Assembly (NCBI GenBank): GCA_028292045.1
Contig: JAQGMZ010000145.1
Span: forward strand, 1-50,400
Direction: 5' to 3'
DNA length: 50,400 bases
Origin: Polaromonas sp.
Lineage (GTDB): Bacteria; Pseudomonadota; Gammaproteobacteria; Burkholderiales; Burkholderiaceae_C
A model generated the notes under the pieces. The model saw only the letters and a program-made list of their open reading frames with translations. It had not been told where the DNA came from and did no database searches. This document shows positions 1-50,400 of this stretch, piece after piece. Both the position numbers and the translations under genes were made by a program. Position 1 is the stretch's first letter, and every line of letters starts with the position of its first letter.

Positions 1-677
1 GCCAGGCAAAGCTGCGCTCGACGACCCAGCGCTTTGGCAGCAGCACAAAGCCCTTCTTGGCTTCGGGCAACTTGACCACCTGCAACTCGACGCCGTTTTG
101 CGCCGCATCGCTTTTGGCCTGCTCGCCCGTATAACCTTGGTCCGCCCAAGCGAGCTTGACGGTGCGTCCAGTCGCTTTTTGAACCTGCTCGCACAGCGCA
201 TCAACCTGGGCGCGCTCTTGCTCGCTGGCGGGCGTGACGGTCAGCGCTATCAAATGCCCCAGCGTATCGACAGCCGCATGCACCTTCGAGCCGTTACGCC
301 GCTTGTAGCCGTCATACCCGGCACGCGGCCCGCTTTCGCAGCTGCTTTGTAGCGTTCGGCCGTCCAGGATGACAGCGCTGGGCTGGCCCTGGCGGCCTTG
401 GGCCGTGCGAATGATGGAGCGCATGTCGCTGACCATCGCCTCAAAGCAGCCCGCTTCAAGCACGACGAAACTGCTGGTACACCACTGGCCAAGGCGGCAA
501 ATCATTGGGCAGCATGCGCCATGCGGCACCTGCCCGAGCGAGCCATCGAAGGGCATTGAACACTTCGCGCAGGCTGTGGCGTCGCTGGGGCGCCTGCTCG
601 TCAATCAAGGCAAGATAGGGCGCCACGAAGTCCCATTCTTCGCCGCTCACATCGCTGGGGTAAGGCTTTCTGCTCAT
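1..677 (-). pseudogene. IS5-family transposase, frameshifted near 460
   Basis: The N-terminus RKPYPSDVSGEEW...[20 protein letters not shown] stops at 456. Another frame continues [18 protein letters not shown]...[10 protein letters not shown]...[21 protein letters not shown]...WADQGY...[13 protein letters not shown] to the window edge (DDE domain). Confidence 0.9.
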
Positions 678-732
678 TCCCAGGAATTAGGGGCAGCTCA
701 GGAAAAATCAGCCCTGAGTTCATAACACCTTC
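1..732 (-). mobile_element. IS5-family (IS1031-like group) insertion sequence, continuing beyond window position 1
   Basis: Carries the transposase below. The minus strand reads CTA|GAAGGTGTTATGAAC at 735-718, resembling an IS5-type terminal IR next to a TAG/CTA target. The other end is outside the window. Confidence 0.8.
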
Positions 733-764
733 TAGCCCCGGTTGTGGGTCTTTCGCCCACAGGC

Positions 765-1661
765 CTAGATCGGGTCCCAGGTGGTCAGCGTCGGCGCAGG
801 CGCATTTTCGTAGAACGAACTGCGCATGGCCGGAATGGCATGCTCGGCAATGCTTTCGGGCGTCCATCCTTCGCTGCGATGCACGGAACGAATCACGCGC
901 GGCTGTGAAAACAGATAAATCTCGTTGGCCCGCACGCCAAACACCTGACCCGAAACATTGGCGCCCGCGTCGCTGCCCAGGTACACCGCCAACGGGGCAA
1001 TTTTGTGTGGCTCCATGGTCTTGAGTTTTTCCATTCTGGCCCGGGCATCGGGCGTGTCGGTGGGCACCGAGGCGGTCATGGCCGTCCACGCCCACGGGGC
1101 GATGCAATTGGAGCGGACCTGGTAGCGCGCCATGTCCAGCGCAATCCCTTTTGACAGGGCGACGATGCCCATTTTGGCGGCCGCGTAGTTGGACTGGCCT
1201 GGGTTGCCAATCAGCCCGCTGGTCGATGTCATGTGGATGTAGCTGCCGCCGTTCTGCGTTTTAAAGTGCGGCGCGGCGGCGCGCGATACATTGAACGTGC
1301 CGTTCAGATGCACATCGAGCACCGCCTTCCACTCTTCCAGGCTCATGTTGAAGAAAAAACGGTCGCGCACGATGCCCGCGTTGTTGACGACGCAGTCGAT
1401 GCGCCCGAAATGGTCCAGGGCGCTTTGCACGATGTGCGCTGCGCTGGGCTGCTCGGCCACGCTGTCCAGGCTGGCCACCGCACGTCCACCGGCTGCGCAA
1501 ATTTCAGCCGCCACGGCTTCGGCAAGCGGCGCCTGGCCTTCAGCGCCCCGGGCCAGATCGTTCACCACCACGGCAGCCCCTGCCTTTGCAAACGCAAGCG
1601 CAAACTCGCGGCCAATGCCGCTGCCAGCGCCGGTCACCACCACCACTTTTCCGTCCATCAT
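765..1661 (-). CDS. Short-chain dehydrogenase/reductase (hydroxyacyl-CoA dehydrogenase-like)
   Basis: TGAGSGIG Rossmann motif, NNAG, YAAAK catalytic motif; AGGAG RBS. Confidence 0.92.
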   Translation of the reverse strand: MMDGKVVVVTGAGSGIGREFALAFAKAGAAVVVNDLARGAEGQAPLAEAVAAEICAAGGRAVASLDSVAEQPSAAHIVQSALDHFGRIDCVVNNAGIVRDRFFFNMSLEEWKAVLDVHLNGTFNVSRAAAPHFKTQNGGSYIHMTSTSGLIGNPGQSNYAAAKMGIVALSKGIALDMARYQVRSNCIAPWAWTAMTASVPTDTPDARARMEKLKTMEPHKIAPLAVYLGSDAGANVSGQVFGVRANEIYLFSQPRVIRSVHRSEGWTPESIAEHAIPAMRSSFYENAPAPTLTTWDPI

Positions 1662-1707
1662 TCCTGTCTCCTGTGTATTGCCTGAAATTGATTGAAATGC
1701 TTTGGCA

Positions 1708-1736
1708 AGGCTAGCACATAACTGATATGCTGTCAG
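1708..1736 (-). promoter_or_regulatory. Putative sigma70 promoter for the SDR, overlapped by operator 1
   Basis: The minus strand reads CTGACA-N17-TAGCCT with an extended -10 TG. Confidence 0.45.
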
Positions 1737-1740
1737 TTAT
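1718..1740. promoter_or_regulatory. Palindromic operator copy 1
   Basis: ATAACTGA-tatgctg-TCAGTTAT, perfect 8-bp arms, in the divergent SDR/thiolase gap. Confidence 0.85.
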
Positions 1741-1764
1741 TTGAAATCTTCAGGAGATGACTGC

Positions 1765-2928
1765 ATGGCTTCTGCCGTTCCCGGCTCGTTGCGCGGCCGT
1801 GCCGCCATTGTGGGTGCCGCCACCTATGGCATTGGCGAATCGCCAGGCCAGCGCCCCCTGGACCTGGCCGCCCGGGCAGCCCGGCTGGCGTTGGACGATG
1901 CGGGCCTGGCGTTGCTTGACGTCGATGCCCTGTTCGTCTGCACGCCTGACGATGCGCTGTCAGGCCTGAGCGCTGCAGAATACCTGGGCATTCACCCCAA
2001 GTTCACCGAGAACAACCGCACCGGCGGCTCGGCTTTTCACTCGCACCTGATCGTCGCCTCGTTGATGCTCGACGCCGGTTTGTGCGACACCGCGCTCATC
2101 ATGTATGGCAGCAACCAGCGCACCTCCACCGGCGGCTTGGTGTCGATGCGCTTGCCTTCGCCCTACGAAAAACCTTACAAGCCGCTCACGCCGCTGTCGT
2201 CTTATGCACTGGCTGCCGCACGGCACATGCACCAGTACGGCACCACCCGCGCCGATCTGGCCGAAGTGGCCGTGGCAGCGCGGCGCTGGGCGCAGTTGAA
2301 CCCCGAGGCCTTCATGCGCGAGGAGCTGACGGTGGAAGACTGCCTCAAGGCCCGGCTGGTGTCCGATCCGCTGAGCGTGCGCGACTGTTGCCTGGTCACC
2401 GACGGCGCCGCCGCCGTGGTGCTGACGCGGGCTGACCGCGCGGCGCATCTCAAAAGCAAGCCAGTCTACATCCTTGGCGCTGCCGCTGCCACCTGGTACT
2501 CCGGGGTCGATCAGTCGCAGGACCTCACTGTCACCGCCGCCGCCGAGTCATCGCGACGCGCCTACGAGATGGCAGGCGTTTGCGCGGCCGACATCGATGT
2601 CGTCCAGGTCTACGACGCTTTTTCGATCAACACCCTGTTGTTTCTGGAAGACCTGGGTTTTTGCGCCAAAGGCGAGGGCGGCGCCTTTGTTCAAGGGGGG
2701 CGCATCGCCCCTGGTGGCGACCTGCCGGTCAATACCAACGGTGGCGGGCTGTCTTGCTGCCATCCCGGCATGTACGGCCTGTTCACGATGGTCGAATCGT
2801 GTGTGCAGCTGCGCGGGCAGGGCGGGGCGCGGCAGGTAGCCGGCGCCGAGATGGCGCTGGCGCATGCCAACGGCGGAACCCTGTCCAGCCAAGCTACTTT
2901 GATCCTGGGAACTTCAGCCACTTTATAA
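1765..2928 (+). CDS. Thiolase-fold protein (SCP2/Ltp-type)
   Basis: VRDCCLVTDG, VYDAF and NTNGGGLS motifs. ATG 1765 follows AGGAG (the track's TTG at 1741 is less likely). Confidence 0.9.
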   Translation: MASAVPGSLRGRAAIVGAATYGIGESPGQRPLDLAARAARLALDDAGLALLDVDALFVCTPDDALSGLSAAEYLGIHPKFTENNRTGGSAFHSHLIVASLMLDAGLCDTALIMYGSNQRTSTGGLVSMRLPSPYEKPYKPLTPLSSYALAAARHMHQYGTTRADLAEVAVAARRWAQLNPEAFMREELTVEDCLKARLVSDPLSVRDCCLVTDGAAAVVLTRADRAAHLKSKPVYILGAAAATWYSGVDQSQDLTVTAAAESSRRAYEMAGVCAADIDVVQVYDAFSINTLLFLEDLGFCAKGEGGAFVQGGRIAPGGDLPVNTNGGGLSCCHPGMYGLFTMVESCVQLRGQGGARQVAGAEMALAHANGGTLSSQATLILGTSATL

Positions 2929-2950
2929 CGCCGGGTACGAAGTGGCGCTC

Positions 2951-2979
2951 TTGTCAGCGCGGCGACAAACGGCTATAGT
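2951..2979 (+). promoter_or_regulatory. Putative sigma70 promoter
   Basis: TTGTCA-N17-TATAGT directly upstream of operator 2. Confidence 0.65.
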
Positions 2980-2981
2980 AA

Positions 2982-3004
2982 ATAACTGACACTTTATTAG
3001 TTTT
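2982..3004. promoter_or_regulatory. Palindromic operator copy 2
   Basis: ATAACTGA-cacttta-TTAGTTTT (2 mismatches in the right arm), just downstream of the -10 box. Confidence 0.75.
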
Positions 3005-3034
3005 AGACGAACTGCTATTTTTGGAGACTGACCC

Positions 3035-3829
3035 ATGAATTTCGATGACTACAAGACGCTTAAATTCGAGCGCCGCGGCCGTATCCTGACCATCACGCTG
3101 AACCGCCCCGAAAAGCTCAACAGCCTGGCCGGCGAAGCCCACACCGAACTCTCGCGCGTGTTTTACGACGTGGTGGAAGACGCTGAAAGCGACATCATCG
3201 TGCTGACCGGCGCAGGCCGCGCTTTCAGTGCCGGCGGCGACATCGAGCACATGCAGTGGCTGCGTGACAATCCGCCCGCTTTCTACCAGGCCATTCGTGA
3301 AGCCAAGCGCATCGTCAGCAGCCTGCTGGAATGCGACAAGCCCATCATTGCCAAGATCAACGGCGACGCCATCGGCCTGGGCTCCACGCTGGCCGTCTGC
3401 AGCGACGTGATCTTTGCCGCCGACCATGCGCGTTTTGGCGATCCGCACAATAATGTCGCCCTGACTTCCGGCGATGGCGGCCAGATCATGTGGCCGCTCC
3501 TGATCGGTTACGCCCGTGCCAAGCATTATTTGCTGACCGGCGAAAAACTCAGCGCCACGGAGGCGGCCGAGATCGGGCTGATCAACAAGGCCATGCCCGC
3601 CGCCGAACTCGATGCCTACGTGGACGCCTATGCGGACAAGCTGGCCAAGATGCCGGTGCAGTCGCTGCGCTGGAGCAAATCGACCATCAACACGCCGCTG
3701 CGCCAGGCGGCCGCCAGCATGATGGACATGGGGATGGCCTATGAAAACCTGGCTGCCGTGACCCAGGACCACCAGGAAGCCATCAACGCCTTCCGCGAAA
3801 AGCGCAAACCCGAATTCAAGGGCTGCTAA
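3035..3829 (+). CDS. Enoyl-CoA hydratase/isomerase (crotonase) family protein
   Basis: LNRPEKLN, FSAGGD, AKINGDAIGLG motifs; GGAG RBS. Confidence 0.93.
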   Translation: MNFDDYKTLKFERRGRILTITLNRPEKLNSLAGEAHTELSRVFYDVVEDAESDIIVLTGAGRAFSAGGDIEHMQWLRDNPPAFYQAIREAKRIVSSLLECDKPIIAKINGDAIGLGSTLAVCSDVIFAADHARFGDPHNNVALTSGDGGQIMWPLLIGYARAKHYLLTGEKLSATEAAEIGLINKAMPAAELDAYVDAYADKLAKMPVQSLRWSKSTINTPLRQAAASMMDMGMAYENLAAVTQDHQEAINAFREKRKPEFKGC

Positions 3830-3840
3830 GGCGGGCCGGC

Positions 3841-4707
3841 ATGACGGCTCCCAACCTCTCGACGCCGGCGTGGGCCGCCTGGGCGCTGGCGCAGCCGGGG
3901 CAGCCGCTGCGGGTGCAGGTGGACGGCACCTCGCTGCACGCGCTGTGCTGGTCACTGGCCGACACCCACAAGCCGCCGCTGGTGTTCGTCCACGGCCACC
4001 GGGCGCATGCCCACTGGTGGGACTACATCGCGCCGTATTTTGCGCACACCCACCGCGTGTTCGCGATGGACCTGTCAGGCATGGGCGACAGCGGCCACCG
4101 CATCCACTACGCCAAGAAAGTTGGCGCGCACGACATCATCGGCCTGGTGCAGGCGCTGGAACTGGGGCCGGTGACGATGATCGGCCACAGCAACGGCGGC
4201 CTGCGCACGCTGGATGCCTGCGGCCTGGCGCCGGCGCTGTTCAAGCGCGCCATCGTGATCGACAGCTATGCGGTGTTCGAAGGCGGGGACCACCCCCGGC
4301 AACCGCCCGGGCTGCGCGGCGACCGGCTTTACCCGGACCGGGCGTCCGCCGTCGGGCGCTACCGCCTGCTGCCGGAACAACCGCATGTTGAACCCTGGGC
4401 ACTGGCGCACATCGCTCACCATTCGGTGCGCGAGGCCGAAGGCGGCTGGCGCTGGAAGTTCGATCCTTCGATGCCGTCCGGCCCGGACGAGGAGGACGAA
4501 GCGGCGGGCATGCTGGCCGCCGTACGCTGCCCGGTGCATTACGTCTATGGCGGCGCCAGCGCCATCGTGGGCCTTGCCTTGGCCCAGCGCATCGTGCGCC
4601 ACCTTCCCCAAGGCCACGGCCCCATCGTCATTCCCGGCGGCCACCACCACCTGATGTTCGATCAGCCGGTGGCCCTGATTTCCACCCTGCAGGCGCTGCT
4701 TGCCTAA
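3841..4707 (+). CDS. Alpha/beta hydrolase
   Basis: HG oxyanion, DLSGMGDS, GHSNGG nucleophile elbow, C-terminal GGHHH. Confidence 0.9.
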   Translation: MTAPNLSTPAWAAWALAQPGQPLRVQVDGTSLHALCWSLADTHKPPLVFVHGHRAHAHWWDYIAPYFAHTHRVFAMDLSGMGDSGHRIHYAKKVGAHDIIGLVQALELGPVTMIGHSNGGLRTLDACGLAPALFKRAIVIDSYAVFEGGDHPRQPPGLRGDRLYPDRASAVGRYRLLPEQPHVEPWALAHIAHHSVREAEGGWRWKFDPSMPSGPDEEDEAAGMLAAVRCPVHYVYGGASAIVGLALAQRIVRHLPQGHGPIVIPGGHHHLMFDQPVALISTLQALLA

Positions 4708-4726
4708 CAGCTATTTCTTTTAAACC

Positions 4727-5503
4727 ATGACCGAACTCGTGCTTGTCGAGACCCTGGGCGACCTGTCCATCGTCACGCTGAACAACCCCAAGACGCGCAA
4801 CGCCCTGTCGCGTGACCTGCTGCTGCTGCTGGCCGAAAAGCTGGAAGCGCTGCGGGCGGACAACGCTTGCCGGGGCATCGTGCTGACCGGCGCCCAAGGC
4901 CACTTTTGCGCGGGCGGCGATGTCTCGGGCATGTCCGCCGAACGCACCCTGCCGGTGGGGCGTGAACGCATGCTGGTGGCGCACCAGGTGGTGCGCCTGA
5001 TCAGCCAGATGGGCAAGCCCGTGGTGGCCGCCGTCGAAGGCTATGCGGCGGGGGCGGGGTTTTCGCTCGCCATGGTGGCCGATTGCGTTGTCGCCTCAAA
5101 GTCGGCAAAGTTTGTATCATCGTTTGCCAAAGTCAGCCTGCTGCCCGACATGGGCCTGATGTGGACACTGCCGCAACGCGTCGGCCTGGCCCAGGCCAAG
5201 CGCCTGATGATGACGGCCCGCGTGGTCGAGGCCGAAGAGGGGCTGCGGCTGGGCATGGTTGACGAGCTGTCAGACATGGGCCAGGCGGTGGATCGCGCCA
5301 AAACCCTGGCTACCGAACTGGCCGCGCATGCGCCCATTGCCATGGCGCTTTTAAAAGCTGCCTACGCCCGGGGCATCAACAAGCTGGACGACGCGCTGGC
5401 TTATGAAATGGACAACCAGGCTGCGCTTTACCTGACGAAAGACCACCGCGAAGCCGTCGCGGCTTTCCTTGAAAAGCGTCTCCCGGTTTTTCGCGGCATT
5501 TAA
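4727..5503 (+). CDS. Enoyl-CoA hydratase/isomerase family protein
   Basis: FCAGGD, AAVEGYAAGAG, LLPDMG motifs. Confidence 0.93.
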   Translation: MTELVLVETLGDLSIVTLNNPKTRNALSRDLLLLLAEKLEALRADNACRGIVLTGAQGHFCAGGDVSGMSAERTLPVGRERMLVAHQVVRLISQMGKPVVAAVEGYAAGAGFSLAMVADCVVASKSAKFVSSFAKVSLLPDMGLMWTLPQRVGLAQAKRLMMTARVVEAEEGLRLGMVDELSDMGQAVDRAKTLATELAAHAPIAMALLKAAYARGINKLDDALAYEMDNQAALYLTKDHREAVAAFLEKRLPVFRGI

Positions 5504-5512
5504 GGACACGGC

Positions 5513-6388
5513 ATGGCTCTTGATCTGGAAAAACTGCTGGCGCTGAAAATCCCCGACACCGCTCAAAGCTACACCTTCAAGGACTCGCTGCTGTATGCCG
5601 TGAGCCTGGGCTACGGCAGCGACCCGCTCCATACCCAAGAGCTGCCCTACGTTTTCGAGGGTGCAGACGGCGGCCAGCGCGTGGCGCCTTCGATGGGTGT
5701 GATCCTGGCCCATCCGGGCTACTGGCCGCGCACGCTCGACACCGGCCTGGACTGGGTGCGCATTGTGCATGCGGAGCAGGGCCTGGCGCTGCACCGTCCA
5801 TTGCCGGCGCAGGCCGAAGTCGTGGGCATTTCGCGGGTGGTCAGTGCCATCGACAAGGGCAAAGACAAGGGCGCGCTGATCACCTATGAGCGGAAAATCT
5901 TGGAGCGCGCCAGCGGCGAGCCTTTGTGCACCATCACCCAGGTGATGATGGCGCGGGGCGATGGCGGCTTTGGCGGCCCGGCGGCATCTGCGCCCCTGTC
6001 GCCCGGCATACCGGACCGCGCCCCTGACCGCGTTTGCGAATTGAGCACTGCACCGCAGATGGCCTTGCTGTACCGGCTCAATGCCGACTGGAACCCCCTG
6101 CACGCCGACCCGGCAGTGGCGCGCAAAGCCGGTTTCGAGCGCCCGATTCTGCATGGGCTGGCGAGCTGGGGCGTGGCGGTGCGCGCCGTGCTGAGCAGCG
6201 CTTTGGAGTACGACGCAGACCGCATGGCCTCTATTTTCGGGCGCTTCAGCGCCCCCGTGTATCCGGGCGAAACCTTGCGCACCGACCTCTGGCTGGAGCC
6301 GGACGCAGTGGCTTTTCGCGTCTGGGCCGTCGAGCGCAATGTCATGGTGATCAACAACGGCCGCGTTGGACTGCGCAACCGCATTTGA
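5513..6388 (+). CDS. MaoC-type (R)-specific enoyl-CoA hydratase, double hot-dog fold
   Basis: Hydratase-2 motif YRLNADWNPLHADP...PILHGL; N-terminal VHAEQ half. Confidence 0.92.
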   Translation: MALDLEKLLALKIPDTAQSYTFKDSLLYAVSLGYGSDPLHTQELPYVFEGADGGQRVAPSMGVILAHPGYWPRTLDTGLDWVRIVHAEQGLALHRPLPAQAEVVGISRVVSAIDKGKDKGALITYERKILERASGEPLCTITQVMMARGDGGFGGPAASAPLSPGIPDRAPDRVCELSTAPQMALLYRLNADWNPLHADPAVARKAGFERPILHGLASWGVAVRAVLSSALEYDADRMASIFGRFSAPVYPGETLRTDLWLEPDAVAFRVWAVERNVMVINNGRVGLRNRI

Positions 6389-6425
6389 AGGGCACCAGTT
6401 GCTTGTTGAAACCCGTACAACCCTC

Positions 6426-7982
6426 ATGACGCCCTTGCTGCTGAAGTCGCCTACCGTCTGGGGCCTCCTGGCGCGCCGCGCTGAAGAAAGCCCGGACGCG
6501 GCACTGGTCGTAGATGGCTTCAGTGGCGTGCGTTTGAATTGCGCCCAGGTGCTGCAGGCGGCGGAGCGGCTGGCCGCTGCATTGCTGGCGCAGGGCGTGC
6601 AGCCCGGCAGCGTGCTGACATGGCAATTGCCCACGGGTCTGGGCGCTTTTGTGCTGCAGCTGGCGCTGGCGCGGCTGTGCGTCGTGCAGAACCCGATGAT
6701 TTCGCTGTACGGCCCGGCCGAGGTGGAAGCGGTGCTGCGGCGCAACCGGTCCCAGTTCTACCTGGTGCCCCAGGACGGCGCCCAGGGACTCGAAGGCCGT
6801 GCTCAGGCCCTGCTGGCGCGCCTTTCTTCTAATGGTCCGCAGCTTATCGTGCTGCCCGACGAACTGCCCCAAGGCGATCCGGCCACCTTGCCGGCGCCGC
6901 CCGGGGATGGCAACCCGGTGCGCTGGATTTACCTGACCTCGGGTACCACGGCCGAACTCAAGGGCGCGCGCCACACCGACGAGTCCCTGCTGCGCGCCGG
7001 GCTGAACCTGGCGCAGGCGGTGCAGGCCGGGCCGGGGGACGTGGGCACCATCGCCTTCCCGATTGCCCATGTGGGCGGCATGATGAACACTATCTTGCTG
7101 CTGGCCAGCGGGGCCAGCGCGGTGCTGCTCCCGCGTTACCAGCCCGCCGAGGCGGTGGCCATTTTTGCGCGCCACGGCGTGACCGTGACGGGTGGCAGCA
7201 CGGCGCACTACCAGGCCTTGCTGGCCGAGCAGCGCCGCGACCCAAAGCAAATCCTGTTGCCCACCTTGCGCCTGCTGTCCGGCGGCGGTGCGCCCAAGCC
7301 GCCCGACCTGGTGGCCCAGGTGCATGACGAGCTGGGCTGCGTGCTGGCCCATGCCTACGGAATGACAGAAGCCCCGTTGATGGCCTCGTGCCGCGCCACC
7401 CATAGCCAGGAGCAGCTGGCCCACAGCGATGGCGCGGTGGTCGATGGCATGGAACTGCGCATCGTCAATAGCCAGGGCACCGAGGCCGCCAACGGCGAGG
7501 ACGGCGAAATCCGCGTGCGCGGACCGGGCGTGTTCAAGGGCTACACCGACGAATCCCTCAACGCGGCGGCGTTCGATGACGAAGGCTGGTTCCGCACCGG
7601 CGACCTGGGCCGCCTGCGCCCGGACGGGCATGTCGCCGTGACCGGGCGGCTCAAGGACGTGATCATCCGCAAGGGCGAGAACATTTCAGCGCGGGAGATC
7701 GAGGATTTGTTGTCAGGCCATCCGCGGGTGGGGGCCGTGGCGGTCATCGGTTTGCCTGACACCGAACGCGGCGAACGGGTCTGCGCCGTGGTTGAGCCCC
7801 GAGTGGCAGGCGAACACCTGGATTTCGCCGGCATGGTGGCCTGGTTCGAGAAAGCCGGCGTGATGCGGCAGAAAATTCCCGAACAACTCGAACTGATGGA
7901 CAGGCTGCCGCGCATGGCCTCGCTCAACAAGATTTCCAAGGCTGAACTTCGGCTGCGCTTTCAGGGCCCGCCGCCGCATTAA
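6426..7982 (+). CDS. Acyl-CoA synthetase (AMP-binding; cyclohexanecarboxylate-CoA ligase-like)
   Basis: YLTSGTT, YGMTE, GWFRTGDLG, GRLKDVIIRKGENIS. The start is uncertain (6399 TTG or 6426 ATG). Confidence 0.9.
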   Translation: MTPLLLKSPTVWGLLARRAEESPDAALVVDGFSGVRLNCAQVLQAAERLAAALLAQGVQPGSVLTWQLPTGLGAFVLQLALARLCVVQNPMISLYGPAEVEAVLRRNRSQFYLVPQDGAQGLEGRAQALLARLSSNGPQLIVLPDELPQGDPATLPAPPGDGNPVRWIYLTSGTTAELKGARHTDESLLRAGLNLAQAVQAGPGDVGTIAFPIAHVGGMMNTILLLASGASAVLLPRYQPAEAVAIFARHGVTVTGGSTAHYQALLAEQRRDPKQILLPTLRLLSGGGAPKPPDLVAQVHDELGCVLAHAYGMTEAPLMASCRATHSQEQLAHSDGAVVDGMELRIVNSQGTEAANGEDGEIRVRGPGVFKGYTDESLNAAAFDDEGWFRTGDLGRLRPDGHVAVTGRLKDVIIRKGENISAREIEDLLSGHPRVGAVAVIGLPDTERGERVCAVVEPRVAGEHLDFAGMVAWFEKAGVMRQKIPEQLELMDRLPRMASLNKISKAELRLRFQGPPPH

Positions 7983-8005
7983 AGCCGTGCCCGGCCGCTT
8001 GGCTT

Positions 8006-8887
8006 TCAAACGTCGGTTCGCACCGTGCAGAGCATTTCCTGGCTGGCGCACGCCACCAGCCGGCCGGCCTGGTTGTACACCCGGCCCCAGACCAGCCCTC
8101 GCCCATCGGCCGCGCACGGGCTGACGGCATCGAACAGCAGCCACTCATCCGCCCGGCAGGGCGCATACGACCACAGCGAATGGTTCAGGCTGGCGACGTA
8201 GATGCGCTCGCGGGCGCCCTTCAGGCCAATGTGGGACGCGACGGCCGCGTAGTTGAACCAGAAATCCGAGATGTAAGCCAGCGCCGCCGCCTGCACGGCC
8301 GGGTCGTCGGGCAGCGGGTCGCGCGTCTTGACCCAATAGCGCAGCGTGGCCTCCCCGGCGGGCTGCAGCAGGAAGCGGCTGGCTTCTATCAGGCGAACGT
8401 CCAGAAAAGGACGGAACTGCAGGTCGTAGCGCTCCCCGGTGCTGTCGACGATGCGGGCCTCCAGTTCGGGAATGGTCGGCACGGCCTGCGGCGGCGGCAG
8501 GCCTGCCGGCATGGGGTCGGCATGCTCAAAGCCCTGGCCCGGCACCTGCAGCGTCACCTGTGCATCGGCAATGATGCGGCTGCCCTGGGTGGCGCGCAGG
8601 TGGCGGGTAGTGAAGCGGCTGCCTTCCTGCAGCGTGGTGGCCTGCCAGCGAATCGGCAGGTTGCCCAAGGCACCCTGAAGAAACCCCAGGCGCAGCGAAC
8701 TCAAGTGCCGCCCGGTCGTCCCCGCCACGGCGGCGCTCACCGCATGCGCCAGCAGCTGGCCGCCAAAGACGCGGCCGTTCTGGTTGCCGTCGAGCCGGTC
8801 GGACACCCAGGCTTGGTCGCCATCAGGCAGCAGGCGAAGCAAGGCCAGCAGATCGTTGCCCTGATTAAAGCCGGTGGATTCGTTCAT
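8006..8887 (-). CDS. Acyl-CoA thioesterase II (TesB family)
   Basis: RVFGGQLLA, ALAYISD, ASLNHSLW, ASQE motifs. Confidence 0.9.
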   Translation of the reverse strand: MNESTGFNQGNDLLALLRLLPDGDQAWVSDRLDGNQNGRVFGGQLLAHAVSAAVAGTTGRHLSSLRLGFLQGALGNLPIRWQATTLQEGSRFTTRHLRATQGSRIIADAQVTLQVPGQGFEHADPMPAGLPPPQAVPTIPELEARIVDSTGERYDLQFRPFLDVRLIEASRFLLQPAGEATLRYWVKTRDPLPDDPAVQAAALAYISDFWFNYAAVASHIGLKGARERIYVASLNHSLWSYAPCRADEWLLFDAVSPCAADGRGLVWGRVYNQAGRLVACASQEMLCTVRTDV

Positions 8888-8944
8888 TTGAGAAATTCCT
8901 CATCGTTTACCCTTGGTTTTCCGGGGTGGGCTGCGGCTACCGGC

Positions 8945-8973
8945 TTGACGACCGGGGAACTTTCGATCATAGT
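8945..8973 (+). promoter_or_regulatory. Putative sigma70 promoter of the amidohydrolase operon
   Basis: TTGACG-N17-CATAGT directly upstream of operator 3. Confidence 0.65.
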
Positions 8974-8976
8974 TGG

Positions 8977-8999
8977 ATAACTGACACATTAACAGTTAT
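8977..8999. promoter_or_regulatory. Palindromic operator copy 3
   Basis: ATAACTGA-cacatta-ACAGTTAT (1 mismatch) in the divergent tesB/amidohydrolase gap. Confidence 0.85.
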
Positions 9000-9010
9000 T
9001 AACCATTGCA

Positions 9011-10312
9011 ATGGACACTACGATGCAACTGAACGACATGATTCTCGTGAGTGTGGACGACCACGTGGTCGAGCCGCCCGACATGTTCAAGAACCACCTG
9101 CCCGGTCACCTGCTGGACAAGGCCCCCAAAATCGTTAAAGTACGTAGCGGCGAGGGTTGGGAGTTCGAGGGAATACGCAACCCCAACTTCGGCCTGAACG
9201 CAGTGGTGGGCCGTCCACCCGAGGAGTATGGACTGGAACCGGCCATGTACGCCGACATCCGCAAGGGCACCTATGACCTGAAGGCGCGCGTGGACGACAT
9301 GAATGTCAACGGCATTCTGGGCTCGATCTGCTTTCCCACCTTCCCGGAGTTTGCTGGCACCTACTTCTTGAAAGCGAAGGACAAGGCGCTGGCCAAGCTC
9401 ATCATCAGCGCCTACAACGACTGGCATGTGGACGAGTGGTGCGCTTCGGCGCCGGGCCGTTTCATTCCCATGGCCATTTTGCCGCTCTGGGACATCGACG
9501 CCTGCGTGGCGGAAGCGCGGCGCGTGGCCGCCAAGGGCGTGCGCACCATCACATTCCCGGACAACCCGCCTGCCAAGGGCCTGCCGAGTATCCACGGCAC
9601 CCACTGGGACCCGCTGTGGGTGGCCATGGAGGAGCTGGGCCTGGTGATCAGCTGCCATATCGGCTCTGGCGCCGCTGCGCCTTACCCTTCGCCGGATGCG
9701 CCGATCGATGCCTGGATCGTCAACATGCCCATGTACATCGCCAATGCGGCGACCGAATGGCTGTTCTCGCCGGTGTTCAAAAAGTTCAAGAACCTCAAGA
9801 TCGCCCTGTCCGAAGGCGGCATCGGCTGGGTGCCTTACCTGCTGGAGCGCGCTGATTTCAGCTACAGCCACCACCGCGCCTGGACGCATGCCAATTTTGG
9901 CGACATGCTGCCCAGCGAGCTGTTTGCGCGCAACTTCATCACCTGCTTCATCGACGACAAGTTCGGCCTGAAAAATACCGATGCGCTGAATGTCGACATG
10001 ATCACCTACGAATGCGATTACCCGCATTCCGACACCTTATGGCCCAGGGCCCCTGAAGTCTTGTGGGACTCGCTCAAGCACTTGCCGAGGGAAACCATTG
10101 ACAAGATCACGCATGGCAATGCCATGCGCGAATTTCGCTACGACCCGTTTGCGCTGCTGGGGCGCGAGAACTGCACCGTCGGCGCCCTGCGCGCGCAATC
10201 GACGCACATCGATATCAGCACCGTGTCCGGCCTGGGCGGCTACAACCCGTCCAATACCGAAGGCCGCCAGGTCACGGCGGGCGAAGTGGCCAGGCTGTTT
10301 GCCGGCGCATGA
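9011..10312 (+). CDS. Amidohydrolase_2-family TIM-barrel metalloprotein
   Basis: SVDDHVVEP, CHIG, LSEGGIGW and ECDYPHSD metal-ligand motifs. The start could be 9023. Confidence 0.9.
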   Translation: MDTTMQLNDMILVSVDDHVVEPPDMFKNHLPGHLLDKAPKIVKVRSGEGWEFEGIRNPNFGLNAVVGRPPEEYGLEPAMYADIRKGTYDLKARVDDMNVNGILGSICFPTFPEFAGTYFLKAKDKALAKLIISAYNDWHVDEWCASAPGRFIPMAILPLWDIDACVAEARRVAAKGVRTITFPDNPPAKGLPSIHGTHWDPLWVAMEELGLVISCHIGSGAAAPYPSPDAPIDAWIVNMPMYIANAATEWLFSPVFKKFKNLKIALSEGGIGWVPYLLERADFSYSHHRAWTHANFGDMLPSELFARNFITCFIDDKFGLKNTDALNVDMITYECDYPHSDTLWPRAPEVLWDSLKHLPRETIDKITHGNAMREFRYDPFALLGRENCTVGALRAQSTHIDISTVSGLGGYNPSNTEGRQVTAGEVARLFAGA

Positions 10313-11502
10313 CGGTGCTTCTCCGCCCCAACCGGGATAACCGCGCCATCGTTGCCGGAATCGGCCAGTCAGCTGTGGGCCGCCGGCTGGACCGCTCCGG
10401 CCTGGACCTGACGCTCGACGCGGTGCTGGCGGCGCTGGCGGACGCCGGGCTTGACCGCCGCGACATCGACGGCCTGGCCTGCTGGCCGGGCCACACCCCC
10501 GCGCTGCCGGGTTTCTCGCCGGTCTCGCTGACCGAAGTCAAGGAAGCCCTGCGGCTGGAGCTGAACTGGTACACCGCCGGCGCTGAAGCCTCGCAGATGA
10601 GCGCCATCATCAATGCCTGCATGGCGGTGGCTTCCGGCCAGGCGCGCCATGTGCTGTGTTTTCGCACCATGACCGAGTCCTCCGCCATGGCGCAGGGCAC
10701 GCGTTCGAGCGTGATGAACGGCGTACAGCGCGTCAATGGCTCGCTCAGCTGGCTGGTGCCTTTCGATGCGCCGTCGGCCTCCAACTGGATTGCCTTGACC
10801 GCATCGCGCTACGCGCACGAATTTGGACTGAAACGTGAGCAGCTGGGTCAGATCGCCTTGAATGCCCGGCGCAACGCCGCGCTGAATCCGAACGCGGTGT
10901 ACCGCACCCCGGTAACGATGGACGACTACCTGGCCTCGCGCATGATCTCCACGCCATTGTGCCTGTACGACTGCGATGTGCCCATCGATGGCGCCACGGC
11001 CGTCATCATTTCCCGGCATGACACCGGGCGCGACCTCAAGTCGCAACCCATTTTGATTGACGCCATCTGCGGCCCCCTGCATGGCCGCGACAGCTGGGAC
11101 CAGATGCAAGACCCCACCCGCTTTGCCGGTGCAGATGCGGGCAAGCGCCTGTGGAGCATGACCGATCTCAAGCCCAAGGATGTGGATGTGGGTGCGCTCT
11201 ACGACGGCTTCAGCTTTCTCAGCCTGCTGTGGCTCGAAGACCTGGGCTTTTGCGGCCGCGGCGAGGCCGGCGCTTTTGTCGAGGGCGGGCACCGCATTGC
11301 GCTCGACGGCGAGTTGCCGCTGGCCACCGGTGGCGGTCAATTGTCAGCCGGGCGGCTTCATGGCATGGGCCATTTCTGCGAAGCCGTGCTGCAGTTGCGC
11401 GGCCAGGGTGGCGAGCGCCAGGTGCCGGGCGACCCGCGCGTGGCGGTGGTCAGCAACGGGGGCGGGCCGATTGCCTCCGCAGCGCTGCTGGTGCGCGAAT
11501 GA
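10309..11502 (+). CDS. Thiolase-fold protein (SCP2/Ltp2-like)
   Basis: LYDCDVPIDG, LYDGF, GGGQLSAGRLHG motifs; ATGA overlap with the upstream gene. Confidence 0.9.
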   Translation: MTVLLRPNRDNRAIVAGIGQSAVGRRLDRSGLDLTLDAVLAALADAGLDRRDIDGLACWPGHTPALPGFSPVSLTEVKEALRLELNWYTAGAEASQMSAIINACMAVASGQARHVLCFRTMTESSAMAQGTRSSVMNGVQRVNGSLSWLVPFDAPSASNWIALTASRYAHEFGLKREQLGQIALNARRNAALNPNAVYRTPVTMDDYLASRMISTPLCLYDCDVPIDGATAVIISRHDTGRDLKSQPILIDAICGPLHGRDSWDQMQDPTRFAGADAGKRLWSMTDLKPKDVDVGALYDGFSFLSLLWLEDLGFCGRGEAGAFVEGGHRIALDGELPLATGGGQLSAGRLHGMGHFCEAVLQLRGQGGERQVPGDPRVAVVSNGGGPIASAALLVRE

Positions 11503-11885
11503 CCGATGGAACATCCATGAACGAAACACTCCAGCCCGACGCGGATTACCAGCGCTTTTTGCAGGAAGGCCGCTTCATGATCCAGCGCGGCCGCAGCAGC
11601 GGACGCTATCATTTCTACCCGCGCGCCATCGAGCCCGGAACCGGAAATATTGACCTGGAGTGGGTGCCGGCCAGTGGCCTGGGCACCGTCTATTCGACCA
11701 CCGTGGTTCGCACCAAGCCGCCAGCGCCCTCGTACAACGTGGCCTTGGTCGACCTGGCCGAGGGCCCGCGCATGATGAGCCGCGTCGAAGGCCTGGCGCC
11801 CGAGGAAGTGCGCATCGGCATGGCCGTGCGCGCCCGTATCGTCAATCAAGACGGCAATGCGTTTGTCGTTTTCGACCCCGTTTGA
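11499..11885 (+). CDS. DUF35 OB-fold protein (thiolase partner)
   Basis: FYPR, SGLGTVYSTT, YNVALVDLAEGPRMMSRV, RIGMAV motifs; ATGA overlap with the thiolase stop. The track ORF from 11151 is over-extended. Confidence 0.9.
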   Translation: MTDGTSMNETLQPDADYQRFLQEGRFMIQRGRSSGRYHFYPRAIEPGTGNIDLEWVPASGLGTVYSTTVVRTKPPAPSYNVALVDLAEGPRMMSRVEGLAPEEVRIGMAVRARIVNQDGNAFVVFDPV

Positions 11886-11902
11886 ACCCAAGGAACCGTT
11901 TA

Positions 11903-12676
11903 ATGAAGAATCCGATGTCGCTCGTGGGGCGAAACTTCGTCATCACCGGCGCTGGCCAGGGCATTGGCCTGGCGATTGCCAAGCTGGCGCTCGAACTGGG
12001 CGCCGGCGTAGCGGCCATTGACCTCAACGCCGACACACTCGCCGCTGCCCGCGAAGAACTGGGCGAACGCTTTCTGCCGCTGGCCGGAAGCGTCACCGAT
12101 GCGGCCTTCATCGAAGGCGCCGTGGCGCAAGCCGTTGAATGTTTCGGCGGGCTGCACGGCCTGGTCAACAACGCCGGCATCGGCCGGCCCGCGCTGATCG
12201 AGAAAATGACGATGGAGCAGTGGCAGCTGGTGCTCGATGTGCACCTGACCGGCTCCTTCCTGCTGACCCAGGCCGTTGGCCGCCACCTGATCGCCCGCGC
12301 CGGGGGCGGCGACCGCAGCGGGGGCTCGCTGGTGTTCATTTCTTCCGACGCCGGGCGGCGCGGCAGCCTGGGCCAGATCAACTATGCGGCGGCCAAGTCC
12401 GGCATGTTCGGCATGGCGATGACAGCGGCGCGCGAATGGGCGCGCCACAATGTGCGCTCCAATGCCATCTGTTTTGGCATGGTCGAGACCGCCATGACCG
12501 AAAAGGTGCGTGGCAACGAAAAGATGCTGGCGACCTACATGGAGCAGATTGCGCTCAAGCGCTTTGCCGCGCCCGAAGAAGTCGCCGTGCCAGTGTGCTT
12601 CCTGCTGGGCGAAGGCGCTTCCTACGTGACCGGGCAGGTGCTGTCGGTCAACGGCGGCTACACCATCACCGTATGA
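11903..12676 (+). CDS. Short-chain dehydrogenase/reductase (FabG-like)
   Basis: TGAGQGIG, NNAG, YAAAK; AAGGA RBS before ATG 11903. Confidence 0.92.
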   Translation: MKNPMSLVGRNFVITGAGQGIGLAIAKLALELGAGVAAIDLNADTLAAAREELGERFLPLAGSVTDAAFIEGAVAQAVECFGGLHGLVNNAGIGRPALIEKMTMEQWQLVLDVHLTGSFLLTQAVGRHLIARAGGGDRSGGSLVFISSDAGRRGSLGQINYAAAKSGMFGMAMTAAREWARHNVRSNAICFGMVETAMTEKVRGNEKMLATYMEQIALKRFAAPEEVAVPVCFLLGEGASYVTGQVLSVNGGYTITV

Positions 12677-13938
12677 AACAGGCGCCACCCATGAACGACA
12701 AGCCCAACACACCGCAAGCCGGGCCGCTGGCCGGTATCCGTGTGCTCGACATGACGCGGGTCATCGCCGGTCCGTTTGCGGGGCAAATTCTGGGCGACCT
12801 GGGCGCCGATGTGGTCAAGATCGAGCGCCGGGGCGAGGGCGACGACATCCGCCGCATCGCACCCCCATGGCTCAAGGACGAAGAGGGCCGTGACCGCGAC
12901 GAATCCACCTACAGCCAGGCGGTCAACCGCAACAAGCGCTCGCTGGCGGTGGACTATGCCCAGCCGGCGGGCGCAAGGCTACTGCTCGACATGGCGGCCA
13001 AGGCCGATGTGCTGATCGAAAACTACCGCACCGGCACGCTGGCCAACTACGGGCTGGGCTACGAAGACCTGAAAGCCGCCAACCCCCGGCTGATTTACTG
13101 CTCGCTGACCGGCTTCGGCCAGACCGGACCTTACGCGGCACGTTCGGGCTACGATTACCTGGTGCAGGCGATGGCTGGCGTGATGTCGGTGACCGGCGCC
13201 CGGGACGGCGAGCCCGGCGCCGGGCCGACGCGCATTGGCGTGCCGATCGCCGACACCACCGCCGGGCTGTTTGCCGCCATCGGCATACTGGCCGCGCTGC
13301 AGCACCGCCACACCAGCGGGCAAGGCCAGCATATCGACGTGTCGTTGTTCGAGTCGCAGATGGCCACCTTGATGAACACTTTTTCGGCCTGGTTCAACGG
13401 CGGCGCCGAACTGGGCCGCACCGGCAACGACCACCCGAGCGCCGCGCCCTATGGCGTGTACGCGGTCGATGACGGCTTTTTGCTTGTGGCCACGTTCAAC
13501 GACCGGGAATTCATCCGGCTGGCGGCCGCCGTGGGCCATCCCGAATGGGCCGAGGATGCGAAGTTTGCAAAAAATGCAGCCCGCGTTGCCAACCGGGCCG
13601 AACTGGCCGCGCTGCTGACCCAGGCGCTGGCCGGGCGCAGCAAGGCCGAGTGGGTGGATAAGCTCAATGCCGCCACGGTTTCTTGCGGCCCGATCAACAG
13701 CATGGCCGATCTGGAACATGATCCGCAGGTAATAGCCCGTGGCTTGGTGGTCCCGATGATGCACCCTGTGAACGGCCTGATCCGCACCGTGGCCAGCCCG
13801 CTTCGGATGTCCGATTCCCCGGTGGAATACCGCATCGCGCCGCCGCGCATTGGCGAGCACACCGAAGAAGTGCTGCAGGACTGGCTGGGCCTGGCTGAAG
13901 CGCAATGCGCCATTTTGCGCGAACAGGGAGCCATTTGA
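12673..13938 (+). CDS. CoA-transferase family III (CaiB/BaiF)
   Basis: PLAGIRVLD, LGADVVKIE, NRNKRS, GYD motifs. Start 12673 (ATGA overlap) or 12691. Confidence 0.93.
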   Translation: MKQAPPMNDKPNTPQAGPLAGIRVLDMTRVIAGPFAGQILGDLGADVVKIERRGEGDDIRRIAPPWLKDEEGRDRDESTYSQAVNRNKRSLAVDYAQPAGARLLLDMAAKADVLIENYRTGTLANYGLGYEDLKAANPRLIYCSLTGFGQTGPYAARSGYDYLVQAMAGVMSVTGARDGEPGAGPTRIGVPIADTTAGLFAAIGILAALQHRHTSGQGQHIDVSLFESQMATLMNTFSAWFNGGAELGRTGNDHPSAAPYGVYAVDDGFLLVATFNDREFIRLAAAVGHPEWAEDAKFAKNAARVANRAELAALLTQALAGRSKAEWVDKLNAATVSCGPINSMADLEHDPQVIARGLVVPMMHPVNGLIRTVASPLRMSDSPVEYRIAPPRIGEHTEEVLQDWLGLAEAQCAILREQGAI

Positions 13939-15098
13939 TGACCGCCGTGCATGCAACCCGCGCTTTTGAAGTCACCTGGTCGGAGGCTGAAGTGGCCCGT
14001 GTGCTCGACCGGGTAGCGACCACCCGCCTGCCGCCCGCGCCGCCCGGCAGCGGCTGGACCTACGGCTGCGATGCCGATTTCCTGCAGGGTGTGCAGCGCT
14101 ACTGGACGCAGGACTACGACTGGCGCGGCGCGCTGGACCGGCTGAACAAATACCCGCAGTTCGTGGCCACCATCGATGGCCAGGACATCCATTACCTGCA
14201 TGTGCGCGGCGAATCGCCGACGCCGCGCCCGCTGCTGATGACCCACGGCTGGCCGGGCTCGCAGGTCGAGTTCTGGGACGTGATCGAGCCGCTGGCCTTT
14301 CCGTCGCGCTTCGGCGGCCGGGCGGAAGACGCTTTTGATTTGGTCCTGCCCAGCCTGCCCGGCTATGGTTTCAGTGGCTGCCCGGCGCAGCCGCTGGGCC
14401 AGCGCGCCACCGCCCGGCTGTGGAACCTGCTCATGACCGAGGTGCTGGGCTACCCGCGTTACCTGGCCCAGGGCGGGGACTGGGGCGCTATCGTCACGTC
14501 ATGGCTGGGGCTGGACCATGGCGTGAACGTGCGGGCGATTCATTTGAATTTGCTGGCCTTTCGCCATGCCGAGCCGCCCCGCGATGAGGCAGAGGGTAAA
14601 TGGATGCAGACCGCACTGGCCGCGCAGCAAAGCCTGGGTGCCTACTCGGCGCTGCAGCGCGTGCGCCCGCAGTCGCTGGCCTGGGCCGCCGCTGACAACC
14701 CGCTGGGGCAGGCGGCCTGGATGCTTGAGCGCTTTCACGACTGGGCCGATCTGCGCACGCGCCGTTTTGAAGACGTGTTCACGCTCGACCGCCTGGTGAC
14801 CAACGCCATGCTGTACGTCATGACCGGCAGCTTCACCAGCGCCCTGTGGTACTACGCCGCCATGGTGCCCGAAGGCATGCTGGTGCTGCCCGCCGGCACG
14901 CGCTGCGAAACCCCGACCGCCTACACCGATTACGCCGATCCGCTCGTGCCGGCCCCGCCGCGCAGCCGCGCCGAGCGTGCCTACCGCATCGAGCGCTGGG
15001 TGCAGGCGCCGGCCGGCGGCCATTTTGCCGCGATGGAGAACCCGGCGTTCTTCATTGACGATTTGCGTGAGTGGGCAGCATCTTTGCCCGCTAAGTAA
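13938..15098 (+). CDS. Epoxide hydrolase (EHN domain plus alpha/beta hydrolase)
   Basis: YDWR N-terminal region, HGWP, PSLPGYGFS, QGGDWG (Asp nucleophile), GGHFAAME; TGATG overlap. Confidence 0.92.
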   Translation: MTAVHATRAFEVTWSEAEVARVLDRVATTRLPPAPPGSGWTYGCDADFLQGVQRYWTQDYDWRGALDRLNKYPQFVATIDGQDIHYLHVRGESPTPRPLLMTHGWPGSQVEFWDVIEPLAFPSRFGGRAEDAFDLVLPSLPGYGFSGCPAQPLGQRATARLWNLLMTEVLGYPRYLAQGGDWGAIVTSWLGLDHGVNVRAIHLNLLAFRHAEPPRDEAEGKWMQTALAAQQSLGAYSALQRVRPQSLAWAAADNPLGQAAWMLERFHDWADLRTRRFEDVFTLDRLVTNAMLYVMTGSFTSALWYYAAMVPEGMLVLPAGTRCETPTAYTDYADPLVPAPPRSRAERAYRIERWVQAPAGGHFAAMENPAFFIDDLREWAASLPAK

Positions 15099-15113
15099 CC
15101 CAAGGAGACTCGC

Positions 15114-15917
15114 ATGAAAGTACGCATTCCCAAAGTGGATTTCTCGACGGTCCCGATCCATTGGGCGCCGAATCCCGAATTTGCCCAGAGCTACAACGCC
15201 TTTTCGACCGTACCGGCGCACATCGAGCCTTTCCTCGTGAAAGTCATGATCGCGGCGCGCAAGGTGCTGGACCCCAAGCACGCTACCCTGCACAAGGAAA
15301 TTGACATCTTCATCAAGCAGGAAGTGCAGCATTGCAAGCTGCATCAGGCCTTCAACCAGCATCTGGTGAACTCGGGCTACGAGATGATGCTGCCCATCGA
15401 GGCGCCGTACAAGGCCGACTACGACCGCTTTCTGAAGGACCGTTCCCTGCGCTTCAACATCGCCTACTCCGAAGGCTTCGAGTCCATGGGCTGCGCGGCC
15501 GCCCAGGTGTTTTTCGAGGACCTGGATGAATTTCTGGAAGGGGCCGACCCCCGCGCAGCCGACCTCTGGCGCTGGCACCTGGCCGAAGAGTTCGAGCACC
15601 GCGAGGTCTGCTTCAAGCTGTACAAGGCGCTGTATGGCAATGGCGTGTACGCCTGGCTGTACCGCGTGTATGGCTTTGCCTATGCCGTCAAGCACATTGG
15701 CAGCCACACTCGGCGCCTGGCCGAAGCCATGATTGCCAAGGACCGCGCCCACATGACCGAGGACGAGAAAAAAGCGTCCGAAGTGCGCCTGGCCGCCTAC
15801 CAGAAAAAGATCAAAAAATCGTCCTTGAAACGCCTGGTCCAGGTGCTTTCCCCTTTTTACAACCCGGCACGCCGCGTGGCTTCCCCGGGCATGGCCGAGC
15901 TTTTAGCGCGTTACTGA
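15114..15917 (+). CDS. 'Predicted metal-dependent hydrolase' (Metal_hydrol family) with a ferritin-like di-metal ligand pattern
   Basis: IEPF...QEVQH...EGFE...WHLAEEFEHR (E, ExxH, E, ExxH); strong AAGGAG RBS. Confidence 0.8.
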   Translation: MKVRIPKVDFSTVPIHWAPNPEFAQSYNAFSTVPAHIEPFLVKVMIAARKVLDPKHATLHKEIDIFIKQEVQHCKLHQAFNQHLVNSGYEMMLPIEAPYKADYDRFLKDRSLRFNIAYSEGFESMGCAAAQVFFEDLDEFLEGADPRAADLWRWHLAEEFEHREVCFKLYKALYGNGVYAWLYRVYGFAYAVKHIGSHTRRLAEAMIAKDRAHMTEDEKKASEVRLAAYQKKIKKSSLKRLVQVLSPFYNPARRVASPGMAELLARY

Positions 15918-15933
15918 CAACAAGAAAGATCAC

Positions 15934-17565
15934 ATGATTGAAAACAAGCGTCCCGGCTGGTCCCGTGGCCAGCAGGATACTGTCAATGCCGTGTTTCGGC
16001 GCTCGGTCAGCGAGTACGGCCCGCGCCTTTTCCTCGACGATGCGGGAACCACCTACACCTATGCCCAGGCGCACGAGCAAGTCTGCCGGCTGGCCAACGG
16101 CCTGAAAGCGCAGGGCATCAAAAAGGGGGACACCGTGGTCACCCTGCTCGACAACAGTGCCGACACGGTGTTCATCTGGCTGGCCATCAATACCCTGGGC
16201 GGCATCAGCGTGCCGGTCAATACCGCCTACAAGGGCGAGTTTTTGCGCCATCAGGCCAGCGACGCCGAAGCCACTGTCATCATTGCCGAGAGCGACTATG
16301 CCGAGCGCGTGGTACAGATTGCCGGCGATCTGCCCACGCTGCGCTCACTGGTTTACCGGGGCGCACGTCCAGCCAGCCTGTCAGGCTTCAGCGGCCAGTC
16401 CTTGCCCTGGGCAGAGATGGTGAGCTCCGAATCCAGCGACCCGGTGGTCGACGTCAAGCCGGGCGACCTGGCGATGCTGATCTACACCGGCGGCACCACG
16501 GGCGTGTCGAAGGGCTGCATGGTCAGCCACAACTATGCCTGCAACCTGGCGCGCCAGATGATGGCGCTGACCGGACGCACCAAAGACGCGCTGACCTGGA
16601 CGCCGCTGCCGCTGTTCCATTTCAACGCCGTGGCCTCCACCGTGCTGTGCAACATGATGCTCGGCGCCGGCGTGGCGATCTACCCGCGCTTTTCAGTAAG
16701 CAATTTCTGGCCCGAGATCGAGCGCACGCGCGCCACCGACTGCGCGCTGCTGGGCACCATGCTCACGCTGCTGGCTCGCGCCGATGACAACGAAGCCATG
16801 CTGCGCTGCAAAGGCCAACTGCACGCGGTCTGGGGCGCGCCATTTCCCCAGGCGATCATTGCGACCTGGAAAGAACGCTTCGGCGTCAAGTCCGCAGTGG
16901 CCGGCGGGTTTGGCCTGACCGAATGCGCCATCGTCACGCACCTGCCCTACGGCATGCCGGACAAGCCCAGTACGTCGGGCATGCGCTGCGAATGGTTTGA
17001 CGTGCGCATCGTGGATGACGAGGACAACGAACTGCCCGACGGCACCGCGGGCGAGATCATCGTGCGCCCGCGCCAGCCCCACGTCATGTTCGAAGGCTAC
17101 TGGAAGCGCCCCGAAGACACCATGAAACTGCTGCGCAACCAGTGGTTCCACACCGGCGACATCGGCAAGTTCGACGAGGAAGGATATTTTTACTTCGTCG
17201 ACCGCAAGAAAGACTATTTGCGCCGCAAGGGCGAGAACATCTCCAGCATGGAGGTCGAAAATGCCCTGCGCACCCATCCGGCGGTGGAGGACGTGGCCGC
17301 GCACGCGGTGCTGTCCGATCTGAGCGAAGACGAGCTCAAGCTCACGCTCAAGCTCAGGCCGGGCGCCCAGCTCAAGGAGGAGGAGCTGTTTTACTGGTGC
17401 GCCGACAAACTGCCGTACTTCGCTGTGCCGCGCTACATCGAGTTTCGCCCCGAATTGCCTAAAAACCCGGTGGGCCGCATCCAGAAATACCAGCTGCGCG
17501 ACGAAGGCGTGACCGCCGACACCTGGGACCAGGAGCGCGCCGGTGTCAAGCTCAGCAAGCGTTGA
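15934..17565 (+). CDS. Acyl-CoA ligase (CaiC crotonobetaine/carnitine-CoA ligase-like)
   Basis: YTGGTTGVSKG, FGLTE, WFHTGD, DRKKDYLRRKGENIS motifs. Confidence 0.92.
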   Translation: MIENKRPGWSRGQQDTVNAVFRRSVSEYGPRLFLDDAGTTYTYAQAHEQVCRLANGLKAQGIKKGDTVVTLLDNSADTVFIWLAINTLGGISVPVNTAYKGEFLRHQASDAEATVIIAESDYAERVVQIAGDLPTLRSLVYRGARPASLSGFSGQSLPWAEMVSSESSDPVVDVKPGDLAMLIYTGGTTGVSKGCMVSHNYACNLARQMMALTGRTKDALTWTPLPLFHFNAVASTVLCNMMLGAGVAIYPRFSVSNFWPEIERTRATDCALLGTMLTLLARADDNEAMLRCKGQLHAVWGAPFPQAIIATWKERFGVKSAVAGGFGLTECAIVTHLPYGMPDKPSTSGMRCEWFDVRIVDDEDNELPDGTAGEIIVRPRQPHVMFEGYWKRPEDTMKLLRNQWFHTGDIGKFDEEGYFYFVDRKKDYLRRKGENISSMEVENALRTHPAVEDVAAHAVLSDLSEDELKLTLKLRPGAQLKEEELFYWCADKLPYFAVPRYIEFRPELPKNPVGRIQKYQLRDEGVTADTWDQERAGVKLSKR

Positions 17566-17566
17566 C

Positions 17567-18481
17567 ATGCGGTCCGCGAACACTCCCTTGACCCTGCCTG
17601 CTGTAGCGGTAGAGCGTGTCGAGTTTGTCGGCGCCGGAGGCCTCAGCCTGGCCGCCGACGCTGCCGGGCCGCTGGATGGCCCGCCGGTGCTGCTGCTGCA
17701 CGGCGGCGGACAAACCCGCCACTCCTGGCACCGGGCGCTGCAAACACTGGGCGCGCAAGGCTGGCGGGCGATCGCGCTGGACGCGCGCGGCCACGGCGAT
17801 TCCGGCTGGGCATCCGATGGCGACTACGGTGTGGACCGCATGTGCGATGACCTGCGGTCTGTTATTCAGACACTGGATGAAAACCCCGTGCTGGTGGGCG
17901 CCTCGATGGGTGGCAATACCGCACTGGTGGCCCAAAGCGAAATGCCGGGGCTGGCACGCGCCCTGGTGCTGGTGGACGTGGTGCCGCAGCTCGAAACCGA
18001 AGGCGTGCAGCGCATCATCGACTTCATGACGGCCAGCCCGAACGGCTTTGCCACCCTGGACGAAGCCGCCGACGCCGTGGCCGCCTACAACCCGTCACGC
18101 CCGCGCCCGCATGACCTGCAAGGCTTGACGAAGAATTTGCGCCAGCGTGACGACGGCCGCTGGCGCTGGCATTGGGACCCGCGCTTCATGGTTGCCGACG
18201 CGCCGCAGCGCAACGCGCGTATTCGCGAGATCCACCAGCGCATGGCGCTGGCGGCCGCGCGGGTGCGGGTGCCTGTGCTGCTGGTGCGCGGCGCGCAAAG
18301 CGATGTGGTGAGTGCCGAAGGCGTGGAAGCCTTCCGCAGGCTGATGCCTCAGCTGGAAACCGCCGAAGTCCAGAATGCCGGCCATATGGTGGCGGGCGAC
18401 AGCAACGACCATTTCAATACCGCAATTCTTGGCTTTTTACGCCGCCATGCCGAGCCTGAACCGCGCGACTGCAGCGTTTGA
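17567..18481 (+). CDS. Alpha/beta hydrolase
   Basis: LLHGGGQT, DARGHGDS, GASMGG, AGHMVAGD motifs. Confidence 0.9.
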   Translation: MRSANTPLTLPAVAVERVEFVGAGGLSLAADAAGPLDGPPVLLLHGGGQTRHSWHRALQTLGAQGWRAIALDARGHGDSGWASDGDYGVDRMCDDLRSVIQTLDENPVLVGASMGGNTALVAQSEMPGLARALVLVDVVPQLETEGVQRIIDFMTASPNGFATLDEAADAVAAYNPSRPRPHDLQGLTKNLRQRDDGRWRWHWDPRFMVADAPQRNARIREIHQRMALAAARVRVPVLLVRGAQSDVVSAEGVEAFRRLMPQLETAEVQNAGHMVAGDSNDHFNTAILGFLRRHAEPEPRDCSV

Positions 18482-18502
18482 ATATCTGCTGGCAAGTTAT
18501 AT

Positions 18503-18566
18503 ATGCTTCAAATAAGCACTTTGCGCATATACAGCAAGCGAAATAAGCTATTAATTTAATAGCAAA
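18503..18566. repeat. Comamonadaceae-type short palindromic intergenic (REP-like) element
   Basis: Core palindrome GCTATTAA-T-TTAATAGC (18547-18563) plus the adjacent GCGCATATACAGCAAGCG segment, between convergent genes. Recognised from memory of Comamonadaceae repeats; single copy here. Confidence 0.6.
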
Positions 18567-18610
18567 ATAGCCGCGCAGCAGGTGCCACAAGCCGGGGTGG
18601 TTTCTTGCTG

Positions 18611-19834
18611 TCAACCCCGCTTCATCACATGAGGCTCGTACTGCCTGAACACGATGGCCAGGCCGATGCCGCCCGCAGCGGTGAACAGCGTCGGCATCAT
18701 TCCCAGGTGCCCGGCCATCGCCCCCCACATCCAGCCGCCCAGGGCCATGGCGCCTTGAAACACCAGCAAATAAATGGCCAGCGCCCGTGACCGCATTTCC
18801 GGCGCAGCCTGAACCTGAATGGCCGTGACGGCGATGTTGGTGGACCAGGCCCACGCCATGCCGCCAACCACCATGCCGGGCGCAAGCCAGTAGATTGGCG
18901 GAGCCTGGGAGGCGAGCAGGGTGACGGCGGCGAAGGTGATGAAAGCGAAGGTTTCGATCTGCCGTGGCGTGAGCCAGCGGTGCAAGGTCGACAGGCTCAG
19001 CGAGCCCGTGACCGCGCCCACGCCCATGCAGCCCAGCAGCAGGCCGTAGGCGCCGGCTGTGCCACCCTGGCCGCCGGCTACCAGCGGCAGCAAGGCCCAC
19101 AGCGCCGCTGCCGGAAGGATGAAGAGGCCTGCCCGCAGCAACTGCACCTGCAGCTTGCGGTTGTGAAAGGCGTAGCGCAGGGCCGTCGTCAGTGCGGCGC
19201 TGAAGCTTTCAATCCTGGCATCGGGCGCGCGGTACGTCGGCAGGCTTTTGATGCGGCTGAGAAGCGCCAGCGAGACTAGCGCCAGCGCGCCGATAAAGCC
19301 AAACACCGCCGCCGGGCTCAGCCAGGCCATCAGCAGGCCCGCCAGCGCCGGGCCCACCGCACGGGCCGAGCTGAACGACGCGGAACCCAGGCTGATGGCG
19401 GCCAGGCGCAAGTCAGGCGGCACTGCGTCATTTTGCGCAATGAACCAGGACGGGCCCTGAATGGCGTAACCGATGCCATAGGCAAAGGTCAGGCACAGCA
19501 GCAGCCACGGTGCGACCCAGCCAAAAGCCACCAGGGTGGCGGTAACGATCGCCACCAGGGCCAGGCCGCCTTGAGAGATCTTGAGGAAGCGTCCCCGGTT
19601 GACCAGGAGGTCTGAAATCACGCCGCCCGGCAGCGCCAGCAGGAAGGACGGCAGGGTGCTGGCGGTCTGGATCAGGCCAACCTGCACCGCCGAACCCTGC
19701 ATCGAGACCATCAGCCAGCCGGCGGTGACCGTCTGCATCCACAGGCCCACGTTCAGGCACAGCGCGCCCAGCCATAGCTGGCGGTAAGTCGGGTGGCGCA
19801 GCGGCTCCAGTGGCGAGCCGGGGCCGAAAATCAT
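18611..19834 (-). CDS. MFS transporter (MFS_3/DUF894-like)
   Basis: About 12 hydrophobic segments; PLRHPTYRQLW...WMQ and ARAVGPALAG motifs. Confidence 0.88.
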   Translation of the reverse strand: MIFGPGSPLEPLRHPTYRQLWLGALCLNVGLWMQTVTAGWLMVSMQGSAVQVGLIQTASTLPSFLLALPGGVISDLLVNRGRFLKISQGGLALVAIVTATLVAFGWVAPWLLLCLTFAYGIGYAIQGPSWFIAQNDAVPPDLRLAAISLGSASFSSARAVGPALAGLLMAWLSPAAVFGFIGALALVSLALLSRIKSLPTYRAPDARIESFSAALTTALRYAFHNRKLQVQLLRAGLFILPAAALWALLPLVAGGQGGTAGAYGLLLGCMGVGAVTGSLSLSTLHRWLTPRQIETFAFITFAAVTLLASQAPPIYWLAPGMVVGGMAWAWSTNIAVTAIQVQAAPEMRSRALAIYLLVFQGAMALGGWMWGAMAGHLGMMPTLFTAAGGIGLAIVFRQYEPHVMKRG

Positions 19835-20622
19835 TTCCAGGACCAGTGGGGTTCGCGCTTGTTGCGGTAGGCGTCACTGGCTTCGGCCGAGTCGGCATAA
19901 CGGGTCACGCGGCCGGTGTAGTCCTGCTCGACGCGGTAGCCGTCTTTGAGCGGCAGGTCCTCGGCCCGGTTCATCGACTCCTTGGCCAGGCGCAGCCCGA
20001 TGGGGCTCATCTGCGCAATTTGCCGGGCGAGGGTGTAGGCCGTGGCCATCAGCTGGTCCGGCGGCACCACGGCTTCAATGGCGCCCAAACGGTAGAACTC
20101 CTGCGCGTCCACGAATTCGCCGGTGAAGAACATTTTGCGCGTCTTGTATGGGCCGACCAGGCGCTGCAGGTGGCGCGCCCCGCCGAGCACGCCGGCCTTG
20201 ATCTCGGGCAGGGAGAACTGCGCAGCGGTCGAGGCAACGATGATGTCGCAACTGGCCACCAGCGCCACGCCCGCGCCGATGGCCTTGCCGTTGACGGCGG
20301 CTATCACCGGCAACGGGCAATCCAGCACGGCATTGAAGCAGTCGCGGGGCACGACGCCGGGGTCCAGCAGGTCCACCGTCGTGTCGTCCCCGGCCAACTC
20401 GCGGGCATGGCGGCGCACCGAGTCCTTCAGATCGACTCCTGCGCAAAACAGCCGCTCGCCTTCTGCGGTGAAGACAACGACGCTGGCTTCGCGCGACTGG
20501 CCCAGCGCCTTGAAGACCTGGGTGATTTCGCGAAAAGTCTCTGCATCCAGCGCGTTGACGGGCGGGCGGGCCAGCGTCACCGTGGCAATGCGGTCGGCAA
20601 TTTCAAGGCGGATGTTTTTCAT
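19831..20622 (-). CDS. Enoyl-CoA hydratase/isomerase family protein
   Basis: RPPVNAL, FCAGVD, AAVNGKAIGAG, LPEI motifs. Confidence 0.92.
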   Translation of the reverse strand: MKNIRLEIADRIATVTLARPPVNALDAETFREITQVFKALGQSREASVVVFTAEGERLFCAGVDLKDSVRRHARELAGDDTTVDLLDPGVVPRDCFNAVLDCPLPVIAAVNGKAIGAGVALVASCDIIVASTAAQFSLPEIKAGVLGGARHLQRLVGPYKTRKMFFTGEFVDAQEFYRLGAIEAVVPPDQLMATAYTLARQIAQMSPIGLRLAKESMNRAEDLPLKDGYRVEQDYTGRVTRYADSAEASDAYRNKREPHWSWK

Positions 20623-20658
20623 GGTCTTGTCTTTTGATTTAGGAGGAGGTGTGGCCCG

Positions 20659-21738
20659 TCAAATGACCAGGCCGGCTTCAACCTGGGCGATGGCCGCCTG
20701 CAGGTCCTCGGCCTTGAGAGGGCGCACGAAGCGCTGCAGGCTCGGGCTGCCGAGCGTGCCCTGGATCAGCTGCGCCATTTCTGCGGGCAGGATGTTGGCC
20801 AGCTGCAACTCGACCAGCCGCGTCGGCAGGCCCAGGGTGGCGTACAGGTCCAGCATGTCGCGCAATTCGGCGGCTGGCCGCTGCTCCAGCGCCAGTTGCA
20901 CCAGCAGGCCATAGGCCACATGCTCGCCATGCAGGCTGCCCGCTGCGCGCGGCACCATCGGAATGCCGCGCGCCACCGCGTGCGAGACCGACAGCCCGCC
21001 ATTCTCAAAACTCATTGTGCTCAACAGCGTGGTGGCTTCGATCAGCGCCTCCACATCGTCGTTCAACTCGCCCTTTTCGATGGCGCTCAAGGCCGCAGCG
21101 CCATGGCGGAGAATCAGTGTGAAACACATCTCGGCCGCCATCAAGCCGGTGCGCGACGCCCGCGTGCCGTGCAGCGTGTTCGCGCCCGCGTCCACGCAGG
21201 CCTGGGCTTCGAATTTTTTTGAGATCGCGTCGCCAATGCCCGCCCGCAGGAAGCGCAGCGGGGCACTGGCCACAACGGCCGTATCGACCAGCACCAGCTC
21301 GGGGTTGCGCGGCATCATCCGCACCTCGACCATTTCATGCGCATCGTTGTAAATCGCGGCTGAAAAGCTGGCCGGCGCGTCGGTGGAGGCAATCGTCGGC
21401 ACGCTGGCAAAGCGGGCCTTGAAATGGATGCTGACCGCCTTGGCGGCGTCCAGCGCCTTGCCGCCGCCCACGCCAATCACCACGTCCGGTGTCAGATCAG
21501 CGGCTTGGGCGCAAAGCGCCTCGATGCTGGCGCCTGTCACTTCGCCGGAAAAATGGGCCAGCTGCAGCGCCAGGCCAGCTTCGGCATGGCTGGCTTCAAT
21601 ACGGCCCTGCAGCAGGGCGCGGATACCGGCATCGAGCACGACCAGAGGCCGCACGCCCAGCCGGGCCACTTCGACGCCCAGGCGATCAAGCACACCGGGC
21701 CCTTGGACATAGCGCGAGGGGGAGGAAAAGATCAGCAT
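20659..21738 (-). CDS. gldA: Glycerol dehydrogenase-like (family III metal-dependent polyol dehydrogenase)
   Basis: SPSRYVQG, GVGGGKALDAAK, PTIASTDAP, AGIGDA, FENGGLSVSH, LHGEHVAYG motifs. The symbol denotes family, not a proven substrate. Confidence 0.85.
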   Translation of the reverse strand: MLIFSSPSRYVQGPGVLDRLGVEVARLGVRPLVVLDAGIRALLQGRIEASHAEAGLALQLAHFSGEVTGASIEALCAQAADLTPDVVIGVGGGKALDAAKAVSIHFKARFASVPTIASTDAPASFSAAIYNDAHEMVEVRMMPRNPELVLVDTAVVASAPLRFLRAGIGDAISKKFEAQACVDAGANTLHGTRASRTGLMAAEMCFTLILRHGAAALSAIEKGELNDDVEALIEATTLLSTMSFENGGLSVSHAVARGIPMVPRAAGSLHGEHVAYGLLVQLALEQRPAAELRDMLDLYATLGLPTRLVELQLANILPAEMAQLIQGTLGSPSLQRFVRPLKAEDLQAAIAQVEAGLVI

Positions 21739-21782
21739 CTAAAGGCCTTGGTTAAAGGGGATGACGGGGATGGAACAGGACA

Positions 21783-21805
21783 ATAACAGATAAAGTGTCA
21801 GTTAT
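21783..21805. promoter_or_regulatory. Palindromic operator copy 4
   Basis: ATAACAGA-taaagtg-TCAGTTAT (1 mismatch) in the divergent gldA/rubredoxin gap. The spacer is the reverse complement of the copy 2 spacer. Confidence 0.85.
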
Positions 21806-21853
21806 AGGCTATGCTGTGCGGCACAACCTATACCTTCCCTTGACGGACTACTC

Positions 21854-22021
21854 ATGAAAAAATGGCAATGCTTGTTCTGCAGTTTCATCTATGACCAGGC
21901 GCTTGGCCTGCCCGATGAGGGCATAGCCCCGGGCACTTCTTGGGAAGACGTGCCGGAGGATTGGAGCTGCCCCGATTGCGGGGCGGTCAAGTCCGACTTC
22001 GTCATGATGGAAGTCGGCTGA
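21854..22021 (+). CDS. Rubredoxin (55 aa; absent from the ORF track)
   Basis: [55 protein letters not shown], with CxxC...WxCPxCG. Confidence 0.95.
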
Positions 22022-22042
22022 TGCGCCAGACAGCTGGGTGAT

Positions 22043-24274
22043 CTAGCTGCGCGAGCGCGGCAGGCCCAGGCCCTGCTCCGCAATCAGGCTGCGCTGCACC
22101 TCGCTGGTGCCGCCATAGATCGTCATGCCGATCGCCTGGCGGTAGCCCAATTCGACCACGCCGGCATCTTCGGCATCTTCGAACAGCGATTCCGGCGCAG
22201 CCATGTCCATCAGCTCATTGGCGTCGCGCCAGTACATCTCGGTGCTGAACACCTTGGACATGGGCCCCCAGGCGGCGCGGCCCGGCACGCGTTCGTGCAC
22301 GCCCCAGATGGTGCGATGGCACAGCACTTCCGACACCATGGTGCGCACCGCCACGGCCGCCAGGCGCGTGCGTACATTGTCATGGTCGATCAGCGGCCGG
22401 CCATCGCGCGTCTTGCGCCGCGCCCAGGCCAGGGCATGGCGCAGCATCTGCCGGTAGCTCAGGCGGTACTGGTCGCCGCCGTGCTCCAGTTCCAGCGTGG
22501 CCGCCATCACGTCCAGGCCACCGTTGACGGCGCCGATGCGGTAGCGGTCATGCACCCGGACTCCGTCGAGATAGGTGATGTTGGTGCGCTCGTCCTGCAG
22601 CGTGTGGACCGGCTGCAGGCTGATGCCCGGCAGGTCCATGGGCACCAGGAACAGGCTCAGGCCCTTGTGCTTGGGCACGTCGGGGTCGGTGCGGACGAGC
22701 AAAAAGATGTAGTGCGCCAGGTTGCCCGCGGTGGTGAAGATTTTCTGGCCGTCGATCACCCAGTGGTCACCGTCCTGCACCGCGCGGGTGCGGGCGGAAA
22801 ACACATCGCAACCGCTGGACGGTTCGCTGAACCCCAGGCAGCCCAGCGCTTGTGCGCTGGCAAAGCGGGGCAGGGCTTCCCGTTTGACTTCGTCGGTGGC
22901 AAAGCGCATGACGATCTGCGCCACCTGGTTGGTGACGGGTCCGGTGATGCGTTCCCAGCCAAACTCCTCAAACACCTCGCCCAGCGCGGCCATGTCGAAC
23001 GGGCTTTTGCCGCGCCCGCCAAATTCCGCCGGCCAGTGTGGGAACAGCAGGCCGGCTTCGGCCAGCTGGCGGCTGAAGCCGGCATGGTAGCCCGCCACCG
23101 AATGATGCGCATGTGCGCGCAGTTCGGGCGTCATGTTCGTTTCGAAAAAATGCCGTACCTCTCGGCCAAAGGCTTCGGCTGCTTCGCCCACACCAAACTG
23201 CAGGGTCACCTCGCCCGGCACCGGCACCGGCACCTCGGCGCCGGACCACAGGCGGTTGGCCAGGCGCTGAAGTTCACCATGGGCATCGCCCAGCGGCAAG
23301 GTCCAGGCCCGGGCGCGCCGGTAGTAAAGCTGAATGTCGTATTCCAGCGAGACGCCATAGCCGCCAAAAGTGTGCAGCGCCCGCGCCGTGGCGCGTGGGG
23401 CCGACTGCGCTGCCCACCACCAGGCCATTGAAATGGCTGCAGAAGCTTCTTGGGGCCGATGCGCCAGCGCCCAGACAGCACGCCAGACCAGCAGCTTGGC
23501 GCCGTCAATCTCGGTCAGGGCATCGGCCAGCGGATGGGCAATGCCCTGGAAACTGCCAATCGCCTTGCCGAACTGGTGGCGCTCTGTGGCATAGGCGGCG
23601 GCCATGTCCAGGGCGCGGCGTGACAAGCCGGCCAGCATGGCGGCGTTGAGCAGCTTCCATTCCTCGATAGCGGCCAGGAATGCCGCCCGCGCCTGCGGGC
23701 CCTGCGCCAGCACCTGTGCGCCGCTCGGGCGTGTCGCACCCGGGGCGAGACGTGGAACGGCCATTGCGGCCGCGCCCATGCTGTGGCGGACATCCAGGTT
23801 TTCGCGCTCCACCAGCAGGACCGCATCGCCTTCGAGCAGCAGCGCGGCCTTGGCGCCGCAGCCGCCGGGGACGACTGTCAACGACTCCGCATTCAACTCG
23901 GCCGGCGCCATCACGACCAGCGCGCCACCCTGCACCCGCTCCAGCCAGGCGGCTGCCGCGCTGCCATCGAGTTGCGCCAGCAGCCGCGCGCCAGTCAAGG
24001 CTTCGGCCAGCGGCACGGCGGCCCCATGCGCGCCAGCAATTTCGGCCACCAGCACCGCCTCCAGCAAGCCCGTGCCGGCCGGCGCATCGGCTTCGGGCAC
24101 GCGCATGGTGGCAAAGCCCAGCTCAACCAATTGCTGCCAAAGCGCACGGTCAAAACCCGGCGTTGAGCCATTTGTTTCAGCGGCTCGAACGCGCTGGGGC
24201 GTCGATTCGGCGGCGAACAGGCGGGTTGCCGCTTCTTGCAGCATCTGCTGCTCGGGAGTCAGTAAGAGGTTCAT
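22043..24274 (-). CDS. Fused two-module acyl-CoA dehydrogenase (FadE34-like architecture)
   Basis: N-terminal half is small-subunit-like (RHQFGKAIGSFQGIAH, HTFGGYG). C-terminal half is large-subunit-like (LGFSEPSSGCD, DGQKIFTT, TIYGGTSEVQR). 743 aa. Confidence 0.92.
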   Translation of the reverse strand: MNLLLTPEQQMLQEAATRLFAAESTPQRVRAAETNGSTPGFDRALWQQLVELGFATMRVPEADAPAGTGLLEAVLVAEIAGAHGAAVPLAEALTGARLLAQLDGSAAAAWLERVQGGALVVMAPAELNAESLTVVPGGCGAKAALLLEGDAVLLVERENLDVRHSMGAAAMAVPRLAPGATRPSGAQVLAQGPQARAAFLAAIEEWKLLNAAMLAGLSRRALDMAAAYATERHQFGKAIGSFQGIAHPLADALTEIDGAKLLVWRAVWALAHRPQEASAAISMAWWWAAQSAPRATARALHTFGGYGVSLEYDIQLYYRRARAWTLPLGDAHGELQRLANRLWSGAEVPVPVPGEVTLQFGVGEAAEAFGREVRHFFETNMTPELRAHAHHSVAGYHAGFSRQLAEAGLLFPHWPAEFGGRGKSPFDMAALGEVFEEFGWERITGPVTNQVAQIVMRFATDEVKREALPRFASAQALGCLGFSEPSSGCDVFSARTRAVQDGDHWVIDGQKIFTTAGNLAHYIFLLVRTDPDVPKHKGLSLFLVPMDLPGISLQPVHTLQDERTNITYLDGVRVHDRYRIGAVNGGLDVMAATLELEHGGDQYRLSYRQMLRHALAWARRKTRDGRPLIDHDNVRTRLAAVAVRTMVSEVLCHRTIWGVHERVPGRAAWGPMSKVFSTEMYWRDANELMDMAAPESLFEDAEDAGVVELGYRQAIGMTIYGGTSEVQRSLIAEQGLGLPRSRS

Positions 24275-25401
24275 GCATGCATTTCAAAAAGTTCGCTGCT
24301 GCGCAGCAGGTGAAAGTCGGCGTCACCCAGCCGCTTGTCGAAGCTGACCATGGCCTTGTAATGGTGGCCCACCGCGTATTCCTCGGTAACGCCAATGCCG
24401 CCATGGAGCTGGATGCCCTGGCCGCTGACAAACAAGCCGGCCCGTGAAATCAACCACTTGGCTGCTGACAGCGCTTGCGCGGCAGCCAGTGGTTCGCCTG
24501 TCTCGACAGCGGCAATGGCGCGGTACAGGGCGGCTCGGGATTGATCGGTTTCGACGAACATCTCGGCCATGCGGTGCTGCAGGGCCTGAAAGCGCGCCAG
24601 TGGCTGGCCGTACTGGACGCGGGTCTTGAGGTAGTCGGCGGTCATGGCCATGACCGCCTCCATTGAGCCGATGGCGGCGGCGCACAGGGCCAGCAACGCC
24701 TGGTTGAGGGCGCTTTGCAGGGCAGTGTTGGCTTTGTCCGGCATCAAAAGCAAGGCATCGGCGCTCAGCGCGACATCTTCAAAGTGCAGGTCTGCTGCAT
24801 AAGTACCGTCGATCATCAGGTGCGATTGGACGGTTGCACCCGCTGCATTGCGTTCCACGGCGAACAGGGCAAAACCTTCATGGCCGTCGATGCGCGCCGT
24901 GGCCAGCCAATGCGATGCGCTGGCGCCATGGCGCACCAGATGCTTGGTGCCGCTGAGCCGCCAGCAATCGCCGTCGCGGCGGGCATGCGACGCGACACGC
25001 GCTTCGAATTCGCTGCGGTCGCCGCCTTCCATGTGGGCCAGGGTAACAATGGCGTCGCCAGCGGCCAATGCCTCAAGCAGCGCGGTCGGGCGGCCTTGCG
25101 CCTGCGCCAGCAAAGCGCCGCACAGCACGCTGCTTTCGACTACCGGCTCATTCACCAGGCCACGGCCGAACTCTTCCATCAGCAAGGCCATCTCGACCGG
25201 CCCACCGCCCAGTCCGCCCAGTGCTTCAGGCACCGGCAGCGCCAGCCAGCCCATGTTGGCGAAGTCGGCCCAGTGCACGCGTGAAAAACCGTCGGCGGTG
25301 CGCGACATCTCGCGCTTTTTTTCAAGCGTGCAGCGTTCGCGCACGTAGCGTCGTGCGGCCTCGGCCAGCATGCGCTGCTCGTCGGAAAAATTGAAATCCA
25401 T
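24271..25401 (-). CDS. Acyl-CoA dehydrogenase, small/beta subunit (PimD-like)
   Basis: MDFNFSDEQ, RVQYGQPLARFQALQHR, QLHGGIG motifs. Confidence 0.92.
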   Translation of the reverse strand: MDFNFSDEQRMLAEAARRYVRERCTLEKKREMSRTADGFSRVHWADFANMGWLALPVPEALGGLGGGPVEMALLMEEFGRGLVNEPVVESSVLCGALLAQAQGRPTALLEALAAGDAIVTLAHMEGGDRSEFEARVASHARRDGDCWRLSGTKHLVRHGASASHWLATARIDGHEGFALFAVERNAAGATVQSHLMIDGTYAADLHFEDVALSADALLLMPDKANTALQSALNQALLALCAAAIGSMEAVMAMTADYLKTRVQYGQPLARFQALQHRMAEMFVETDQSRAALYRAIAAVETGEPLAAAQALSAAKWLISRAGLFVSGQGIQLHGGIGVTEEYAVGHHYKAMVSFDKRLGDADFHLLRSSELFEMHA

Positions 25402-25413
25402 GCCTGTATTTCC

Positions 25414-26616
25414 TTAGAAACCGAACGCCACTTTGGCGATGATGTTCTTCTGTACTTCCTTGGCGCCGCCGAAGATCGTGCAGGCGCGCAGGTACATCTG
25501 GTCAACCGTGACGCCCGGCGTCACATCGGGCCAGAGCAGGTCGTCATCGGCATCGGCAAAGCCCTGCTCGCGGGTGTATTCGCGCAGCGCACGCGGCCCC
25601 AGCGCCTCGGTGGCGAGTTCGCTCAGGCTTTGCTGCAACTCGGAGCCGCGAATCTTCAGCACCGAGGCGCAGGCGGTCACGGGATGCTCCGAAGGCGCTT
25701 GCGCCAGCACCCGCAGCACCGACCACTCCAACGTGCGCACCTCGATTTCCAGCGCGGCCAGCTTGCGGCAAAAAGCCGGGTCTTCAATGAGTGGACGGCC
25801 GTTGCGCTGCTCGATGGCGGCAATGCTGCGGATGCGCGCCAGATCGCCGAAGGCCTTGTGGATGTCGGCGCTCGACGTGCGCTCATTGCCCAGCAAAAAT
25901 TTCGCCTGCGCCCAGCCCGTGCCCGGCTCGCCGATCAGGCTGTCTTTGGGCACGCGCACGTTGTCGAGAAAAACCTCGCAGGTGGACACGTCGCCGTTGA
26001 TCATCTGGATCGTGCGCACCGTCACGCCGGGCGTGTTCATGTCGAGCACGATCATCGAGATGCCCTGTTGCGGGCGTTCGGTCTGCGCTGTTCGAACCAG
26101 GAAAAAACCCATGTTCGAGTACTGCCCTTCGGTGGTCCAGAGTTTTTGGCCGTTGATGACCCACTCGTCGCCGTCGAGCACGGCCGTGGTTTTGAGGGCA
26201 ACCAGGTCCGAACCGGCGCCGGGTTCCGAAAAACCCTGAGCCCAGCATTCGTCGCCGTTCAGGATGGGCGGCAGGTAGCGCGCCTTTTGCGCCGGGGTGG
26301 CGAAGGTGTAGATCACCGGCCCCACCAGCTTGATGCCCTGCCAGCGCAGTTCGGGTGCATGCGCCAGGTGGCTTTCGTAGCTGAAGATGTGCTGCTGGAG
26401 CGGCGACCAGCCAGTGCCGCCGTATTCCTGCGGCCAGGCCGGGGCCGCCCAGCCGCGCTTGTTCAGCACGCGGTTCCACCAGAGGCGGTCGTCGTTGTGA
26501 GGGGGGTGCATGGCAATGCGGCTGCGGCGCGCCACTTCGGCTGGAATGTTCTCGCGCAGGAAGGCGCGGACTTCATCGCGGAAAGCCTGGTCGGCCGAGG
26601 ACAGATGCAGGTTCAT
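25414..26616 (-). CDS. Acyl-CoA dehydrogenase, large/alpha subunit (PimC-like)
   Basis: WAQGFSEPGAGSDL, INGQKLWTT, LGNER, TIFGGAKEVQKNII. The likely start is ATG 26616; the track ORF to 27108 overlaps the ligase. Confidence 0.92.
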   Translation of the reverse strand: MNLHLSSADQAFRDEVRAFLRENIPAEVARRSRIAMHPPHNDDRLWWNRVLNKRGWAAPAWPQEYGGTGWSPLQQHIFSYESHLAHAPELRWQGIKLVGPVIYTFATPAQKARYLPPILNGDECWAQGFSEPGAGSDLVALKTTAVLDGDEWVINGQKLWTTEGQYSNMGFFLVRTAQTERPQQGISMIVLDMNTPGVTVRTIQMINGDVSTCEVFLDNVRVPKDSLIGEPGTGWAQAKFLLGNERTSSADIHKAFGDLARIRSIAAIEQRNGRPLIEDPAFCRKLAALEIEVRTLEWSVLRVLAQAPSEHPVTACASVLKIRGSELQQSLSELATEALGPRALREYTREQGFADADDDLLWPDVTPGVTVDQMYLRACTIFGGAKEVQKNIIAKVAFGF

Positions 26617-26627
26617 GAAGGTGCCTT

Positions 26628-28178
26628 TCAGTGCGCGTGCTGCTGGCGCAGCAGCTTTTTGTCGATCTTGCCGGTCACCAGCTTGGGCAGCGTGGCCAGC
26701 ACGATCACCCGTTTCGGTTTTTTGTAGCTGGCGATCTGCGTCTTGGTGAAGTCGATGACCTCCTGCTCGCCGGGCTCGGCCGTGCCGGGGCGCAGCACGA
26801 TCAGGGCGCAGACGTTCTCGCCCCACTTGGGGTCGGGCAGCCCGATAACGGCACATTCGGCAACGGCCGGGTGGCGCAGCACGGCTTCCTCCACCTCGCG
26901 CGAGTAGATGTTCTCGCCGCCGGACAGGATCATGTCTTTTTTGCGGTCCACCAGGAACAAGAATCCGTCGTCGTCGATGTAGCCCATGTCGCCGGTGTGG
27001 ATCCAGCCGTCGCGCACGGTCTCCAGCGTGGCGGCGTGGTTGTTCCAGTAGCCGCGAAACTGTGCGACGAAGCGCGCCGTGATCTCGCCCGGTACGTTGC
27101 GCGGGCATTCGCTGCCCTGCTCATCGACGATGCGCGACTGCAGGTTGGGGTAGGGGTTGCCAACCGAACGCAAGCGCTGCCTTTCGCGCTCGGTGCCGCT
27201 CGGCTTGTGCTGCGACTTGGTCAGGGCGTACATGCAGATTTCGCTCTGGCCGTACAGGTTGACGAAGATGTCGCCGAACTTGGCCATGGCTTTTTCCAGC
27301 ACCGGCAGCGGCATCGGCGCGGCCGAGTACATCAAGGTGCGCAACTTGTCTCCCCTGACCTGGTCGATGGCCGGGTGCTCCATCACCATCTGCACCATGG
27401 TGGGCGCCAGCAGCAGGAAGGTGAGCTGGTCGCGGTCGAGCGCCTCAATTACCGCGCCAGGTTCAAACTGGCGGTGCAAAAAGACCGTGCCGCCGCGCAC
27501 ATGCAGCGTCAGGCTGATCAACATGCCGCCGATGTGGAACATGGGCATGACAATCAAGCCGCGCTCGGTCTGCTCCACGCCCGAGAGCCAGGCATCGACC
27601 TGGGCCAGGTGGCGGTACTCGCGGTGCCCCCAGATGCAGCCCTTGGGCCGGCCCGTGGTTCCGCTGGTGTAGATCAAGCAGGCGATGTCATCCTCGCGGG
27701 CGCGCTGGGGCGGGCCGGCCGGGTCACCGGTGGCCACGAAGTCTTCATAGCTCATGGCCCACTCGGTGCGTCCGCCAATGCAGACATAGGTGCGGATGCC
27801 CGGCAGCTGGGCGCGCAGCTGCTCGACCACGGGCAGGTACTGCGCCTCAAAAATCAAAACGGCCGGGCTGCTGTCTTCCAACATCATGCGCATTTCCGGA
27901 GGCGCCAAGCGCCAGTTCAATCCGGCCAGAATATAGGCCCCCCACTGGGTCGCGGCCATGACCTCGCCGAATTCGATGCAATTCATGGCCAGCATGGCTA
28001 CTCGCTCCTGGCGCCGGGTGCCCGCTGTGTGCAGTGCAGAAGCCAGTTGTCTGGCGCGTACCAGCAACTGCGCATGGGTGATCTGGCGGTCATCCTGCAC
28101 ATAGGCCGGCGTCTGGCCAAACCAGTTGGCGTTGTGTTCCAGGTCGTCGGCAAAGGACAGCGGCAGATGGGCTTGCAT
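26628..28178 (-). CDS. Long-chain acyl-CoA synthetase (AMP-binding)
   Basis: YTSGTTGRPKG, YGQSE, GWIHTGDMG, DRKKDMILSGGENIY motifs. Confidence 0.93.
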   Translation of the reverse strand: MQAHLPLSFADDLEHNANWFGQTPAYVQDDRQITHAQLLVRARQLASALHTAGTRRQERVAMLAMNCIEFGEVMAATQWGAYILAGLNWRLAPPEMRMMLEDSSPAVLIFEAQYLPVVEQLRAQLPGIRTYVCIGGRTEWAMSYEDFVATGDPAGPPQRAREDDIACLIYTSGTTGRPKGCIWGHREYRHLAQVDAWLSGVEQTERGLIVMPMFHIGGMLISLTLHVRGGTVFLHRQFEPGAVIEALDRDQLTFLLLAPTMVQMVMEHPAIDQVRGDKLRTLMYSAAPMPLPVLEKAMAKFGDIFVNLYGQSEICMYALTKSQHKPSGTERERQRLRSVGNPYPNLQSRIVDEQGSECPRNVPGEITARFVAQFRGYWNNHAATLETVRDGWIHTGDMGYIDDDGFLFLVDRKKDMILSGGENIYSREVEEAVLRHPAVAECAVIGLPDPKWGENVCALIVLRPGTAEPGEQEVIDFTKTQIASYKKPKRVIVLATLPKLVTGKIDKKLLRQQHAH

Positions 28179-28199
28179 GGGGCGCGGCTCCTTGGAGAT

Positions 28200-28826
28200 T
28201 TAAGCGTTGGCGCCGCGCAACGCAGCTTCGACCGCAGCCTGCGTCGTGATCGTGGCGTACAGCGGGAGCAGGTTGCGCAGCACAAATTCATGCGATTCAA
28301 CCGTGGCGCCGGCAATGCAGTCCTCTGGCACCAGTACCTGGTAACCCAAGTCCGAACCTGCCAGCGCAGTGGCATTGACCGCCACATTGGTCGAGACGCC
28401 CACCACCACCAAGGTTTTTACGCCCAGATGGCGCAGCGTCGTGTCCAGTTCGGTGCCGTGGAAAGAACCCAGCGCGAAACGGCGCGATTGAACATGGTCG
28501 CTTTCCTGAGGCTCCAGGCCGGGCATGGCTTCGACGTCCATGCTGCCAGCCTTCATGTGGCCCTTCTTGACCGAGCTGGCAATGATCCAGCTGGTGCGGG
28601 GCACGTCGGCATAGTCGGGTCGGTGCGCGACATGCAAATGAACAACCGGCATTTTCGCGTTGCGAAAAACTTGCGCAAGGCGGGCAATGCGAGGCACGAT
28701 GCCGCGTGCGCTGGCCTGTTCGGACAAGGTAGCAAAAGGCGAGAGCCCTGGCTCCAGAACACCGCGCTGGCATTCGCTGATGAGCAGGGCAGTGCGGATT
28801 CCCGCTTCTAGGCCGCGAAGTGACAT
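28200..28826 (-). CDS. Isochorismatase/cysteine-hydrolase family protein
   Basis: ALLISECQ, SFHGTELD..LR.LGV.TLVVVGVSTNVAV, GYQVLVPEDC motifs; GGAG RBS. Confidence 0.88.
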   Translation of the reverse strand: MSLRGLEAGIRTALLISECQRGVLEPGLSPFATLSEQASARGIVPRIARLAQVFRNAKMPVVHLHVAHRPDYADVPRTSWIIASSVKKGHMKAGSMDVEAMPGLEPQESDHVQSRRFALGSFHGTELDTTLRHLGVKTLVVVGVSTNVAVNATALAGSDLGYQVLVPEDCIAGATVESHEFVLRNLLPLYATITTQAAVEAALRGANA

Positions 28827-28879
28827 TGTTAGCTCCGTAGTTGCTGTCCAACCGTAAAGGTAGGTATTTCAGAACCATC

Positions 28880-28902
28880 ATAACTGATATATCGTCAGTT
28901 AT
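28880..28902. promoter_or_regulatory. Palindromic operator copy 5
   Basis: ATAACTGA-tatatcg-TCAGTTAT, perfect arms, ~55 bp upstream of the isochorismatase-ligase-ACAD operon. Confidence 0.85.
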
Positions 28903-29061
28903 TATTTGGATCGTCCAGTTCGGGCTAAAATGAAAAAATAGATGCCCAGTGCTTGAGCAGACAGGCCTACAAATAAGATTTTGTGAAGTTATTCCATTTA
29001 TTTGTAATTGGCCATTAAATTTGCTCTCACTTGAAAAGTGAATATGGCTTGCCCGCTCACT

Positions 29062-29214
29062 GCACAAAGCAGTATCGAAGTCGACTGGAAAGTGCGCAAC
29101 ACGGCCCGCACGGCCGCTGAGTTGCGCATCGCGATGGACACTTGCCACCGGAAACTCGATTGAATTTGGCGCAAACCGCCCTGGCGCTAAGAACTCCTGC
29201 TCAAGAAGGCACAA
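29062..29214 (+). pseudogene. Possible decayed 3' end of a type I restriction subunit gene (HsdR, DUF3387-like)
   Basis: One frame reads QSSIEVDWKVRNTARTAAELRIAM...*IWRKPPWR*ELLLKKAQ, reminiscent of the HsdR tail 'VDW.VRE.ARAKLR...YPP...ELVLKQAE'; two in-frame stops. Confidence 0.35.
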
Positions 29215-29243
29215 GGGCAGGGATTCAAAGCAAGAGTAGCCCT

Positions 29244-29273
29244 TGGCTCTGGCTCTGGCTCTGGCTCTGGCTC
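29244..29273 (+). repeat. Hexanucleotide tandem repeat (TGGCTC)x5
   Basis: Five perfect copies read directly. Confidence 0.95.
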
Positions 29274-29565
29274 TTTTTCCAGGGTGATTGGTCAATATTT
29301 TGACTTTTTGATCCGGTTTTTCCTTTATATAAGCCGGAAAATGTGCCCATGTTCATGAAGATGGTGTTGATGGAATGGAGCATGTTGTCGGCTAATTCAT
29401 CATATGCAACCGGAACCTGTTGCCAGCTTACGCAGGGCGGGCTTGCGCATTGAACGCTTAACCGGTGCAAAGCCGGTAAAGTAGCTGCCATGAAACCACA
29501 TGCCGCCCATTTGCACGGTGCAAGTTCCCGATCCGTTGCAACCGACACCACAGCAGGCAAGGGCC

Positions 29566-30048
29566 GTGGCTGACGCTCTATGGTGGGTCCTAAGCACGGG
29601 CCTGATCCTGCTAGGCCTGGCCGGCATTGTGCTGCCCGCCTTGCCCGGCACGGTGCTGGTGCTCGCGGGGATTGTGGTGGGGGCCTGGATTGACGACTTC
29701 ACCCGGGTTGGCTGGTTCGCAATCGCAACTTGCACGGTGTTGGCCGCCCTGGCGTGGGTGCTGGACTATGTGGCCGCACTGCTTGGCGCCAAGCGCGCTG
29801 GCGCCAGCCGTCAAGCCGTGATTGGCGCGGCGCTGGGCACTGTGGCTGGTATTTTCATGGGCCTGGTCGGTGTGTTTTTCATGCCGTTGGTGGGCGCCGC
29901 CATAGGCGAGTTCATCGCCCGCAAAGACCATAACCGCGCAGTGAAAGTGGGCGTTGCCACGTGGCTCGGGCTGATGGCCGGCATGCTGGGCAAGGTCGTG
30001 CTGGCGTTCACGATGGTTGGAACTTACTTGGTGGCGCTGCTGCTTTAG
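29566..30048 (+). CDS. DUF456 family membrane protein
   Basis: GLAGIVLPALPG, LDYVAALLGAKRAGAS, PLVGAAIGE motifs. A GTG start at 29566 is preferred over 29500. Confidence 0.85.
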   Translation: MADALWWVLSTGLILLGLAGIVLPALPGTVLVLAGIVVGAWIDDFTRVGWFAIATCTVLAALAWVLDYVAALLGAKRAGASRQAVIGAALGTVAGIFMGLVGVFFMPLVGAAIGEFIARKDHNRAVKVGVATWLGLMAGMLGKVVLAFTMVGTYLVALLL

Positions 30049-30414
30049 CTAATCTACTGCGCGTGCGGCACGGCCGACTAACGCAGCACACTGAGATCCG
30101 GGGCAACCCAGCGCAGCGATTGAGGACCGCAGCTTATTGAGGCTAACTCACTGCGCTCAAACCTTAAGGGCCGGGCGTGGCTGGAGAAAGGCCCATTGCG
30201 CTCCATTCGTATCAATGACACCGGCCCAGGCTGGGCTGCGCTTTGCTGAGGGCTGGTGAGTGAAGCCCAACCAGCACGGTCTGTTGCGTGGCGAGATTGG
30301 CCCCAAGCCAGCGGGCTAATGCATGACCATCAAGTCTCGCCATGCCAATGGGAAGAATGAACATTTGGGTGCCCGGCAGTCATGCAACACTCCCAGCTAG
30401 GTTCATTCATCACA

Positions 30415-31458
30415 TCACGTCGTGCGCATCAGCCCTTCATGAACGGCCAGGCGTTCCAGCGCGGTTTCAAACATGTGTCGCGCCGAACCCGCCGTGTGCT
30501 GCAGGTAAGCGTGCAGCGCGGCTTCCGCAGGACTGAGCTGTGCGCATGTGGCGCTGTAAGCCTCGAAATGCGACAGCCGCATCAGCAGATCGACCACATG
30601 GTGTGGGCATTCGCAGCTGATGGTTGTCGACAGCCCAGCAAATTCAGCCAGGGCCGCGTCGTCGTATCGACGCGGCGGAACCTTGCTTGTGGCGCCCATC
30701 GGCTCAGCCGCCACAGGGGAAGTTGCAGACCCGGAAGTCTGCTCTTTCGCCAAGTCAACACCTAAGCCATGCAACCAGTCGGCCAGCGCCAGGTCAGTCT
30801 GCGGCTCGTGCAGCAGCGCCACATCGGCAACCGAATACGCTTTGCACACCAACTCGGCGGAAAAACTGTACAGCACCCCTATTTGGCGCGCACCCAGCGC
30901 ATTGGCGGCCGCCTGCAGTTCGGCCAGCGATCCTTCGTGTAACCCACTGACCTGTACCAGCAGCGCATCGATTGCTTCACCGGCAAGCGTCTCGACCGCT
31001 TGTTTCAAACTTTCAAACGGACCGCCCATGTGCAGCGATCGTCCCAGCCGGCGCGCCACCGATGGCCTTTGCAACCGATGCGCCAATCCATCTCCAACCA
31101 CCACGACCCGCCACGGCGCTGGCCTTGGTGACAGCGATTGATCTGATCCGGCCACCGTACTGACATGGGTTGCCGCCACTTGCCTTAGCTCCCCTATACC
31201 CAATGCGGCAATCGTGCTGATGGCATGCCCCATGTCGGTCAACTGCTTGAGCAAGGCAATGCGTTTAACGTCTGCGGCCGAGTACAGGCGGTGGCTCGAC
31301 AGGGCAGGGGTTGGAGGCGTCAGGTGGAAACGCCGCTCCCAAATTCGCAGGGTGGCCACAGGCATGCGCACCATGCGGCTCACTGCGCCGGCGCGGTAGC
31401 GCGGTATGAACTCGTCGCTTTGGGGAGATAAGGAATAGGGCAGGGGAGGCGTGGACAT
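30415..31458 (-). CDS. MerR-family transcriptional regulator with C-terminal CECP-H domain
   Basis: HTH YRAGAVSRMVRMPVATLRIWERRF...HRLYS; C-terminal CECPHH...FEAYSATC...LH. Confidence 0.88.
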   Translation of the reverse strand: MSTPPLPYSLSPQSDEFIPRYRAGAVSRMVRMPVATLRIWERRFHLTPPTPALSSHRLYSAADVKRIALLKQLTDMGHAISTIAALGIGELRQVAATHVSTVAGSDQSLSPRPAPWRVVVVGDGLAHRLQRPSVARRLGRSLHMGGPFESLKQAVETLAGEAIDALLVQVSGLHEGSLAELQAAANALGARQIGVLYSFSAELVCKAYSVADVALLHEPQTDLALADWLHGLGVDLAKEQTSGSATSPVAAEPMGATSKVPPRRYDDAALAEFAGLSTTISCECPHHVVDLLMRLSHFEAYSATCAQLSPAEAALHAYLQHTAGSARHMFETALERLAVHEGLMRTT

Positions 31459-31531
31459 GGTAGGAGACCTTGAAAAAATTCCAGGACACGGGACTCACGT
31501 CAATTACGTGATGGGAACAATTTTGACGCAT

Positions 31532-31550
31532 GTTTGAAACGTATTCAAAC
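31532..31550. promoter_or_regulatory. Inverted repeat upstream of the MerR-family gene
   Basis: GTTTGAA-acgta-TTCAAAC, overlapping a possible minus-strand TTGAAT-N17-CAAAAT promoter. Confidence 0.35.
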
Positions 31551-31916
31551 CTCAAAATTTACTAAGAAACAACAAGCCTGATAACTTGCCTTTTCTCGGT
31601 AGCTGACTGATCAAGCGGGTCGACAAAAAACCAGATCAACGCAGCGTACGAGAGATAGGCACTCAAATACCCACTGTAGAACAGCCTTACTCTACTGCGT
31701 CTAGACGCTGCAGTTCATCTTTCTGATTGTCAAGATAAGGCGCAACCTGCCTCAAGCATTGCCAAACCAAAATTTTATGAGTCGTTTTTGAATCAATTTA
31801 CTTGACTGATATTTAAGTTATTTGAATCGTAAATTCCATGTTTAGCATCGTTTTAAGTACATTTTTCACATTCATTGTTTTCACATCAACATCACTGTTT
31901 CATTGGAAAGAAAAAC

Positions 31917-34112
<2,196 letters not shown>

Positions 34113-34129
34113 CAGAGGAGCATATTGCT

Positions 34130-34606
34130 ATGTCGCATCACTTCCAAATTCGCCGGCTCGCCGGCGCCTTGTGCCTGCTCGCCCCGATGCTGCTGGCGCC
34201 GCTGTCCGCCCATGCGCAGAACCGCATGAACGCCAAGGCCGTGGCGGTAACGTCCAACGGGCCCGTCACCAATGTCGAAGCCGTCAATTTCGCGGGATCG
34301 GCCGTGGTCAACAGCCGCCTGGTGCCCGACCCCGAGTTCGGCAGGCCCTCGCTGGTCATGCAATTCGATTTGACCGGCGTGACCGGCACCGGCGCGAAAA
34401 GCGGCATCAAATATGTGCTCACGAGCCAGGAGCACGTTGTCAAGCCGTTCGCTTCGAATCAGAACGTTGAGTTCACCTTCCCCATGGCGACGGACGAGAA
34501 CGCGCCGATTGCCAAAGTGCGCACCGGATCGGCGCGCTTCGTCATGAACGTCGAGCCTGCGAGCGGGCTGATCACCTCGGTCAATGCCGTTTTGACGGCG
34601 CGCTAA
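34130..34606 (+). CDS. Secreted hypothetical protein, beta-rich (158 aa)
   Basis: GAGGAG RBS; Sec signal ending AHA; operon position between the MCO and SCO genes. Confidence 0.8.
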   Translation: MSHHFQIRRLAGALCLLAPMLLAPLSAHAQNRMNAKAVAVTSNGPVTNVEAVNFAGSAVVNSRLVPDPEFGRPSLVMQFDLTGVTGTGAKSGIKYVLTSQEHVVKPFASNQNVEFTFPMATDENAPIAKVRTGSARFVMNVEPASGLITSVNAVLTAR

Positions 34607-34633
34607 AGTCCTAAAGCGGCAGGAGCCAACACC

Positions 34634-35680
34634 ATGCAGTTTTTCAGCAAGACGGCGGCCTGGAGCCTCGCCGGCATGGCGCTGATCGCGTCAGCTCTGC
34701 TTTACGCAGAAGGCGCCTTTGAGCGCAAGCCCTGGGGCGCCGAGCATTTTCCGAACGTGGTGCTGACGACCCAGCACGGCAAGAAGGTGCGCCTCTACGA
34801 CGATCTGATCAAAGGCAAGGCGGTGGCGTTCAACACCTTTTTCGCTGGCTGCGGGGATGTCTGCCCGCTGGGCACGGCCAAGATGCTTGAACTGCAAAAG
34901 CTTTTGGGCGATCGGGTCGGCCGGGACATTTTCTTTTATTCCATCAGCATCGACCCGATCCACGACACGGCCGAGTCGCTCAAGGCGTATGCCGACCGCT
35001 TCAACATCGGCCCCGGATGGCTGTTCCTGACGGGCAGCGAAAAAGACGTGCAGGTCGCCACCAAAAAGCTCGGCCTCGGGACGCTGCAGGCGACAGCGCC
35101 GCGTGACAACCACAGCACCACGCTGATGGTCGGGCATGAGCCGAGTGGCCAGTGGATGAAGAACTCGGTGACGGACAATCCGCGCTTTGTGGCCGGCAGC
35201 ATCCAGACCTTTCTTGGATGGCCCGATTTGCTGCAGAGCAAAAACTATGCACAGGCCAGTCCGCTGCAGCTCACCAATGGCCAGTTCCTGTTTCAAAACG
35301 GCTGCATGGCGTGCCACAGCATCGGCGCGGGCGACAAGATCGGCCCGGACCTGCTCGGCGTCACCGAGCGGCGCCAACGCGACTGGCTTGAAAAATTCGT
35401 GCTGGTGCCCGACGAGGTGCTTGCCGCCGGTGACCCGGTGGCCAATGAGCTGCTGAAAAAATACAAAGGCGTGCGCATGCCCAACCTCGGCCTGTCGCGG
35501 GCCGACGTGGCCGACATCCTGGCGCACATCGAGACCCGTACGAGCGAGGTGCGCGACCGGCAGGCGCTGGCAGAGGCCGCGCAGCCTGGCCTGGCGGGCC
35601 GATCCGATGCGCCAGCAGGATCACCGGCGGCTCAACAGGCAACACCATCAACAGCAACTCAACAAGCCCTAAGGGAGTGA
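34634..35680 (+). CDS. SCO1/SenC copper chaperone fused to a cytochrome c domain
   Basis: CGDVCP (CxxxC), SISIDP.HDT, His in DNHST; C-terminal CMACH heme motif and RMP Met ligand. Confidence 0.92.
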   Translation: MQFFSKTAAWSLAGMALIASALLYAEGAFERKPWGAEHFPNVVLTTQHGKKVRLYDDLIKGKAVAFNTFFAGCGDVCPLGTAKMLELQKLLGDRVGRDIFFYSISIDPIHDTAESLKAYADRFNIGPGWLFLTGSEKDVQVATKKLGLGTLQATAPRDNHSTTLMVGHEPSGQWMKNSVTDNPRFVAGSIQTFLGWPDLLQSKNYAQASPLQLTNGQFLFQNGCMACHSIGAGDKIGPDLLGVTERRQRDWLEKFVLVPDEVLAAGDPVANELLKKYKGVRMPNLGLSRADVADILAHIETRTSEVRDRQALAEAAQPGLAGRSDAPAGSPAAQQATPSTATQQALRE

Positions 35681-35684
35681 CAGC

Positions 35685-37871
35685 ATGATGAAGTGCAGTG
35701 CGGATGGGCCGGCGCCAGGCAAGCGGTGGATGCGGCGCTTGATTGTGCTGGCTTCTGCCGGGGTCCTGGCTGCTTGTGGCGGGGGTAGCACGCAGGAGGG
35801 GCGAGCGACGGAGCCTGCGCAAGGCGGCGGCAACGCCGCAAGCCTCGTGGCGTTGGGCGCCCCGATAACGGCATTACCTGCCGTGCCGTCTCTTCAGACC
35901 TTGCGCAACGTCACGCCGCCGGAGCCCTCAGGCACCGAAGCCGGGCGGCCCGTCGGGCTGGCGGACTACGTCAGCGACCGCGCCGCAGCCGTTCGCCTGG
36001 GCAAAGCGCTCTTTTGGGACATGAACGTCGGCAGCGACGGCAACACCGCCTGCGCGACCTGCCACTTCCAGGCCGGCGCCGACAACCGCGTGACCAACCA
36101 GGTCAATCCCGGCCTGGCGAACGTGAATCAGTCGATCGCCTCGCGCTTCAACAAGCCTTTTATCGCCAGTGGCGTTCCGGGCGATGTGCCTGCCTACGCA
36201 ATGAAATCCGGCGGCCAGGGAGGACCCAACTACACCTTGGCGCTGGCCGACTTTCCCCTGCACGTGCTGGCCGATCCGCTGAACCGCGATTCGGCCATCG
36301 TGTACTCCAACGACGACGTGGTCGGCTCGCAAGGCGTGTTCGACGCCAACTTCGTGCAGCCCGGTCAATCGCGCTTTGACGACTGCACGCTGCGGCCCGA
36401 CGGCATCTTCCATGTTGGCGGAATCAACACCCGGCAGACCACGGACCGCAACTCGCCGACCGTGATCAACGCAGCGCTCAACGTACGCAACTTCTGGGAT
36501 GGTCGTGCCAACAACGTGTTCAACGGCTTTTCACCGTTCGGCAACCGCGACCCGGACGCCGGCATCTGGGTGACGACCTCGGCCGGCGGCTCGCCCACCA
36601 AGGCGCGGCTCGCCCTGAAAGACGCAAGCGCTGCCTCGCAGGCCGTGGGACCGCCGGGCAGCCATGTCGAGATGTCGTGCGGCGGCCGCTCGTTTCCAAA
36701 CATCGCCCGCCGGGTGCTCGACCTGCCGGCGCTCAACCGCCAGGTGGTCGATCCGACCGACTCGGTGCTGGCTTCGTTCAGCGGCGCGCTCAAGCCCAAG
36801 TACCGCGAGTTGATCCAGGCGGCTTTCCTGCCGCGCCTGTGGAATTCGGCGCAGCCGGTGTTGCTCGGCGGCATTGCCTACAGCCAGGCCGAGGCGAACT
36901 TTCCGCTGTTCTTTGGGTTGGCCATCCAGTTGTACGAAGCAACGCTCTTGTCCGACCAGGCGCCCCTTGATGCCTATCTCCAAGGCAATACCCAAGTGCT
37001 CAGCGCTTCCGAAATTCGGGGAATGAACCTCTTCAGCGGCAAGGCGCAATGTGTCAGCTGCCATGGCGGACCGGAACTGACCAACGCTGCAACCCGGCTG
37101 CGCTTGGCGCCTGCCGAACGGATCGAGCGAATGCTCATGGGCGATGGCCAGGCGGCAATCTACGACAACGGCTTTTACAACATCGGCGTTCGGCCGACGA
37201 GTGAAGACCTGGGAGTCGGCGCAAAGGATCCTTGGGGCACACCTTTGTCGTTCACCCGGCAGTACCGCACGAGCCTTCAGGGCGGCGTCATGCCGGATCT
37301 TTTCACCGTCGACGTTTGCTCGTTCGAGGTGCCGGTATCGACCACCAGGACCTGCGATCCGAAGAAGCTGCCTGGTACTGACTTTCGCGACGCCGTCGAT
37401 GGTTCCTTCAAGACACCAGGGCTGCGCAATGTCGCGCTGACCGGGCCGTACTTTCACAACGGCAGCCGGGCCACGCTGGAGCAGGTGCTGGAGTTTTACA
37501 ACCGAGGCGGAGATCGCCGGGGGTCAGATGCCAGCAACACCAGCCGCTTTGGCCCGAACGGCTCGAATCTCGATCCGGACATCAAGCCGCTGGGCTTGAG
37601 TGCGTCGGAATTGACCGATCTGGCCGCCTTCTTGAAGGCACCGCTCACGGACCCGCGGGTCGCTTGGGAGCGCGCACCGTTTGACCATCCATCGCTGAGT
37701 CTGCCCAACGGGCACGTGGGCGACGACACGGCCGTGGCCGGCCAGCAATCGAGCGATCCAAAAATCGCCAAGCGCGCTCAGGACGTGCAGATGAACATTC
37801 AGGCCGTTGGCCGGGACGGCAGGCCGGCAAACGGCGGCCCGCTGCAGCCTTTCAACTTATCGTTTAAATAG
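35685..37871 (+). CDS. Di-heme cytochrome c peroxidase/MauG-superfamily lipoprotein
   Basis: Lipobox LAAC; LGKALFWD, CATCH, NFWDGRA, CVSCH, FKTPGLRNVALTGPYFHNG motifs. Confidence 0.9.
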   Translation: MMKCSADGPAPGKRWMRRLIVLASAGVLAACGGGSTQEGRATEPAQGGGNAASLVALGAPITALPAVPSLQTLRNVTPPEPSGTEAGRPVGLADYVSDRAAAVRLGKALFWDMNVGSDGNTACATCHFQAGADNRVTNQVNPGLANVNQSIASRFNKPFIASGVPGDVPAYAMKSGGQGGPNYTLALADFPLHVLADPLNRDSAIVYSNDDVVGSQGVFDANFVQPGQSRFDDCTLRPDGIFHVGGINTRQTTDRNSPTVINAALNVRNFWDGRANNVFNGFSPFGNRDPDAGIWVTTSAGGSPTKARLALKDASAASQAVGPPGSHVEMSCGGRSFPNIARRVLDLPALNRQVVDPTDSVLASFSGALKPKYRELIQAAFLPRLWNSAQPVLLGGIAYSQAEANFPLFFGLAIQLYEATLLSDQAPLDAYLQGNTQVLSASEIRGMNLFSGKAQCVSCHGGPELTNAATRLRLAPAERIERMLMGDGQAAIYDNGFYNIGVRPTSEDLGVGAKDPWGTPLSFTRQYRTSLQGGVMPDLFTVDVCSFEVPVSTTRTCDPKKLPGTDFRDAVDGSFKTPGLRNVALTGPYFHNGSRATLEQVLEFYNRGGDRRGSDASNTSRFGPNGSNLDPDIKPLGLSASELTDLAAFLKAPLTDPRVAWERAPFDHPSLSLPNGHVGDDTAVAGQQSSDPKIAKRAQDVQMNIQAVGRDGRPANGGPLQPFNLSFK

Positions 37872-37885
37872 ATAAATCCAGGGCC

Positions 37886-38293
37886 ATGCAGCAGGCGATG
37901 GTTTCAGCACCCATGCAGCCAATTCGCCGGTACGGGCTGGGCGCGGTCAACTGGTACACCGGGCAGACGCTTGTCATCACGCGCAAGCACAAACGGCGGC
38001 AAGAAGTGGCCGAGTTGCTCGAAGCTTTGCACCAGCGCCACAAAGACGGACGAATCTACGTGGCCTGGGACAATGCAGTACGCACCAGGATGAAAAAATC
38101 GAGGCGAAGCGCTGACGGGCGTTTGATCCTTCTGAGCCTGCCGACCTATGGCCCTTGGCTCGATCCGATTGAAATGGTCTGGAGACACTTCAGACGCGAG
38201 GTCGCCCACTGCGAACTGTTCGGCAGCATCGAGGCGTTGCTGGAATCGGCGCTACGCACATCCCGCAGAAGTCATGCAGTTGTAGTTCCATGA
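37886..38293 (+). pseudogene. IS630-family transposase remnant (partial DDE_3 domain)
   Basis: GAVNWYTG, IYVAWDNA, LPTYGPWLDPIEMVWR motifs; no N-terminal HTH and degraded internally. Confidence 0.8.
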
Positions 38294-38409
38294 CCAGCGG
38301 CCTTGGTTCATTCAGGTCGGGAAAACCAAAAGTCGCATGGGAGCTATTGTTTTCAGGGGGTCGCCAATTTTCGCCTTGCCGCCTTGCCGCGCGGCCATGG
38401 GCGATGGGG

Positions 38410-39942
38410 TCATGGGCAGGCCCGGCGCTCGAACACAGTCCATCGTTCGCGCGTCATCAGCGCCACCGGGGGGCATTGGGCGCCTGCAAAGAAGTCCGCG
38501 GGCATGGGCCCGTCACGGCGAACGAAGAAGTAGCGGTAGTCGTCGCCGCGGTGCTTCTTCCATTCAAAGCCTCTGGGCTCCCAGTCGAACCCCGGCATGA
38601 CCGGCGGCAGGCGGTCGAGCCGAAAGCGCACTACCTGCGGTGGAAACCAGGCAAAGTTGAAGTCGATCAGCCCCTGTTTTTCGGCTTGGTACCAGGCGGG
38701 GTAATGCAGGTAGACGAAGTCGTTGTTCGCTGCCGAACTGTTAGTGTCAAACACCACCGTCAGGGCACGCTGGCGTGGCTCGATCGTGCTTAGGATTTCT
38801 ACAAAGCCCCGGCTTTCCTGTCCGAAGCGCCAAGCCCAGGCGGTGTGCTGGCCCAGCACCGCCCAGCTTGCGCCCGCTATTAGCACCATGCCTAGCGTGG
38901 CAAGCCGGCTGCCCGGCGGCGGCCCGCCAGCGGACGTTACTGCCGCACGGTTGAACATCCAGGCATAAGCGGGCATCAGGAACAGCGCGAACCGCTCGTA
39001 AAGAAATGAGGTGCTCAAGGCGAAATGCGGTACCAGCGCCAGAATCAGCACCACGCCCAGGAAGGGCATCAAGTTTGGCAGGCGCCGCGAGTCGATGCGC
39101 AGGCCCATCATCCAGGGCGCGGCCGCCATGAGGACAAAAACCGGAAAAAAGGTAAACAGCGTGTTCCTCTGGCCGCTGCCGCCCACCGCATAGGGCAGCA
39201 CATACCCCCGCATAAGCCCTAAGCGCCACTTTAGGCCGGGCTCCAGGCCGCTTTCAAACCCGGCGTTGACATGGCGGCTGATCAGGAAGTAGCCCGCGCA
39301 TGCAAGGATCAACAGGCCATAGGGCAGCAGCGCGGCGAACTGCGAATTGAAGCGGGAACGCAGCGTCGTCGCCACCACCAGCAGCCCACCCACGCCCCAG
39401 GCAAAAACGAAAATCAGCCCATGAGAAGCCAGCATGGCCAGCCCGACGGCCACGATGCCGACGCTACGGCGCAGGCTCGGCTGGCGGGCATAGCGAACCG
39501 ACAGCAAGATGAACCACAAGCCCAGCGGTGCGGCAATCAGGAAGGTAAAAAACCCCCATTTGTAAGCAAAACCAAAAAAGCCGAGTAAAAACAACCAATC
39601 CAGGCGCGGGTCGGCGTTGAACTCTCGACGCAGCATGATGCACATGAGCACAAAACAGATATATCCCAGCGACAGCAGCAGCTTCAGGGCGGCCGCCACA
39701 GGCATCACCATGGACAGCGGGAGGGCCAATCCGTAGCCCAGCACATAAGGCGTGAACGGGTTGATGCGGAACAGCTCCGACCAGGCAGACTGGCCGAGCA
39801 GCATATCGCGCAGCAAGGCGACCTGGCCGGCATGCTGGGCCAGGTCGACCATCGGCGGATGCGGTGCAACCCAGAAAATCAAGGCGCCCCACACCACCGT
39901 AAGCACAAACAACACACGCCAGGAAAAACGGGATTTATGCAT
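38410..39942 (-). CDS. Polytopic membrane protein, putative GT-C/GtrC-type glycosyltransferase
   Basis: Many TM segments, early PPMVDLAQH loop and soluble C-terminal domain; lies downstream of gtrA/gtrB-like genes. The function is inferred from context. Confidence 0.65.
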   Translation of the reverse strand: MHKSRFSWRVLFVLTVVWGALIFWVAPHPPMVDLAQHAGQVALLRDMLLGQSAWSELFRINPFTPYVLGYGLALPLSMVMPVAAALKLLLSLGYICFVLMCIMLRREFNADPRLDWLFLLGFFGFAYKWGFFTFLIAAPLGLWFILLSVRYARQPSLRRSVGIVAVGLAMLASHGLIFVFAWGVGGLLVVATTLRSRFNSQFAALLPYGLLILACAGYFLISRHVNAGFESGLEPGLKWRLGLMRGYVLPYAVGGSGQRNTLFTFFPVFVLMAAAPWMMGLRIDSRRLPNLMPFLGVVLILALVPHFALSTSFLYERFALFLMPAYAWMFNRAAVTSAGGPPPGSRLATLGMVLIAGASWAVLGQHTAWAWRFGQESRGFVEILSTIEPRQRALTVVFDTNSSAANNDFVYLHYPAWYQAEKQGLIDFNFAWFPPQVVRFRLDRLPPVMPGFDWEPRGFEWKKHRGDDYRYFFVRRDGPMPADFFAGAQCPPVALMTRERWTVFERRACP

Positions 39943-40017
39943 TACAACTCCTTATGCTTGCCGCTCAGCCGGGGATTCGCTCGACCAGCCTGGCCTTTGC
40001 GTACCGGGGGCCGGGTA

Positions 40018-40959
40018 TCAGATTGATTTCTCAATGATGAAGCGTGGCCGCTGCTTGGCTTCGGAATAGATGCGCGAGAGGTAGCCGCCAATGATGCCCA
40101 GCGCCATTAGCTGCAGGCCGCCCAGAAAGTACATGGGGATGACGGTCGAAGCCCAGCCCGGCACGGCCATGTCGGTGGTCAGCCTGACGAACAGCGCCCA
40201 AAGGCCGAATCCGATAGAAGCCAGCGACAGGCTGATGCCGATCTTGGTAATCCATTTGAGCGGCACGGTAGAAAAAGAAAAGATGCCTTCGAAGGCCAGG
40301 GCCATCATCTTGAACAGCGGGTATTTGCTTTCTCCGGCAAAGCGCGAAAGCCGGTCGTAAGTGACGATGGCGGTGCGAAACCCGAGCAACGGAATGATCC
40401 CGCGCAGGAACAGGTTGACTTCCCTGAAATCCTTCAGCGCATCGAGCGAGCGCCGGCTCATCAGCCTGAAGTCCGCATGGTCGGCAACAATATCGACGCC
40501 AAAGCGGCGCAGCACGGCATAGTAGGCGCGCGCCGTGCTGCGCTTGAAGAAGCTGTCAGCGTGGCGGCTGGCGCGCACGCCATAGACGATGTCCGCGCCG
40601 TGCTGGTAGGCATCGAGCATTTGCGGAATGGCGCCGATGTCGTCCTGCAGGTCGGCATCCAGGCTCACCAGCACCTCGCCTCGGGCCGATAGCAGGCCGG
40701 CCAGCAATGCGTTTTGGTGGCCGCGGTTGCGCGACAGCTTGATGCCGTGGACACGCGGGTCGGCGTGACTTAGGGATTCGATCAACTGCCATGTGCTGTC
40801 GCGCGAGCCATCGTCCACAAAGATCATTCCGCTGTCGGCGCTGGCAATGCCGCGGGTTTGAAGGTCGTCGAGCAAGGCCAGGAGTTGCCGGCAGGTTTCG
40901 TTCAGCACCTCTTCCTCGTCGTAGCACGGAATCACCAGATTGAGATGAATGGCGGCCAT
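40018..40959 (-). CDS. gtrB: GT2 bactoprenol glycosyltransferase (GtrB/YfdH-like)
   Basis: VIPCYDEE, FVDDGSRD, LSRNRGHQNA, LDADLQD, DFRLMSR, RFAGESKY, two C-terminal TMs; start ATG 40959. Confidence 0.9.
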   Translation of the reverse strand: MAAIHLNLVIPCYDEEEVLNETCRQLLALLDDLQTRGIASADSGMIFVDDGSRDSTWQLIESLSHADPRVHGIKLSRNRGHQNALLAGLLSARGEVLVSLDADLQDDIGAIPQMLDAYQHGADIVYGVRASRHADSFFKRSTARAYYAVLRRFGVDIVADHADFRLMSRRSLDALKDFREVNLFLRGIIPLLGFRTAIVTYDRLSRFAGESKYPLFKMMALAFEGIFSFSTVPLKWITKIGISLSLASIGFGLWALFVRLTTDMAVPGWASTVIPMYFLGGLQLMALGIIGGYLSRIYSEAKQRPRFIIEKSI

Positions 40960-40976
40960 GGATTCTGGTCCCTGTT

Positions 40977-41396
40977 TCAAGTGGATTTGGCGGGTTTGCC
41001 CACCTTGCCGACGTTGGCCTGTTGCCTGAAGGCAAAAAAGCGGCCGCCGAGATAGCCCAGGGCGGTATAGGCCACCGTGCCGAACACATGCGGCAAAAAA
41101 CTGGACTCTCCCATCAGGCGGCGCGTTGTAAACAGCACCAGCACATTGGCCAGGTAACCCACGGCGCAGACCAGTGCAAAGCGGCCGAAGCTGCGGCTCA
41201 TGGCACCGTTGTCCTGAAATGTCCATAGGCGGTTCAGGCCGTAACTCCAGATGAATCCAATGCCGTAGCCCAGCATGTTGGCCGGCAGGTCGCCCAGGCC
41301 CAGGACTCGCCAGGCGAAGTAGATGACGCCCATGCCGATTAGGGTGTTGGACAGACCCACAAGGAGGAATCGAAATAAGGAATGCCTGAGAAGCAC
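40977..41396 (-). CDS. gtrA: GtrA-family flippase-like protein
   Basis: RFLLVGLSNT, AN.LGY, SYGLNRLWTF; four TMs. The start is uncertain (GTG 41396 chosen). Confidence 0.85.
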   Translation of the reverse strand: MLLRHSLFRFLLVGLSNTLIGMGVIYFAWRVLGLGDLPANMLGYGIGFIWSYGLNRLWTFQDNGAMSRSFGRFALVCAVGYLANVLVLFTTRRLMGESSFLPHVFGTVAYTALGYLGGRFFAFRQQANVGKVGKPAKST

Positions 41397-41888
41397 GAAT
41401 AGCAGTCTTGTGAAAGTGGTCGACTCTTTGAAGTCCCGTTCATTGCCTGAAAACCCGGGCGGGTGACCAGTCAGAAGACCGCCCGCCACCACGGACCGGC
41501 GTGCCAAAAACCTGACTGCGGTAGGCACCCTGGGGTGAGCATCGACGACAAACAGTGACTGGTCGCCAGCATAAAACGGATCCGGGCTAAGACCGCTCCG
41601 CCAGGGTAGGACCGAACCGGGAGAACAGATCAGGGTTGTCGGAAATTACGGAAGACGCTGAGAATCTGACTACCGATTTTTAAGAATGGGGATCAAATTG
41701 GCTGACTGCGCTTCATGCGCCTGCGTTTCCAGATCTCAGGCTATGCCAGTTATCTGGGGGCAGTAGGTCATTGTCGGGATGGACAAAGGTAGCCATCGGA
41801 TGGCCCGCGATGAAGCGCTGACTTCGATGCGACGTTGATTCGAGACCTTGGCCACGAGAAGGCGGCCCTTTTGCCGAAAACCCGTTTT

Positions 41889-42449
41889 TCATGTCTTCAG
41901 GATGGAGCATTGGCTGGCCACAAATTGAGGCACGAATCTAATGAATTTCATCGCATAGACACTGTCAAAGATAAGCGCGTCGGCCAGCACGGCACACAGC
42001 CCCCAGGACAGCAATGTCACCATCCATTCAAGGTGGCCGCTACGCCACAAGCCCAGGGAGTGACGACGAAAAATCCACGGCACGCCCAGGGGATTTGGCC
42101 AATCAGTCAGCAAGTGCATGATGCCGCCTGCGGCAAAACCGAACACTGCGCAGGCCCACCATGCGGAGCCCAGATTTTTGTGACTGAAGTAGAGTAGCGC
42201 CACCCACGCAATGCCCCAATGGGTAATGGTCCGGTGCGCGATCCACAGCCGTTGCGCGCCACGTTTTTTCTTCCGGCGCCACCAGGCCACTTCCAGCCAG
42301 TCGGGTGCCGTACCGCCCAACGAGCCAGCGAGCCACGTGATTATTGCAAGCACGTAATAAGCGCCTCCTGCGCCCGCCTTGACTACGATCGCAGCCGCGA
42401 GCAGTCCAGCGGCGACGCCAGAGGCATGATGCGTTTTAGTAGACGCCAT
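41889..42449 (-). CDS. YdjM-like (LexA-binding, inner-membrane) metal-dependent hydrolase
   Basis: TH near the N-terminus, GGTAPDWLE, HRTITHW, MHLLTDWPNPLGVP motifs. Confidence 0.85.
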   Translation of the reverse strand: MASTKTHHASGVAAGLLAAAIVVKAGAGGAYYVLAIITWLAGSLGGTAPDWLEVAWWRRKKKRGAQRLWIAHRTITHWGIAWVALLYFSHKNLGSAWWACAVFGFAAGGIMHLLTDWPNPLGVPWIFRRHSLGLWRSGHLEWMVTLLSWGLCAVLADALIFDSVYAMKFIRFVPQFVASQCSILKT

Positions 42450-42557
42450 GCTGGCTCGTTCGGGTAGAAGGCAGACGAGCACTGGCGTTCCAGGCGGAGC
42501 TGCCTGGGAACCACAGGTGCAGCGCCTGGGTCTTCGCGCAGACTTCGAGCCGGGCCA

Positions 42558-42971
42558 TCACGTGGCGGGCATCGCTCGAAGCCTGGCAGCAGCGCGCTGC
42601 AGGCCGTTGAAGACGGTGTCGGCCACGTGCTGGGCAAAGTGCTATGGCACTCGCGCTGACACCTCCTGGATCACACTTTCGGTGCGTTCGATGATATGGA
42701 CGAAGAGGGGCTCGACATCGGTGCCGAGACCGCAGAGCACGCCCAGGCCATTGAAGTGACGGCGCTGGCAGTGTTTCATGGGGTGGTGGCGCTTTTTTCC
42801 CGGCAGGGCCATGCACATCTTCGCTTTGTGCCATGACCATTGGCCCTGGTCCGGGCCTTCGACTGGCCAGATTGACATGGCATCGTAGAGCGGCGCCAGC
42901 CGATAGGCACCTCCGGCCAGCAGCTGCAGGCTGAAATTCTTGGCATGGCCGTCCGGGGCGGCCAGCATCCA
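42558..42971 (-). pseudogene. hipA: HipA kinase toxin C-terminal remnant
   Basis: WMLAAPDGHAKNFS and YRLAPLYD motifs. The N-terminal part is missing. In-frame TAG at 42642-42644, after which the frame continues HFAQHVADTVFNGLQRAAARL to TGA 42558. Confidence 0.85.
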
Positions 42972-43251
42972 GGGTGGCTAAATAACGATCCGGCACAAAA
43001 CGTCTCCTGCTTTTAGAACGCATCTTTGTTGATGAACGGCTGATCGTGCGACAGCACAGAAAACGCCAGTTTCAGAAAATTCCAGTTTGCCTGTAAGCAA
43101 TGAGCGCTGGAGCGGTATTGAAGTGACCCATCTGCCGATGCCAAATTGAAATGGATGCAGCGAGTAATGGCGGGATTTTATAAAAGCCTACCTTGGGTCG
43201 TTTGCCCCACAACGATATAACTGGCTCAAGCGGCGGGCTTTTTTGCCAGAT

Positions 43252-44478
43252 TCAACCCTGCGCCTCCCGACAGCCGCCCTGCGCTCGCGCGTCTGTCGCA
43301 TCTTCGCTGCTCGAATGTGACGGTTGCTGGACTCTTCGGATGGCGTCTAGCAGCAGGTCGAGTCGACAGTGGCGAAGCAGGTACGCCGTGTTACCCATGG
43401 TCACTGCGAACGCGTCGGGAATGGGATGGATGGCGACCAATGTGTTACCCAGCTGTTCCAGCAGCGCTTCTGGCGAAAGCGCGTAAGCGCGCTCATGACG
43501 CCGGCCTGCGTGGGCCGTGTGGAACTTGCGCTCGTACGAAAAACCGTCGAGTGAATCGCCCACCATGACTGCGCCCCACAACGCATACACATCGAAATCG
43601 CAGGCGTAACTCATCATGTCGGTCGTGAACCCGCCGGGGGGGCGCACGTTCATCTCGAGCGCGACATACGAGCCGTCAGGACGCGCGAAGAATTCGAGGT
43701 GGAAAAAGCGCCGGCGCAGGGCGAACGCTGCGAGCGCCTGGCGGCCGAGCTGCTCGAGCGCCGGAGGAATGCTGCGAAGCGAGTAATAGAACCCATCGAG
43801 AACGCCCGTTCTCACCTCCATGATTCCTCGGTCGTAGGCATGGGATGTGCAGAAAACCACGCGTCCGGCCTGATCTACCAGACCATCGAAAGTCACGATG
43901 TCGCCTTCGATGAAAGGCTGCACGACGTGGCCTTCAAGGGGCTGGCCAAGAGCCGCCTCAAGCTCGGCGCCAGTCGAGACCCGGAACGTGGACATAGCAC
44001 CGGAGCCGCTGTCGGGCTTGAAGACGAGTGGCAAGCCGTGCATCGCGGCAAAGCTTCTGACGGTCTGCGGGGACGAGCAGCGGATGCCCGGCACGCAGGG
44101 AACGCCAGCCTTCTGAAAAACCTCGGCCATGGCCAGCTTGCTGCGAAGGCGTGCGACGCCTCGCGCCGTGAGGCCTTCGATGCCGAGATCGTCGCGCAGG
44201 CGCCCCTCGACCTCGAGCCAGTGCTCCCCGTTCGATTCCACAAAGTCGATAGGGCCGTACTCGGCAATCATGGAAGTCACGACGCCGAGCAAGACGTCGT
44301 ACTCCCCCATGCGGGGCTCGAACACATAATGTTCGAGTGCCTGGCGCGCTTGCACAGGGAGACTGCTCTCTAGCACATCACCCACGGCCAGGACGCTGGC
44401 GCCGCGGGCATGCGCAGCAACGCAGAACAGGTGGGAATGCGGTGGGAAGCCCGGCGACAGGTAAAGAATCTGCACCAT
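43252..44478 (-). CDS. ATP-grasp domain protein
   Basis: LSPGFP, RSKLAM, VFKPDSGSGA, QPFIEG, FFHLEFF, LEMNVRPPGG motifs; start ATG 44478. Confidence 0.88.
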   Translation of the reverse strand: MVQILYLSPGFPPHSHLFCVAAHARGASVLAVGDVLESSLPVQARQALEHYVFEPRMGEYDVLLGVVTSMIAEYGPIDFVESNGEHWLEVEGRLRDDLGIEGLTARGVARLRSKLAMAEVFQKAGVPCVPGIRCSSPQTVRSFAAMHGLPLVFKPDSGSGAMSTFRVSTGAELEAALGQPLEGHVVQPFIEGDIVTFDGLVDQAGRVVFCTSHAYDRGIMEVRTGVLDGFYYSLRSIPPALEQLGRQALAAFALRRRFFHLEFFARPDGSYVALEMNVRPPGGFTTDMMSYACDFDVYALWGAVMVGDSLDGFSYERKFHTAHAGRRHERAYALSPEALLEQLGNTLVAIHPIPDAFAVTMGNTAYLLRHCRLDLLLDAIRRVQQPSHSSSEDATDARAQGGCREAQG

Positions 44479-44480
44479 GG

Positions 44481-45389
44481 CTATGTTCGCCGCAGCAGCC
44501 AGCCGATGCCATTCCACAATCGAAACGGAGATTCATCCGCGCGTATGACCTCCAGTTCCGCGCCGTGCGCGAGCGCGAGCACCTCGCCATTGGCGTCTTT
44601 GCGGGGCAGTCCGTAAGCGTAGTTAAAGAGCACGAAGTCGCCCCCCAGCCGGAGCACACGCCGGATCTCTAGAAAGTGCCGCTCGACCAGAGCCTGCCCG
44701 GAAAGTGCCATGTAGGGAAACGCATCGACGCTGTAGACGAGGTCCATCGACCCGGAACCGAACTCTGAAAGGTCCTGGCCGGTCGTCGTCTGGACGCGCG
44801 CATTGGAAATGCATTTCAGCCGGCGCGTGGCCGCCGAGGTCATCCCCGACGAAACATCCGTTCCCACCACAAAGCGTACGCGCGCACTCAAGGGAGCCAT
44901 CAAACGCCCAATGCCGCACCCAATCTCCAGCGCATCCCGGTGCAGTCCCAGCACCCCCCAGTCATCGAGCACGCTGATCACCTCGTCGGTTGCGGCGGAA
45001 AGGAGTTCGGGACTTCCCAGAGAGTAAAGGGCAACACTCAATTCCTCGCTCTGGGCCACGGATGCGTCGAAGAGCCTTCGGCATCGCTCAATGCCATCCT
45101 CGGCGTTTCCGGCAATTTCCGGGGAATCCAGGCGTTGGCGGATCATCCTGACGATGGTGCGGCAGCCGGCCTCGTTCTCGGCCAGGTGCTGCGCAAGCTC
45201 GCGAAGCTTTGTTGGTTCCCCGTCCAGCGTGGGCAGGGCCCGGGCAATGGCCAGCGGATCTTCTGTATGCTGGAGGAGTTCCATCAAGACCATCGACGCG
45301 GAGGCCTCGGCTTGCAGGTAGCGGTTGACAATGCTCTGGATATCGGCAGCCGGGATGATCATGAGTGCCCTGTTCAGCTTGCCCGGCAT
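44481..45389 (-). CDS. Class I SAM-dependent methyltransferase with N-terminal extension
   Basis: LEIGCGIG, GTDVS, DLVYSVDAFPY, RVLRLGG motifs. Start 45389 or 45362. Confidence 0.88.
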   Translation of the reverse strand: MPGKLNRALMIIPAADIQSIVNRYLQAEASASMVLMELLQHTEDPLAIARALPTLDGEPTKLRELAQHLAENEAGCRTIVRMIRQRLDSPEIAGNAEDGIERCRRLFDASVAQSEELSVALYSLGSPELLSAATDEVISVLDDWGVLGLHRDALEIGCGIGRLMAPLSARVRFVVGTDVSSGMTSAATRRLKCISNARVQTTTGQDLSEFGSGSMDLVYSVDAFPYMALSGQALVERHFLEIRRVLRLGGDFVLFNYAYGLPRKDANGEVLALAHGAELEVIRADESPFRLWNGIGWLLRRT

Positions 45390-46615
45390 TGCTCACGTGC
45401 AACCTTCATCGCACTTTGCGCATGCGCCAGCGTCGTGTCAATGTCAGTCGGCTTATGCGCGTAGCTGATGAACCACATGTGACGAGGGTGCATTAGCACG
45501 CCGCGCGCCAGCATCGCCTCATAAAACGCCGTCCGCAGCGCGTCGTTCGTTTCGGGGTTCGGATGAGTGAACTTCAAAAAAGGCATCGGCGGGAACGGCT
45601 CCCCATAGCTCAGTGCGGGCACGCCGTGGTCATGGGCAATGGCGTTTAGGCCATCGATGAGTCGCTGGCCAAGCGCCCAGACGTGCTCAGCCACGCCTCG
45701 CTCTTCAACGATACGCAGCGTGGTGAGCGCGGCGGCCATGGCTGCGGTGTCACCGTGATAGGTCGCCGAGAGGTGCATTCCGGCGGCGCTGCTCATGACG
45801 CCCCGCCGTCCTACCACGGCTGCCACAGGCCAGCCGTTGCTTAGCCCCTTGCTGACGGTAGTGAGGTCGGGCTTCAAACCGAAGCGCGCTTGGACAGACC
45901 CCGGCGCCGTGCGAAACGCGGTCTTGACCTCATCGAGGACAAAAAGCGCCCCATGCCGGTGGATTGCGTCTTGGATTGCTTGAAAAACCTCGCGTGTTGC
46001 AGGCAACACCATCTCGGGCGCCAGAATAACTGCCGCAATTTCGCCAGGATACTCGTGGAAGAGGGCTTCTAGGGACTGTGGATCGTTGCTGTCGAACTCG
46101 AGAACCTGCGCGTCGAGCCCGGCAGGAACTGAACGGTCGAGCGGCAAACACCAGTCATGCCACCCGTGATACCCCGCACGCGCGATGCGGCGGCGCCCGG
46201 TAGCGCGCCGCGCGATACGCAGCGCGGCGGTCGTGGCTTCGCTCCCCGTTTTTAGCAGCACGGCCATGTCGGCGGCAGCGAAGCGCTCGACCAGAGCTTC
46301 GGCGAAGAGCACGTGCTGGGGGCGATTCATCGACAGCAGCGAGCCCTGCTCGAGCGCCTGACGTGCCGCTGCGTCTACTTCTGGGTCCGCGTAACCGAGC
46401 AGGAACGCGCCATAAGCCATCACGAAGTCGATGTACTCGTGCCCGTCGACGTCTGTAATGCGGCAGCCACGGCCGCGCTCGAAATACATCGGGGAGCGCT
46501 CCGGCGTAGTGAGCACCCGCCCGGACAGGTGATGGGCGCCTGGTGTGACGCGCTCGGCGCGCGCGAGCCACTTGCGAGACGAGGTATAGCGTTCTTCGGT
46601 CATGCCTTTGTCCAT
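45374..46615 (-). CDS. Class III PLP aminotransferase (glutamate-1-semialdehyde aminomutase-like)
   Basis: DVDGHEYID, KTGSEAT, YHGWHD, LDEVKTAFR, PDLTTVSKG (PLP Lys). Start 46615 or 46603. Confidence 0.9.
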   Translation of the reverse strand: MDKGMTEERYTSSRKWLARAERVTPGAHHLSGRVLTTPERSPMYFERGRGCRITDVDGHEYIDFVMAYGAFLLGYADPEVDAAARQALEQGSLLSMNRPQHVLFAEALVERFAAADMAVLLKTGSEATTAALRIARRATGRRRIARAGYHGWHDWCLPLDRSVPAGLDAQVLEFDSNDPQSLEALFHEYPGEIAAVILAPEMVLPATREVFQAIQDAIHRHGALFVLDEVKTAFRTAPGSVQARFGLKPDLTTVSKGLSNGWPVAAVVGRRGVMSSAAGMHLSATYHGDTAAMAAALTTLRIVEERGVAEHVWALGQRLIDGLNAIAHDHGVPALSYGEPFPPMPFLKFTHPNPETNDALRTAFYEAMLARGVLMHPRHMWFISYAHKPTDIDTTLAHAQSAMKVAREQCRAS

Positions 46616-46839
46616 GCTGTTTTAAAATGCCGGGCGTGCTTTTGGTTAGCCCGAGAATCGCTTTGCGCCGGTCGGCAATCGCGTGTTGGCCTTACGCAGC
46701 GCTTCTCGTGCGAGTTTTGGCAGGGTGGTCTCCTGGCTTTGCGCAAACCGCTGCAGTACGGTTTGCCTTGCAAGTCAGCTATGCCCGGGCGCCTGGCCAG
46801 GTTGCACGCCAACGGCCCAAGAGCCAGCAACGACGCTAC

Positions 46840-47079
46840 AGGAACATAAACCCTATCGACACTTTGGGGCACATCACCGTCGCAGGAAGTGACCGTTGAG
46901 TTCAGCCCACGGGCGCACACCAGACGCGAGCGTTTGCTGCGGTGTGCGCCGATATGCTGCACAAAAACAATAGGCGCCGGAGAGTTGAGCGCCAAGGCAT
47001 GCGCCAGTTCAAGCATCGCGTTCACGCCGCCCGCCACTGCGCTCATCACAATGACCGGCTGGGCGGTGAAATCGTTCAT
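46840..47079 (-). pseudogene. CheB methylesterase N-terminal remnant
   Basis: VIVMSAVAGGVNAMLELAHAL...PAPIVFVQHIGAHRS...DG...VYV resembles CheB 'IGASAGG...VQH'. The catalytic Ser is lost and the sequence is truncated. Confidence 0.6.
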
Positions 47080-47652
47080 TGAAAACTGTAATTTAAAATG
47101 TTTGGAAAGGTAGCTCAAGCATCAACTGTTGCCGTCAAAAACGCAGGCTGCTGTGGGGCTTGGGCTCCAAGGCGCGTAGGCGTTTAGCATTGGTGCGCAG
47201 CGGTGAATTCTTGGGCTACCTGGCCCGCCAGGAGCGGTGGTTGGTGGTGTTTTGCCTGGCACTCATGTTTGGGTAATTGCCGTTTCCACGAATTACCTGC
47301 CTCCGGGCAGCCCGGCGCGCGCTAGCCGCACGTGTCAAGCTTGATCACGACGCTGCGCTTTGAGCCGGCAGTAGCCTTGAGCATCGCCCTGGGGCATTGC
47401 CCACATTGCAGTTCAGTAAAGCTTCATTTCCGTTTATGACCCAGTAAGAACGGCGCGCATTACTGCGTTTGGCCTTGGGGATTGTTCTGCCCTCTACGGT
47501 ATTTACCTAAAAAGCCGTTATCAACATCGATACAGCCAAAGCTGCATACATTTCTTACTGCAACGTTCCCGGAATTTAGGGATAGTCACTAACTCGATAA
47601 GTGAATTAAATGACTTGGAGTGCAACGTGATTTGCCTCTGGGGAATAGTTTT

Positions 47653-50400
47653 ATGCAACGTCGAGTTTGCCTTTCAAGCATGTTTTGCTTGCTATGGTTG
47701 TGCTGCAGTATGGCCTGGTCCCAACAAAACGTGATTCAGGCTGAAAATGCTAAGCCTGGCACGCCAGACTGGGAGATCACGGCGCCGTCGAGCACTCCCA
47801 CGGTCGAGGGTTACGCATCCCACACCAGCGTGAACCGGGGGGAGACGATCCGATTTTTCGTCAGCAGCAGCGCACCAACGTACACGCTGGCTATCTACCG
47901 GATGGGCTGGTATGGCGGTGCAGGCGCCCGCTTGATGAGTTCGGTGACTTTGCCAGGGAGCAAACAGCCCACCCCAGTGCCTGACCCGGCCACCGGCCTG
48001 ATCGAGTGCGACTGGCCCGAGTCGTACCGCGTCACGATTCCGCAGACGGCCGACAAGACCGACTGGGCTACAGGTATTTACCTGGCTAAGCTCACGCCGA
48101 GCAATGGAACGCAGAGCTACATGATTTTCGTCGTACGCGACGACGCTTCGCGCTCGACCTATGTGTACCAGTCGACGACGACAACCTCGCAGGCCTACAA
48201 CAACTGGGGAGGCAAATCCCTTTATACCTACAACAGCGTCAACAACGCTCCAGCGCGTAAGGTGTCATTCAATCGCCCTTACGGTCGAGACGGCTACAGG
48301 GGAGGCGCCGGCCAATTCCTGAACCATGAAATCAATTTCATACGTTTTTTGGAGCGCGAAGGCTACGACGTCTCGTACCTGTCCAATCTGGATCTGCATA
48401 CCAATGGCGAGCAGTTGCTCAACCACCGTGCCTTTCTTGTGGCGGGCCATGACGAATACTGGTCCTACCAGATGAAGAGCGCCGCACATGCGGCCCAGGC
48501 ACAAGGCGTGCACTTGGGGTTTTTTGCCTCCAACGAGGCCTATTGGCAGGTCGGCTTCGAGCCCAGTTCCAAAGGCGAGGCCAACCGCACCATGGTGGCC
48601 TATAAAGAAGCTGCGCAAAGCTACGATCCCTTCGCCATCGACGGCGACCCAACGAACGACAAGCTCATCACGATACGGTTTCGGGACCTTAAACCCATTT
48701 TCGGGGTGAACGATAGCGTAGCCCAGCCCGAAAATGGGCTGGTGGGGGTGATGTACCACGGAGACCCGTTCAACGGGGACATCGTGGTCTCGGACGCGAC
48801 CAGTTGGGTCTATGCCGGCTCGGGCATGAGCAATGCTTCAAGGTTCTCGGGTTTGCTAGGCTACGAAACCGATGCGATCTTCAACAATGGCTACTCGCCG
48901 CCGCAGCTTCGAACAATTGCAGAGTCGCCCGACACCTGGGGCGGCTCTCATATGGCCACTTACACAACTGCGAGCGGCTCGATCGTATTTGCCACCGGCT
49001 CGAACCAGTGGAGCTGGGGAATAGACAACTATGGCTTTCGAAACCTTGAGCAAGAGCCTGCCAAACAGGCCACGCGCAATGTGCTGGCCAGGTTTGGCGC
49101 AGCGCCAATACGCACCCCGACCAATGTACAAGCCACAGGCGCCAGCCAAACCGTCAACCTGAGCTGGACCGCACCAGCTGGGGCCAGCACCTTTAACATC
49201 TACCGCAGCTTGACGTCTGGCGCCCAGGGTACAACTGCGTACCGCACCGGGCTGGCATCACCTGCCTTTTCCGATACCGGCTTGGCCACTGGTACGACTT
49301 ACTTCTACACCGTTACGGGGGCCAACCCCGCTACTGAAAGCGCACAGTCCGCCGAAGTTTCCGCAGCTGCCACGAGCACCCCACCCCCCACCGAGGACAA
49401 CCCGGTGCCGGCCTTGTCCTCGATTTCGCCGTCCAGCGCTGCCGCAGGCGGGACCGTTTTTACCCTGACGGCAACCGGCACGAACTTCATTGCTACCTCG
49501 AAAGTGAACTGGAACGGCGCAGAGCGGCCCACCACTTACGTCAGCGCCATGCAGCTGACGGCGGCGATTCCGGCAAGCGACCTTCAGGCTCCAGGCACCG
49601 CGCAGATCAGCGTAGTGACGCCAACGCCTGGCGGCGGCACCTCAGCCCAGCAGGCGTTCACTGTCACGCCTGCAAACAACCCGGTGCCGGCATTGTCATC
49701 GCTGACGCCGGCCAGCAATGCTGCCGGCGGAGCCGCATTTACTTTGACATCAACCGGAACGAATTTCCTTGCCAACTCCAAAGTGTTCTGGAATGGCGCA
49801 GAGCGGCCAACGACTTTTGTAAGCGCTACGCAGCTGTCGGCTGCGATCCAGGCCAGCGACATTGCAGCTGCGGGAACGGCGCAGGTGTCCGTGTTCAACC
49901 CATCGCCTGGAGGCGGCGCCTCCCAGCCACTTGCGTTTTCGATCAATGCGCCGACTCCACCGCCCGCAAGCAATCCGGCGCCGATCCTATCCTCAATTGC
50001 GCCGGCCAGCGCTGCTGCGGGCGCAGCCGGCTTTAACTTGACAGCAACTGGCACGAACTTCATTGCCAGCTCCAAAGTGAATTGGAACGGCGCAGAGCGG
50101 CCCACCACCTACGTCAGCGCCACGCAGCTGACGGCGGCGATTCCGGCAAGCGATGTGCAGATCGCGGGCACTGTGCAGGTCAGCGTAACGACGCCAACGC
50201 CCGGTGGCGGCACATCGTCCGCGCAGGTCTTCACCGTTACCAGTCCTCCGACGCCCAGCAATCCGGCGCCGGTGCTGAGTTCGGTGTCGCCGACCAGCGC
50301 GGCAGCGGGCGGCGCCGGTTTTACGCTGACGGTGAACGGCTCGAATTTCGTGACCGGCTCCAAGGTGCGCTGGAACGGGGCAGAGCGCACGACCACGTTT
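47653..50400 (+). CDS. Large secreted protein: N,N-dimethylformamidase beta-subunit-like domain, FN3 and tandem IPT/TIG repeats (3' end beyond window; absent from the ORF track)
   Basis: Open frame from ATG 47653 to the window end (916 codons). Signal peptide MQRRVCLSS...AWS. AENAKPG, EGYAS, YRMGWYGG, QAYNNWGGKSLY, VSFNRPY and GHDEYWS motifs. FN3 at ~49110-49370. Confidence 0.9.
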   Translation, partial: MQRRVCLSSMFCLLWLCCSMAWSQQNVIQAENAKPGTPDWEITAPSSTPTVEGYASHTSVNRGETIRFFVSSSAPTYTLAIYRMGWYGGAGARLMSSVTLPGSKQPTPVPDPATGLIECDWPESYRVTIPQTADKTDWATGIYLAKLTPSNGTQSYMIFVVRDDASRSTYVYQSTTTTSQAYNNWGGKSLYTYNSVNNAPARKVSFNRPYGRDGYRGGAGQFLNHEINFIRFLEREGYDVSYLSNLDLHTNGEQLLNHRAFLVAGHDEYWSYQMKSAAHAAQAQGVHLGFFASNEAYWQVGFEPSSKGEANRTMVAYKEAAQSYDPFAIDGDPTNDKLITIRFRDLKPIFGVNDSVAQPENGLVGVMYHGDPFNGDIVVSDATSWVYAGSGMSNASRFSGLLGYETDAIFNNGYSPPQLRTIAESPDTWGGSHMATYTTASGSIVFATGSNQWSWGIDNYGFRNLEQEPAKQATRNVLARFGAAPIRTPTNVQATGASQTVNLSWTAPAGASTFNIYRSLTSGAQGTTAYRTGLASPAFSDTGLATGTTYFYTVTGANPATESAQSAEVSAAATSTPPPTEDNPVPALSSISPSSAAAGGTVFTLTATGTNFIATSKVNWNGAERPTTYVSAMQLTAAIPASDLQAPGTAQISVVTPTPGGGTSAQQAFTVTPANNPVPALSSLTPASNAAGGAAFTLTSTGTNFLANSKVFWNGAERPTTFVSATQLSAAIQASDIAAAGTAQVSVFNPSPGGGASQPLAFSINAPTPPPASNPAPILSSIAPASAAAGAAGFNLTATGTNFIASSKVNWNGAERPTTYVSATQLTAAIPASDVQIAGTVQVSVTTPTPGGGTSSAQVFTVTSPPTPSNPAPVLSSVSPTSAAAGGAGFTLTVNGSNFVTGSKVRWNGAERTTTF
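49399..50400 (+). repeat. Four or more tandem ~95-aa IPT/TIG-like repeats
   Basis: Units start NP(V/A)P at 49399, 49678, 49972 and 50260, each with G(T/S)NF...SKV.WNGAER.TT. Confidence 0.9.

What the first reader, a model, noticed from the sequence alone, without database searches (positions are those of the whole stretch)
1718..28902. Five-copy 23-bp operator defines a ~28-kb catabolic regulon whose regulator is not in the island
Seen: ATAACTGA-N7-TCAGTTAT at 1718, 2982, 8977, 21783 and 28880 (0, 2, 1, 1 and 0 arm mismatches). Oriented spacers CAGCATA, CACTTTA, CACATTA, CACTTTA and CGATATA extend the consensus to about ATAACTGAC(A)nnnTATCAGTTAT. The five sites head all eight apparent transcription units (three divergent pairs and two single operons), and I saw none elsewhere. 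Two sit just after well-spaced sigma70 promoters (TTGTCA-N17-TATAGT; TTGACG-N17-CATAGT) and one overlaps a -35. Inference: one repressor (TetR-like geometry, possibly acyl-CoA-responsive) controls the whole island as one pathway. No regulator gene lies within 765-28826; it may be beyond the IS5 at the left edge. I do not recognise the motif as a described operator.
Basis: partly seen in the sequence, partly recalled or inferred. Interest (0 to 1): 0.85.

Follow-up and report, generated by a model that had tools for sequence, protein, structure and literature searches.

The report
Operator of an undescribed TetR regulon
Five copies of a 23-base palindrome sit at the starts of this cluster of fat-like-acid breakdown genes, and eight more sit in a sister cluster elsewhere in the same genome that encodes the TetR-type repressor likely to bind them, which makes this an apparently undescribed example of a familiar kind of bacterial gene switch.

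Summary
The five sites are real (chance 0.02) and head all eight transcription units. They are half of a larger set. A matrix from them finds 8 more sites on contig C216, a second CoA-catabolic cluster that encodes a TetR_C_38 repressor with a site upstream of itself. In relative G629 both clusters and the TetR form one continuous ~56-kb island, with operators kept at matching promoters. Around 62 foreign loci of this TetR subfamily lie 119 sites (0.4 in shuffles). In 400 same-family genomes only the 2 with this TetR have several sites. Consensus: AWAACTGAY-N5-RTCAGTTWT. The regulator is therefore likely found, not missing, and nothing ties it to the IS5 side. Binding, repression, inducer and substrate are untested. 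The enzymes (two predicted diiron C-H hydroxylases, a rubredoxin, steroid-side-chain-like beta-oxidation) suggest a branched or cyclic, terpenoid-like acid. I found no description of this operator or subfamily. The scan has logged similar TetR/acyl-CoA regulons in other genomes, but not this motif. Verdict: new member of a known kind.

The parts
1718..1740 (.). Operator 1, between divergent SDR (765-1661, -) and SCP2-type thiolase (1765-2928, +); overlaps a predicted -10 (+) and a predicted -35 (-)
   Evidence: kept in G629 at 146551 while the flanks diverge
2982..3004 (.). Operator 2, just after TTGTCA-17-TATAGT, ahead of the 3035-7982 operon
   Evidence: kept in G629 at 145239
8977..8999 (.). 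Operator 3, just after TTGACG-17-CATAGT, between tesB (-) and the 9023-18481 operon (+)
   Evidence: kept in G629 at 137380
21783..21805 (.). Operator 4, between the gldA-like operon (-) and rubredoxin (+)
   Evidence: kept in G629 at 122852
28880..28902 (.). Operator 5, ahead of the 28826-22043 operon (-)
   Evidence: weaker counterpart (16.2 bits) in G629 at 115626
765..1661 (-). Unit 1: SDR dehydrogenase
1765..2928 (+). Unit 2: SCP2/Ltp2-type thiolase-fold protein (PRK06158 over cut-off)
3035..7982 (+). Unit 3: enoyl-CoA hydratase, alpha/beta hydrolase, enoyl-CoA hydratase, MaoC double-hotdog hydratase, acyl-CoA ligase
8006..8887 (-). Unit 4: TesB-like acyl-CoA thioesterase
9023..18481 (+). 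Unit 5: predicted amidohydrolase-related dinuclear oxygenase (DitZ-like), thiolase-fold protein plus ChsH2-type OB-fold partner (11517-11885), SDR, class III CoA transferase, epoxide hydrolase, metal hydrolase, acyl-CoA ligase, alpha/beta hydrolase
   Evidence: oxygenase motifs as defined in PMC13154177 section 7
18611..21738 (-). Unit 6: GldA-family iron alcohol dehydrogenase, enoyl-CoA hydratase, MFS transporter
21854..22021 (+). Unit 7: 55-aa rubredoxin
   Evidence: PF00301, E 6e-21
22043..28826 (-). Unit 8: isochorismatase-family hydrolase, acyl-CoA ligase, PimC/PimD-like acyl-CoA dehydrogenase pair, fused two-domain acyl-CoA dehydrogenase
1..734 (-).

Best explanation
The 23-bp palindrome AWAACTGAY-N5-RTCAGTTWT is likely the operator of the TetR_C_38-subfamily protein encoded on contig C216 (26157-26930, minus strand), which would repress all eight units of this window and the sister CoA-catabolic cluster on C216 as one regulon. 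Shown: the sites, their places at gene starts, 8 more sites on C216 (one upstream of the TetR gene), the single continuous island in G629, and the co-occurrence of motif and TetR across genomes. Inferred: a TetR dimer sits on or just after the promoter and blocks RNA polymerase. Its helix-turn-helix would read the ACTGAY half-sites, and its conserved basic N-terminal arm (N[KQ]QGQxLGxKG) would grip the A/T-rich outer bases, as SimR's arm does. Inferred, less sure (about even odds): a CoA thioester made by the island's own ligases binds the C-terminal pocket and releases the repressor; the free acid is the alternative. Inferred, weakest (about 40%): the substrate is a branched or polycyclic isoprenoid-type acid, hydroxylated by two diiron oxygenases and a Rieske enzyme (rubredoxin a possible electron donor) and cut by steroid-side-chain-like beta-oxidation. 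IS activity, rearrangement or an assembly break has separated the window from the regulator in this genome.
For: A matrix from the 5 window sites puts the 8 C216 sites within the next 10 ranks of the 3.3-Mb genome. A matrix from 113 foreign sites ranks exactly these 13 on top, with a gap from 23.8 to 18.6 bits. G629:C90 94-150 kb holds the TetR (72%), 19 of 25 C216 query proteins and 26 of 26 window proteins (55-87%, same order), with sites at 4 of 5 matching promoters at 19.6 bits or more and a fifth at 16.2. 62 loci fetched by TetR similarity alone hold 119 sites in 724,021 bases, against 0.4 in shuffles and 1 in 3,247,108 bases of the rest of G000. 103 of 119 lie outside ORF bodies (ORFs cover 77%), and the spacer is strict: 95 hits at 5 bases, 0-1 at each other length from 2 to 8. 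After grouping at 70% identity, 12 of 12 groups with a locus of 8 kb or more have a site. Of 400 family genomes, the 2 with the TetR are the only ones with more than one site (3 and 7). 0 sites in 4 plasmid CoA loci without this TetR (134,621 bases) and in 14 other CoA-gene contigs of G000. Of 9 other TetRs and the window's MerR, only two hit any of 46 site-region stretches, once each. The model has a full TetR fold (pLDDT 90.5), nearest EthR and DesT. The N-terminal arm is kept in 112 of 120 homologs.
Against: No binding or expression data. C15 and C216 are not joined in this assembly (81% complete), so another regulator on a missing contig cannot be excluded. Only 28 of 59 foreign TetR genes have a site of 16 bits or more within 400 bases upstream, and 15 of 62 loci have none at 19 bits; these are mostly short loci or a ~41%-identity clade with weaker sites. 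G629 holds the same TetR contig as L006, and the search pattern came from loci that include L006, so only G658 is an independent hit in the 400-genome test. That test scored at most 7 candidates per genome. The C216 seed sites were first picked by likeness to the window motif. Two of five window sites have no clear sigma-70 promoter on the needed strand. Nothing here identifies the ligand: EthR and DesT are only ~20% identical.
Confidence: 0.88

Rival explanations
1. The sites are read by a different regulator encoded on a contig missing from this MAG (for example beyond the IS5), and the C216 TetR only travels with the same genes.
For: The assembly is 81% complete. The sequence left of the IS5 insertion point seen in public contigs is not in G000. 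Other regulators (MarR, LysR, IclR) lie in some related loci.
Against: The TetR is the only regulator tested that is common to the site-bearing loci. It has a site upstream of itself in G000 and in 28 of 59 foreign loci. G658, picked out by the motif, has two members of the subfamily inside its site cluster. My comparison of G629's island found no other regulator, but it used only G000 proteins as queries.
Confidence: 0.06
2. The TetR binds the sites but activates some promoters, or the two clusters respond separately through paralogous TetRs with near-identical motifs.
For: Sites between divergent genes lie 44-89 bases upstream of one partner. Some relatives carry two paralogs in one island (Massilia putida plasmid; G658).
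Against: At the clearest promoters the site covers the -10, the -35 or the expected start, which is repressor geometry. G000 has one member of the subfamily, and one matrix fits both clusters.
Confidence: 0.05
3. The palindromes are not protein operators: they are chance AT-rich promoter sequence, RNA hairpins or mobile-element scars.
For: One arm (CTGACA) resembles a -35 hexamer, and the sites are AT-rich in a 63% GC genome.
Against: Strict 5-base spacer, conservation against diverged flanks, absence from other promoters of the genome, and co-occurrence with one transcription-factor subfamily.
Confidence: 0.01

Closest known systems
KstR / KstR2 regulons of actinobacterial steroid catabolism (recalled; KstR also mentioned in PMC8700777 passages)
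   Same: A TetR repressor with palindromic operators before many CoA-catabolic operons, autoregulation, and targets of the same families (paired acyl-CoA dehydrogenases, MaoC, ChsH2/Ltp2-type aldolase pairs, a KshA-like Rieske protein).
   Different: Different operator (KstR TnnAACnnGTTnnA, recalled) and a different TetR subfamily (no KstR among PDB sequence hits or the listed fold hits); found in Pseudomonadota; I saw no steroid ring-cleavage genes in either cluster.
EdcR of Caenibius tardaugens, estrogen catabolism (PMC8700777, passages read)
   Same: Proteobacterial TetR repressor of a lipophilic-compound catabolic cluster; its proposed 23-bp palindrome overlaps the -10 box and has AC-N5-GT at the same positions.
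   Different: EdcR's operator is TnnCnnTACnAnTnGTAnnGnnA and its C-terminal domain is PF16859; here AWAACTGAY-N5-RTCAGTTWT and PF19352.
FadP, PsrA and LiuQ regulons (PMC5343134, passages read)
   Same: TetR-family regulators of fatty-acid or branched-chain acyl-CoA catabolism in proteobacteria, with palindromic sites reconstructed by comparative genomics.
   Different: FadP is described as the general fatty-acid regulator of Comamonadaceae, Ralstonia and Burkholderia; this TetR is rare (0 of 36 same-genus and 2 of 400 family genomes) and tied to one island. Their motifs (recalled, not in the passages) do not match.
dit cluster for abietane diterpenoid catabolism, and DitZ/PtmU3 oxygenases (PMC10710418 and PMC13154177, passages and one section read)
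   Same: The window's amidohydrolase is closest in PDB to DitZ (E 6e-107) and PtmU3 and carries both oxygenase motifs; the CoA ligase, SCP2-thiolase and SDR toolkit is similar.
   Different: No DitA1-type ring-hydroxylating dioxygenase lies in the operator-bearing islands of G000, G629 or G658. DitK could not be compared directly.
SimR (PMC3241653, abstract and outline read)
   Same: A TetR with a basic N-terminal arm that binds the minor groove beside the operator: a model for the conserved arm here.
   Different: Controls an antibiotic efflux pump; no relationship in sequence or motif was tested.

Membership tests
TetR-family operator/regulon | Palindromic site repeated at promoters of functionally linked operons | tested here: met
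TetR-family operator/regulon | Candidate regulator has a TetR HTH and a helical C-terminal ligand domain | tested here: met
   PF00440 (24.8 bits, 22.1 and under the cut-off) plus PF19352; AlphaFold model matches EthR and DesT
TetR-family operator/regulon | Site and regulator co-occur across genomes, with a site upstream of the regulator gene | tested here: met
   upstream site in G000 and in 28 of 59 foreign loci
TetR-family operator/regulon | Direct binding, repression and release by a ligand | not testable with these tools
   needs EMSA, reporters or a knockout
EdcR regulon | Operator TnnCnnTACnAnTnGTAnnGnnA and a PF16859 C-terminal domain | tested here: not met
FadP regulon | Lineage-wide regulator of general fatty-acid degradation in Comamonadaceae | tested here: not met
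   TetR in 0 of 36 same-genus and 2 of 400 family genomes; sites confined to two contigs
KstR/KstR2 regulon | KstR-type operator and protein subfamily | tested here: not met
   consensus differs from the recalled motifs; no KstR among the PDB hits shown
dit cluster (abietane catabolism) | DitA1 ring-hydroxylating dioxygenase in the cluster (essential per PMC10710418) | tested here: not met
   PF00848 hits lie outside the operator-bearing islands in G000, G629 and G658
dit cluster (abietane catabolism) | Regulator orthologous to DitK | not tested
   no DitK sequence could be fetched
Amidohydrolase-related dinuclear oxygenases (target genes 9023-10312 and C216:8216-9418) | PF04909 fold with N-terminal D-x-H and C-terminal D-x-P-H-x-D/E | tested here: met
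   DDH and DYPHSD; DQH and DWPHPE; activity untested

The most novel reading that the evidence does not exclude
An unstudied TetR subfamily (PF19352, basic N-terminal arm) and its 23-bp operator mark a mobile ~55-kb pathway, scattered across alpha-, beta- and gammaproteobacteria, that degrades an unidentified class of terpenoid-like acids. It would use diiron amidohydrolase-fold hydroxylases fed by rubredoxin together with steroid-side-chain-type beta-oxidation, without the known dit or steroid ring-cleavage entry enzymes. The repressor-operator pair would be a ready reporter for finding the substrate.
Probability: 0.3. Interest if true: 0.62.

Novelty: new member of a known kind. Interest (0 to 1): 0.4.

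Why it matters
The switch is a familiar type, so its logic would not surprise a specialist. What it adds is a regulator-operator pair I could not find described, backed by more than 100 natural sites. It ties about 50 generically annotated genes into one pathway, seen in named records of Pseudomonas, Massilia and Azospirillum among others. That makes an unknown catabolic route testable: a reporter built from the TetR and one operator can be screened for the inducer, which would give substrates to two predicted diiron C-H hydroxylases and could yield a biosensor.

Tried and rejected
A class-wide search found the TetR in 0 of 399 other genomes (1 more not scored), so it gave no test set. Six family genomes have a single motif hit (the reversed control pattern gives 5); 5 of the 6 were checked and have no such TetR; I treat them as chance. 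I expected the divergent clade (L053-L063) to use another motif; it shows weaker versions of the same one. The window's MerR (30415-31458) and 9 other G000 TetRs were rejected as regulators. Linking the contigs: C216's right end overlaps only C138, and no overlap was found for the window's ends; the IS5-free flank seen in runs X1 and X3 is not in G000. No RNA holder listed. PDB searches for the ligase, the fused dehydrogenase and G629's P450 gave only distant, uninformative hits. NCBIfam has no model for the TetR at E 1e-8; none of the named members of 8 homolog clusters has a specific name. Literature: 'TetR + AACTGAC + operator' gave 43 papers, of which the 20 listed were unrelated; PF19352/TetR_C_38 gave 0; the DUF1302/DUF1329, dit and RegPrecise searches gave no description of this regulon. 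The LB400 dit record and paper were not held. No supplements were read; RegPrecise and Prodoric could not be queried.
Full report
Observation. Pfam and NCBIfam annotation shows a dense CoA-catabolic island from 765 to 28826. Two small genes had to be added: a ChsH2-type OB-fold protein (11517-11885) and a rubredoxin (21854-22021), which supplies the third divergent pair. The island has 26 genes in eight units, no gap over 135 bases and no regulator hit. Each site lies 23-89 bases from a start codon. Sites 2982 and 8977 begin 2-3 bases after good -10 hexamers, and site 1718 overlaps a -10 on one strand and a weaker -35 on the other. For 21783 and 28880 I found no promoter on the needed strand.

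The genome holds more sites. At up to 3 mismatches the 7-base spacer gives 14 hits in G000: 5 here, 6 on contig C216 and 3 scattered; other spacers give 0-4 each. A matrix from the five window sites ranks 8 C216 sites (2664, 9510, 11743, 20643, 23714, 24624, 24787, 27036) within the next 10 places. C216 is a second CoA-catabolic cluster: four acyl-CoA dehydrogenases, thiolases, MaoC, ChsH2, a KshA-like Rieske oxygenase, an old-yellow-enzyme reductase and SDRs. It also carries a TetR_C_38 gene at 26157-26930 with site 27036 upstream of it. This is the only member of its subfamily among the ten TetR_N genes of G000.

The motif follows this TetR. I fetched 62 loci by TetR similarity alone. The window matrix finds 119 sites of 19 bits or more in their 724,021 bases, in 47 of 62 loci. 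Block shuffles give 0.4, and the rest of G000 gives 1 in 3,247,108 bases. 103 of the 119 lie outside ORF bodies, 99 lie within 250 bases upstream of an ORF start, and only the 5-base spacer between 9-base half-sites works (95 hits against 0-1). Grouped at 90% TetR identity, 23 of 25 groups with a locus of 8 kb or more have a site; at 70%, 12 of 12. Two annotated plasmids agree: Massilia putida 6NM-7 has 7 sites and Azospirillum sp. B510 has 2, each beside orthologs of window genes. The consensus is AWAACTGAY-N5-RTCAGTTWT. A matrix rebuilt from 113 foreign sites ranks exactly the 13 G000 sites first (its seed sites were first chosen by likeness to the window motif).

Reverse test and controls. 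In 400 genomes of the same family the TetR was found in 2 (at most 7 candidates scored per genome). The pattern occurred more than once only in those 2: G629 (3 sites) and G658 (7). Six genomes had a single hit, against 5 for the reversed control. G629 carries the same TetR contig as L006 and is not independent; G658 is. Four plasmid CoA loci with homologs of the window's amidohydrolase but no such TetR in the stretch have 0 sites in 134,621 bases, as do 14 other CoA-gene contigs of G000. The nine other TetRs and the window's MerR are almost absent from 46 site-region stretches (two single hits). Against: 15 of 62 loci lack a 19-bit site, mostly short loci or a distant clade with weaker sites, and only 28 of 59 TetR genes have an upstream site of 16 bits or more.

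One island, split here. On G629:C90 the TetR (94234), 19 of 25 C216 query proteins and all 26 window proteins (55-87% identical, same order) run continuously from 94 to 150 kb. Four window operators have counterparts at the same promoters, standing out as conserved blocks in diverged spacers, and the fifth has a weaker one. There the TetR lies about 21 kb beyond the isochorismatase end, with a P450 and an SDR at the junction; G000 has no close match to that P450 (best 29%). In G000 the contigs are not joined. The IS5 at 1-734 is absent at this spot in contigs of two public runs of one study, and their flank is not in the assembly. The missing regulator is thus a result of rearrangement or assembly, and the guess that it lies beyond the IS5 is not shown. 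The TetR was not found in 36 same-genus or 399 same-class genomes, which fits a rare, mobile island.

Mechanism. The predicted structure is a full TetR fold (pLDDT 90.5), nearest to EthR and DesT at about 20% identity. The recognition segment is T/S-S-S/P-A-S/T-F-Y in most homologs, and a basic N-terminal arm is kept in 112 of 120. I infer a dimer that blocks RNA polymerase, with the arm reading the A/T-rich ends as in SimR (PMC3241653, abstract). Release by a CoA thioester rests on analogy with DesT, FadR and KstR (PDB titles; recall) and is about even odds against the free acid. On substrate: the window's amidohydrolase is closest to DitZ and PtmU3, and it and its C216 counterpart carry both motifs that define dinuclear oxygenases (PMC13154177 section 7). 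Two of the three residues used there to predict the metal point to diiron; the third I did not check. With the rubredoxin, the Rieske enzyme, paired dehydrogenases and ChsH2/thiolase pairs, this suggests a branched or polycyclic isoprenoid-type acid. That is inference at about 40%.

Comparison and novelty. It works like KstR/KstR2 (recalled) and EdcR but is neither: EdcR's operator and domain differ (PMC8700777, passages). It is not FadP, which is described as lineage-wide (PMC5343134, passages). It is not the dit cluster, since no DitA1-type dioxygenase lies in the islands (PMC10710418, passages), though DitK itself was not compared. Passages of PMC13063091, PMC6891630 and PMC7145413 added nothing. 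Ten literature searches found no description of this operator or subfamily; subscription papers, supplements and RegPrecise were not seen. The scan's index has no look-alike of the TetR, the amidohydrolase gene or the window stretch, and no note on this genome. It lists 27 findings under the same general words, of which the 8 shown are TetR/acyl-CoA regulons in other genomes; my two motif words occur in no finding.

Verdict. Observation confirmed; interpretation partly supported. A well-supported, apparently undescribed TetR regulon of an ordinary kind, controlling a pathway whose substrate is unknown. Interest 0.4.

Noticed in passing
window 9011-10312 (+) and G000:C216:8216-9418 (-): Both 'amidohydrolases' carry the D-x-H and D-x-P-H-x-D/E motifs of dinuclear oxygenases and are probably C-H hydroxylases; the first is closest to DitZ in PDB. 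A third homolog (55%) lies on C261 with no operator nearby.
   Followed up: partly
window 21854-22021 (+): A 55-aa rubredoxin with its own operator-controlled promoter, 87% identical in G629; a possible electron donor for the oxygenases or for the P450 present in G629.
   Followed up: partly
window 1-734: The IS5-type transposase reads across two frames, and the element is absent at this spot in contigs of runs X1 and X3, so the insertion varies within the population.
   Followed up: partly
window 22043-24274 (-): A 743-aa acyl-CoA dehydrogenase with two dehydrogenase halves in one chain, 79% identical in G629.
   Followed up: no
G629:C90:50-94 kb; G000 contigs C261, C8, C45, C138: A further ~45 kb of lipophilic-compound catabolic genes adjoins the island in G629 and matches four other G000 contigs; it has its own TetR and only one strong site (55341, 22 bits), which G000 lacks.
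   Followed up: partly
G000:C216:18692-20592 (-): A pantoate-beta-alanine-ligase-like gene and a DapB-N/diaminopentanoate-dehydrogenase-like gene sit under operator 20643; no match to them was found in G629's island. They may hint at amide or amine chemistry.
   Followed up: no
window 31875-37871 (+): Outside the island: multicopper oxidase, unknown ORF, SCO1-cytochrome c fusion and a MauG/MbnH-like di-haem protein in one run.
   Followed up: no
window 49397-50213: Imperfect repeats of about 280 bases at the right end, with similar sequence on C196.
   Followed up: no
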